Source: a virus
Lineage: Duplodnaviria > Heunggongvirae > Uroviricota > Caudoviricetes
Length of the DNA stretch: 32,625 nucleotides
IMG/VR virus record: IMGVR_UViG_3300028601_000019
Location: 132,130 to 164,754 of that record
Reading direction: 5' to 3' (one strand)
Every line of letters starts with the position of its first letter. Position 1 is the first letter of the stretch. The position numbers and the translations under genes were made by a program. A model generated the notes under the pieces. The model was given only the letters and a program-made list of their open reading frames with translations, searched no databases and was not told the origin of the DNA. Positions 1-32,625 of this stretch are shown one piece after another.

Positions 1-881
1 TCTTCTGGAAAATAGCTCAAATACTCTTCTGTTTCATTTATAAATACCAGTTCACAAATTCTCTTGGGATTAAGATTTCCATTATCCCTAAGATGGTGGA
101 CAGAAATATATTGGGGGGATTTTACTTTTATTCTTTCGTCTGTTTCAGTATCCCAAAAAACATATCCTTCCAAAGAGATTCCAGATCCTTCAAATGTTCT
201 TTTGATATCATCCAAATTGTCTAATCCATAAAACTCAACCAATCTTGTCTTCACACCCATGGTCTGAAGTTCTTTAACGCACTCATCCATAAGTCTCATA
301 TCTGCATACCAACCACGAATGTTTGATCTAATCCCCAAAAGAACAAGAAACGTATCTGTATATGGAACAACTACCCTATTCTCAGGAGAACAAAGTTCAA
401 AAATATATGTAAAATCTTTATGGAGAAGTAACTTACCCACAGATTCCTTTGAATCCTTTGTAAAACAATCATTAATGATTTCTTCGAAGATTCTCCCAGA
501 ATTACACTCACATTCCGCAAAGGCTGTTGCACGGGTCCCAAAGCACCATTTCTTTTCAAAAGGATTCCACCAAGCAGGAACAAGGGAACCATCACATTTT
601 TCTAAACAAACAGAATTTTGAAAGTCAAAATCTTGAGTGTTTGCTTCCCCATAGTTAAAAAATCTGTCAAATGGGCAACGAAGAACATTCAATTTCCAAT
701 CGAGAATCAATCCACGACATTCAAGGACAATTGGATGTGTCTTAGGACTTTCAATTTGATTATAATTAAGAATGAAAAAGTTATCATAAATCTTAGATTT
801 TATTCCAAGATCCTTTTCAAGGGCTTCAAGCCCCTCTTCAACATTATTTCCAAACTGAGAAAGATATTCAATTACTTTCAT
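1..881 (-). CDS. rnlA: RNA ligase 1 (T4 Rnl1/RnlA-like), 3' end runs off the window
   Basis: Translated by hand from ATG at 881 (MKVIEYLSQF...): ECRGLILD, PFDRFFNYGE, motif I EKCDGSLV, FELCSPENRVV, EGYVF, RIKVKS. Absent from the ORF track because it has no stop in the window. Confidence 0.9.
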   Translation of the reverse strand, partial: MKVIEYLSQFGNNVEEGLEALEKDLGIKSKIYDNFFILNYNQIESPKTHPIVLECRGLILDWKLNVLRCPFDRFFNYGEANTQDFDFQNSVCLEKCDGSLVPAWWNPFEKKWCFGTRATAFAECECNSGRIFEEIINDCFTKDSKESVGKLLLHKDFTYIFELCSPENRVVVPYTDTFLVLLGIRSNIRGWYADMRLMDECVKELQTMGVKTRLVEFYGLDNLDDIKRTFEGSGISLEGYVFWDTETDERIKVKSPQYISVHHLRDNGNLNPKRICELVFINETEEYLSYFPE

Positions 882-882
882 T

Positions 883-1164
883 CTAATAATCCCTTAAGTA
901 TGGTTCAAGTTCCTCTTCCAAATTAACAATATCATTTTCCAATTCATCAATTAAATTTTTACTATTGGAAAGATCATTTTGTAAATCATAAATAGTGTTC
1001 CCTAAAGTGTCATTCAAATCAAATAAGTTGCTAAATTCAATTTCAATATCGTTTAATTCATCTAAAAGATAGTTAGCTAGTTGCTCATAACTATCATACG
1101 AAAAATATTCAATGCCACTTTTCCATATTTTACCATCTTCGAATTTCCAAATTTTTTTACTCAC
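883..1164 (-). CDS. hypothetical protein with acidic coiled-coil C-terminus
   Basis: GTG start with GGAG upstream; packs tightly against neighbours. Confidence 0.7.
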   Translation of the reverse strand: MSKKIWKFEDGKIWKSGIEYFSYDSYEQLANYLLDELNDIEIEFSNLFDLNDTLGNTIYDLQNDLSNSKNLIDELENDIVNLEEELEPYLRDY

Positions 1165-1170
1165 TACTTC

Positions 1171-1362
1171 TTACTCCATAATAGAAATATTGATTGAAAT
1201 CCACCCAAGCAAATAAAATGCAACAAAGATATTGAAGCACCCACCAAAAAACGGAATAACCTTAAAAAAGATGGAGGAAGATATATTATTAGTTTTAAGA
1301 ATCATAGAAAACCCAATAAAAAAGACACCAAACATCAAAAGAATAAACGAAATTGCTTCCAT
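1171..1362 (-). CDS. small membrane protein (2 TM)
   Basis: Two hydrophobic segments; GGAG SD. Confidence 0.7.
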   Translation of the reverse strand: MEAISFILLMFGVFFIGFSMILKTNNISSSIFFKVIPFFGGCFNIFVAFYLLGWISINISIME

Positions 1363-1377
1363 AATCTTTACTCCGGT

Positions 1378-1536
1378 TTAAAATTTATTAAGAACATTCA
1401 ACAAACAAATGAGAAGCCAACACGAAGCCAAAGTTGAAACAGCAAGAATAACAGAACCAACAGAGCGAATAATGGTTCTCTCAATCGAATCTGAATATGT
1501 GTTCTTGCGCTTAATGAAAAATTTATTCTTTCTCAT
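1378..1536 (-). CDS. small basic protein with C-terminal TM segment (52 aa)
   Basis: MRKNKFFIKR...; first ORF after the repeated early promoter; AAGGA SD. Confidence 0.6.
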   Translation of the reverse strand: MRKNKFFIKRKNTYSDSIERTIIRSVGSVILAVSTLASCWLLICLLNVLNKF

Positions 1537-1543
1537 GATATTT

Positions 1544-1601
1544 TCCTTTGTTGATGTTGTTTTGTTAAGATTAGAATATCAAAACAATCAAGGAATGTAA
1601 A
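1544..1601 (-). promoter_or_regulatory. early-type sigma70 promoter with conserved CA-rich leader (copy 1 of 4)
   Basis: TTTACA-N17-TATTCT followed by AATCTTAACAAAACAACATCAACAAAGGA. Confidence 0.75.
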
Positions 1602-1817
1602 TAACCTTTTAATAGATTTTACTAATGTTTGGAAATTTTTTATTACGATTTTGACGAAGAAATCTTCCTCTACATTCAAACTGATTTTTGCAATTATATA
1701 AAGAATTATTTACTTGATCCAACTCTTCTAATGAGTAATAGGCCTTTTTACAAATGTCACAAATATAGGCAATTCTTTTCATTTAATTTCTCCTTATTCA
1801 ATTTCAAATACAAAATT

Positions 1818-2210
1818 TTAATTCTCCTCTTCTTCATCCCAATAATCAGAATTATAACAACCAAACCATTCCCCATCAATTTGAAATGGTCCCCAACCTT
1901 GATTTGGATCGTCTTCTGACCTTAAAGCTACAAAGTCGTCAATATTTTTGAAACAATCTACATGAAATGCAGCGATACCATTCATTTGATTTTCGTGGAA
2001 CATCAATTCACACACTTCATTCCAATCCATTTCCCATTCAATTGATTCCCCCTCCCTATTGAATACTCGGCAGTAAGAATCATACTCTCCAGTCATTGAC
2101 TCTACTACATTCCCATTCTTCAATAGAAACAGGTGTGCAAATTCACCTCTAGTAGAATCAGAACGTATTGGCTTACCACACTTCTTACAGAGAAATGAAA
2201 AGCATCCCAT
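1818..2210 (-). CDS. hypothetical phage protein with N-terminal CxxC
   Basis: MGCFSFLCKKCG...GEYDSYCRV; AAGGAG SD favours ATG 2210 over the TTG in the ORF track. Confidence 0.75.
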   Translation of the reverse strand: MGCFSFLCKKCGKPIRSDSTRGEFAHLFLLKNGNVVESMTGEYDSYCRVFNREGESIEWEMDWNEVCELMFHENQMNGIAAFHVDCFKNIDDFVALRSEDDPNQGWGPFQIDGEWFGCYNSDYWDEEEEN

Positions 2211-2264
2211 AATAATCTCCTTATTCTGTTTCAATACTCATTATCTAAATGAGCACAATACTTT

Positions 2265-2573
2265 TTATTGGGCTTCAGTGTCATCTACACCCTCATATTC
2301 TGCAATTATATCATCAAAATAATTAACGGCCTCTTTCAATCCAAACCCATATTTTTCACGAATATATTTGACACACATAACCTTGTTCTTGCCTTCACTA
2401 TTCTTATATTTGTTATAGATGCGAAACTTAAAATCTTCCTCATCATCTCCCTTTACAATTGCATATAGTGTTTTGGGGTCTTTCTTTGCAAGCTTAAGAA
2501 CAATAGACTTCCAATCTGTGTTTTCATTTCTAATAATGTCAACGATTTCATTATTAAGATTAAACTTTTTCAT
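2265..2573 (-). CDS. protein with a ribosomal L7/L12 C-terminal-like motif
   Basis: KVMCVKYIREKYGFGLKEAVNYFD resembles the bL12 KxxxIKxxRExxGLGLKEAK signature. Confidence 0.6.
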   Translation of the reverse strand: MKKFNLNNEIVDIIRNENTDWKSIVLKLAKKDPKTLYAIVKGDDEEDFKFRIYNKYKNSEGKNKVMCVKYIREKYGFGLKEAVNYFDDIIAEYEGVDDTEAQ

Positions 2574-2584
2574 TTTTTTCTCCC

Positions 2585-2878
2585 TTATCCCATATAGTTA
2601 AGTTGATAGCAAGAAACTCTTGCAAAATAAACCTTACCCTTATGATAGCTTCTAAGCATTACAAGATTTTTATTCTTTTTAATCATCTCTCTAAGAACTT
2701 CCGGGAAAGAATCTTTTCTTCCATTAGCCACAGCAACATAATCTAAAAATTCTCCAGTTTCAAAGAAAGAATCTCTAGAAGCATATTTCTGTTCCCATTC
2801 ATCCTGATTAACATTAAGAAGGTAATTTTTTTCGATAACGTCAATGTAGGTTCCAGCGGGCAATTCGTACATCTTCAT
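2585..2878 (-). CDS. hypothetical protein
   Basis: First ORF after promoter copy 2; AAGGA SD. Confidence 0.7.
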   Translation of the reverse strand: MKMYELPAGTYIDVIEKNYLLNVNQDEWEQKYASRDSFFETGEFLDYVAVANGRKDSFPEVLREMIKKNKNLVMLRSYHKGKVYFARVSCYQLNYMG

Positions 2879-2885
2879 GATCTTT

Positions 2886-2944
2886 TCCTTTGTTGATGTT
2901 GTTTTGTTAAGATCAGAATATCAAAATCTTCGGACATTGTAAAC
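2886..2944 (-). promoter_or_regulatory. early-type promoter with conserved leader (copy 2)
   Basis: GTTTACA-N17-TATTCT-GATCTTAACAAAACAACATCAACAAAGGA. Confidence 0.75.
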
Positions 2945-2947
2945 TAG

Positions 2948-2980
2948 AAAAGCCAAGATTTTTCAATTTTCTTGGCTTTT
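2948..2980. terminator. intrinsic terminator after the lysis cassette
   Basis: AAAAGCCAAGA / TCTTGGCTTTT inverted repeat with A and T tails. Confidence 0.65.
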
Positions 2981-2983
2981 CTT

Positions 2984-3400
2984 TTAGATATCATCCCAAT
3001 CATCATCTTTAAGTCTTGGGATATCTTTTCTTTCCGTATGATCATGTCTTGATCTTCCACCAGAACCAAGTTTCCCAACATACTTTGTTCCTACTTCAGC
3101 AGCAAAAATAACTGCTAAAAGTTCAGTTAAATATGAGTCAACATGAGCACCAGTAACAACTTGAAAGATTATCAACATTTGAACAAAGATAAAAGAAATC
3201 CCAACCTTTGAAATTCTTCCATCATCTCTACAAATCATTTGATAAAAAGAGACTTTCCCTCTGTTTTTATAAATGGAAAAGAAAACAACCCCCAAAAATC
3301 CAAAAGATAATATAACAATAAGAATTTGATATATCATGAAGAAATCAGCAGGAATCAACATTTGTAAAAAACTTAGAAGTCAAGCAAATTTTTCTCCCAT
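2984..3400 (-). CDS. holin-like membrane protein; in-frame TGA (Trp) at codon 7
   Basis: ATG at 3400 overlaps the endolysin TAA (TAATG) with GGAG SD; reads MGEKFA*LLSFLQMLIP in frame into the tracked ORF; 2-3 TM segments and charged tail. Holin call is inferred from position and topology. Confidence 0.6.
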
Positions 3401-3966
3401 TACAATTTCTCCACATCTCTCCTACACCATTGGATTCTATTAAGCCACCCTTTAATGAATCTATTTTGTGAAGGATTGTTTTGAACTATTTTGAGAAAAA
3501 AGTTCTTTCTCTTTTCAAGAAAAATATCAATGAATTTACTTTCATCTGCTTCTTGTAAAGCGTTGAATGTATTCTTTCCATATGCCCTATCGAACACTAA
3601 ATTATATCCCATCTGAATAAGTGTCTTTTGAAGAAGGCCAGTAGCATTTTTTAATCCATGATTAACAATGGCATCAAAGAAAATAAAAGCCTTCTTATCA
3701 GAATCTAGTTTATCTAATCATGCAATATCCCAAAAATACTCTTTATAAACTTCCAATGCTTTTTCAGAATCTAGAAGTTTGATATCTTCCTTTGTAATCT
3801 GCCCATCATTATCAAGATCAAAAAGATCTAAGTCATTTGTTCCTTTTGCAAAATTAATTGATATCCCGAACTTTGTTGCCCCACCAGCATCTTCTGGAAT
3901 GTCAGTAAAAATATCAAACCCTTCATATTTTAGTGTGTAAACTATTGATTTTTTAAATTCGGCCAT
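3400..3966 (-). CDS. endolysin, glycoside hydrolase 108 + PG-binding_3 type; one in-frame TGA (3718-3720)
   Basis: EG...EDAGGATKFGI, FDAIVNHG, LLQKTL, FIKGWLNRI. Tracked ORFs 3718..3966 and 3400..3612 are the same frame joined through YFWDIA*LDKL. Confidence 0.9.
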
Positions 3967-3970
3967 AAAA

Positions 3971-4003
3971 ATTCCTCCTTATATCTTATTTATAAGGAGG
4001 AAT
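3971..4003 (-). promoter_or_regulatory. late promoter embedded in an RBS-sequestering hairpin
   Basis: Perfect 13-bp stem ATTCCTCCTTATA / TATAAGGAGGAAT containing the AAGGAGG SD; TATAAATA at 3987-3994. Confidence 0.85.
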
Positions 4004-4008
4004 ATATT

Positions 4009-4257
4009 TTAAAAACACTCTACTCCACCACCCTTTGAGCTAATAATTTGTTTTGGATTTCCATCTTTATCCATTACAAATTTATACCCACCAATGCATT
4101 CAAAAGAAGGTTTATCAACATTTCTCGACTTTTGTATTTGTTCTCTTCTCCAATTTGGATCTTTATATTTCATATATTGTGGATATGCTATCGCACATAA
4201 CATTCCTATAATAGCAATAATTATCAAAAGCTCAATAAGTGTGAATCCATTTTTCAT
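4009..4257 (-). CDS. type IV pilin-like protein (prepilin N-terminal cleavage/methylation motif)
   Basis: MKNG|FTLIELLIIIAIIGMLCAIAYPQY; C-terminal Cys pair. Confidence 0.85.
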   Translation of the reverse strand: MKNGFTLIELLIIIAIIGMLCAIAYPQYMKYKDPNWRREQIQKSRNVDKPSFECIGGYKFVMDKDGNPKQIISSKGGGVECF

Positions 4258-4260
4258 AAT

Positions 4261-4554
4261 CTACTCAATCCAAATTTTTTTAAGCTTGTCAATATCAACA
4301 CTGGCTTGTTTAAATGCTTCCTTAATCTTACTATAAACATAATTTGTTTCTACTAAAATATATCCATTTTCTGTGTCCCACGTTCTCCCATTATCACCCC
4401 AATTACCTTCATATTCTGTTCCTTTAAGCTCTTTTTCTAAAGCATCAAGTTCCTCCATAACATCATTAAAATGTTTGGGTGATTCAAATTGAGATTCATG
4501 AACAACAAAAGAACTGCTTGAACTATTTGAAACAAAACAATGTCTAGTTTTCAC
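4261..4554 (-). CDS. FVSNSSSSSF-motif protein (paralog 3)
   Basis: GTG at 4554 with GGAGG SD gives (M)KTRHCFVSNSSSSSF. Confidence 0.8.
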   Translation of the reverse strand: MKTRHCFVSNSSSSSFVVHESQFESPKHFNDVMEELDALEKELKGTEYEGNWGDNGRTWDTENGYILVETNYVYSKIKEAFKQASVDIDKLKKIWIE

Positions 4555-4930
4555 TTTTATATCCTCCTGCATTTGTAACAAACGCTGTTAGTAATTCATC
4601 ATAATAAGCAACATTACAAAGTATGACACTTTCGTTAGTTTTCAAATGTTCTAATACTTCATCATACAATTCTTTAATCCAATCTGTTTTTAATAGATCT
4701 TCTAATGTGCTTCCACCCCATGGGGAATATCTTTCCCCAATAAATTCTTCAAGGTCTTCTTTGCTTCGTATTTCTGCCTTCAGTTCTGACTCCCCATATC
4801 CATTTCTAAACTGGTTAATTAATGCATAAACATCATATTCAAGAGTAAATTTTTGCTCCTTGTCTTTAATAGGGATGATGAAGCTACTACTTGAACTATT
4901 AGAAACAAAACCATTTCTAATTTTACACAT
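4544..4930 (-). CDS. FVSNSSSSSF-motif protein (paralog 2)
   Basis: MCKIRNGFVSNSSSSSFII. Confidence 0.8.
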   Translation of the reverse strand: MCKIRNGFVSNSSSSSFIIPIKDKEQKFTLEYDVYALINQFRNGYGESELKAEIRSKEDLEEFIGERYSPWGGSTLEDLLKTDWIKELYDEVLEHLKTNESVILCNVAYYDELLTAFVTNAGGYKSEN

Positions 4931-4932
4931 AC

Positions 4933-5393
4933 TTAACCCCCAATATATTCATAAAAATTTGAATATGTTTCAAATCTTTCTTTTAGAGAGCTTAATACAA
5001 TATCATCTGTTAGATTGTTTTGTTTAAACACATATTCGATATATTCATAATCATACAACTTCTTTCGACGCTTGTTAACTGCTTTAATTTCTGCAAATAC
5101 AATATCTCTAGGAATCCCATATTCTTTTAGTAAAAATCTCGCTAATTCTGATTGTGAATATTCTTGAAACTGACAAATAGGACAATGCTTTTCAAGAACA
5201 AAATTTTCACCATCTACTTCTTCAATTCCATTTTCTGTATTGATTAGGTGCTCATTACAAAAAAGATGCTCATGCTCACACATTACAAATCCAATTTCAT
5301 CTATAGACATATCGTAGCCTGTTTCAGCATGGCCACAAATTTCACAAATAAAGCTACTGAACTATTGGAAACAAAACCATATCTAGTCTTCAT
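4933..5393 (-). pseudogene. FVSNSSSSSF-motif protein (paralog 1) with Cys/His clusters, frameshifted in the Ser run
   Basis: ATG 5393 MKTRYGFVSNSS then frame change to SSFICEICGHAETGYDMSIDE, joining tracked ORF 4933..5310; 4 nt short relative to the neighbour's AGT TCA AGT AGT AGC. Confidence 0.7.
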
Positions 5394-5715
5394 TTTGACC
5401 CTCCAAAACAGTAATTAAAGTGTTGACTGCAAACAGTGATCTTTCAACATCATCAATAGATGGACCTATTAAAATACTATTTAAATAGTCTCTCATGTTT
5501 TTCAGATTTTCAATGTCAGATTCTTGAACTAATGCAATAAGAGCATCCAATAACTCTTCAATTGTCATTTCAAGTTTTTCAATTTTTAGAGCAGCCTCTT
5601 CAAGTAAATCAGCAATCCTATCAGGCTTACCTTCCTCAACAGACTTTCTACCTTTAGCATTTCGCCTAATCTTTGCCCTTGTACATAGTCTATAAGTTAG
5701 CGATTCTTCATTCAT
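5383..5715 (-). CDS. hypothetical phage protein
   Basis: RAKIRR...RKSVEEGKPDRIADLLEEAA; GGAG SD. Confidence 0.75.
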   Translation of the reverse strand: MNEESLTYRLCTRAKIRRNAKGRKSVEEGKPDRIADLLEEAALKIEKLEMTIEELLDALIALVQESDIENLKNMRDYLNSILIGPSIDDVERSLFAVNTLITVLEGQNED

Positions 5716-5726
5716 TTCATATTCTC

Positions 5727-6005
5727 CTACAAAGATAAAATTTCTTGTTCTAACTGGTCCATATAAGAAACATGAACCAAAATTATATGATTAATTATTT
5801 CAAGATTCATATCCGTGTTATAATTACCATCTGTAAAACAATGATCTGTGCAGAGGCCAGAACCATCAGAGTATTGTTGAAACAAAATACCAGATTCCCA
5901 ACGTTCTATTTTCTCTCTCATTTCTTTAAGAATTTTAAGATTGGTTTTGAATTGTTTTAGCTCTTCAAGGGCTTTAATGGCCCTATCTCCATTTTCAATT
6001 TTCAT
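5727..6005 (-). CDS. hypothetical protein
   Basis: AGGAG SD; operon packing. Confidence 0.7.
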   Translation of the reverse strand: MKIENGDRAIKALEELKQFKTNLKILKEMREKIERWESGILFQQYSDGSGLCTDHCFTDGNYNTDMNLEIINHIILVHVSYMDQLEQEILSL

Positions 6006-6007
6006 TA

Positions 6008-7102
6008 TTATTCTCCTGTAAGCTTATACATGGGGCAGTTTCTACCATTCCAAAGGAGCTTGTTTCTAAACGCCTTTGTTCTTTCGTGGAACCAAATATC
6101 TTTAATGAAGTCTTCACAATCAAGAACTGAAATTCCAGTTTGCCATTCCTTTTCTTCAGCACAGAATGAACAAGGATAAAAATCTCCATGAGTATCAATA
6201 TAGACCGAGAAAGCAGAACTCTCGCACGGATCACTCATTTGAAAAAACTGTTTGTAGTTAGGATGATCTTTTACTGCATTAAGCCAATTTCCGCAAGAAC
6301 AACTGTCAAAACCAAAAGTAATTTTGCTATCAAGAAGAAGATCAATCATCCCCTTAAATTGCTTTGAAGAAGCGCAATCAAAGCCTTTGCCTCTTCCTTT
6401 CTTCTTAAGAGCAAGAAATACAATAGCATTTAGCTTTGAAAGACGTGGATCAGTCTTGATGTCATTTATAATTTCTTCTGTTGTATGAATGTTCCCGGCA
6501 TGATAACAACGGTGGATATTCACCTGGGTCATTCCACGATCCGTGAGCTTCTTAACTGAATCATAACAAAGATCCTTATTGTCATATAATGAGACAGCAC
6601 ATGCACCAGCAATAGAAGCAATCTTATCCGCTACTTCATCAGAAACATCAGCAATGGTTAGATTAGGAATAACACCATTTTGTCTTGTATATTCAAAAAT
6701 ATTCCACATATCAGGATTCGAAGTTCCTGTTGCATCAATACCAAAAGCAATCTGACCAATAGTCTTAGGAAGTTTTTCAAAAAGTTTCTTATATGTTTCA
6801 AATGTCATATAAGTGCCATCTAAGGTATTGGATTTATAACAAAAATTACATGGGACATTCATGCCCTTATCGTTTCTTGGACCATGACAAATAGTTGTAA
6901 TTTCTATGTCAGCAATCAACGGTCCATAAGGAGAATATGTAGGATCATCTTCCTTATTCTTTCCCCATGTCATTGACAACCCAGTTTCCTTATCAAAGAA
7001 GTGATTAAAACACCCATCCTTTGAGCGAATGATCTTTGTCTTTTTCCTATCTACCAATAATGCCTTATCATTTGAATCTGTTCCGAAAATTTCCTTAATC
7101 AT
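6008..7102 (-). CDS. radical SAM enzyme with C-terminal SPASM/twitch-like domain
   Basis: DIEITTIC-x12-CNFCY (expanded CxxxCxxC), GACAVS, C-terminal CESSAFSVYIDTHGDFYPCSF...CPMY. Confidence 0.85.
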   Translation of the reverse strand: MIKEIFGTDSNDKALLVDRKKTKIIRSKDGCFNHFFDKETGLSMTWGKNKEDDPTYSPYGPLIADIEITTICHGPRNDKGMNVPCNFCYKSNTLDGTYMTFETYKKLFEKLPKTIGQIAFGIDATGTSNPDMWNIFEYTRQNGVIPNLTIADVSDEVADKIASIAGACAVSLYDNKDLCYDSVKKLTDRGMTQVNIHRCYHAGNIHTTEEIINDIKTDPRLSKLNAIVFLALKKKGRGKGFDCASSKQFKGMIDLLLDSKITFGFDSCSCGNWLNAVKDHPNYKQFFQMSDPCESSAFSVYIDTHGDFYPCSFCAEEKEWQTGISVLDCEDFIKDIWFHERTKAFRNKLLWNGRNCPMYKLTGE

Positions 7103-7393
7103 TTTATTTCCTCTTACATTTGTAGAACAAAAGTTCTTTTGGTTACTTTACCAGAATGGTCTTCATCCTCATCAACTTCCAATGAATGAATAGAAAAATT
7201 TTCAAATTCTCCATATCACCAGCATATGATTCAAAAACAACTTCTCCATCACCCTTTGAAAGAACTTCTTCCATGAGAAGTGAAATCAATTTACTTGCCT
7301 TCATCATAACCTAACCTAAAATCCAACTCTTCCATATAACGGGCTTTAGAACTGCGCTTGATGGTCTTCATGATGTTCTCCAATTTGATTAAA

Positions 7394-7442
7394 TTGTTGT
7401 TTTGTTAAGATCAGAATAACAAATACATAAAGAATTGTACAC
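7394..7442 (-). promoter_or_regulatory. early-type promoter with conserved leader (copy 3)
   Basis: GTGTACA-N17-TATTCT-GATCTTAACAAAACAACAA. Confidence 0.7.
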
Positions 7443-7495
7443 ACTTATTTTAAAATTTAAAATTAATAAAAGCAAATACTTAGTATAAAAATGCA

Positions 7496-7612
7496 AAATC
7501 TCACAAAAACTAATATAAATATACATCATTTTTGTGAGATTTCTATAAAAATCTTCTAAGTTATTAAGCTAATTAAATAAACTAAGCAATAGCAAAGTTT
7601 CTAAGTTATTAA
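7496..7612. repeat. AT-rich non-coding region with a 14-bp inverted repeat and a 14-bp direct repeat
   Basis: AAATCTCACAAAAA (7496-7509) / TTTTTGTGAGATTT (7529-7542); TTCTAAGTTATTAA at 7554-7567 and 7599-7612. Confidence 0.7.
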
Positions 7613-7617
7613 TATTA

Positions 7618-7986
7618 TTACATATTCTTAAAATCAAGATTTTTCGGAAGATTATAATATTCATCAATTAACTTATCTATTTGATCTACGGCATCTATCC
7701 AATTTTTATTAGAAATATCGTGCTTAATTTTAACAAGACTATCTACCAAATCTCCATACAAATAATTCCCCAATCTATCGGAAAGTTGTTTTGCAAAATC
7801 TTCTTTTCTCTCTGCCATTGAAGAAAAGTCACTAAATAACTGAATTCTTAATCTATATCTATTAAGATAGTAACACTCAGTATAATTTTTAATATCTGTG
7901 TTTAATTCCCAACCACATGGATATTTTAAAAATTTTTCTTTGTTATTTGGGTCTAAGATAATTTCTAGGTGTTTAAGAATATTCAT
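7618..7986 (-). CDS. hypothetical protein
   Basis: ATG overlaps upstream TAA; GGGAG SD. Confidence 0.7.
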   Translation of the reverse strand: MNILKHLEIILDPNNKEKFLKYPCGWELNTDIKNYTECYYLNRYRLRIQLFSDFSSMAERKEDFAKQLSDRLGNYLYGDLVDSLVKIKHDISNKNWIDAVDQIDKLIDEYYNLPKNLDFKNM

Positions 7987-8201
7987 TAAATAGTTTCTCC
8001 CTTAAATTGCATATCACAAAATTCTTCCCAGTTTTGTCCATTTTTTTCAATTTGAAATTGGGCCCCTTCATAAAGTTTTATAAGTGCTTTCATAGGTATA
8101 TGAAAATTTGTTTCAGATTCATCTGTAAAATCAACACCATATGACATTGGTGAAAACCTTATAACATCATCAAGAAATATTCTGTTTTTATAACTTTTCA
8201 T
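7986..8201 (-). CDS. hypothetical protein
   Basis: GAGG SD; operon packing. Confidence 0.7.
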   Translation of the reverse strand: MKSYKNRIFLDDVIRFSPMSYGVDFTDESETNFHIPMKALIKLYEGAQFQIEKNGQNWEEFCDMQFKGETI

Positions 8202-8481
8202 TTATTACCTCTTCATATGAAATATTATTAGAAACCATAAAGGAAATAAGTTCATAAATTTCTTTACCGAATCTCACAATAAGTTCATCAATAACAAAGT
8301 CATTCAATAAAATTCTTTTAAGATAAGAATCTGGATAATTCATAGTAGCAATGTTGTAATGAGAGTCAATATATTCATAGAAAAAATCATCAATTGGGGT
8401 CCAACAATCTTTACCACCTTCAAGTAGTGAATAAAGCTCTAATTGATTAGCTGTGACCACAACATCATTATAAGTAAACAT
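8188..8481 (-). CDS. hypothetical protein
   Basis: Operon packing; GGGGA SD. Confidence 0.7.
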   Translation of the reverse strand: MFTYNDVVVTANQLELYSLLEGGKDCWTPIDDFFYEYIDSHYNIATMNYPDSYLKRILLNDFVIDELIVRFGKEIYELISFMVSNNISYEEVINEKL

Positions 8482-8491
8482 AATACATCCC

Positions 8492-8722
8492 CTACTTTAT
8501 ACTGATAAAAATTAGAATAGAAAGAATAAGATAACCAATACTACGCATAACACCATAACTCTTAATCTTCTTGCCTTCAAGAAGAAGTTTTAACTTTTCA
8601 ATATCCTTATTCTTTCCTACTTCATGATCATACCAAAGAGAAATTCCAGCAACTAAACGAAGAGTAAAGAACGCCATCGCAACCCCAGTACCATATTTAA
8701 AAAACATAATATAATCAAACAT
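8492..8722 (-). CDS. small membrane protein
   Basis: Two hydrophobic segments; GGAGAGG SD. Confidence 0.65.
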   Translation of the reverse strand: MFDYIMFFKYGTGVAMAFFTLRLVAGISLWYDHEVGKNKDIEKLKLLLEGKKIKSYGVMRSIGYLILSILIFISIK

Positions 8723-8967
8723 TTACCTCTCCTGTGGGGCAAGCTGAATGTCAATGTTGGCTGGTATAATTTATTGGTCAATCATCTCATAGAAAAACTT
8801 CTCACGGGCTTCACCATAAGATTTGGCAATAATTACTGTAGTCCGCCGCCGCGCTTCAGCAGTATCCCAATACCACACATCATATTCACTTTTCATTTTA
8901 ATATCCTCTTGGTTAAATTGTTTGATAGAGTTATGATATTAAAAAATTTAGCGATTGTAAACAAAAA

Positions 8968-11520
8968 TTAAAAGAAAAAATTTAAAGTTTCTGTGTTAAG
9001 ATCTAATAGTGAAAGTTTGTCACATGGTTCTAGCAGCATACTAATCTTTTTAATGAAGAATTTTTCAATCATCTTTTCAACATCTGGCTGAACACATTTT
9101 AGCTCTTTTGGATATTTGGATGAGTAAGTAAGAGTTTCAAAGCCATAAGAGTTTTGAAGCAGATAAATGACTTTTGCTTTTTCTCCTTCAATGATGTCCT
9201 GGTATTTGTCCTGTAATCCAAACTTGTTAATGAGAACATGATGGGCATATACGCCCTTTACATGCCATGGTGCACCCTTTAAAGGACCATCCTTTCCAAT
9301 GTATTTGTTAATATTATTGACACCAATATTTGCTGAAATATCTTCAATTGGAAGATCTCTAATAGCTTTTTTATATTCAATAATTTTAGCTCTAATGACA
9401 GAATCTTCCTCATTTTTAAGAATACATGTCATGACATCTTTTAACATTGCTTTGATTGGTTTTGATGTTTCGGATCTAATAATATCTAGACCTGTTACCT
9501 TAACCTTATCAACAGTCTTTCCTTCTTCATTAATGATCCAACAACCATATTTTTTCTTTTGAACCAATAAAATGGATGGACATACAATCTCTTGTTTCCA
9601 GTTAATTGTATAATCTTTTTCTTGAGAAGCAAAATGATGATTTTGAATTATATTAAAAGAGTACTCATTGATGACACTTTCAATCTCTTTACATAACTTA
9701 AGAATAAAATTTACTTTTTCTTTGTTTGATTGCAACGAATTAAATTTGCTCTGTAATTTTGAACAACTATTAATATATTTTCCAATTCCCAGAAACATAG
9801 AGTCAGTATCTTGATATAATACAAAATCTAAATTTTCAGTTGTTTCCTTATTAAGATAGTCATTAATATATGTTGCGCTGTTTTTTAAAATATGTCTGCC
9901 ACATGATGTAATAGCTTCAGCAATTCTTAGATTATATAATCTAAAATATGGTGTAGAAATAGCGCCATATAAGCTGTTAAGTATACCAACTTTAATGGCT
10001 AACTGAGTAGTTTCAAGTTCTGCAATTCTATTTTTATCTCCATCTTCTTTTTTTAATTGCAGCATTTTATCTTTTGTATCTTTTCTCATTTTAAAAAAGA
10101 TTTTTTCAATAATAGTTACAACACCAGGCTTTGTATTTTTAAATATAGATCCATTCGGGGCAATAGAAAAGGTTCCTTTTTGCAATAATGTATTAAAAAT
10201 CTTTAGTTCTTTTCCTTCTAATGTTTTAACTTCTTTATCAGGATTCTCTAATGAAATCTTTGGAAATTCTCTTTTAGATGTATATTCAATAACTTCATGC
10301 TCAGGAAGATTAACAATGCACCCAAAATAAGTCTCTGGACTCATATTTAAAGTTATCATATTATGTGGATACATTGAAGTAACGTCAAAATCAACTACCC
10401 ATTCATGTAGTCCTCGCTGAGGTTCTTTAACAAATGCTGCTTCAAACCATTCTGTTTTGCCGCCCTTAAGCTTAGGAGCACAAAGATTATTTCTTCTATA
10501 ATATGTTAAGAAAATGCCCTCAAGTACATTGGTAACTTTATCATAGAATTTCATTGGACATCTTGAAATCATACTAATGGTTTGAATAAGGTATAAGTAT
10601 TTTAGTTTTTGTTCTAGTTTATAAATAAGTTTGACGTCCTGAATATTATAATCGATATACGTCTCCCAATCATTTTCATAAAGCTGTTTTAACGTGCCAT
10701 CATATTCTAATTTTCTTTCTTTAAGCTCATTAAAAGCAATTTCATCAAGTTTATATGATTCAGGATTGGATCTTGTATATCCTTTATAGATCTGCATATA
10801 ATCAAGAACAGAAATTCCAGCAAAGTCAAAGTTTAGTCCAGTATCATCTTTCTTTTCCCAAACTGAATACTCCATAATTGGAGAAAACTTTTTAAAAATT
10901 TTATTATTTTCACCAAAAAGCTTTTTACATCTATAATAGAGATATGGAATATCAAATCCTGAAATATTCCACCCTGTTAAAATATCAATATCTGCTTGAG
11001 AATACATGTAGTTGAAAAATTCTGTTAATAAAATTTCTTCTGTTGAGCAATACACAAAATTCTTTCTATGTTTGCCAATATATGGTTTAATACCCCAGGT
11101 TTTACATGACCCATTAACATCAAGTGAAATAGCTGTTACAATACCTTCTGCTTCTTCAGGAATCGGAAACCCAGATTCAATATGACACTCAATGTCAAAA
11201 CTACCAATTCTAAGATCTGGTCTATATAAAGAATCATCTGGAATTCCATGATATCTTTCAGCAAGAAACTGAAGTTCTGGTTTTACATGATCCTCGTATT
11301 TTTTGATAGATTTTTCTTCATTAAATGTTTTGTACTTTTGATAATTTTGAAATTCAAGTTTCTTAACAGGAACATCATCAATACTTCTAATAACGCCTTC
11401 TTTATCTGGAACAAAAATATGGGGAACCCAATCAATCTCTGTTGATGTGCGTTCCCCATTTATTGTTTCCCAAAGGGTAATTTTGCTTGCTCTATAATCG
11501 AAATGAACATTTCTAAACAT
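8968..11520 (-). CDS. gp43: family B DNA polymerase (T4 gp43-like)
   Basis: ExoI FDIE, ExoII GWNISGFDIPY, ExoIII YNIQDV, motif A DFDVTSMYP, motif B KVGILNSLYG, motif C YQDTDS, KKKY. Confidence 0.95.
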   Translation of the reverse strand: MFRNVHFDYRASKITLWETINGERTSTEIDWVPHIFVPDKEGVIRSIDDVPVKKLEFQNYQKYKTFNEEKSIKKYEDHVKPELQFLAERYHGIPDDSLYRPDLRIGSFDIECHIESGFPIPEEAEGIVTAISLDVNGSCKTWGIKPYIGKHRKNFVYCSTEEILLTEFFNYMYSQADIDILTGWNISGFDIPYLYYRCKKLFGENNKIFKKFSPIMEYSVWEKKDDTGLNFDFAGISVLDYMQIYKGYTRSNPESYKLDEIAFNELKERKLEYDGTLKQLYENDWETYIDYNIQDVKLIYKLEQKLKYLYLIQTISMISRCPMKFYDKVTNVLEGIFLTYYRRNNLCAPKLKGGKTEWFEAAFVKEPQRGLHEWVVDFDVTSMYPHNMITLNMSPETYFGCIVNLPEHEVIEYTSKREFPKISLENPDKEVKTLEGKELKIFNTLLQKGTFSIAPNGSIFKNTKPGVVTIIEKIFFKMRKDTKDKMLQLKKEDGDKNRIAELETTQLAIKVGILNSLYGAISTPYFRLYNLRIAEAITSCGRHILKNSATYINDYLNKETTENLDFVLYQDTDSMFLGIGKYINSCSKLQSKFNSLQSNKEKVNFILKLCKEIESVINEYSFNIIQNHHFASQEKDYTINWKQEIVCPSILLVQKKKYGCWIINEEGKTVDKVKVTGLDIIRSETSKPIKAMLKDVMTCILKNEEDSVIRAKIIEYKKAIRDLPIEDISANIGVNNINKYIGKDGPLKGAPWHVKGVYAHHVLINKFGLQDKYQDIIEGEKAKVIYLLQNSYGFETLTYSSKYPKELKCVQPDVEKMIEKFFIKKISMLLEPCDKLSLLDLNTETLNFFF

Positions 11521-11543
11521 TTTAACCTCTTAAATAAAAATAA

Positions 11544-11590
11544 AAATAACATAGATGAGTTATTATGTAAACAATTCATCTATGTTATTT
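11544..11590 (-). promoter_or_regulatory. long hairpin (terminator-like) overlapping a probable polymerase promoter
   Basis: About 18-bp inverted repeat AAATAACATAGATGAGTT / AATTCATCTATGTTATTT; GTTTACA in the loop, then N17 and TATTTT. Confidence 0.55.
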
Positions 11591-11596
11591 AATTTA

Positions 11597-12274
11597 TTAG
11601 TTATTTTGTACTATATCTAGTTCTTCTACAGTATTAAATGACCGGGCCTTTTCAAAGTCAATCTCAATGATATTACCATCAATAAGATGATAATTAAAAA
11701 TGTCAAGAAAACTAAGTTCTTGACCTTTCTCATATTTAAAACGAGTAACCTTAATAAGTTTCTTTAGTGCAGACACAACATCTCGTTTCTTAAAAAGAAA
11801 TAATGACATATCATGATAACCAAGACCAGACGTATCATCGCCCAATTTTGAAAACAGAATAGAAGTAATTTTTTTATCTTGTGTCTCAATTTTAACATAT
11901 GGATCTTCTTCAACAACTACTGGCATTAAAAAGGATCCATCATAATTTTCTAAACAGGTTTCAATTACTTTAGATGACTGTATTGAGTCTCCCCAAGAAA
12001 GGAAAATTGTATCTGAACCTTTAATAGGAAGCTCAAGTAATGATGTTAAAGTTGCTTCACCACAACCATAGCCAGACTTAATTGGTACAATTTCAAAATG
12101 GGGATTCTTAAACTTGGAAAAGAAAACAACATTTGAAAAAGAACACATTACAAAAATCTTATCAACCTTTCCCTTGTATGCATTGATGTTTTCATTTAGT
12201 GCATAGATACCTTTTGGAATGTTTGATTTGAATCGTGTTTGATTTCCAGCGGCCAAAATAATAGCATATTTCAT
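11597..12274 (-). CDS. sugar-phosphate nucleotidyltransferase (NTP_transferase, GT-A fold)
   Basis: AIILAAGNQTRF...PK, LSWGD, SFNTVEEL. Confidence 0.85.
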   Translation of the reverse strand: MKYAIILAAGNQTRFKSNIPKGIYALNENINAYKGKVDKIFVMCSFSNVVFFSKFKNPHFEIVPIKSGYGCGEATLTSLLELPIKGSDTIFLSWGDSIQSSKVIETCLENYDGSFLMPVVVEEDPYVKIETQDKKITSILFSKLGDDTSGLGYHDMSLFLFKKRDVVSALKKLIKVTRFKYEKGQELSFLDIFNYHLIDGNIIEIDFEKARSFNTVEELDIVQNN

Positions 12275-13986
12275 TAATAACCACCATTAAGTAATTTAAG
12301 AATTAAATTTGTTTCTTTAATAGAGTCCACATTAACTACTGTATCGCATTGCTTTGAAATTCCTGCATCATTTCCAGATTCACATTCATCACCAATATAT
12401 AAACACTTTCTAAAACTATATTGATCTAAAATGAACTTCTTACATGCATTTTTCGGTGTTATATCTATGCTGGTTGTTCCTGTAACTGTAGCAATACAGT
12501 TAATATCATTATTAAAAAAATACACATTAAGGTGCTTAGCAAATTCCTTGCGATATGTATCACTCAACGGTTTAATATTCACACATGTAATAATATCTCC
12601 AGTTCCTCTTTCAGTAAGTTTGTCACCAAGCCCATGCATTCTTAGATATGCTTTAATTTTAATTAAATTTTCAAGAGAAATACTCATAATATGATTGTAG
12701 TATAAATCATCCTTATAACATATAAGACCACCATCTGCCCAAATATCTATATTTTTATGTTTGCCAAATCTATTTCTAATGTGACTATACTTATTTCCTG
12801 ATGTAATAACAACCTTTTTGTGTTTAGATAGACGTTTAACCAATTCAGCATTTTCAAGAGAAATAAAATTTAAATAATAATCATGTTTTCTTGAATAAAT
12901 TGTATCATCAAAATCCATAAAAACAATATCTTGATCTTTAAGATTATAATAAAGTGAGTAAATTGCAGTAGCTAATAATTCAGGATTATGTTTGCCCTTA
13001 TTATTTCCCATAGTATAAAATACACTAGAATCTTTATATGATGGGTTTACAATTCTCATAGAAATATTAGCATCATTGTTAAAGAGAAAGATTGCATTAT
13101 TTAAATCAACATATTTAGATACTGTTTTAATAATATCTGCACTATTGATTCCTTTCATATCTTTATCTTCTTCATTATTAACTACAAAAATTTTCTTTCC
13201 TGTATACTCTGCAACGATGTTCTGAAATTCTGTATTTTTATATGTTGGAATTAGTGAGCTCCATTGGGTACCGGAACTAAAAATAAGAAGATCTGTTTTT
13301 TCTAAAATAAGCTCTTTGACTTTTGGATTGAGGAAATAATAATGACTTTGTGTACACTCAAGATCAATATTGTAGAAGAATACATCTTTAATTTCAATTT
13401 CTTGGTTATTTAAATCTACAATTGATCCTTCATCCATAAGTATATTCTTTGTTGTATGAGCTCTAAGTACAAGATTCTCAAATGAATTTATAACAATATT
13501 ATCTTTTAAATTTAAAAATTTTCTAAAAAATTCTGCCGCTCTCTCTTCCTTATTTGGATAATTCTCGTAATAAAGGAAGACGCCTCCATATACAATGTTA
13601 GCAATGGAAAAATCCTTAAATTCAAAATTCTTTGGAACTCTTTCAAAAAATAATTCTATAGCATTATTAAAAATAGAAAGATTCCATTCTAAAAGAATGT
13701 TCTTTACACATTCTTTAGGATTATCTTTTGGAATGTCAAATCTCTTTTCATAAAAATCAAGAATATTTTGATCATGAACATTTTTATTTGTTAAATACTG
13801 CACATAATGATTCTTGCGAAGATCAGATGGTCCCAAACAAGTACAAATTTTTCTTACATCGCCAGTACTTTTTCCATCATCATACATGTTTATAAGATTG
13901 GTAATCTTGCAATCAGGATAAAGAGACTTAAGCCCCAATTGCAATTGAACTGATCCAGATCCACCAGACAAAATAGTTATATTCAT
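12274..13986 (-). CDS. CofD/YvcK (UPF0052)-like domain fused to a HAD-IIB phosphatase/phosphomutase domain
   Basis: N-terminal LSGGSGS, DDGKSTG..R, PSDLRK, SGTQWSSLIP; C-terminal FMDFDDTI, ITSG, GTTSIDITP...K, YIGDECESGND. Confidence 0.85.
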   Translation of the reverse strand: MNITILSGGSGSVQLQLGLKSLYPDCKITNLINMYDDGKSTGDVRKICTCLGPSDLRKNHYVQYLTNKNVHDQNILDFYEKRFDIPKDNPKECVKNILLEWNLSIFNNAIELFFERVPKNFEFKDFSIANIVYGGVFLYYENYPNKEERAAEFFRKFLNLKDNIVINSFENLVLRAHTTKNILMDEGSIVDLNNQEIEIKDVFFYNIDLECTQSHYYFLNPKVKELILEKTDLLIFSSGTQWSSLIPTYKNTEFQNIVAEYTGKKIFVVNNEEDKDMKGINSADIIKTVSKYVDLNNAIFLFNNDANISMRIVNPSYKDSSVFYTMGNNKGKHNPELLATAIYSLYYNLKDQDIVFMDFDDTIYSRKHDYYLNFISLENAELVKRLSKHKKVVITSGNKYSHIRNRFGKHKNIDIWADGGLICYKDDLYYNHIMSISLENLIKIKAYLRMHGLGDKLTERGTGDIITCVNIKPLSDTYRKEFAKHLNVYFFNNDINCIATVTGTTSIDITPKNACKKFILDQYSFRKCLYIGDECESGNDAGISKQCDTVVNVDSIKETNLILKLLNGGY

Positions 13987-13995
13987 ATCTTCTCC

Positions 13996-15108
13996 TTAAA
14001 AATTTTCTTCTATAATTTTTCTAAAATCTTTACAATATTGATTTATATCTATCATAACATCTGTATATTGTAAACTTTGAATGAGAGCAATATGTTTAGG
14101 ATTCTCTCTAAGAAATCTAATTTTTTTAATGACATCGTCACGTGAAGAAACATAACAAAATTTTCTAAGCGTTTCATTAGTAAATACTCGTTTACTTTTG
14201 TCATAAGAATCATCTATAAAGGTCACATTACCACATAATATAGATTCATATGTCCTTTGCGCTAAATCATCAACCTGCTTATACAGGGCGTCACCGATAA
14301 TAACTGTAGACAACCCGGACTTCATCTCTTGATTGAAATTTTCATATGGGATAGCTTTTCCAAACATAGGCATATTCAATCCTTGTTTATTTTTCTTGAA
14401 GTGTTTTTCTTCAATTTTGCCAAACATATTTACTTTAATATCTTCAGGATAGCCAAAATAAAATTTTATCATATCTTCTTCACGTCTACCTGATCTGAAA
14501 GTTCCGCCATAGATAATATCCCAAGAACATTCTTCAGGATTGAGAAAATCTTTTTTCATGGTAACTAAAGGAAATTTTTCAAATGGAAAATGAATAACAT
14601 CTTTAATTTGAATTTTACTCTTTTTGACATGTTCTTTATATTTTACAACATCTTTAGGCTGGCATATATAGATAATATCATCTCTTTGAATTAAAACATC
14701 TTCTTTTGTATAGGTATCTTTCCATTCTTTCTTTTCAATTGATGGCCACACCTGAGTTAATGTAAGATTGGGATCACAAAGAATATAGAAGACCTTACCT
14801 TTAAAATTATTAATGACCTCATAAATTTTTGTATCTGAGGGAGAATCTTGACCACCAAAATAATTTGCATTACCATTTAAAACCAAAAGACAATCATAAT
14901 CTTCACTTTTAACTTCTTCCTTCAAAATATCCTTAATTTGAAAATCCGCAGGCACCTCATCTTTGTCCAATATTTTTGTAAATGCAGTAACATTAATTCC
15001 CGCAGTCGTAAGAAGTTTAATAATAGCAAGAGTCTCGCCATTACCACCAGAAGTAGATCGCGAATTAACACAGATTCTTGATCCTAATTTTAAAACACAC
15101 ACATTCAT
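13996..15108 (-). CDS. T4 beta-glucosyltransferase-like DNA glycosyltransferase
   Basis: NGNANYFGG, DIIYGGTFRSGRRE, IIGD..Y, RTYE, FID..YD match T4 BGT motifs as recalled (INFFGG, YGGSFRSGQRE, IIGDKNY, RVWE, LIDEEFD). Confidence 0.88.
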   Translation of the reverse strand: MNVCVLKLGSRICVNSRSTSGGNGETLAIIKLLTTAGINVTAFTKILDKDEVPADFQIKDILKEEVKSEDYDCLLVLNGNANYFGGQDSPSDTKIYEVINNFKGKVFYILCDPNLTLTQVWPSIEKKEWKDTYTKEDVLIQRDDIIYICQPKDVVKYKEHVKKSKIQIKDVIHFPFEKFPLVTMKKDFLNPEECSWDIIYGGTFRSGRREEDMIKFYFGYPEDIKVNMFGKIEEKHFKKNKQGLNMPMFGKAIPYENFNQEMKSGLSTVIIGDALYKQVDDLAQRTYESILCGNVTFIDDSYDKSKRVFTNETLRKFCYVSSRDDVIKKIRFLRENPKHIALIQSLQYTDVMIDINQYCKDFRKIIEENF

Positions 15109-15159
15109 ATAAGGTCTCCGTTTGGTTATTTGGGATTATTTATGCCGGAAAGTTTGTAT

Positions 15160-15205
15160 AAAAAAGCTCCGTTAACTAAAAATAAATTATAGTTAGCGGA
15201 GCTTT
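15160..15205 (-). terminator. intrinsic terminator
   Basis: AAAGCTCCGCTAACTA / TAGTTAACGGAGCTTTTTT on the minus strand. Confidence 0.7.
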
Positions 15206-15229
15206 AATTGTAAACAAATAAGAAGTTTT

Positions 15230-15535
15230 TTATTTCTTCCATGCCCACATGTGAGCTTGTGAGGGCAATGCTTTTTCATTCTTTACAACTGAACACCAGG
15301 CTTTTCGAACATCCATTCTCAAAGGAAGAACTCTTTTTGTGAGTCCCATCTTATCAAGATTCTTCTTGATCTCTTTGAATTCATCATAAGAAATCTTAAA
15401 TTCTTCCTTCAACTTTTCTTCCTTGAACTCATATTCAAAACATTTTTTGTAGTATCTTGGTTCAAATCCAATGATGATCGCCAAAGCAGCAAATTCCTTA
15501 GTTGAAAGAGATTCTATTTTTTCCTGGATAATCAT
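15230..15535 (-). CDS. hypothetical basic protein
   Basis: GGAG SD favours ATG 15535 (MIIQEK) over the longer tracked start. Confidence 0.65.
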   Translation of the reverse strand: MIIQEKIESLSTKEFAALAIIIGFEPRYYKKCFEYEFKEEKLKEEFKISYDEFKEIKKNLDKMGLTKRVLPLRMDVRKAWCSVVKNEKALPSQAHMWAWKK

Positions 15536-15610
15536 GATATTCTCCAAAGTTTTAATGTTTTCCGTTAAGAATAGATTAATAAAAACTCTGGAGAATGTAA
15601 ACAATTATTT

Positions 15611-16816
15611 TTATCTACCAGATCTAATATCGTGCAATTTACCTTTGCGAACTTTTGCACATTCAGCCTCAAGTCTTTTAAGGTCCTTTCGAACTTCTGG
15701 ATCTAAGTTTTTAGTAATAGGAACAAACATCATGAGCTTCTTTTCAAAATCAAAAATTAAATCACTGATGAAGTTGTATGGATCTGATTCTACCTCATTA
15801 ATCTGTTCCAGTTCAGACTCATTCATAACAATTAAAGATTTTGTGGATGTATCAATTTTCCAAAGATTATTATCTCTGCTTAAACGATTAGTTTTCGAAT
15901 CTACAGAAAATCCATTATCTGTATACCACTTCTTCCATTTTTTCGGATCGTGTCCTAAAGAAGCTCTATAAACATCTGCTGGAATATCGATAGATTTTGT
16001 TGCTTCATCTAAATCTTCCAGTTCAGACTCATCAAAATCTTCATTCATAACTTGATGGATTTCATAATCACCAGCTTCATCAGTATCCTGCCATTTATCA
16101 AAGGCGTCCATATTCCGGAACTTTTTTGTAAAGGGCTTAGACTTCATTCCTTTAACACCCTTAACAACAATTTTCTTCTTAGGATCAAGATCCTTTTCAT
16201 AAGAAGATTCAGTAAGTGCTTTAGGATTTTTCTTAAGATATTCTTCTAGCCATTCAGCAATTTCTGATGCCATCATATCTTTGCCGCCAGGAACAGCAAT
16301 TCTATTTTTGTCGCCGTCTTCTTTATCAATCATAACAAAAACATTATTGCCAACCTTTTCTATTTTTGCAATAGATTTACCATTAATGGAAAGTGCGCCT
16401 TGAAGACCAGTCTTGACTTTGAATCCTTCATCAAGATCTTCTTTTAAAAATCCGCCCTTATCAAGATGAAATTCGCCTTTAATGTTTCCTTGCTTATCTT
16501 TAGCATTCCATAGTTTGTTAGATTCACCTTCAGAATCTGTTGCTGGCTTAATAATTAGTCCCATTGTCTTTGCTTGTTTTTCCCATGAAGATTTATCCTT
16601 CTTGGTAAATTTAAGTCCAGTAGCCTCGTCAAGATCTTCCGTGATGTAAATTGTCATTCTTTTATTAGTCTTTAGATCTCTAACCATAGCATGTTTTCCT
16701 ACTTTAAGATCTTGTTCTGCTTCCCAATAACCATCCTTAATTTTTTTTTCTACTTTCTTAAGAGTCATTTCTTTTGTCTCGTTAACAAAGGCTTCAATTT
16801 TATCTACAATACTCAT
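15611..16816 (-). CDS. modular Lys/Glu-rich protein, probable head-internal polyprotein
   Basis: Short modules separated by FVNE, ITEDLDE, LKEDLDE, LTE, MNEDFDESELEDLDE, MNESELEQINE; internal DNA repeats. Confidence 0.6.
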   Translation of the reverse strand: MSIVDKIEAFVNETKEMTLKKVEKKIKDGYWEAEQDLKVGKHAMVRDLKTNKRMTIYITEDLDEATGLKFTKKDKSSWEKQAKTMGLIIKPATDSEGESNKLWNAKDKQGNIKGEFHLDKGGFLKEDLDEGFKVKTGLQGALSINGKSIAKIEKVGNNVFVMIDKEDGDKNRIAVPGGKDMMASEIAEWLEEYLKKNPKALTESSYEKDLDPKKKIVVKGVKGMKSKPFTKKFRNMDAFDKWQDTDEAGDYEIHQVMNEDFDESELEDLDEATKSIDIPADVYRASLGHDPKKWKKWYTDNGFSVDSKTNRLSRDNNLWKIDTSTKSLIVMNESELEQINEVESDPYNFISDLIFDFEKKLMMFVPITKNLDPEVRKDLKRLEAECAKVRKGKLHDIRSGR

Positions 16817-16825
16817 TTTATCTCC

Positions 16826-17080
16826 TTATTTAGAATCCTTATAATTTCCGGTTTTAATAAATTTATCTTTTGCTTTTTCTGCATCATCAAGAGTTTTATG
16901 TTTAGAAATTTCAATGCTCTTTTTCGTCCTGACTCCACCCTTCTTATCTGGTCTAAGAACTACAGTATACTTACCATCATCGCCATCATTTTTAGAAGGA
17001 TTGATTAAAATTCCTACTTCACCATCTTCAGGAAGTTTCTTTTCATCCAAATATTCATCAATCTTTTCAATCAATTTCAT
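16826..17080 (-). CDS. small basic protein, probable head-internal protein
   Basis: N-terminal MKLIEKIDEYLDE leader resembles that of the 401-aa neighbour. Confidence 0.6.
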   Translation of the reverse strand: MKLIEKIDEYLDEKKLPEDGEVGILINPSKNDGDDGKYTVVLRPDKKGGVRTKKSIEISKHKTLDDAEKAKDKFIKTGNYKDSK

Positions 17081-17326
17081 CTACTTTACCTTCCTTAATA
17101 TAGTTTCTCCCCCATTTTCTGTGCGGACATAGAATGGTCGATTAATTTGGCTATTTCTAGCATACTGATAAACGGAGGAATCCTCAGGAGCAGAAATCTT
17201 TCGTCTATCTTCTTTAGCTGTTGCTCATGTGTTATAATCCACGTCAAATACAGGAAAACTATCTGTCCCATATTCAACCGTATCATCAGCAAAAACACCA
17301 CTTACATCTGTTTCAATATTACTCAT
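17081..17326 (-). CDS. hypothetical protein (81 aa) with one in-frame TGA
   Basis: MSNIETDV...FPVFDVDYNT*ATAKEDRRK...ILRKVK; exactly fills the gap between neighbours; TGA at 17225-17227. Confidence 0.7.
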
Positions 17327-17621
17327 CTTTTATTTCCCCTTTTATATCTACCAAACTGTCAGACACACTTTGACCTTTAAAAACTTTCTTTACGAAATTG
17401 TACTTGTTTCTTGACAAGATAGGAGAAGCAAGTTTGTATCTCTTTAATTCTCCTAACACATTTCTACTCTGTAGTAAATCTAAAATTTTCTCCCTGTCCT
17501 CGGAAAGTTTCAAATATTCACTAGACTCTTCATCTGTTGATTTTCGTCTTTCTTCAAGTCTTTCCAAAAGATAAAGAACGGCGAAATCAAAAAATTCATT
17601 TAAATCTGTTCTAATCTTCAT
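17319..17621 (-). CDS. hypothetical protein
   Basis: AAGGA SD; overlaps both neighbours. Confidence 0.7.
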   Translation of the reverse strand: MKIRTDLNEFFDFAVLYLLERLEERRKSTDEESSEYLKLSEDREKILDLLQSRNVLGELKRYKLASPILSRNKYNFVKKVFKGQSVSDSLVDIKGEIKDE

Positions 17622-18084
17622 TATTTATTCCTTTAAGGTTATTCAACACTTCTCTCAAAATTTTTGTTTCTTCTGGTTTTACCCAATTTCTGTAGATTTT
17701 ACTTCTAATATTTTGATTTAATCAATCATCAGATTCAAGGACCCCTAAAGAATATAAAAAAAATTCTTCGGCGTAGGCGAGCATTCCTTTACTTGAAACA
17801 AATCCTAAAATTTCCTTTGTAAAATCAGAAGGGCCGCCAGCAGCCCTAATTCATTCTTTAATTTGGGGAGAACTAGATCAATATGTTAATCAATCACTAG
17901 CAGTTCTAATTTTTTTCTTCTTTCCCTTTACTACTTTAGATGAAGCTTTAGTTAAAAGTTTTCTGCCAATATATCTTTTGCCAGTAGATTTTTGAGTTAT
18001 TATATAAACAAATCCTATTGCATTATCAATAGGAATATCATCTTCAGATAGAATTTCTTTACCTTTGAAAGTTCAGTTGCTCAT
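17611..18084 (-). CDS. GIY-YIG family nuclease (157 aa) with five in-frame TGA codons; missed by the ORF track
   Basis: MSN*TFKG...GFVYIITQKSTGKRYIGRK...SD*LTY*SSS...KE*IR...DD*LNQNI; AAGGA SD; TATAAATA at 18115-18122. Confidence 0.88.
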
Positions 18085-18123
18085 TTCTTTTCCTTAAAAC
18101 AATTTGTTATAAACTATTTATAG

Positions 18124-18150
18124 AAAAAGAAACGGGAGCATTTAGCTCCC
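18124..18150 (-). terminator. intrinsic terminator after hsp20
   Basis: GGGAGC / GCTCCC stem followed by a U-rich tail. Confidence 0.6.
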
Positions 18151-18158
18151 CTATTTTT

Positions 18159-18494
18159 TTATGAAATTTTTAATTTCTTTTCAATTTTTAATTTAAGCTC
18201 TTTTGGAAACTTAAAGAAAAGTACCCCTGCTTTATATTCTACACTAATATCTTCTTCTGTATATGTTTCATTAACAAGAAAATTTGTTTCTAATGAAAAT
18301 TGTGTGCCATAAACTTCCTTGTCACCATATATATAAATTCTGTTGTTTTTAAATTTTACTGTAATATCTTCCTTTTCAAAGTATGGAACCTCAAGACTAT
18401 ATACATGAAACTTATCATCTTTTAATACTGTAAGTTTATGCGCAGCATTTGCTTCCTTATAAAGGTCTTCAAAAGTTGATTTGTAAGTAAACAT
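18159..18494 (-). CDS. small heat-shock protein (Hsp20/alpha-crystallin)
   Basis: LEVPYFEKEDITV...YKAGVLFFKFPK. Confidence 0.8.
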   Translation of the reverse strand: MFTYKSTFEDLYKEANAAHKLTVLKDDKFHVYSLEVPYFEKEDITVKFKNNRIYIYGDKEVYGTQFSLETNFLVNETYTEEDISVEYKAGVLFFKFPKELKLKIEKKLKIS

Positions 18495-18550
18495 ATTATC
18501 CCTCCAAAAAATAATTTTTCTATAAAATAATCATTTAGATTCAAATGTAA

Positions 18551-18572
18551 ATAGGGAGTGTTTGCTCCCTAT
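18551..18572. terminator. terminator-like hairpin after gp32
   Basis: ATAGGGAG / CTCCCTAT inverted repeat. Confidence 0.55.
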
Positions 18573-18603
18573 TTTATTCTAAGTTATTGAAATAATTAGA
18601 TTT

Positions 18604-19560
18604 TTAGAAGTTTTCAAGTTCGGCGAGAAGATCCGCCTCTGATAGGTCTTCTGTTTCATCTTTTTTACATTCCGCTTCTTTTTCAGGTTCCTTTGTAGTA
18701 GGCTTAGATTCTTCCTTGGGGGTCTCAGTCTTAGGAGATTCCTTCTTTTCTGTCTTAGGTTCATTCTCATATTTTTCAAAATCACGAGCAACTAGATCCC
18801 AAAACATTTCATCCTTCATAGCCTTAATAAGATCAGCCATTGACTTCTTGCTCTTAGAAAGATATTCATTAAGATCTACACGAGTTTCCATAAGCTTTTC
18901 AATTTGTTCATCTGTACCAATCGCACTAGGACGACGAGCAAATGTACTCATCGAATATTCAGGAAAACTCTGATTCTGGCCACCAGATTGAGTTCCTACC
19001 TTAATAATAAAATTATAACCATCTTCACCTGGATCAAAAATTGCTGCGCCAAGTCCATTACGGGTATCCTTAATTTCTTCAGCAAGTTTCTGTTCAAGTT
19101 TAGAAGGAAATTCATAAAGAAGAACCTTGCCTTCCTGCTTAGAATCATCATCTGCTGCTTTACCAGCATCTCTAGGATCATAAGCAACGAACACATTAGA
19201 AACAAACTTTTCTTTACGCTTTAGCTTACGAGCTTCTGTTTTATCATTTTCAGATCCCTGAAAAAGCTTATTAACTACTGCGCAAATTGGGCATGGATTA
19301 TTAAAATCTTCAGTCTTAGGACATTGAAAATAAACCCACTTTTCACCCATCTTCCACATATGATAAAAAATCTTCTGATAAAATCCCTTAGTTGGATCCG
19401 GAAGAAATCTAACTTCATATGTTTTGGGATTATCAGATGGACCCTTTTCAAGGGCTTTTCATTTCTTATCTAAAAATGCACCACCAGATGTAGGCTGGGT
19501 TTCATTGCGTTTTTCCTCTACGAATTCTTTGAACAAATCCTTAGTAACTCATTTTGACAT
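18604..19560 (-). CDS. gp32: single-stranded DNA-binding protein (T4 gp32-like, 318 aa) with TGA at codons 4 and 34
   Basis: MSK*VTK...DKK*KAL...VRFLPD...YH...CPKT...CPIC...GKVLLY...FDP..G.NF; acidic tail; AAGGAG SD at ATG 19560. Confidence 0.9.
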
Positions 19561-19656
19561 AATTCTTTCTCCTTTTTTATTTTGTTTTAATTCTAAAGCA
19601 CACTGTCTTCTAATAAATGTTAACTCATATTGTTATGTCTTCCTCCTTGTTCAAAT

Positions 19657-19699
19657 TATTTATATGTTCATTATAATTGAACGAGACTGGATTGTAAAC
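19657..19699 (-). promoter_or_regulatory. tandem sigma70-type and late promoters for gp32
   Basis: GTTTACA-N17-TATAAT followed by TATAAATA (19657-19664). Confidence 0.75.
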
Positions 19700-19705
19700 A
19701 AAAAT

Positions 19706-21883
19706 CTACATCCATTTTTCAAGTTCAAGATAATCATAGGGGGTAATTCCTTTATCCAAATCGAAAACAATATCTGCCTCTTCTGGAGTTTCAACTTCTT
19801 GTCCATTTCTGGCATTAATATGCAAAGAAATTAAAGCCCCTAATGTTAGGGATTTCTTTTGAATCATACTCTTAAACATTGCAAATTGATTATACCCAGG
19901 TTGTCCAATTGTATAAGCACCACCTGTTGTTGGTTTCCCATTCATATCAACAAAACATACAGTTTTTTCTTCAATATCAAAAACAACAGGTGTATACATC
20001 ATCGATTTTCCAACCAAGTCAATATATTGTGAAACTGTTCGTGGATCATAAACTTCATTACTTTTTGGACGATCTCTTTCCATCCACCCAATACAACATT
20101 TTTCAAGCTCATCAAATGTTTGCCCAGAATATACAAAGATATGCATACCAATATATCTAACACCAAAATATTTTGCTTCTTTTAAATCTATATCAACATA
20201 CTCAGACGCACCTTTAGGACGTGGGGCATCCACAATATCCCCGGAATGTTGAGAGAACCCATTAGATGTTTGTCTAAAAGAACATTCCCCAATCACTCTA
20301 AAATTCTTATCCATAAAAGATATAGATAAATCTAAATCTCTTCCAATCCAATGCATAAACATTCTTAAAGTATTATTGCATTTAAAAGGAACCTTACATC
20401 CTCTTGAAACAATCTTCTTACCCGATGTAACATTTCTAAGACCATTATTTATGGTTGCATTATATAGAGAATCATCAAGATAAACCTTCCCTAATGGATC
20501 AAGAGTTGAAAATCTCCTAAACAATGCTGTTAAGATAAATTTTTCAAGAACATTTTTATACATTCTAAGCAATGGTGGATATTCGTTTGTCTTTTCAGAT
20601 ACCCAATGCTTTGTCTTCATTCCTTTTGGAAAGAATATTCTATGTTCAACAGAATCACTAACAACATATGAATATAGTTGATAAAGAACTCTATTTGGAA
20701 CTTCTTCACTAAGAATGTTAACTTCAAGAGCATTTAAAAATGAAATAATAAGATTTTGATCACATCCTTCAAGGAGTTTAAACATTCTTCCCATATTTCT
20801 TAGAAAGACACTTGGCTTCTTTGAAAGATGATACAACAATGCTCCCAAATCTAAGAAATCTTTTGCTTCAGCAAAATCTGAAAAACATCTTTCTGTTACT
20901 GAATTAAAAGTTTCGACTTTAACATTTTCACGCACAACCATAGCCAATTTATGAAGCTTCATTGAATGTTGGCCAGGATGAACACAATGGAAAAGCTTTA
21001 CCCACTTATTCTTATATTTAACAAGATCCTCAAATGAAAGATTACAGTTATTAAGTAGAAGTTTACAAATCATCTTCTTTTGCCAACTTCTCAACTTAAA
21101 TTTTGTATTTTCAGCAAGAGAAACATCACCATTGCACATGGCTGTTGCAATTCTAAGAATATCAGTTACTGTGAAATTCTTTTCAAATGCTAAATCTCTA
21201 TTATATTCTAATATTTGAGAAATAACATGAGCAAGAATTTCCTTGTTAACAATAGTTGGAAGAACATTTGAAATTAGAGAATTTGCTTCACCCCATGTTT
21301 GGAATATACAATCAAATGAAATTTTAGTTACTTTTTTAATATATTCAACATCATCAACAGGAAGAGAATTCTTAGAAAGAACCATTTTATTGAATACATG
21401 GTCAAAAATTGTATTATATGAAGCAAAGGAAAGTTCCTTATAATGAAACTTTTCATCAATATCAACTTCTCTCTTTTGCTTTTCAGTTAGACCAACAATA
21501 TCGATGTGGTCAGGAAAAAAAGAACCATAAGAATAATAATGAGCAATGGCAAGAAGCCTCTGTTCAAAAAGATTAAATGGAACATCAGGAAAATTTTCAT
21601 AAAATACTTTCGAACATTGAATATCACTATTGGAAGTGATCTCATCTAATGTCGATTTAAGATTGTTAAAAATTTGAGTAATGTCAAGTCTATCAGTTTT
21701 TAGGATATCATTGAACATCTCTTTAGAAGGAATGTAACCATACTCCATCATCATAGATGCAAAAGTATAAGCAATATTTGGAGTAGTTGGATGAAAACTT
21801 GTTGTGGGACTAGATGATCTAATGCTATCAATAGCAGGACAAACAACAAAACCATACTTAATAGAATCTTTGAACAATGACAT
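19706..21883 (-). CDS. large helical protein with C-terminal TerD-like domain (Ter stress-response type)
   Basis: FYENFPD, TDILR, KWVKLFHCVHPG; TerD-like RMFMHW..RDLDLS, HSGDIVDAP, GASEYVDID. Confidence 0.75.
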   Translation of the reverse strand: MSLFKDSIKYGFVVCPAIDSIRSSSPTTSFHPTTPNIAYTFASMMMEYGYIPSKEMFNDILKTDRLDITQIFNNLKSTLDEITSNSDIQCSKVFYENFPDVPFNLFEQRLLAIAHYYSYGSFFPDHIDIVGLTEKQKREVDIDEKFHYKELSFASYNTIFDHVFNKMVLSKNSLPVDDVEYIKKVTKISFDCIFQTWGEANSLISNVLPTIVNKEILAHVISQILEYNRDLAFEKNFTVTDILRIATAMCNGDVSLAENTKFKLRSWQKKMICKLLLNNCNLSFEDLVKYKNKWVKLFHCVHPGQHSMKLHKLAMVVRENVKVETFNSVTERCFSDFAEAKDFLDLGALLYHLSKKPSVFLRNMGRMFKLLEGCDQNLIISFLNALEVNILSEEVPNRVLYQLYSYVVSDSVEHRIFFPKGMKTKHWVSEKTNEYPPLLRMYKNVLEKFILTALFRRFSTLDPLGKVYLDDSLYNATINNGLRNVTSGKKIVSRGCKVPFKCNNTLRMFMHWIGRDLDLSISFMDKNFRVIGECSFRQTSNGFSQHSGDIVDAPRPKGASEYVDIDLKEAKYFGVRYIGMHIFVYSGQTFDELEKCCIGWMERDRPKSNEVYDPRTVSQYIDLVGKSMMYTPVVFDIEEKTVCFVDMNGKPTTGGAYTIGQPGYNQFAMFKSMIQKKSLTLGALISLHINARNGQEVETPEEADIVFDLDKGITPYDYLELEKWM

Positions 21884-21906
21884 TTTTACCTCACAAAATT
21901 AAAGAA

Positions 21907-22113
21907 TTGGAAAGAGGGTATAGTAAATTTTATCACATATAAGTTAAGAAGGAACTACACCCATAGCCAACATAAAATGGGAAAGTGTTAAAACTAATTT
22001 TTCCATAAAATAAGAAGGAAGTTTTAACATAGCCCACAAGACATTTGAGAAATTAAACACACTAAGGCAAATTAACGGTTTGTTTTTAGAAGGAAGTGTG
22101 TCCATAGCTCAAA
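21907..22113 (-). ncRNA. array of three covarying hairpins sharing GCTAT and TCCTTCT
   Basis: Units 21907-21970, 21978-22036, 22044-22113; stems differ in sequence but all pair; G-U pairs favour the minus strand. Confidence 0.75.
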
Positions 22114-22124
22114 AATTTAATTTT

Positions 22125-22195
22125 TCAGAAAGAGAGGAATTGAACCTCTTCCACATGATTCCAAATCATGGATGCCACCTTTACACTACATTCTG
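22125..22195 (-). tRNA. tRNA-Pro(UGG), no encoded CCA
   Basis: CATGA-TTTGGAA-TCATG anticodon arm; AGAGG-TTCAATT-CCTCT T arm; one T-T mismatch in the acceptor stem. Confidence 0.85.
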
Positions 22196-22206
22196 TTTGA
22201 TAAGAT

Positions 22207-22238
22207 TATTTATAATAACATTCAAAGAACATGTAAAC
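22207..22238 (-). promoter_or_regulatory. overlapping sigma70-type and late promoter before tRNA-Pro
   Basis: GTTTACA-N17-TATAAA with TATAAATA at 22207-22214. Confidence 0.65.
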
Positions 22239-22245
22239 AAAAAAG

Positions 22246-22357
22246 TTTTGACTAATTATCCTTCATGTTTGCTGACTCTTGGATAATGACACGATCTTGA
22301 TAAGTGCCGCAAAACAATCCGCACTTATCTACGTTCCCTCGCTAAAGGTAGTCAAAA
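22246..22357 (-). ncRNA. cloverleaf-like structured RNA (about 112 nt) of unknown type
   Basis: Outer stem TTTTGACTA/TAGTCAAAA enclosing CCTT/GAGG, GATAAGTGC/GCACTTATC and ATTATCC/GGATAAT arms. Confidence 0.65.
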
Positions 22358-22459
22358 AGTTAAATTTAGGGATGGTAGCAGCCATCCCAAGGTATTGCAG
22401 CACCTATATAGTATTGTTTTACTCACTGAAAATTGATACTATAAATATGATTTGAACCT

Positions 22460-22810
22460 CTAAACCCACAACGCCCACTTATCCAATTCATCAATAGTTT
22501 CAAAAACAGGAATTCCTTGTTCTTTAGCAATTTCAATCTCTTTTAATGTTCCCTTTGATTCTTTCCAATTAGGAAGAAGAAACATAGCATCAGATACTTT
22601 TAACCATGCTATAGAATAATCATAAAATTGTTGAACACTAAACTCAAGTTCTGGATTTAGCATTACATAAGACTTATCATGCCATGGACAAAAAGGAGCA
22701 TATCCAGCTACAAACAAATCAGCACAAACTCTTTCACCCATTCCAATATTTTTTAAAACATCAACAACATTGTTATCAGAATATTTTCCTGCAACATAAA
22801 TTCTTAACAT
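22460..22810 (-). CDS. DUF4406 / nucleoside deoxyribosyltransferase-like protein
   Basis: RIYVAGKYS, APFCPW, WLKVSDAMFLLPNWKESKGTLKEIEIAK..GIPVF. Confidence 0.8.
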   Translation of the reverse strand: MLRIYVAGKYSDNNVVDVLKNIGMGERVCADLFVAGYAPFCPWHDKSYVMLNPELEFSVQQFYDYSIAWLKVSDAMFLLPNWKESKGTLKEIEIAKEQGIPVFETIDELDKWALWV

Positions 22811-22856
22811 TATATACCCCACAATTTAATTACAAAATTATTATGTTAAATTTTTG

Positions 22857-22929
22857 AGCCGATAAAGAGATTTGAACTCCCGACATCTTGATTACAAATC
22901 AAGCGTTCTACCAACTGAACTATACCGGC
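22857..22929 (-). tRNA. tRNA-Thr(UGU), CCA not fully encoded
   Basis: Canonical cloverleaf; CTTGA-TTTGTAA-TCAAG. Confidence 0.92.
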
Positions 22930-22935
22930 ATTTTG

Positions 22936-23018
22936 TGGACGTACATGGACTTGAACCACGAAACCCTTGCGGGCGGCAGATTTACAGTCTGCTGCATTAC
23001 CAATTATGCTATACGTCC
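22936..23018 (-). tRNA. tRNA-Tyr(GUA), CCA not fully encoded
   Basis: GCAGA-CTGTAAA-TCTGC; long variable arm; A73. Confidence 0.92.
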
Positions 23019-23028
23019 TTTATAGTTT

Positions 23029-23110
23029 TAGCCCCAGTAGGATTTGCACCTACACGCAGTTTCCTGCCAGAGATTTTGAATCTCTGTTGTCTACATTCCA
23101 GCATGAGGCC
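23029..23110 (-). tRNA. tRNA-Leu(CAA), no encoded CCA
   Basis: AGAGA-TTCAAAA-TCTCT; variable arm GCAG-GAAA-CTGC; T loop TGCAAAT. Confidence 0.85.
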
Positions 23111-23125
23111 ATATTTCAAAAACAT

Positions 23126-23264
23126 CGGCGGGAGAGGATTGAATAATAAGAGTCGTTTACGTTATAACCCTCACTGCCCCCATCTTAGTGCCTTCTCCGA
23201 TTAATAATCTAGAATCATAATCAGTACATCGTTGCTCTACGCTCTTAACTTAAGCTATCCCGTC
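23126..23264 (-). ncRNA. expanded tRNA-like RNA (139 nt)
   Basis: GACGGGA/TCCCGCC acceptor-like stem, TAGCT...GTAGAGC D-like arm, long central stem with TTCTAGA loop, GAGGGTT/AATCCTC T-like stem. Confidence 0.6.
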
Positions 23265-23275
23265 TTAAATTTTTA

Positions 23276-23770
23276 TTAAAAAGGACCATCACTAAAGCTT
23301 TCTAAAGATTCCTTATTATGATCATGTATATCAAGCCATGTATAAGGAAGACCATCAACACCAACAGGCTTATTATAACGATTATCTAATACAAAATATT
23401 GATCACCAATTTCACACAAAAGAACTACATGTCTTTCGCCAATTTCAGTTATACATTTTGCAACATGAAGCCTCTTCTTATTCCACCCAATTGAAATTAA
23501 CTTTGCCATTTTGGTCATTGCATAATCATCACAATCTCCCTTCCAATCAAAAGGAAAAGCTACCCAGTTATCTTCACCTTCTGGTTCTGCTTCAAAGATC
23601 ATCTTTTCATTAACAAACCTATTAACCATTTTAATTTGCTTATAATCTCTCCTATCTTCATAGGAAAAACCATTTTTGCTTGATTCAACAATAGGATAAT
23701 TGTTTTTTCCTGCACAAGCATTTAAAAAAACACACAAACTAATGATCATAATAAAATGTAAAGTTTTCAT
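23276..23770 (-). CDS. transglutaminase-like cysteine peptidase (BTLCP/C93, LapG-like) lipoprotein
   Basis: VN, DNW, GDCDDYA..K, HVVL, VLDN; lipobox LNAC after a hydrophobic signal. Start is ATG 23770; the longer tracked start runs through tRNA-Ala. Confidence 0.85.
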   Translation of the reverse strand: MKTLHFIMIISLCVFLNACAGKNNYPIVESSKNGFSYEDRRDYKQIKMVNRFVNEKMIFEAEPEGEDNWVAFPFDWKGDCDDYAMTKMAKLISIGWNKKRLHVAKCITEIGERHVVLLCEIGDQYFVLDNRYNKPVGVDGLPYTWLDIHDHNKESLESFSDGPF

Positions 23771-23797
23771 CTTAAATCCATTTGTTAATTGTTGTTT

Positions 23798-23872
23798 TGG
23801 TGGAAACAAAGGGAATTGAACCCTTCCAGTCGGCTTGCAAAGCCAACTCGCCCCCTTGGTACATGTGCCGCC
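23798..23872 (-). tRNA. atypical tRNA-Ala(UGC) with encoded CCA
   Basis: TTGGC-TTTGCAA-GCCGA; AAGGG-TTCAATT-CCCTT; weak acceptor stem GGCGGCA/TGTTTCC. Confidence 0.7.
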
Positions 23873-23891
23873 AGTTGCTCCGAGAGTTAAG

Positions 23892-24568
23892 CTATATACC
23901 AATAAAGTTATTCAACTTTTCTATTCAATCTTTTGTATTATTGAAGAAGTCTTTTCATTCTACACGCATAACTTCCCAACCATTTTCTTCTATACATATA
24001 TCTTTTCTCTTATCTCTTTCTCGATATTCTTCAAATCTTTGATGTTGTTCCCCATCAATCTCAATACACTTTTTTTATGTTCTCATGCAAAATCTAAAGA
24101 ATATATGGATAGAGAATACTCTCGTATATATTCTTTATCATCAAACTCATTTTGTATTACCAACATAAAAAACTTTTCAGGGTATGACGCATCATTGTTC
24201 CAGCGTGACTTTCCTATATTTCACGCTCTTCCCTCTTTATGCGCTTTCTTCATAGAAAAAGATATCTTTCTTTTGGTATCATCAGGAAGTTTTTTACCTG
24301 TTCATGGTGGTATTATATCACCGTTTTTACATCTTTCCTTGTATAAAAGTCCACCCCGTGCCACTCTTTCATCACTATCTTTTGTTAAACCACGATTTCA
24401 TCCTTTCTTGCCTAGTGTGGGTTTCTGTTTTCTGCCTTCTTCTGTGTGTACTTTTCATATATGTGAACAAATACCCATCTTTGAATATTCTTTACCACAG
24501 TATGGACATTTATATTTTCCTGTTTTAATATTTATCCAATTTTCTTCTCGTTTAATTTTTATACTCAT
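23892..24568 (-). CDS. homing-type endonuclease (Zn finger + NUMOD-like + DUF559/Vsr-like domain); 7 in-frame TGA and a 1-nt frameshift at an A7 run
   Basis: CPYCGKEY..HI*KVH, KG*NRGLTK, P*TGKK, RA*NIGKSRWNN, SYPEKFF, YSLDFA*EHKK then shift to CIEIDGEQH..RD..KD..NGWEVMRVE*KD; TATAAATA at 24574-24581. Confidence 0.8.
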
Positions 24569-24603
24569 ATTTCTATTTATAAAAATAGAAAAGCGTTTAA
24601 CCA

Positions 24604-24638
24604 AACAGTCACCTGTTCTGCCACTGAACTACCTCGGA
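24604..24638 (-). pseudogene. 5' half of tRNA-Asn(GUU); matching acceptor 3' strand lies at 23878-23885
   Basis: TCCGAGG-TA-GTTC-AGTGGCA-GAAC-A-GGTGA-CT-GTT then breaks off; TCTCGGA-G follows the nuclease stop codon. Confidence 0.8.
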
Positions 24639-24702
24639 TTATCTACTATTGTTATCGTATTAAATTCATTATACTCATATAATATATGATTGTAAACAAA
24701 AA

Positions 24703-25539
24703 TTATTCAAAAAATTCCTTTATTTTTAAATTTTCTTTTGTTTCTTTTTTGCAAACAAAAATATAGCATTCAGCAATTTCGGGCTTCATAAATGCCATTA
24801 ATGCTGAAGCTAAACCAGATGAAATATCTTTTAGTTTGTTATAGAGATTTTTCTCTTCAATTGTTAAATGTTTTTTAAAATATCTAGCTTTACCAAGCCA
24901 CCCATTAACTCTTTTAATTTCAAATCCAAACCCAATAAGAATTCTTTTCATTTCATCTAATGAATACTCATAAATATGATTTTCTGGCCAAACAAAATTT
25001 TGCCCATCACATTTTTTTGGATTCGGAGAAGAGACAATTAGTACACCTCGATCACTAAGAAGGTCTTTTGCTTCCTCAATAATACTCATAACGATATGTG
25101 GATCAAGGTGCTCTAGGATCTCCTGAAGCAAAATAATATCATATTTATCATGCTGGCCAATATTATTCAAAGATTGATTATTTAGATCAAATTGAATAAC
25201 ATTAAATCTATTTACAGATTTTTCATTTTTCCCTTGATTTGCTTTATCAACAACATCTTGTCGATATTCTAATCCAACATAATCAACTCTGGGTCTGCCA
25301 GGAGAATCAAAATTATTCCACCAAAAATTTAAAAATGTTTTTTCTCCGCACCCTACATCAAGTATTTTAACTGCATCTTCAATATTTTCTCTTTTAATAG
25401 ATAAAATTTCATTACATGCAGTAGTGTATCTCAGCATAAAGGCGGAATGCCACCCATTACTTAATTTGATTTTTCCAAGAAAATCATTTTTAAAGAACAT
25501 TTCTGAACTGTCATCAAATGTATCTTTAGTCACAAACAC
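24703..25539 (-). CDS. class I SAM-dependent methyltransferase
   Basis: KILDVGCG, YVGLE, YDIILLQEILEHL, LSDRGVLIVSSPN, HIYEYS. Confidence 0.88.
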   Translation of the reverse strand: MFVTKDTFDDSSEMFFKNDFLGKIKLSNGWHSAFMLRYTTACNEILSIKRENIEDAVKILDVGCGEKTFLNFWWNNFDSPGRPRVDYVGLEYRQDVVDKANQGKNEKSVNRFNVIQFDLNNQSLNNIGQHDKYDIILLQEILEHLDPHIVMSIIEEAKDLLSDRGVLIVSSPNPKKCDGQNFVWPENHIYEYSLDEMKRILIGFGFEIKRVNGWLGKARYFKKHLTIEEKNLYNKLKDISSGLASALMAFMKPEIAECYIFVCKKETKENLKIKEFFE

Positions 25540-25552
25540 ATCCTATAAAAAA

Positions 25553-25780
25553 TTATTTATCTAAAACCATTTCAGATTTTTTGACACTCATCGATTCATA
25601 ATCTTGCATCATCTTTGTTGTTACATAGATTGTATCCTTTGTAACCTTTTTAACTTTCCCTGTAAACAAATGATTTGATGCGCCCTTGCCTTTTCCAACA
25701 TAAAAAGAAATTTGATCACCCTTCTTAATCTTTTTTACATCGGTGTCAATTTCTTCAGTTAAATATTCTTTTAAGTTCAT
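25553..25780 (-). CDS. small basic beta-barrel-like protein, possible head-internal protein
   Basis: MNLKEYLTEE leader similar to other putative internal proteins. Confidence 0.6.
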   Translation of the reverse strand: MNLKEYLTEEIDTDVKKIKKGDQISFYVGKGKGASNHLFTGKVKKVTKDTIYVTTKMMQDYESMSVKKSEMVLDK

Positions 25781-26109
25781 TTATTCCCCCTCAAAATTTT
25801 TCTGTTTAAATTTTCGACATTTTCGGCGATCCTTTTCCTTCTTCTTGTTTTCATGGGCAACAGAAGGATTGTTCATAAAATGACGAGGCTTAAACTTTAC
25901 TTCAAGATGTCCGTCTCCGAAGATTTCTTCGAAAAGATCCAAATTAATTTTTCCCATAACTCCATTCTCTTACTTGTTTATTGTTGGTACTGGTTTCATT
26001 TCTCTTCCACCAAATATGTATTGAACATAATTTAATGGTAGAGCAATCTTCTTGTCTTTAATTCTAACAATAGCTTTCTTTTGGTTGTGATAAACAGAAA
26101 CAATCATAT

Positions 26110-27495
26110 CTAACCCCCAAAGTTAAAATTTTCTGAAAGGTAATAAAGAATTTCTTCCTTATCATTAATAAGATATTTATCATAAACAGCTTCAAGTGTA
26201 AACCTCAAAGCGTCACCAACTATTCTCCCCGGCCTCAAATTAAATCTTTCAATCAAATCATTTCCATTAACTTTCAAATCTTTGATTGAAAAAACGGAAT
26301 CTTCTTTAGTAGTGAAAAGTTCTTCATATGTCAAAAGAATATTTTTAATCTCACCAAATTTAAAATTGGGTTTGTTAAGATTTCCTGCCCTATCTGCAAG
26401 CTTCAATCTTGTATGAGCACGATAGTTAATTCCATGCTCTTGAAAAGCTCTGATCATCTTCCTAACGCTCTTTTCCCCGCCATGAGTATTATTTCTCATG
26501 TGAAGTTTTACATAAGCAGCAATCTTATCAATGATTTCATTAGAAAACTTAAGATCTTTAAGTTCCTTTCTAACTATTTTTTCCCCAACATATTCATGAC
26601 CAATGAAAGTTCTTTCAACTTTATCATACACATGATACTTTCCAATATCATGAAGATAACCAGAAAGTTTCAAAACAGGACATCTTGTTGAAATGAAGTC
26701 ACCAGCAATCATCATGTGTTGAAACAAATCTTCCTTATGATGTGGTCCACCATCATGAAATACACATCTATCAAGAGTAGGAAAGATATCCTTTAGTAGT
26801 CCACAATCCAAAAGAACTGTAAAAAACCAAGAAGCTTTTTTAATCTTCATTGCCTTAAGAATCTCTTTAGAAATCCTTTCTTTGGCAATGTATTGGAACA
26901 AATGTATAGATTCTCTAATTGCTCTTTCAGTTTCAAAAGACAAAACAGCATTCATCTTTGCAGCGAACCTTGCAACACGAATCATTCTATTTGGATCTTC
27001 CTTAATGCGTTCAAAAGGATCACCAACAAAAGAAATGAGGTTTTGATTTATATGATTTCTTCCATTAAAAGGATCAACAATTTTTCCATCATTCTTACTA
27101 ACATTATACGCCAAAGCTGATATAGTTAAATCACGTCTAGCCAAATCCTCGGTTATTGTTTCACAAAACGTTATATTGACATCTTTATTGTTACCATTTT
27201 TAGCATAATGATCACCTCTAAATGTCGCTATTTCAATACCATCACATATTATTATCCCAAAAGATTTTCCAACTTCATCTATTTTGGAAGCGGGTAACTC
27301 TTTACTTAAAATATGTTTTATTTCTTCTGGATGAAGATTTGTTGCTATGTCATAATCGTTTGGTTTTATGCCAACTATAAAATCTCTAACCGCACCACCA
27401 ACCACATATACCTCTTCACTATATTTAGAAAGAGCATTAATTATAATCTTCTCTTTTTTAGGGATTGTGTAGTAAAAAGTTTTAAAATCTGTCAT
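26110..27495 (-). CDS. cca: CCA-adding tRNA nucleotidyltransferase with HD domain
   Basis: YVVGGAVRD, DYDIAT, EIATFR, EDLARRDLTI, EDPNRMIR, ERI, LHDIGK. Confidence 0.9.
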   Translation of the reverse strand: MTDFKTFYYTIPKKEKIIINALSKYSEEVYVVGGAVRDFIVGIKPNDYDIATNLHPEEIKHILSKELPASKIDEVGKSFGIIICDGIEIATFRGDHYAKNGNNKDVNITFCETITEDLARRDLTISALAYNVSKNDGKIVDPFNGRNHINQNLISFVGDPFERIKEDPNRMIRVARFAAKMNAVLSFETERAIRESIHLFQYIAKERISKEILKAMKIKKASWFFTVLLDCGLLKDIFPTLDRCVFHDGGPHHKEDLFQHMMIAGDFISTRCPVLKLSGYLHDIGKYHVYDKVERTFIGHEYVGEKIVRKELKDLKFSNEIIDKIAAYVKLHMRNNTHGGEKSVRKMIRAFQEHGINYRAHTRLKLADRAGNLNKPNFKFGEIKNILLTYEELFTTKEDSVFSIKDLKVNGNDLIERFNLRPGRIVGDALRFTLEAVYDKYLINDKEEILYYLSENFNFGG

Positions 27496-27518
27496 AATTT
27501 AAACCCCTAAATTATTTT

Positions 27519-27571
27519 TATAAATAGTTATTATAAACGGTGTAAGAACAATTGGTAGTTGTTCTTACACC
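27519..27571 (+). promoter_or_regulatory. late promoter followed by a 15-bp hairpin in the HNH leader
   Basis: TATAAATA 27519-27526; GGTGTAAGAACAATT-GGT-AGTTGTTCTTACACC 27539-27571; AGGAG SD downstream. Confidence 0.7.
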
Positions 27572-27602
27572 TAAACACAACTTTGTATAGGAGTACAAAA
27601 TC

Positions 27603-28646
27603 ATGTCTATAGATATTTATTCAATTCTTTCATCAATTCCACACAATCCGCATTACTTAGAAAGATATATCAAATTCATCAAAGGATGTAAACAGAAAAA
27701 TCTCATTCTTGAGGGGTATTCTGAATATCACCATATTTGCCCAAGAAGTCTATTTCCTAAATATGAATCTTTATCAAAGAACAGATGAAATGGCATACAT
27801 TTAACAGCAAGACAACATTTCATTGCTCATTGGATATTGTGAAAAACTTACAAATCTGCAAAAATGTGCTATGCTTTTATGATGATGTGTAATTTTAAAA
27901 ATCATAAAATATCTTCAGTGGTTTATGAAAAGTTGAAAATTAATAACTCGTTGCATACTTCTAAAAGAACTTCTGGCGAAAATAATCCTATGCATGGAAA
28001 GAATCATTCAAATGAAACTAAACAAAAAATTAGTAAAAGCAGATTAGAAGTTATATTGATAAATAATATACAAATTACAAAAGCCAAATTTTATCGTTCA
28101 ACTTGGGAATATTCTGATGAGTATCTACGAAAATTATCTATCAGAATGTCTGGGTATAACAACCCATCAAAAAATCCAAATATTCTTCAAAAAATTAGAA
28201 ATACCAAATCATCAACTTTTATTGATGGGAAAAATTTGGACTCGATCGGCACTGAACGAGCAGCCGATACTATGAAAAAAGAATTTATAAATGAATCTGG
28301 TGAACACACAACAATATATAAAGAAAATGGCAAAAAACTTTCTAATACTTTGTTACAGATTGAAAGTAATGGAAAAACAAAGGCATATAACAAAAACAAA
28401 TTAATCCATGAAAAATTAAGACAAAAAGGTAAATGATATAAAGTAAAAAACGTATTTGATTCAACATATGAAGAAATTTTGGCTGCGGCAGAAGTTAGAA
28501 ATATTAGTCCTGGACTCGAAAAATGCACAAAAGAAAAATATTTAGGAAAATCTGAATATGGTAAAACTATGTTTAGAATTAAAAATAAAGAACATCTTAT
28601 AGGATTATATGTGGAATTAATAGAAGATCCAAGTATTTTGTGTTAA
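27603..28646 (+). CDS. HNH homing endonuclease with NUMOD3-like motif (347 aa), three in-frame TGA
   Basis: EYHHICPRS...NR*NGIHLTARQHFIAHWIL*KTY; GENNPMHGKNHSNETKQKIS; KGK*YKV; one frame from ATG 27603 to TAA 28646. Confidence 0.88.
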
Positions 28647-28935
28647 TTGTTTCTGCATATTCAATTACACAGTTCTTATCAGAGTTTCCAAAGTAATGAT
28701 CTTTTCTATAGGTAGCAACTTCAATTTCACCTACACGAACAACCTTAAAAGCTTCACCACAATAAACAACCTTATGAGAAGTTTTGAAAATTTCAAAAAT
28801 CTCTTCGGGTTTTGCATTGGTTGTAATGTCATAATCGTCAGGAATGATGCCCATGATTTCATCACGAACACAACCGCCAACGTAATAACATTCAAATCCT
28901 GCTTCTATGATCTTCTGTGTAATTTCTTTATGCAT
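28647..28935 (-). pseudogene. 5' fragment of a second, divergent CCA-adding enzyme truncated at the HNH gene boundary
   Basis: YYVGGCVRD, DYDITT, EVATYRKDHY; similarity to the full copy ends at YAETI, at the HNH stop codon, just before the EDLxRRD motif. Confidence 0.8.
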
Positions 28936-29134
28936 TAAGGGTTCCTATCGTCCTCTACAGCGTTGGCTTCTCTTTTTTCTACCCACGCAATAAATTCTAC
29001 AAGGTTCATTGTACCATCAACAATATCAGCATAAATCTCAACCAATTCCATATCCATAATATACCTCTATTGGTTATATTAGTGTTTTGATGATTAAGAA
29101 ATATCAAAATTTTGAAATTATGTAAACACCTATT

Positions 29135-29347
29135 TTAATAATCTATTGCCGACCTCAAATACTGCCCTATATGTTGTTTACTAATTTCTTCCTTCATAGA
29201 AGTTCTAAATTTATATTCACTTGTAAAAAATTTTTCTTCCTCAGTGTAAATATTAATAACTTTGAACCATTCTTCAACTTCTCCATGATTTCCTTTCTGT
29301 CGAAAATGAGTAAAAACACAATCGCCTAATCTAAATGATTTTAACAT
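29135..29347 (-). CDS. hypothetical protein
   Basis: GGAG SD; plausible composition. Confidence 0.65.
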   Translation of the reverse strand: MLKSFRLGDCVFTHFRQKGNHGEVEEWFKVINIYTEEEKFFTSEYKFRTSMKEEISKQHIGQYLRSAIDY

Positions 29348-29442
29348 ATTTTACTCCAAATCAAAATATTCTTTAGATTCATTTTTCTTTGAAGAACATT
29401 GATGTTTTAATGAATTTTTCATTGACTTCCTCTTAATTTGAA

Positions 29443-30723
29443 ATTTAGTCAAAAACAAAATTATTTTTCTATAAATAGATATATAATATTAAAATTAGGT
29501 TGTAAACAAATGATTAGATCATCCAAGCACATTTTGAAGTATCAGACTGGTTCCAAGACGAAAGTCTTGAACCAGCTCTTTGACGACTTCAGAACAGACT
29601 TGTCTTGGTACATTGATCTGATCATTTCTGGAAAATTGCCACTCACCAAGTTTATGTCTTCCAAGGACCTGCCTTCAGGGATCATTTCTCATTCCCAATG
29701 GAAACAAATTCTATACAAGACAGCATCTGAAATAGTCAGGTCTCAATACAAACAAGCATCTAATAGACGATTCAAGCACTACAAGAAACTATTTCATAAG
29801 TGTATTACTGCAAATAAACATTGTTCTTTCACTGGCAAAAGATTTAGTGAATTGAACCTCAAGCCAATTCATCAATCAAAATTCTTTAGTAAGCCAGATT
29901 TGAAGAATTTTTCAATCACACTAGATTCAAGACTGATTGACTTTCAATATGGTCTGCATTTCGATGAATTTGTAAGAATCAAGACTCCATTGTTTCACGA
30001 GCATAAGAAACGTGCCATTACAATCAATATTCCAATTAAACATCATAAGCATAGTAGAAAATTCGATTCTTGGGAAAGAAAGAACTCAGTTCGATTGACA
30101 CTAAAGAATGGGGTCATGAATCTTGAATTGATCTATGAGAAAGATGCACCAGCACTAAAGACTCAGGGCTCTGTTCTTGGAATTGATCAAGGCTACAAGA
30201 AACTAATGTCATGTTCTGATGGAACATTTCTGGACTCCGAGATGGAATCAATCTATAAATTCATTTCAAACAAAAAACAAGGCTCCAAATCCTTCAAGAG
30301 AGCGCTGGTTCATAGAACAAATGAAACGAATCGAATTTGCAATTCACTAGATCTTTCTGGTGTCAAAGAGCTTGTGGTCGAAGACCTCAAGAACCTAAAA
30401 CATAAGACAAAATTGTCAACAAATTTTATGAACAAGATGCAGCGCTGGGTTTACCCAGCAGTATTAAGCAAATTGGAATCCTTGGCTGAAATGAACGGTG
30501 TTCATTTCACTAAAGTGAATCCTGCTTATACTTCGCAGACGTGTTCTAATTGCGGATGTGTGGACCCTGAGTCTCGCCAAGGCGAAGACTTCAGGTGTCT
30601 TCACTGTGGCCATGAAATTGATGCTGACTGAAATGCATCAATCAACATTGCCCGTTTGGGAATTTATAGTTCCCAAAGTCCAAAAAGCTAATTTCATTGT
30701 TCTTCATTGAAATTAGTAACTAT
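29443..30723 (+). mobile_element. non-autonomous TnpB-only element (IS200/IS605- or IS607-derived)
   Basis: No transposase; opposite strand to flanking genes; 3' hairpin CTAATTTCA/TGAAATTAG; removing 29443-30723 restores a 54-aa minus-strand ORF. Ends are inferred. Confidence 0.7.
29510..30691 (+). CDS. tnpB: RNA-guided endonuclease TnpB (393 aa), one in-frame TGA
   Basis: RuvC-I LGIDQG, RuvC-II VVEDL, PAYTSQTCSNCG, CLHCG, RuvC-III DAD*NASINI; TATAAATA at 29470-29477. Confidence 0.92.
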
Positions 30724-30810
30724 ATGCACATGCAGGGCAATCAATTTCTAGCAATGCTATTTCTTCTACAACATCTTCAATGTAGTCGTTTATCATAATG
30801 CTTCTCCAAT

Positions 30811-30837
30811 AAAAAGAAGGGGAACTTAATCCCCTTC
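30811..30837 (-). terminator. intrinsic terminator
   Basis: GAAGGGGA / TCCCCTTC stem plus T5 on the minus strand. Confidence 0.7.
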
Positions 30838-30839
30838 CA

Positions 30840-31322
30840 TTAACGAATCTTTACCAAAACTCTTACATGAAGTCTCTGGATATTATATCCACCGGCAAGA
30901 ATTGTTTCTATTTCGATGTACTTTGTTCCCTTATCTGTGTTGATGATATAAGTTCCATTATAACCATCAGAAGTCTGACTCCACTTTTCTTCAAGAACCT
31001 CAGTTACTTCTACCTTGGAAAGCTTGTTTGCAATTGAAAGATTTCTCTTCTTTGCTGTTACTTCACAATTCTTGGTCATCATCTCAAGAATATCTGCTTC
31101 AGATCTTCCATCAATCATATTGTACCAACCCTTACCACCAGCAATAGCATGAAGCTTTTCATACTTCTTCCAAAGATTCATGCCCTTAACTTCATCAGAA
31201 GCATAAAAACTTCTAATAGCATCTCGGCGTTCAAGGATCCATCTCTTAGAATCTTCGAGAATCTTTTCATCGATAGGAGCAAGGATTTCTTCAAGCTTTG
31301 TAATGATGGAGTTAGTAGACAT
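30840..31322 (-). CDS. conserved-looking phage early protein of unknown function
   Basis: C-terminal IETILAGGYNIQRLHVRVLVK; follows promoter copy 4. Confidence 0.8.
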   Translation of the reverse strand: MSTNSIITKLEEILAPIDEKILEDSKRWILERRDAIRSFYASDEVKGMNLWKKYEKLHAIAGGKGWYNMIDGRSEADILEMMTKNCEVTAKKRNLSIANKLSKVEVTEVLEEKWSQTSDGYNGTYIINTDKGTKYIEIETILAGGYNIQRLHVRVLVKIR

Positions 31323-31329
31323 TTTGTTT

Positions 31330-31390
31330 TCCTTGGTTATTTTGTTGTTGTGTTAAGATCAGAATATAAAAACAACCAAGGAATGTACAC
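31330..31390 (-). promoter_or_regulatory. early-type promoter with conserved leader (copy 4)
   Basis: GTGTACA-N17-TATTCT-GATCTTAACACAACAACAA. Confidence 0.7.
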
Positions 31391-31408
31391 TACTTTTTTA
31401 ATTAAATT

Positions 31409-32625
31409 TTAACTTTTGTTCTTTTTGTAGTAGATGTGGTCCTTAATTTTTTGTTTACAATAGTTTAAATTGTAGTCCTCACCGTCTGAAGATCAAATTT
31501 TTATTAAATAAAATCCTCTATTTATAGCATGAGCAGTCTTTTTCATATCTTTGTGATACACGGTATTAGAATCTTCTTTTGAGAACGGAGATTTCCACAT
31601 ATCCCATTTTTCTTTGTCTTCTTTTAACCACTTCGGGTTTGGATGAAAGGCCTCCCCATTATATTCTATAATGATTTTGAATTTTGGAATAGTGAAATCG
31701 TAAAAATATATTTCTTGATCCCGTATAAACCACTCCGTACTTCCCTTTATTCCCACATAAATTTCATCAAATGTACAAATTTCTTCTTCTAACAACCAAT
31801 CCATTAATGGAAAGAACACATTCATTGATTCCTTTGATGCATCATTGAAGTTTACTTGTGATTTTTCTATTCATAAAAAGTATTTTTCTTTACCTTCCTT
31901 CTCACCATACTTATCTATGAAAAAATTTAGATCATGTGAACACCCATCACAGTACTTTTTATATTTTTCTTTACCTTCCTTCTCACCATATCTTTTAATA
32001 AAATTCTCTTGTGTGTTTCCATAACTTTTACAATTTTTATTGTATAATTCTGTTCCTTTATCTTCACCATATTTGTTAATATAGTACTCAAGATTCCCAT
32101 TGCCTTTAGTGTTTTTGGATATATTTTCACATCTTTTATTATATAAGTTCACCCCTTCTTCTTCTCCATATCTGGCAATAAAGGACTCCTTAGAGGTTGA
32201 AGATTTTTTACAAATTTCTATATATTTTTTAGTCCCTTCTTCTTCACCAAGTTTTTCAATTTGGTATTCAAGAGTGCCCTTTCCCTTGCGACCTTTTGAT
32301 ACATTTTCAGAAAATGTATCAAAACGTATAGTACCCTCTTCCTCTCCATATTTTTTAATGAAGTTTTCTAAAGATGGACAGGGCTTTCCTTTAACAGATT
32401 TAGAAATATTTTTCTTTCTTTCTAAATATAATCTATTTCCTTCTTCTTTGCCATATCTAATTTCATAAAACTCTATTGTTGATACTTTAGTGTTATTACA
32501 TATTTTGCAAATTTTTTTATATTCGAAATTCTTTGGATCAAATTCTGTAAAATTTTCACAGTTGCTCATTGAGCAACAATTTTCATCATGTTTCAAAATA
32601 AAAGCATCATAATACTCTTTTAATG
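31409..32625 (-). CDS. Hef-like homing endonuclease with KYGEEEG repeats and C-terminal Vsr/DUF559-like domain; 5' end outside window; two in-frame TGA
   Basis: About seven (K/R)YGxEEG repeats; YFL*IEKS joins tracked ORFs 31871..32596 and 31493..31825; SKES, FYDFTI..IIIEYNGEAFH, D..K, IKI*SSD to TAA at 31409. Confidence 0.85.

Follow-up and report, generated by a model that had tools for sequence, protein, structure and literature searches.

A T4-like phage contig in which TGA is read as tryptophan and is unevenly distributed among genes

Recoded phages and the present contig

Block-wise code-4 phages, most of them without a suppressor tRNA, have already been published, and the phage described here is another. 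As far as Borges et al. (bioRxiv 10.1101/2021.08.26.457843) report them, recoded phages of standard-code hosts are recoded in 26-71% of their genes, code-25 phages of code-25 hosts are recoded in ~90% of genes, and the suppressor tRNA Sup-TCA is found in 35% of code-4 phages. In the figures given by Pfennig et al. (bioRxiv 10.1101/2022.06.29.495998), TGA makes up 80-90% of the Trp codons of code-4 bacteria, and Sup-TCA occurs in 3 of 17 complete code-11/4 genomes. On these accounts a suppressor tRNA(UCA), RF1 or TrpRS encoded by the phage is common without being general (the tRNA occurs in 15-35% of code-4 phages), and both preprints propose noncanonical tRNAs that go undetected.

The window, by which we mean the whole 32.6-kb stretch of DNA analyzed, is the final part of a 164,754-bp T4-like phage contig (GC 31%). 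PHROG and Pfam matches identify the T4 core genes gp17, 20, 21, 23, 24, 18, 19, 5, 6 and 25. Further T4 core genes are 32, 41, 43, 44/62, 45, 46/47, 55, UvsX/Y/W, Rnl1/2 and a beta-glucosyltransferase, and there are PDB matches to gp55, gp32 and gp41. The window contains 12 copies of the motif TATAAATA where 5.3 would be expected (12 was reached in 0 of 100 shuffles), and copies lie upstream of the endolysin, GIY-YIG, gp32, 192-aa and HNH genes (Table 1). The T4-type late promoter consensus TATAAATAG precedes the terminase, portal, capsid, sheath and GIY-YIG units, and the link to many TGA-bearing units that an earlier, sequence-only reading of the window had drawn is upheld. The core gene set, the gp55 homologue and the putative TATAAATA late promoters place the phage, on sequence grounds, among the T4-like myoviruses. 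It shares its core genes, the late promoter TATAAATA(G) and numerous homing endonucleases with the Straboviridae and Kyanoviridae, yet it is only distant kin, with best capsid identities of 37.7% to Phage C48C1 (Kyanoviridae) and 36.7% to Pelagibacter phage HTVC008M. T4 itself uses the standard code, in which TGA is a stop.

In coding pattern, kinship aside, the phage resembles the 'Agate' and 'Jade' phages as Borges et al. describe them. These have low GC and large virulent genomes in which TGA is lost as a stop and read as Trp, with TGA piled up in structural genes and scarce in replication genes, and most code-4 genomes of this class have no detectable suppressor tRNA. They come from human and animal gut, whereas the present phage was detected solely in sequencing runs labelled landfill, and in no RNA run. 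It also differs in that its lysis genes are not specially enriched in TGA and a third of its replication and transcription genes, including the late sigma factor, carry TGA. 'Jade' has a module of tRNA, TrpRS and RF1, none of which was found here.

The Mgcod two-code phages, as described by Pfennig et al., likewise have an early block that is readable in both codes, with TGA neither sense nor stop, and another block that requires code 4, and their in-frame TGA codons align with TGA or TGG in relatives. Sup-TCA is mostly absent there (3 of 17) and was not found here. They come from human metagenomes, many are crAss-like, and their two clean blocks differ from the graded TGA split of the present phage (0, 18, 53 and 71%). 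The crAss-like phages (Yutin et al., PMC7886860) are also large and virulent with a reassigned stop (opal or amber) but are described as podoviruses of Bacteroidota, whereas ours is a T4-like myovirus with Shine-Dalgarno-like motifs before 171 of 233 genes. Phages of code-4 and code-25 hosts (Mycoplasma, Spiroplasma, Absconditabacteria, Gracilibacteria) share in-frame TGA and need no suppressor tRNA of their own, as far as they are described, but the present phage is predicted to infect a walled host that exports lipoproteins. In code-25 phages TGA is Gly and occurs in ~90% of genes, against TGA as Trp in 34% of genes and a TGA-free block here. A code-25 phage of Gracilibacteria or Absconditabacteria was rejected, Gly filling at most 2 of 120 rows at the terminase TGA columns listed and none of 106 aligned TGA codons facing GGN. 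In a phage matched to a code-4 host, TGA would be expected in nearly all genes and as the main Trp codon; the 79 of 233 genes and 216 of 638 Trp codons seen here fall short of this, although the ~90% benchmark for genes is one for code-25 phages.

Table 1. TGA-bearing genes and other features of the window (positions are those of the window; G001, G002 and G004 are related contigs)
Feature	Position	Strand	TGA	TGG	TATAAATA	Basis; codons at the TGA sites in related contigs
Holin-like membrane protein, 138 aa	2984..3400	-	1 (3380-3382, codon 7)	1		G002 TGA
Endolysin, GH108 + PG_binding_3	3400..3966	-	1 (3718-3720)	3	3987-3994	Pfam, PHROG; G002 TGG
81-aa protein	17081..17326	-	1 (17225-17227)			G001 and G002 TGG, G004 TTT
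SegE-type GIY-YIG homing endonuclease	17611..18084	-	5	1	18115-18122	Pfam PF19835; G001 and G002, 2 TGG and 3 TGA
gp32 single-strand DNA-binding protein	18604..19560	-	2 (codons 4, 34)	3	19657-19664	Pfam PF08804, PDB gp32 match across residues 40-242; codon 4, G001 and G002 TGG, G004 TGA; codon 34, G001 and G002 TGA, G004 AAG
192-aa zinc-finger-like protein	23990..24568	-	5	2	24574-24581	Weak zf-Di19 Pfam match; no aligned relative
HNH/NUMOD3 homing endonuclease	27603..28646	+	3	2	27519-27526	
TnpB, Cas12f1-like TNB domain	29438..30691	+	1 (30629-30631)			
Hef-like homing-endonuclease-like gene	31409..32625	-	2	5		5' end probably past contig end; both sites TGA in G001, G002 and G004; G002 orthologue 434 aa
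tRNA cluster, Pro(tgg), Thr(tgt), Tyr(gta), Leu(caa) and a doubtful Ala(tgc)-like element	22125..23870	-				ARAGORN; Rfam backs four, the fifth scoring only as a weak tmRNA-like match
tRNA-like element, ARAGORN only (within the cluster above)	23798..23870					
Window part of TGA-poor block	3..17080	-				TGA only in the holin-like and endolysin genes

TGA read as tryptophan

The window holds 21 in-frame TGA codons in nine genes, each of which would be interrupted if TGA acted as a stop. These are the nine genes named in the sequence-only reading, and the motifs that it quoted around TGA are present in the translations. Its count of 23 codons is too high, and the 7 TGA codons assigned to the 192-aa gene are 5 TGA and 2 TGG, seven Trp codons together. 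Two product names found no support: the 'tRNA-Asn nuclease' is this 192-aa protein, with its weak zinc-finger match as the only Pfam match, and the 'TerD fusion' is a 725-aa protein with no Pfam match at all. The name holin-like derives only from the adjacent endolysin and a hydrophobic sequence; the protein matches nothing in Pfam or PHROG.

The gene model of the contig (233 genes, 232 complete) allows only TAA and TAG as stops. The observation that genes end in TAA (177) or TAG (55) therefore extends to all complete genes by construction, and the position of TGA is the real test. TGA is not enriched toward ORF ends (46/50/48/37/35 by quintile), and coding signal flanks it on both sides over 216 sites in 79 genes. 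By this indirect test, nothing in the contig suggests that TGA serves as a stop.

Eight related contigs were used (G001-G004, L076, L079, L081 and L082), and the counts that follow come from codon-by-codon alignment to G002. The 106 aligned TGA codons face TGA 59 times, TGG 43 times, another codon 4 times and GGN never; the 217 aligned TGG codons face TGG 174 times and TGA 21 times. At five TGA columns of the terminase, W occupies 99, 116, 102, 108 and 77 of 120 homologues, the last figure belonging to the terminal TGA, and Gly at most 2 of 120 in the columns listed. W is also the commonest residue at each of the three TGA columns of the HNH gene among 149 homologues (130/149, 66/149 and 13/56 non-gap rows). 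It is thus commonest in 8 of the 10 columns examined in these two genes; the other two sit in an intein insert, where one shows W in 18 of the 26 rows without a gap and one has no clear residue. Comparison with homologues shows that TGA is read as Trp, as first proposed over Gly, to judge by both conserved columns and codon exchange.

That TGA might instead encode Gly (code 25) or selenocysteine, or that the genes are broken pseudogenes, is hardly credible and for most of the sites is refuted. The sole TnpB site does favor a non-Trp reading, with Leu in both of the bacterial/archaeal MAG homologues that reach it; the contig holds three copies of TnpB. This is outweighed by the 102 of 106 aligned TGA codons that face TGA or TGG and by the spread of sites flanked by coding signal over so many genes.

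Distribution of TGA across the contig

Over the whole contig there are 216 TGA and 422 TGG codons, so TGA accounts for 34% of Trp codons and occurs in 34% of genes. A minus-strand block at 114.4-149.2 kb has only 2 TGA against 153 TGG (2/155), compared with 214 against 269 (214/483) elsewhere (Fisher 1e-29). For the remaining A/G-ending codon pairs, block and remainder give similar values (0.64 versus 0.69, 0.79 versus 0.83, 0.75 versus 0.77, 0.63 versus 0.72 and 0.82 versus 0.86). Most of the 61 block genes are small and of unknown function; within the window the block includes the RNA ligase, radical-SAM-like, DNA polymerase, CofD-like, beta-glucosyltransferase and 401-aa protein genes. The sequence-only reading was right about window genes that use only TGG, namely those for the polymerase (11 TGG), the 725-aa protein (7), the radical-SAM/SPASM-like protein (6) and the 401-aa protein (8).

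The share of TGA among Trp codons rises from 0/118 in block genes without known function to 18% in replication and transcription genes (20 TGA, 90 TGG), 53% in virion genes (73 TGA, 66 TGG; Fisher 2e-8 against the replication and transcription class) and 71% in the richest class, homing endonucleases and TnpB. The strong bias among gene classes first seen in the window holds, and TGA is nearly absent from the block of likely early genes, but its restriction to late and lysis, nuclease and gp32 genes was an artefact of the window. Contig-wide, 12 of the 32 genes assigned to replication, recombination, nucleotide and transcription functions carry TGA. Among them are a gp55-like late sigma factor, in which it is the only Trp codon, UvsX and helicases of the gp41-like and UvsW-like types; gp32 contains TGA as well. 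Lysis genes, with 2 TGA and 6 TGG, are not specially recoded. The pattern is repeated in G002, although avoidance in the block is not absolute there: of 75 block sites aligned, 4 have TGA in G002 opposite a TGG in the present contig.

By analogy with T4, the TGA-free block is likely the early gene class. A scan for sigma-70-like promoters stayed at chance level (90 found, 86.5 expected), and the intergenic gaps of the block yielded no common motif. We give roughly even odds (about 0.5) to stage-dependent recoding of the published kind, where synthesis of the proteins with TGA codons would wait until the infected cell, itself of standard code, can decode TGA. The 35-kb block would then be expressed before TGA decoding begins. 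The bias between block and remainder and between virion and replication genes supports this reading, and the fraction of genes with TGA would fit the 26-71% reported in the Borges preprint for recoded phages of standard-code hosts. Both major capsid genes lack TGA (0/7 Trp codons), which would follow from poorer decoding of TGA than of TGG.

The uneven distribution could alternatively reflect expression level or gene ancestry and not timing. Genes with weak expression or long residence would then keep TGA, and strongly expressed or newly acquired ones would have lost it. The TGA-free capsid genes agree with this, as do one tail-tube gene likewise without TGA, a tail-fibre cluster at 78.7-82.4 kb with 0 TGA and 14 TGG, and the high share in homing endonucleases. 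Tail-fibre genes are often swapped between phages, and homing endonucleases have low expression in T4. We nevertheless regard this explanation as distinctly improbable. It would require high expression of all 61 block genes, mostly small and of unknown function, which is unlikely, and the vertically inherited DNA polymerase has no TGA among its 11 Trp codons. Nor is the block a recent import, because its nucleotide identity to G002 (66-80%) reflects the same divergence as the rest of the contig.

Decoder and host code

For stage-dependent recoding, the decoding of UGA is the weakest part of the explanation. The decoder may be the host tRNA-Trp(CCA), reading UGA through a C:A wobble after an early phage function weakens RF2, or alternatively one that current tRNA finders miss. 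ARAGORN finds no tRNA with a UCA anticodon in the window, as the earlier reading had stated, or in the rest of the contig. Rfam at the gathering score yields no UCA tRNA, and at E<=0.5 no further tRNA-like match over the full 164.7 kb. No release factor or TrpRS was detected with Pfam RF-1, PCRF and tRNA-synt_1b in six frames of the contig, or in the relatives searched, and a UCA tRNA is absent from all eight related contigs. For the earlier suggestion that the phage turns on UGA decoding, no machinery or switch gene was found in the contig.

A decoder of the phage's own could have been missed, either as a noncanonical tRNA-like RNA of the sort that both preprints propose or as a gene off the contig. 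The contig is linear, breaks inside nrdD and has a CheckV completeness estimate of 69%; should that estimate hold, the gene for a decoder could be located beyond its ends. The ARAGORN-only tRNA-like element is a further point in favor. However, synteny with G002 joins both contig ends over a gap of only ~1.5 kb, which suggests that the contig is nearly complete. The G002 stretch that spans this gap holds the 3' part of nrdD and the start of the Hef-like gene, without a tRNA. Together with the permissive Rfam search and the eight relatives, this makes a missed decoder unlikely.

It is similarly doubtful that TGA is a Trp codon in the host's own code, in which case the phage would share that code and need no switch. 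The phage encodes an endolysin of the GH108 family, a LapG (BTLCP)-family lipoprotein with a lipobox, and a type IV pilin-like protein. From these the host is predicted to be walled and to export lipoproteins, and wall-less Mollicutes are ruled out. The argument leaves room for walled code-4 bacteria, which exist, as in the Patescibacteria family JAKLIH01 (PMC13092985), and many predicted code-4 phages share a Mycoplasma or Spiroplasma host code in the account of Cook et al. A code-4 host would also agree with the negative searches for suppressor tRNA, release factor and TrpRS in a contig that is nearly complete to judge by synteny, with TGA nowhere seen as a stop, and with TGA in genes needed before late transcription (gp55-like factor, gp32, gp41-like helicase). 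It leaves unexplained the 2/155 TGA over a 35-kb block in which the other A/G-ending pairs are unchanged, so that the block would need another cause, and TGA at 34% of genes and of Trp codons is below the published figures as far as they are given. Protein searches returned no relatives of the LapG-like gene, and the TnpB relatives come from MAG contigs of 2 kb whose binning is doubtful. Shine-Dalgarno-like motifs as frequent as those found here (171/233) are unusual for Bacteroidota hosts.

If recoding in a standard-code host is stage-dependent, then the gp55-like late sigma factor, gp32, the gp41-like helicase and UvsX would need TGA decoding, and any switch must precede late transcription. 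We tentatively raise a bolder version, which we think has a small chance of being correct. The phage, itself supplying neither suppressor tRNA nor release factor nor TrpRS, might turn a standard-code cell to UGA = Trp through an early protein that disables RF2 or retunes the host tRNA-Trp, with its own late sigma factor gated on the switch. If true, the whole late program would hang on UGA decoding through that factor. Separately, the presence of TGA in essential replication genes blurs a simple early/late split.

Phage identity and genome ends

The contig that holds the window, at bases 132,130-164,754, is a single sequence of 164,754 bp (31.0% GC) whose predicted genes show, by PHROGs and Pfam, a T4-like myovirus. 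Its virion genes include the large terminase, portal, prohead protease, two gp23/gp24-like capsid genes, sheath, tube and baseplate genes (gp5, gp6, gp25, gp27-like). For replication and repair there are gp32, a gp41-like helicase, primase, gp43 polymerase, clamp, clamp loader, a gp46/47-like nuclease, UvsX, UvsY and UvsW. RNA ligases and a gp55-like late sigma factor, which matches T4 gp55 in the PDB, are also present, and a homologue of T4 beta-glucosyltransferase suggests that the DNA may carry glucosylated hydroxymethylcytosine. Kinship to cultured phages is only distant; the best capsid matches are Phage C48C1 (Kyanoviridae; 37.7% identity) and Pelagibacter phage HTVC008M (36.7%).

CheckV puts the completeness of this linear IMG/VR virus record at 69%. 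In G002, a related contig of 133 kb with about 66-93% nucleotide identity, 1,506 bp bridges positions 164,754 and 1 by synteny and comprises the 3' part of nrdD and the start of a Hef-like gene. Because this synteny joins the two ends over ~1.5 kb, the genome is probably nearly closed, as a circle or circular permutation without about 1.5 kb, at odds with the CheckV estimate.

Positions of features in the phage contig, its window and related contigs
Feature	Coordinates	Strand	Observation
nrdD, start of contig	contig 1-692		begins within gene; only N-terminal 229 aa
Contig end	window 32570-32625		within or just upstream of Hef-like gene
Large terminase	L001:6451-8439 (contig 6448-8439)	minus	~150-aa insert missing from 94/120 homologues
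gp41-like helicase ORF	L006:4145-5833 (contig 100844-102535)		terminal residues 365-418 match solved 'gp41-1 intein'
TnpB (IS200/605-type), three copies	window 29400-30900; contig 5.1-6.4 kb; contig 36.7-38.06 kb		about 88% mutual identity
beta-Glucosyltransferase homologue	window 13996-15108	minus	
LapG-family (Peptidase_C93/BTLCP) protein	window 23279-23770	minus	lipoprotein signal (…LNAC); inside tRNA cluster
tRNA-Ala(tgc), ARAGORN	window 23798-23870	minus	two acceptor-stem mismatches; beside lipoprotein gene
tmRNA model match, sub-threshold	window 23798-23855		25 bits, E 3e-6
HNH homing endonuclease gene	within window 26110-28935	plus	between CCA-adding enzyme gene and 112-aa ORF
CCA-adding enzyme gene, full	window 26113-27495		
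112-aa ORF	window 28597-28935		matches N-terminal part of CCA-adding enzyme family
93-nt tRNA-like gene	L011:6461-6553; L079:1048-1140; L081:1327-1419		identical in the three related contigs
Arrangement in relative G004	L011:4840-4914		

Reading of TGA as tryptophan

Three independent tests agree that TGA is read as Trp, as the sequence-only reading had proposed, and we regard the assignment as settled by these comparisons. In a codon alignment with G002 (27,392 codons), the 106 TGA codons lie opposite TGA (59), TGG (43) or, once each, CTA, TTT, TAT and CAT; a Gly codon faces none of them. Reciprocally, the 217 aligned TGG codons face TGG in 174 cases and TGA in 21. Five TGA columns of the large terminase hold W in 99, 116, 102, 108 and 77 of 120 homologues. 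The third test concerns the window HNH gene, where W is the commonest residue at each of three TGA columns among 149 representatives (130/149, 66/149 and 13/56 non-gap rows). The other two of the seven terminase TGA codons fall inside the intein-like insert; in one column 18 of 26 non-gap rows hold W, and the other has no clear residue.

Of the 20 window TGA sites examined, 12 could be aligned with a codon of a relative, and the GIY-YIG gene was judged by such codon comparison. All codons from G001 and G002 at these sites are TGA or TGG, and those from G004 are TGA (3), TTT (1) and AAG (1). The TnpB site is an exception to the Trp pattern, with Leu in both homologues that reach it. PDB alignments give little guidance at single sites, placing the gp55 TGA opposite Phe of T4 and the gp41-like TGA opposite a Met that is beside a Trp; the gp32 sites lie outside the PDB-aligned core.

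Genes were modeled as ORFs bounded by TAA or TAG and ranked by codon log-odds, with long table-11 (standard code) ORFs as the training set. The whole contig yields 233 genes, which hold 216 TGA codons in frame and 422 TGG codons. Gene ends are TAA (177) or TAG (55), and the lack of TGA ends is partly built into the model, which allows only these stops. Independent support for the lack of TGA stops comes from the spread of TGA over ORF quintiles (46/50/48/37/35), with no enrichment toward ORF ends, and from the terminal TGA of the terminase, the column with W in 77 homologues. ORFs of at least 100 aa cover 74% under table 11 and 91% with TGA as sense; freeing TAA lifts the cover to 94%, so this measure by itself proves little. 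Annotated with table 11, 79 of the 233 genes come out split or truncated, including terminase, portal, sheath and baseplate genes. The nine window genes first named as recoded do need read-through, since they are split or truncated in table 11 and whole with TGA as sense. The 23 in-frame TGA codons originally counted in the window become 21 here, and the gene at 23990-24568 has five TGA and two TGG, or seven Trp codons.

Uneven spread of TGA and its timing

The spread of TGA among genes is uneven, as had been claimed, and highly non-random. Over all 61 genes of the minus-strand block, presumed early by analogy with T4, TGA is used twice, in the holin-like and endolysin genes, and TGG 153 times, versus 214 and 269 times in the rest of the contig (Fisher 1e-29). 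The depletion is specific to Trp codons: the two-codon pairs of Lys, Glu, Gln, Leu and Arg end in A about as often inside the block as outside it.

In-frame TGA and TGG codons by gene class over the whole contig
Class	Genes	With TGA	TGA	TGG	TGA share
Virion structure and packaging	33	22	73	66	53%
Homing endonucleases and TnpB	8	8	30	12	71%
Replication, recombination, nucleotide metabolism, transcription	32	12	20	90	18%
Lysis	3	2	2	6	25%
No known function, outside block	103	35	91	130	41%
No known function, minus-strand block (contig 114.4-149.2 kb)	54	0	0	118	0%

A strand effect was rejected as the cause because minus-strand genes at 43.5-52.6 kb hold 21 TGA versus 10 TGG, and recent import of the block because its divergence from G002 equals that of the remaining contig. 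G002 has the same distribution in less strict form, with TGA opposite contig TGG at four of the 75 aligned sites in the block. TGA and TGG differ only weakly in the base that follows them (chi-square p = 0.018), too small an effect on which to base a case for context-dependent readthrough. Both capsid genes have TGA at none of their seven Trp codons and one tube gene also lacks it; this avoidance fits a TGA that is read less efficiently than TGG.

The proposed limitation of TGA to late/lysis, nuclease and gp32 genes is accurate inside the window and breaks down over the contig. There, TGA is also found in the gp41-like helicase, UvsX, UvsW-like helicase, PhoH, dUTPase, a dCMP-deaminase-like gene, two exonucleases, nrdD and the gp55-like late sigma factor, whose one Trp codon is TGA. 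If TGA were unreadable early, no late sigma factor would be made, so decoding would have to start before late transcription; the switch would fall earlier than the sequence-only reading had placed it. To our knowledge the early/middle/late program of T4 is the best understood of any phage, and such timing claims can therefore be checked gene by gene.

The late promoter consensus TATAAATAG lies ahead of terminase, capsid, portal, sheath, GIY-YIG and other units. TATAAATA occurs 12 times in the window versus 5.3 expected, and exact copies are not enriched over the contig (28 and 16 versus about 33 expected per strand); it is a weak class label because long structural operons contain few copies. 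A sigma-70-like scan gave chance-level counts (block, 90 versus 86.5 expected; structural region, 128 versus 120.3) and is thus unable to mark the block as early, and no motif common to the block's 15 intergenic gaps emerged from a k-mer search.

A stage-biased TGA-to-Trp pattern is already in print. Passages of Pfennig et al. (bioRxiv 10.1101/2022.06.29.495998) describe genomes with an early block readable in both codes and a code-4 (TGA as Trp) late block, and passages of Borges et al. (bioRxiv 10.1101/2021.08.26.457843) describe loss of TGA stops in low-GC genomes. The best reading, to which we give a probability of roughly one half, is a new addition to this class from the T4-like phages, with a standard-code host and delayed decoding. 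Judged by titles and abstracts, no earlier report of a T4-like code-4 phage was found, and block-wise recoding would be extended to this lineage and to a non-gut habitat.

Decoder, host and mobile elements

With delayed decoding in a standard-code host, the decoder would be something other than a phage tRNA(UCA), of which ARAGORN and Rfam find none on the contig. ARAGORN reports seven tRNAs (Arg cct, Met cat, Pro tgg, Thr tgt, Tyr gta, Leu caa and a doubtful Ala tgc), and tRNA-Trp is absent from the contig. That a phage-encoded decoder was overlooked seems less probable. Looser ARAGORN settings (lower thresholds, introns, mitochondrial mode) returned 103 to 972 calls, all noise with no credible UCA tRNA. 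Rfam over all 164.7 kb added no tRNA, whether at gathering score or with a cutoff of E<=0.5, the latter giving chance-level extras and a weak tmRNA-like match. Six-frame Pfam searches of the contig with RF-1, PCRF and tRNA-synt_1b found no release factor or TrpRS; the same searches recovered these families in 11/14, 12/14 and 14/14 control genomes, respectively. No UCA tRNA occurs in the related contigs G001-G004, L076, L079, L081 and L082. A near-complete genome and eight relatives all without tRNA(UCA) make the lineage a clean case for how most code-4 phages decode UGA. The cited parts of earlier surveys report a suppressor tRNA in only 35% of code-4 genomes (Borges et al.) and Sup-TCA in only 3 of 17 complete genomes (Pfennig et al.) and in 11 of 73 predicted code-4 phages (Cook et al.).

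The doubtful tRNA-Ala element is missed by the Rfam tRNA model. In the 93-nt tRNA-like gene of three related contigs the variable arm is long and the anticodon loop has six nucleotides (CUGCAG); the gene is unassignable by ARAGORN and has no counterpart in the phage contig. The tabulated arrangement in G004 is, we assume, that of the Hirsh suppressor, the UGA-suppressing G24A mutant of E. coli, and it may be relevant to UGA reading in the G004 lineage.

Clues to the host are a Shine-Dalgarno-like motif before 171 of 233 genes, a GH108 and PG_binding_3 endolysin, the LapG-family protein with its lipobox signal peptide and an N-methyl pilin-like gene; together they exclude wall-less Mollicutes. 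The only two runs with contig sequence are labeled landfill metagenome, which may be its source, with wastewater runs holding small shares; none of the sequencing runs listed is an RNA run containing the contig. These clues are compatible with walled code-4 bacteria, now known in Patescibacteria according to part of one report (PMC13092985), and a host that itself uses code 4 is a live though less likely alternative. TGA makes up 34% of Trp codons here, versus 80-90% in code-4 bacteria (a section of Pfennig et al.). Genes with in-frame stops also amount to 34%, whereas a section of Borges et al. gives 26-71% for recoded phages of standard-code hosts and about 90% for code-25 (TGA as Gly) phages of code-25 hosts. 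TnpB relatives were rejected as host evidence (three short MAG contigs at 48-58% identity, labeled Woesearchaeota and Peribacteria). The LapG-family protein matches only itself in a word-based protein search, and the CCA-adding enzyme has no relative among the viral contigs searched.

Several inserts and mobile elements accompany these genes. Intein and LAGLIDADG Pfam domains are assigned to some terminase homologues. After the gp41-like helicase ORF comes a small homing-endonuclease-like ORF with four TGA codons, and an intein or a homing-endonuclease element may divide this helicase. G002 has one TnpB at 87-89% identity to the contig copies, two of which the gene model missed because of low coding scores. 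The 112-aa ORF looks as if it were a duplicated fragment left by insertion of the HNH endonuclease.

Follow-up and report, generated by a model that had tools for sequence, protein, structure and literature searches.

A conserved enzyme pair that probably supplies a nucleotide sugar to a T4 BGT-like DNA glycosyltransferase in a tailed phage

What do a CofD/YvcK-HAD fusion protein and a nucleotidyltransferase do beside a homologue of T4 beta-glucosyltransferase (BGT)? The question is raised by three genes in a 32,625-nucleotide stretch of tailed-phage DNA (IMG/VR record IMGVR_UViG_3300028601_000019; hereafter the window). Sugar coats on phage cytosines determine which restriction and CRISPR systems cut, and every new sugar shifts the outcome. 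A first-pass annotation had proposed that this phage itself produces the activated donor of a cytosine modification, the DNA carrying either a non-glucose sugar or a sugar decorated further through a phosphodiester by CofC/CofD-like chemistry. The features concerned are as follows.

13996..15108, minus strand, T4 beta-glucosyltransferase homologue, 370 aa; predicted 5hmC DNA glycosyltransferase (PF09198, T4 BGT matches)
12943..13986, minus strand, YvcK/CofD-fold domain, fusion residues 1 to about 348; predicted phosphotransfer on a sugar phosphate (PF01933, YvcK profile)
12274..12939, minus strand, HAD-IIB domain of phosphomannomutase type, fusion residues about 350-570; by prediction a phosphatase or mutase of sugar bisphosphates (profiles, fold)
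11597..12274, minus strand, GlmU-type sugar-1-phosphate nucleotidyltransferase with a remodelled pocket, 225 aa (family profile, fold)
8968..11520, minus strand, family B DNA polymerase, 850 aa (phrog_262, E 8e-173); adjoins the cassette without being a conserved member of it
15186..15214, minus strand, candidate early promoter of sigma-70 type, TTTACA-17-TATAAT, located 78 bases ahead of the BGT start
24703..25539, minus strand, class I SAM methyltransferase, 278 aa (PF13847, E 2e-12); candidate outlying member of the pathway

The tight linkage of the three genes noted at first pass was confirmed. They fill positions 11597-15108 as minus-strand ORFs, with a gap of 9 bases between the BGT gene and the fusion gene (12274-13986, 570 aa), while the fusion and nucleotidyltransferase genes overlap as TAATG. 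The dN/dS ratios, calculated against one relative of 77-85% identity, were 0.10 for BGT, 0.14 for the fusion and 0.09 for the nucleotidyltransferase. The three are real and intact genes on which purifying selection acts. TGA is read as tryptophan in many genes of this phage genome (code 4); the cassette genes contain no in-frame TGA and each ends with TAA, which leaves their limits as called. The DNA polymerase gene begins 76 bases beyond the cassette. This adjacency, which was also part of the first-pass annotation, is real here, but elsewhere the polymerase directly follows the cassette only in about 4-5 near-identical relatives (L001, L003-L005). The candidate promoter is the top-scoring site of the region (11/12 matches); since the total number of sites (25 versus 26.2 in shuffled sequences) is at chance level, it is a lead only.

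The BGT homologue matches PF09198 (E 1e-21) and phrog_7922 (E 4e-49), and is homologous to T4 BGT over its full length (E 4e-36 over residues 2-337, 26% identity). Its D112 aligns with the T4 catalytic base D100 and is invariant in 39/39 sequences. The T4 positions E22, D100, R191, R195, D258, Y261, R269 and E272, which we take to be the catalytic and UDP-binding residues, are all retained, and for this reason plain UDP-glucose may be its donor. The literature searched yielded no paper on the glucose contacts of T4 BGT. The clade to which it belongs departs from T4 at T99, R102, N215, W341 and the 15-21 loop, and is separated from T4 (SH-aLRT 100) in a quick, midpoint-rooted tree. A complete genome with a BGT of the same clade (L249) has neither the fusion-nucleotidyltransferase module nor a visible donor gene.

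A dCMP hydroxymethylase, for which the first-pass annotation had suggested a search, was found at positions 91789-92466 of the phage genome (G000), next to a nucleotide kinase. The protein is gp42-like (E 2e-74 to T4 gp42), and its D140, C143, D166 and D174 correspond to ThyA positions D143, C146, D169 and D177. Aspartate at ThyA positions 143, 169 and 177 is the hydroxymethylase pattern, and D169N the hydroxylase pattern (PMC13326640). The present enzyme retains D169, as does every one of the 32 distinct sequences in the alignment, so that the RB69-type D169N change is absent. As the genome encodes a gp42-like enzyme with the hydroxymethylase signature, the acceptor is likely 5hmC. No dCTPase was detected with PF08761 or a MazG-like profile in the genome, which is about 69% complete; a dUTPase and a Nudix gene are encoded. 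Six-base palindromes containing C are under-represented (median O/E 0.79 versus 0.94 for C-free ones), a shortage that full restriction protection would not require.

Profiles and folds also bore out the domain identities proposed for the two other genes. The fusion protein (structure model pLDDT 96) has at its N-terminus a CofD-family domain (PF01933, E 2e-14, residues 3-296). The profile of this domain matches YvcK structures at E 3e-25 versus 1e-4 for CofD, the latter match covering only the first 34 positions, and its model gives Z scores of 24.9 to a YvcK-family chain, 20.9 to CofD and 21.0 to FbiA. By these comparisons, YvcK rather than CofD is the closer relative of the domain. Residues G8, G9, G11, D36, D55, R57, K58, N130, T240, S244, D274 and D276 are invariant in 120/120 relatives, and the score to the YvcK/GlmR family TIGR01826 (47.7 versus a cut-off of 196 bits) is below threshold. 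GlmR residues were mapped onto the fusion through an alignment with Bacillus halodurans YvcK: D40 and D41 (Listeria numbering) correspond to D36 and D37, of which the former is kept in 120/120 relatives and the latter in 65/120 (N in 45), and the N198 position is Thr or Ser in all 120. Among the characterised YvcK/CofD proteins, GlmR is a uridylyltransferase (PMC10128056) and another is a phospholactate transferase. Kinase activity of any YvcK/CofD protein was not found reported in the literature. A CofD-like nature of agrocinopine synthase found no support in the literature and was dropped. Single-sequence queries of the domain pieces against the PDB returned nothing or noise.

The C-terminal domain matches HAD-IIB (TIGR01484, E 2e-5, residues 354-550), and its profile phosphomannomutase (E 7e-16) and alpha-phosphoglucomutase (E 1e-12). 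The top folds for its model are phosphomannomutases with the C2b cap (Z 18.9). D358, D360, T362 and K516 are invariant in 120/120 relatives, and G532-D540 is retained in at least 110/120. The DxD, catalytic Lys and GD..GND motifs, together with the modelled C2b cap, assign the domain to the phosphomannomutase-type HAD-IIB proteins. It may be a phosphatase or a mutase, between which the sequence does not discriminate.

The nucleotidyltransferase gave no Pfam match as a single sequence, but its family profile matches GlmU (E 2e-22), which is also the best Foldseek match of its model (E 2e-14, TM 0.79). CofC appeared neither among the best 60 sequence matches nor among the top 50 fold ranks listed, and a fainter resemblance to it is possible. 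The protein corresponds to the N-terminal domain of GlmU only, without the acetyltransferase domain. K21, G70, W94 and D96 are invariant in 103/103 family members, while the uracil-reading Q76 of GlmU is Ile here and in 80/103. Further pocket changes are Y103 to W, E154 to S and N169 to D, the replaced Glu being presumably a sugar-binding residue. A genome scan with the phage-type nucleotidyltransferase, covering 2/64 parts, returned only ordinary GlmU-like matches (E 7e-11 or weaker) and does not enter the analysis.

The neighbourhood survey, likewise suggested at first pass, identified the YvcK-fold gene and the nucleotidyltransferase as a conserved unit. They adjoin each other in 45/46 viral, 42/43 metagenome and 64/67 genome loci, i.e. 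151/156 loci that have 2.5 kb of flanking sequence to either side, in sets that overlap and contain near-copies. In the reverse search from the nucleotidyltransferase, a YvcK-fold gene lay within 6 kb in 23/24 viral and 54/61 bacterial loci; five of the 8 others are cut by contig ends, one is an unrelated weak match and two have no such gene in the available DNA. This reverse survey found no locus with a known kinase in place of the YvcK gene. The transferase partner varies: in 54 viral loci it is BGT in 41, TAGT (PF20691) in 5 and an unnamed candidate transferase in 4, and in bacterial loci it is a GT2, GT4, GT8 or EryCIII-like transferase, accompanied by flippases. These contexts are interleaved in the YvcK/CofD domain tree (FastTree, with two mis-called long rows included), which forces at least 8 changes for the BGT label. 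In the complete phage genome L253, whose BGT is of the same clade, the fusion is absent and a UDP-galactopyranose mutase lies 1.2 kb downstream; the annotation of Lactobacillus phage ATCCB reads TS-BGT-mutase.

The analysis establishes the genes and their folds, the integrity of the catalytic motifs, the selection acting on them and their co-occurrence; the functions are predicted from these. Since the two genes travel together, adjoin unrelated sugar transferases and are replaced by a mutase in L253, they most likely supply a donor. The fusion and the nucleotidyltransferase thus probably form a nucleotide-sugar supply module, whose product, most likely not glucose, would be transferred to 5hmC by the BGT homologue. 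As the pair likely makes an activated sugar, the phage DNA probably bears a sugar other than the glucose of T4. The first-pass proposal of a phage-made donor is thereby supported as likely.

A pathway of six steps can be proposed. From homology and the active-site signature, the gp42-like enzyme would make hm-dCMP, which the adjacent kinase would phosphorylate. The YvcK-fold domain is placed in the kinase slot because the layout matches the contig 53 heptose cassette (see below); it would there phosphorylate a host sugar phosphate at its anomeric hydroxyl, an assignment by analogy to which we give slightly less than an even chance. The HAD domain would then strip the terminal phosphate to leave a sugar-1-phosphate. 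The closest matches of this domain are mutases, and this suits another route. The last two core steps can be predicted with more assurance: the GlmU-type enzyme would very likely form the NDP-sugar, and BGT very likely move the sugar to hmC. Finally, the methyltransferase may perhaps methylate the product. Its relatives (39-62% identity) adjoin BGT, fusion and nucleotidyltransferase genes in 6/6 viral loci, and lie between BGT and fusion in 5, a count that is not independent because the query was built from those same loci. This gene, 10 kb from the cassette, probably belongs to the pathway. It is missing from 5 other records, including a 58%-complete close relative and RsoM2USA, and is therefore optional. 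No paper on the DNA of RsoM2USA was found in the literature.

As to the sugar, a furanose from central metabolism, either ribose or fructose, is our best guess, and a doubtful one; the literature held nothing usable on a fructose donor. In phage locus L260, a GmhA-like isomerase lies between BGT and a divergent fusion, an arrangement in favour of the kinase slot; that cassette would be expected to yield a heptose. That fusion is only 24% identical to the present one, the clue comes from one phage lineage, and a second locus of the subfamily was sought and not found. A scan of 361 loci found GmhA-like isomerases on 3 distinct contigs; none is encoded in this genome under code 4, and a host GmhA could supply the step. 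Two GmhA neighbours of the module, in L148 and L178, were rejected as support for the kinase slot: L148 has a decayed copy, and the GmhA of the bacterial locus L178 is one member of a complete heptose pathway, HddC-HddA-GmhB, in which HddA is the kinase, which argues that the module product differs from that heptose.

The donor role would also hold under a different chemistry, which would alter only steps 2 and 3 and is a possible, less favoured route. Here the YvcK domain would either be an activator or catalyse an isomerisation or epimerisation, perhaps with NAD; the HAD would be a true mutase that moves phosphate to carbon 1, and the third enzyme would activate the product, as in ManA-ManB-ManC or GlmS-GlmM-GlmU. 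The nearest relatives of the HAD, phosphomannomutase and alpha-phosphoglucomutase, fit this, as do the GlmU ancestry of the nucleotidyltransferase and the NAD bound in the B. halodurans YvcK structure 2O2Z (PMC13046274). However, many bacterial loci encode the HAD as a protein of its own, from a different subfamily (PF13419), which is easier to reconcile with a plain phosphatase, and L260 already has a separate isomerase. Moreover, position 476, the counterpart of what we take to be an arginine of the mutase cap (PMM2 R134), lacks conservation. It is improbable, on the other hand, that the module merely boosts UDP-glucose or UDP-GlcNAc where these are scarce in the host, leaving plain glucosyl- or GlcNAc-hmC. 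GlmR is an accessory uridylyltransferase, two of whose three tested residues are present as D36 and D37, and the BGT core is that of T4; yet the N198 position is changed throughout, the nucleotidyltransferase pocket is unlike that of GlmU, and the module also occurs inside polysaccharide loci of bacteria and archaea having their own housekeeping pathways. In addition, a BGT match occurs in 121 further GenBank phages, all but one of which manage without it.

The phosphodiester decoration proposed at first pass, in which the nucleotidyltransferase would make NDP-X and the CofD-like domain move phospho-X onto glucosyl-hmC, fared poorly and is now quite improbable. The fold is common to CofD and FbiA, and a guanylate kinase-like gene follows the cassette in one jumbo-phage lineage, as release of NMP would need. 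Bacterial phosphodiester decorations use the same three enzyme types, i.e. a nucleotidyltransferase, a HAD and a phosphotransferase. Nevertheless, little speaks for the idea, given a nucleotidyltransferase of the GlmU sugar-1-phosphate type. The domain is nearer to YvcK, and closely related domains serve many unrelated sugar transferases, of DNA as well as of surface-polysaccharide loci, which is unlikely for a polymer-binding enzyme. Moreover, a donor-making mutase substitutes for the module in L253, and no guanylate kinase-like gene is found in this genome. Least probable is a donor made for another phage glycosyltransferase, acting on the virion or host surface, with BGT linked by position only. 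Besides two epimerases, the genome encodes at least two further glycosyltransferase-like proteins (G000 85363-86421 and 109453-110718), but these transferase genes carry 6 and 7 TGA codons, like structural genes, whereas the cassette is free of them like other replication genes, and BGT adjoins the module in very different phages.

The most specific joint reading of the donor-supply model would have the YvcK/CofD fold act as an anomeric sugar-phosphate kinase of a new class. Together with the HAD and GlmU-type enzymes it would yield an activated furanose (ribose or fructose) unseen on DNA, which BGT would put on hmC and the methyltransferase methylate to a new base, the same module feeding surface glycans of bacteria and archaea. 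As a whole, this reading is unlikely. Many phages unrelated to one another carry the cassette, which is also met in glycan loci of bacteria and archaea, and identification of its product would name a probably new DNA modification and a nucleotide-sugar pathway missing from surface-glycan annotation. The YvcK/CofD fold is poorly understood, and for a large branch of it an activity assigned here would be the first.

No description of the module was found in the open papers searched. CofD/UPF0052 does not appear in the main text of the contig 53 preprint (10.1101/2023.12.21.572611), whose cluster tables could hold the module. The known systems can be compared as follows. YvcK/GlmR (UPF0052) shares the fold, the glycine loop and the DD motif with the fusion, but the present domain is HAD-fused, lacks N198, scores far below the family cut-off and lies among glycosyltransferases rather than in a rapZ-yvcK-whiA operon. 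In F420 biosynthesis a CofD fold likewise works with a nucleotidyltransferase, CofC, whereas the partner here is GlmU-like and no F420 genes occur among the neighbours scanned. The arabinosyl-hydroxycytosine phages RB69, DLP3 and HY126 make their own NDP-sugar with an isomerase, a kinase, a HAD phosphatase and a pyrophosphorylase encoded near the polymerase (PMC13326640), of which the last three would have counterparts here; their acceptor is 5-hydroxycytosine, made by a D169N synthase, and the present cassette has neither an arabinose-5-phosphate isomerase nor an APH-like kinase. According to the preprint cited above, contig 53 yields heptosyl-mC with a HAD::APH-kinase, a nucleotidyltransferase and a T4-BGT-like enzyme, all three being required. 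Likened by description only, both cassettes have a three-gene plan of X::HAD fusion, nucleotidyltransferase and T4-BGT-like DNA transferase, X being an APH-like kinase there and the YvcK fold here, and the nucleotidyltransferase being called a cytidylyltransferase there and GlmU-type here. The T4 glucosyl-hmC pathway (gp42, gp1, gp56, BGT) is matched by the gp42-like enzyme with its signature, the adjacent nucleotide kinase and the BGT core residues, but not by a gp56-like dCTPase in the part of the genome available. T4 takes UDP-glucose from its host, and b-gt has no donor genes for neighbours, whereas here donor-type genes adjoin the BGT homologue.

The window is the final 32.6 kb of a 164,754-base T4-like phage record (31% GC; the whole record, with its own numbering, is termed G000). 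The record occurs in landfill metagenome runs, its possible source. A cassette of three minus-strand genes of 370, 570 and 225 amino acids occupies the whole of positions 11597..15108:

13996..15108, minus strand, gene 1, homologue of T4 beta-glucosyltransferase (BGT)
12274..13986, minus strand, gene 2, fusion of a YvcK/CofD-fold and a HAD-IIB domain
11597..12274, minus strand, gene 3, nucleotidyltransferase

Genes 1 and 2 are separated by 9 bases, genes 2 and 3 share one base, and a family B polymerase begins 76 bases downstream, in agreement with the first-pass annotation, which had placed the three genes directly upstream of the polymerase. The identities it proposed were also borne out. 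Gene 1, called BGT-like, is a full-length T4 BGT homologue (E 4e-36). Gene 2, called a CofD/YvcK-HAD fusion, gave a structure model (pLDDT 96) with both domains; by profile, the first matched YvcK structures at E 3e-25 versus 1e-4 for CofD, and the second was closest to phosphomannomutases (E 7e-16). Fold searches gave the same assignments, and the catalytic-type residues of both domains are unchanged in 120/120 relatives. Gene 3, called an NTP-transferase, is a GlmU-type N-terminal domain (profile E 2e-22, fold E 2e-14) that retains the active-site Lys and Asp. Its sugar pocket is altered relative to GlmU (E154 to S, N169 to D and Y103 to W). It also has Ile in place of Q76, the uracil-reading Gln of GlmU according to PMC10128056. 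Compared with a relative at 77-85% identity, genes 1, 2 and 3 showed dN/dS values of 0.10, 0.14 and 0.09.

Many G000 genes seem interrupted when translated with the standard code, because the phage reads TGA as Trp. With TGA as Trp, the coding density increases from 0.65 to 0.86 and the terminase and portal genes are restored to full length; Trp occurs opposite TGA sites more often than any other residue (6/23). Examples of TGA-containing features in the window are:

17611-18084
18604-19560
3400-3966
31409-32596

Twelve replication or modification genes that were checked held 0 TGA and 52 TGG codons, and nine structural or other genes 55 TGA and 22 TGG; SSB, dUTPase and helicase are TGA-containing exceptions among replication genes. 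No tRNA reading TGA was found in G000. In-frame TGA is absent from the cassette genes, and therefore the three open reading frames first called there are correct; it is likewise absent from the polymerase, the synthase described below, its kinase and the methyltransferase.

Other features of the phage were recorded. A second glycosylation cluster (G000 107153-112153; 7153-12153 of locus L011) holds two epimerases, one of them a 392-aa NAD epimerase, together with a methyltransferase and a GT-B-like gene that contains 7 TGA codons; a glycosyltransferase-like gene at G000 85363-86421 (phrog_7162, E 3e-25) is seen only when TGA is Trp. The CCA-adding tRNA nucleotidyltransferase gene is split (window 28597-28935 and 26110-27495, span 26110-28935) around a homing endonuclease on the opposite strand, a possible intron. 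Three IS605/TnpB-like genes with similar N-termini lie at window 29438-30691 and G000 about 5180-6349 and 36846-38027. The terminase large subunit (G000 6448-8439) has an intein-like insertion (approximately residues 85 to 235), judging from its end motifs and an interruption of the family matches.

The dCMP hydroxymethylase that the first-pass annotation proposed to search for is present as a gp42 homologue at G000 91789-92466 (E 2e-74), adjoined by a nucleotide kinase gene. In PMC13326640, the synthase signature is N177D for dCMP, L143D/E for hydroxymethylation and D169N for hydroxylation. The G000 enzyme has D143, D169 and D177, the hydroxymethylation signature, and the same holds for each of the 32 distinct synthases aligned from loci with the fusion-nucleotidyltransferase module (E143 in one). 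The modified base is thus likely 5hmC. Neither a dCTPase nor a guanylate kinase-like gene was found in G000, a record about 69% complete.

Among 8,000 candidates scored, 483 fusion relatives were recognized, and 54 viral, the best 80 of 504 metagenome and the best 80 of 134 genome loci were retrieved, in sets that overlap and include near-copies. The neighbourhood survey that had been suggested revealed a conserved pair: among loci with 2.5 kb of flanking sequence on each side, the nucleotidyltransferase lies beside the YvcK-fold gene in 45/46 viral, 42/43 metagenome and 64/67 genome loci. The reverse search, from the nucleotidyltransferase, found a YvcK-fold gene near in 23/24 viral and 54/61 bacterial loci. 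The partner transferase in the 54 viral loci is BGT in 41, TAGT (PF20691) in 5, an unnamed candidate in 4 and none in 4, three of which end at a contig edge. Bacterial and archaeal loci carry GT2, GT4, GT8 or EryCIII-like enzymes alongside flippases and polymerases; in many of these loci HAD is a separate protein of a different subfamily. In a FastTree tree of 147 domains, DNA-transferase and surface-glycan contexts are interleaved; for instance, one BGT-linked copy has as its sister a domain from a contig binned as Methanobrevibacter (support 99). Searching from BGT placed the fusion within 10 kb in 44/54 loci, a figure skewed upward since the patterns derived from module-linked BGTs. BGT matched 122 of 50,697 GenBank phage records and the fusion only 2, including that of the cultured phage RsoM2USA of Ralstonia; gene 1 has its nearest BGT in this phage (46%). 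A quick BGT tree parts module-linked BGTs and 7 unlinked ones from 8 T4-type references by a fully supported branch.

Because the pair moves between DNA and surface-glycan transferases of several folds, the most plausible reading is that it supplies a soluble donor. Natural swaps support this reading. The complete genome L253 lacks the fusion and has a same-clade BGT followed by UDP-galactopyranose mutase; BGT homologues adjoining this mutase (L253 12281-13339, L283 5945-7042) mark candidate galactofuranosyl-hmC phages. In phage locus L260 (11116-14241) the order is BGT, GmhA-like isomerase, divergent fusion, nucleotidyltransferase and synthase. Isomerase, HAD and nucleotidyltransferase follow one another here as they do in heptose pathways, and the YvcK domain takes the slot, X, between isomerase and HAD; the cassette is likely a heptose version. 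In published work, contig 53, which encodes a T4-BGT-like enzyme, a nucleotidyltransferase and a HAD::APH fusion, makes heptosyl-mC (10.1101/2023.12.21.572611), and in the arabinose route an isomerase is followed by a kinase, a HAD enzyme and a pyrophosphorylase (PMC13326640). Since a kinase fills the X slot in published phage cassettes, we propose that the YvcK-fold domain would phosphorylate a sugar phosphate at the anomeric position, the HAD domain would remove phosphate, the GlmU-type nucleotidyltransferase would activate the sugar and the BGT homologue would transfer it to the cytosine base. Partner swapping and the L253 and L260 loci make likely the earlier claim that the phage makes its own activated donor. 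We consider it quite probable that the module supplies a donor giving a non-glucose product; the kinase step of the YvcK-fold domain is proposed more tentatively, at slightly below an even chance.

Several observations count against parts of this scheme. The characterised YvcK relative is a uridylyltransferase according to PMC10128056 and PMC13046274, and CofD is the other characterised relative. A known kinase in place of the YvcK gene was not found in loci searched from the nucleotidyltransferase, and the mutase-like character of the HAD domain speaks against the phosphatase step. The isomerase clue comes from a single lineage whose fusion is 24% identical to gene 2. In L178 the module adjoins an entire heptose pathway that includes a kinase, which makes heptose unlikely as the sugar of the main family. 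The gene 1 clade also contains a BGT from L249, a complete genome that lacks the module. C-containing palindromes are somewhat avoided (0.79 vs 0.94 for C-free ones, plain median observed-to-expected ratios). Within the donor-supply reading, an isomerase is missing from most loci and the hosts belong to several phyla, which makes a common metabolite the probable substrate; ribose-5-phosphate and fructose-6-phosphate, even taken jointly, are a rather doubtful guess from this reasoning.

A further gene may contribute:

24703-25539, methyltransferase, relatives at 39-62% identity

Its relatives lie within the cassette in 6/6 viral loci returned, between BGT and fusion in 5, with a query built from those same 6 loci. 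Another 5 records examined yielded no copy of it. Given this query bias and absence, it is regarded as an optional member that could methylate the sugar or donor.

Module relatives also occur elsewhere. In another phage group (L017, L021, L053, L066, L074, L077, L130) the module is preceded by a gene containing a DSGAF motif, presumably tRNA-guanine-transglycosylase/DpdA-like, as well as by genes for a Vut_1 transporter, an SDR and a 297-aa protein with no name; these loci may represent a sugar-decorated deazaguanine pathway. A uracil-DNA-glycosylase-superfamily gene (PF03167, E 9e-6) lies beside BGT or the fusion in L019, L024, L031, L062, L139 and L247. In a sugar-use locus on an Agrobacterium rubi plasmid (L285, 5531-9023), genes for tagatose-bisphosphate aldolase and a ROK kinase precede a distant YvcK-family gene; no second kinase is annotated there, an arrangement compatible with the YvcK fold acting as a kinase. 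Related domains in ESM Atlas clusters come from giant viruses (773 aa, in some cases together with a nucleotidyltransferase domain) and Mycoplasmatota, and from Pseudomonadota, where they are fused to GT2.

No description of the YvcK-fold module was found in the open-access papers and preprint main texts searched. Membership tests set the cassette apart from GlmU and, by profile score, from GlmR; the GlmU-type partner makes a CofC/CofD system less likely. Glycosylation of a hydroxylated cytosine after replication would be shared with the T4, RB69 and contig 53 systems, and a phage-made donor with RB69 and contig 53; what is new is the placement of a YvcK-fold domain in the donor pathway.

Follow-up and report, generated by a model that had tools for sequence, protein, structure and literature searches.

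A tnpB gene whose reading frame meets a TGA codon directly after the last catalytic aspartate raises the question of whether the gene is a relic or encodes a working nuclease and, if it works, what element carries it and how that element spreads. We examined such a gene in a window of 32,625 nt (positions 132,130–164,754 of the viral record IMGVR_UViG_3300028601_000019), and all coordinates are given in the numbering of this window. The tnpB CDS occupies 29510–30691 on the + strand and has 393 codons when the TGA at 30629–30631 (+, codon 374) is read through. The original prediction, made from the letters of the DNA, had proposed an intact TnpB without an accompanying TnpA, and both statements hold. 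The protein matches PF07282 at 75.7 bits (cut-off 26.3), the guided_TnpB family NF040570 at 102 bits (cut-off 100) and TIGR01766 at 38.4 (cut-off 32), and residues 66–386 match PHROG 506, annotated 'transposase'. Searches of the 164,754-b record (about 69% complete) revealed neither the Y1 transposase TnpA (PF01797) nor a serine recombinase (PF00239); the search controls were positive. The missing TnpA does not exclude membership in the TnpB group, because TnpB-only subgroups are known (PMC2853527, in the part available).

The three acidic residues of the RuvC site, whose presence had also been predicted, are D226 (30185–30187, in the motif GIDQG), E291 (30380–30382) and D373 (30626–30628), all on the + strand. 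They are invariant in a nine-sequence family alignment with identities down to 43%, which includes three close copies and five relatives at 43–53% identity, and the same alignment keeps C345, C348, C363 and C366, the two CxxC pairs of a zinc finger, invariant. Solved Cas12f/TnpB-like chains can be aligned over the E, zinc-finger and D motifs; the RuvC-I alignment to these chains (domain 1) is weak, and the best solved-structure match is partial (E = 3.9e-15, residues 288–382). Among GenBank phages, the best match to the protein is 46% identical and comes from Desulfovibrio/Nitratidesulfovibrio phage records. The GenBank phage records that match TnpB at E≤1e-10 number 194 and include none from a Campylobacter phage, and a megablast of window positions 27000–32625 against GenBank phages gave zero matches.

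The genetic code of the phage and the TGA in tnpB

Judged from its open reading frames, the phage reads TGA as tryptophan genome-wide (code 4). Greedy ORF coverage rises from 78.3% under code 11 to 91.3% with TGA as sense, as against 82.4% and 86.5% in the TAG-sense and TAA-sense controls, and the number of ORFs of at least 300 aa rises from 29 to 51. We scanned 26 TGA-fused ORFs with PHROG profiles: in 17 the matching stretch spans at least one TGA, two have matches that do not span a TGA and seven have no match. The TGA-spanning matches include the terminase large subunit, portal, tail sheath, baseplate hub and wedge, as well as a gp46-like exonuclease, two helicases, a gp55-like late sigma factor, endolysin and PhoH. 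In an alignment with a solved sheath, the four TGAs of the sheath gene fall on W, F, R and Y. Several other accounts of TGA were set aside. That 44 of 165 code-11 ORFs 'end' in TGA, as if it were a normal stop, is an artefact according to the scan of fused ORFs; a nuclease-specific readthrough or attenuator was dropped because structural genes use TGA as well; and selenocysteine or code 25 (Gly) was dropped because TGA aligns with Trp or aromatic residues.

The use of TGA is bimodal: 26 of the 65 ORFs of at least 250 aa have no TGA against 101 TGG, the DNA polymerase (11 TGG) being among them, and the others mix both codons. TGA is used freely in structural and lysis genes. It is no strict marker of late genes, however, because the gp32-like, helicase and exonuclease genes carry it too. 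A suppressor tRNA with anticodon TCA was not among the seven tRNAs found in the contig, about 69% complete, by ARAGORN at default settings and Rfam, and relaxed ARAGORN searches (95% and 85% thresholds) yielded no suppressor and calls of junk level only.

Around codon 374 the tnpB frame reads D-A-D, then TGA, then N-A-S-I-N-I, and the genome-wide use of TGA makes this triplet a sense codon for Trp. The original prediction of a recoded RuvC-III region was correct in that TGA stands for Trp there and too narrow in confining the recoding to it. Trp fits this position, since the residue after the last Asp, with which TGA374 aligns, is F or Y, hence aromatic, in solved Cas12f/TnpB-like chains. In one copy from a related contig (L040) a second TGA stands at Trp188, an invariant Trp in all other family members.

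We then compared the gene with its close copies. The genome holds three (c1, the copy at 29370–30723, c2 and c3), with 93–94% protein identity and one TGA each, and another five distinct copies occupy other sites in related contigs. Scanning viral contigs yielded 13 tnpB loci, six of them close (two distinct sequences, all with the TGA) and seven distant, and a pattern scan of a single metagenome added three close copies, each with the TGA. Altogether, all 12 close loci, which comprise 8 distinct sequences, keep TGA374. Across the 28 pairs of the eight distinct copies, dS is 0.53–0.81, dN 0.02–0.07 and omega 0.03–0.10, a sign of strong purifying selection; there are no indels among them across 1182 nt, and in codons 375–381, after the TGA, they differ only synonymously. 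The retention of the TGA in all eight copies, the low omega and the lack of indels therefore argue that tnpB is functional and exclude a pseudogene. We accordingly consider it very improbable that the TGA is a nonsense mutation and tnpB a decaying pseudogene left by a selfish element, even though the ORF terminates one codon past the catalytic Asp under code 11 and the distant relatives never have a stop at this position (six of the seven distant loci carry Y, L, T or E, and the seventh, a fragment, Y). Decay does occur in this family, one copy having an ACG in place of the ATG start and eroded ends (L006) and another being fragmented (L016). Against a pseudogene at this locus stand, besides the divergence at which the TGA is retained, the use of TGA as sense in the terminase, portal, sheath and other genes and the identity of the in-frame stops in three nuclease gene families, which are TGA in seven cases out of seven.

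Two of the neighbouring genes bear on the proposal that TnpB is coded like the other nucleases of the phage. An HNH/NUMOD homing-endonuclease gene at 27603–28646 (+), with NUMOD3 detected and residues 4–279 matching PHROG 655, has three in-frame TGAs, and TATAAATA lies 76 nt upstream of it. A second nuclease-like gene at 31409–32596 (−), with KYGEEEG repeats and a C-terminal endonuclease-like domain, has two in-frame TGAs, of which TGA377 is spanned by a match to PHROG 22677 (residues 295–397). The neighbouring nucleases do carry TGA at Trp positions, but TGA is also used in structural, lysis and several replication genes, so that this coding is shared with nucleases without being peculiar to them. 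The selfish nucleases here, TnpB and two homing-endonuclease-like genes, are thus written in the recoded alphabet. Gene callers set to code 11 will fragment about one third of the genes of the phage and will truncate TnpB, because the apparent stop in RuvC-III ordinarily specifies Trp in a phage with code 4.

Ends, candidate target motif and empty site

The block common to the three copies in the genome and the five from related contigs is 1354 bp long (29370–30723, +) and corresponds to a whole TnpB-only element of IS200/IS605 type. At the right end, all eight distinct copies share the boundary 30723/30724 and diverge directly after ...AACTAT, and loose ends of contigs from other contexts lie at 30723 (two in X1 and five in X3), which bears out the predicted right boundary and the predicted start of the guide at 30724. 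The left end proved to lie elsewhere than proposed. The original prediction had joined 29442 to 30724, but positions 29373–29442 are conserved in copies at unrelated sites and are therefore element sequence, and four X3 contigs from other contexts break at 29372. The ORF that this joint had seemed to restore is wrong, since it contains element sequence in its middle, and the TAM read from it, TTGAA (29438–29442), is an internal, copy-specific variant where other copies read TTATAA. Comparison with other copies, which had been put forward as a means of fixing the ends, confirmed the right end at 30723 and moved the left end to 29370 (8 distinct copies). Joined instead at 29369 and 30724, the flanks would contain a short ORF on the minus strand that extends into the beginning of the following gene. 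Overall we judge 29370–30723 to be a TnpB-only member of the IS200/IS605 family, otherwise ordinary, inside an unusual code-4, T4-like phage.

An empty site defines the insertion more closely. The site occupied by the sister element L038 is empty in this same phage genome (2763–2787, −): ...AATAT is joined directly to the sequence that follows ...AACTAT in L038, with no target duplication and with a 3-nt TAT ambiguity at the junction. The right flank of L038 is identical to this empty allele at 20 of 20 positions. As for the boundaries first proposed, this comparison agrees on the right side and places the left insertion point about 70 nt further left, after A(A/G)TAT, so that on the left side the different boundaries which the original prediction had named as its refutation are indeed seen. 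Left flanks ending in AATAT or AGTAT were found for L038, c3, L040, L004, c1, the X3 contig consensus and L014, a relative with a 46% identical protein; the left flank of c2 is ambiguous for this motif. In c1 the motif is AATAT at 29365–29369 (+), directly 5′ of the element. We therefore regard A(A/G)TAT as a candidate TAM; the support comes from seven flanks and from a single exact empty site, whose junction keeps a 3-nt ambiguity.

Where a site is occupied, it is ACTAT, from the right end of the element itself, that stands before the target sequence. ACTAT would be non-permissive and would constitute the single difference that protects occupied sites. The predicted guide-encoding flank of c1, and thus its target sequence, is 30724–30743 (+), a length of 20 nt being assumed. 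Each guide of the copies in this genome is unique in the genome and equal to the copy's own flank.

Both ends carry hairpin motifs. The left end (29370–29509, +), delimited by alignment of the copies, is non-coding and holds TTCATT/AATGAA hairpin motifs; in c1 the tip has lost 2 nt and hairpin 1 is disrupted, and the DNA fold of the left end scores z = −0.1 for c1 and −1.9 for L038. The right end has a terminal hairpin at 30688–30716 (+), with a 12-bp stem containing one mismatch (DNA fold z = −3.5), followed by TAACTAT and then by the guide. The terminal right-end hairpin and a left-end hairpin of the AATGAA...TTCATT type are also present in L014. A pattern scan of viral contigs with the left end gave 17 loci, 4 of them the L004-type copy and 13 chance matches. 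On its minus strand the left end also holds an ORF of 17 codons that has a Shine-Dalgarno sequence and varies non-synonymously between copies.

An empty allele of the c1 site itself was not found in four sequencing runs or in the retrieved relatives. The joint 29369>30724 is absent from the four runs; the sole joint seen, 28935>30804 in X3, corresponds to a relative that lacks the entire small-ORF block. Two candidates for this allele were rejected, a relative sharing the neighbouring gene (L020) for being too diverged and G001 for having no synteny at the c1 locus. The site of L004 in this genome was likewise rejected as a clean empty site, since its gene content differs.

Transcription, predicted guide RNA and mode of spread

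A late promoter upstream of tnpB had been predicted, and the motif is there: TATAAATA, a sequence of the T4 late-promoter type, lies at 29470–29477 (+), 32 nt before the ATG. Genome-wide, 23 of its 44 occurrences fall in the 8.7% of the sequence outside ORFs, and many stand 16–51 nt upstream of ORFs, including those for sheath, endolysin and the c1 and c2 copies of tnpB. The motif is intact in five of the eight distinct copies, and the phage genome has a gene for a gp55-like late sigma factor. Transcription of tnpB would thus be late, from TATAAATA.

The 3′ part of the element is predicted to encode a guide RNA. The predicted omega-RNA (reRNA) scaffold, its 5′ limit provisional, covers 30494–30723 (+), overlapping the right end as well as the 3′ part of tnpB. 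The single-sequence fold of these last 230 nt has an MFE of −83.2 kcal/mol (z = −5.9), and the RNAalifold consensus of the last ~230 nt has 75 pairs, 10 of them with compensatory changes, which come mostly from L014. Across the last ~280 nt of tnpB, diversity at third codon positions drops to about 0.15, from about 0.3 before. In the predicted fold, TGA374 sits in a hairpin loop. An Rfam scan matched tRNAs only and no omega-RNA family. Contigs of the metatranscriptome X20 touch the element, though such contigs carry no weight as evidence of transcripts.

Our main reading, to which we give a probability of roughly 0.7, is that the TnpB-only element is intact and that its TnpB likely spreads it by RNA-guided cutting of empty sites, with repair copying the element in. 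TnpB would load the RNA predicted to derive from the 3′ end of the element, the loaded protein would cut unoccupied insertion sites in co-infecting relatives, and recombinational repair of the cut would copy the element into them. A first insertion at a new site would require another route, for which TnpA supplied in trans is our suggestion. In this reading the RNA would be transcribed and would direct cleavage, and guided homing as a whole is our inference. Sites do vary in occupancy, those of L038 and L006 being empty in this genome, and the L038 target has the configuration of a homing site, with AATAT in the empty allele and ACTAT before it in occupied sites. G001 has no insertion at the c2 site, which directly follows terL; there the right flank has diverged and is not a matching target. 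The degenerate left end of c1 and the failure to find an empty c1 allele in the four runs and the retrieved relatives also weigh against our main reading.

The copies that do not fit this scheme lead to a different view, namely that guided cleavage no longer drives spread and that TnpB serves as a weapon against competitors or as an exapted guide-dependent regulator, general recombination alone moving the gene. The outer left end is missing from two copies, L006 and L039, which were formed by recombination at late-promoter-like stretches, and L006 is flanked by a ~45-nt duplication of the late-promoter region. This duplication points to ordinary recombination, not to guided homing or transposition, and suggests unequal recombination with the promoter-like stretch in the left end. 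The absence of TnpA and the position of the c2 guide on the 3′ end of terL, a conserved gene region, also speak for a weapon or regulator. The catalytic triad, however, is intact and invariant here, in contrast to nuclease-dead exapted relatives. Moreover, every copy has a guide that corresponds to its own flank and occurs just once in the genome, the hairpin motifs of both ends are kept down to 46% protein identity, as fits continued transposon-type ends, and L038 together with its empty allele in this genome has the exact geometry expected for homing. We consider this view improbable.

Guided homing could also be tied to the genetic code. This proposal takes up the original idea of a nuclease timed and coded like the others of the phage. 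Selection would have kept the TGA next to the catalytic Asp as a gate: active TnpB of full length could be made only late in infection, once TGA is decoded in the cell, and elsewhere the truncated form would do no harm. Its invariance in eight copies, TATAAATA upstream of tnpB and the bimodal use of TGA (26 of 65 ORFs of at least 250 aa free of it, structural and lysis genes using it) all agree with such a gate, but the invariance of TGA374 is statistically unexceptional: among the copies, one of four Trp columns is polymorphic, and so are 28 of 65 purine-ending Lys/Glu/Gln columns overall and 4 of 12 in the region of TGA374. The gp32-like, helicase and exonuclease genes, which also carry TGA, count against the gate, as does the lack of a suppressor tRNA in the ~69%-complete contig; the decoding may also be due to a host whose native code is code 4. 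In favour of the gate, the same split in TGA use and a TGA-preferring intron endonuclease are described in the available part of 10.1101/2021.08.26.457843. On balance a selected gate seems to us doubtful, and the wider idea built on it, an RNA-guided phage-to-phage gene drive locked by the genetic code with TnpB full-length only after a switch to TGA=Trp, is speculative to the same degree. If it were true, the code-locked nuclease would fire late, while co-infecting genomes replicate and recombine, and it would be inert in any standard-code cell.

Comparison with known systems

TnpB of ISDra2 and other OMEGA systems has a RuvC D-E-D triad, takes its omega/reRNA guide from the right flank and recognizes, in ISDra2, the motif TTGAT. 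The present element has in common with IS200/IS605 TnpB systems such as ISDra2, as far as PMC13565253 was available, the D-E-D triad and the zinc-finger TNB domain, a structured RNA that spans the right end and the 3′ part of the gene (predicted here), a guide formed by the flank outside the right end (likewise predicted), duplication-free insertion after a short 5′ motif and subterminal hairpins. Unlike ISDra2, it has no TnpA in the contig, its motif is A(A/G)TAT instead of TTGAT, it occurs in three copies in a T4-like phage of virulent type and one of its Trp codons is written TGA. TnpB genes are also present in crAss-like phages (PMC11054128, in part). Another precedent is that of ISCaje1-3, TnpB-only IS200/IS605 elements reported in 2010 from the T4-like Campylobacter phages CP220 and CPt10, which resemble our case in lacking other element genes in a T4-like phage and in placing related isoforms at different places in related phages. 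The phage studied here differs in being recoded, for which the accessible text on the Campylobacter phages has no such description, and for the present element the ends, the TAM side and an empty site are defined in addition (PMC2853527).

The recoding itself has counterparts in the TGA-recoded phages Agate and Jade, presented in the preprint of Borges et al. (10.1101/2021.08.26.457843), whose available portion places a homing endonuclease among the TGA-preferring genes of Agate. There, as here, TGA aligns with Trp, is common in structural and lysis genes and is missing from much of the replication machinery. Unlike Agate and Jade, our phage is T4-like and comes from landfill/wastewater-type metagenomes, not from the gut, several of its replication and recombination genes carry TGA, no suppressor tRNA was found in its 69%-complete contig and its selfish nuclease is predicted to be RNA-guided. 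TGA recoding thereby extends to a T4-like phage from samples of the landfill/wastewater type. Within the portions available to our literature search, no paper was found that describes a TnpB gene with a reassigned stop.

In its predicted behaviour the element matches Seg and Mob, the free-standing homing endonucleases of T-even phages, which carry out intronless homing (PMC13565253, in the part seen). As with these enzymes, the allele of a co-infecting relative that lacks the gene would be cut and the gene copied in, and the promoter would be of late type. Unlike Seg and Mob, TnpB would recognize its site by an RNA guide and a short motif, not by protein recognition, and the element has precise transposon-type ends instead of fuzzy co-conversion tracts. 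The same source discusses TnpA-independent, 'non-restorative' homing, in which TnpB spreads into orthologous empty sites. For such homing between phages the present locus provides a natural, sequence-defined test case: its ends are precise, there is a candidate TAM, the copies supply eight natural guides, and the same genome contains an empty target that matches perfectly.

Genetic code of the phage record

TGA encodes tryptophan across the whole 164,754-base record, of which the window is positions 132,130 to 164,754; this is exemplified by L041:6448-8439, L041:10664-12214 and L042:540-2471, which lie elsewhere in the record, and by window 3400-3966. TGA usage is bimodal, 26 of the 65 long ORFs being entirely without TGA, and no suppressor tRNA was found in this contig, which is 69% complete. 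Annotation under the standard code would break up many genes, among them those for terminase, portal, sheath, baseplate and endolysin.

Possible inserts in the terminase and helicase genes

We noted in the gene for the terminase large subunit (L041:6448-8439, minus strand) an apparent insert of about 150 residues, recognized on reading the sequence and placed directly after the P-loop-like CRQSGK. Its first residue is Cys and it ends in HN followed by S/T. As far as such a reading goes, the insert resembles a mini-intein; a Pfam search matched no intein family to it at E<=0.001. Separately, a DnaB-like helicase ORF that also lies outside the window (L046:10844-12172, plus strand; DnaB_C match at residues 164-348) carries beyond that match a C-terminal stretch beginning TTRCLEIGSS, where an intein or some other insert may begin.

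TnpB copies and their left ends

The left end of every full TnpB copy contains a 17-codon minus-strand ORF (window 29373-29432), preceded by a strong Shine-Dalgarno-like AGAGGAA. Because its residues differ among copies, this ORF may be incidental to the hairpins. The outer left end is missing from two copies in related contigs, L006 and L039. In L006 (positions 2840-3000 and 4170-4300), the TnpB start codon is changed from ATG to ACG, the right-end hairpin is shortened and the copy is flanked by a duplication of about 45 nt of a TATAAATA promoter region; the empty counterpart of this site lies around position 59487-59511 of the phage record.

Genes around the TnpB element

In one contig of sequencing run X3, window position 28935 is joined to 30804 with 8 other letters in between; this contig is a relative without the three small ORFs and without any part of the TnpB element. 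A minus-strand gene (31409-32596) with two in-frame TGA codons encodes about eight KYGEEEG-type repeats and then an endonuclease-like C-terminal domain; a Pfam search matched no family to it. An HNH homing-endonuclease gene (27603-28646, plus strand) sits between a full-length CCA-adding enzyme gene (26110-27495, minus strand) and a 112-codon partial duplicate of the head domain of that enzyme (28597-28935, minus strand). This arrangement looks like the trace of endonuclease-driven recombination; a 75%-related phage has one intact CCA-adding enzyme gene at the corresponding place.
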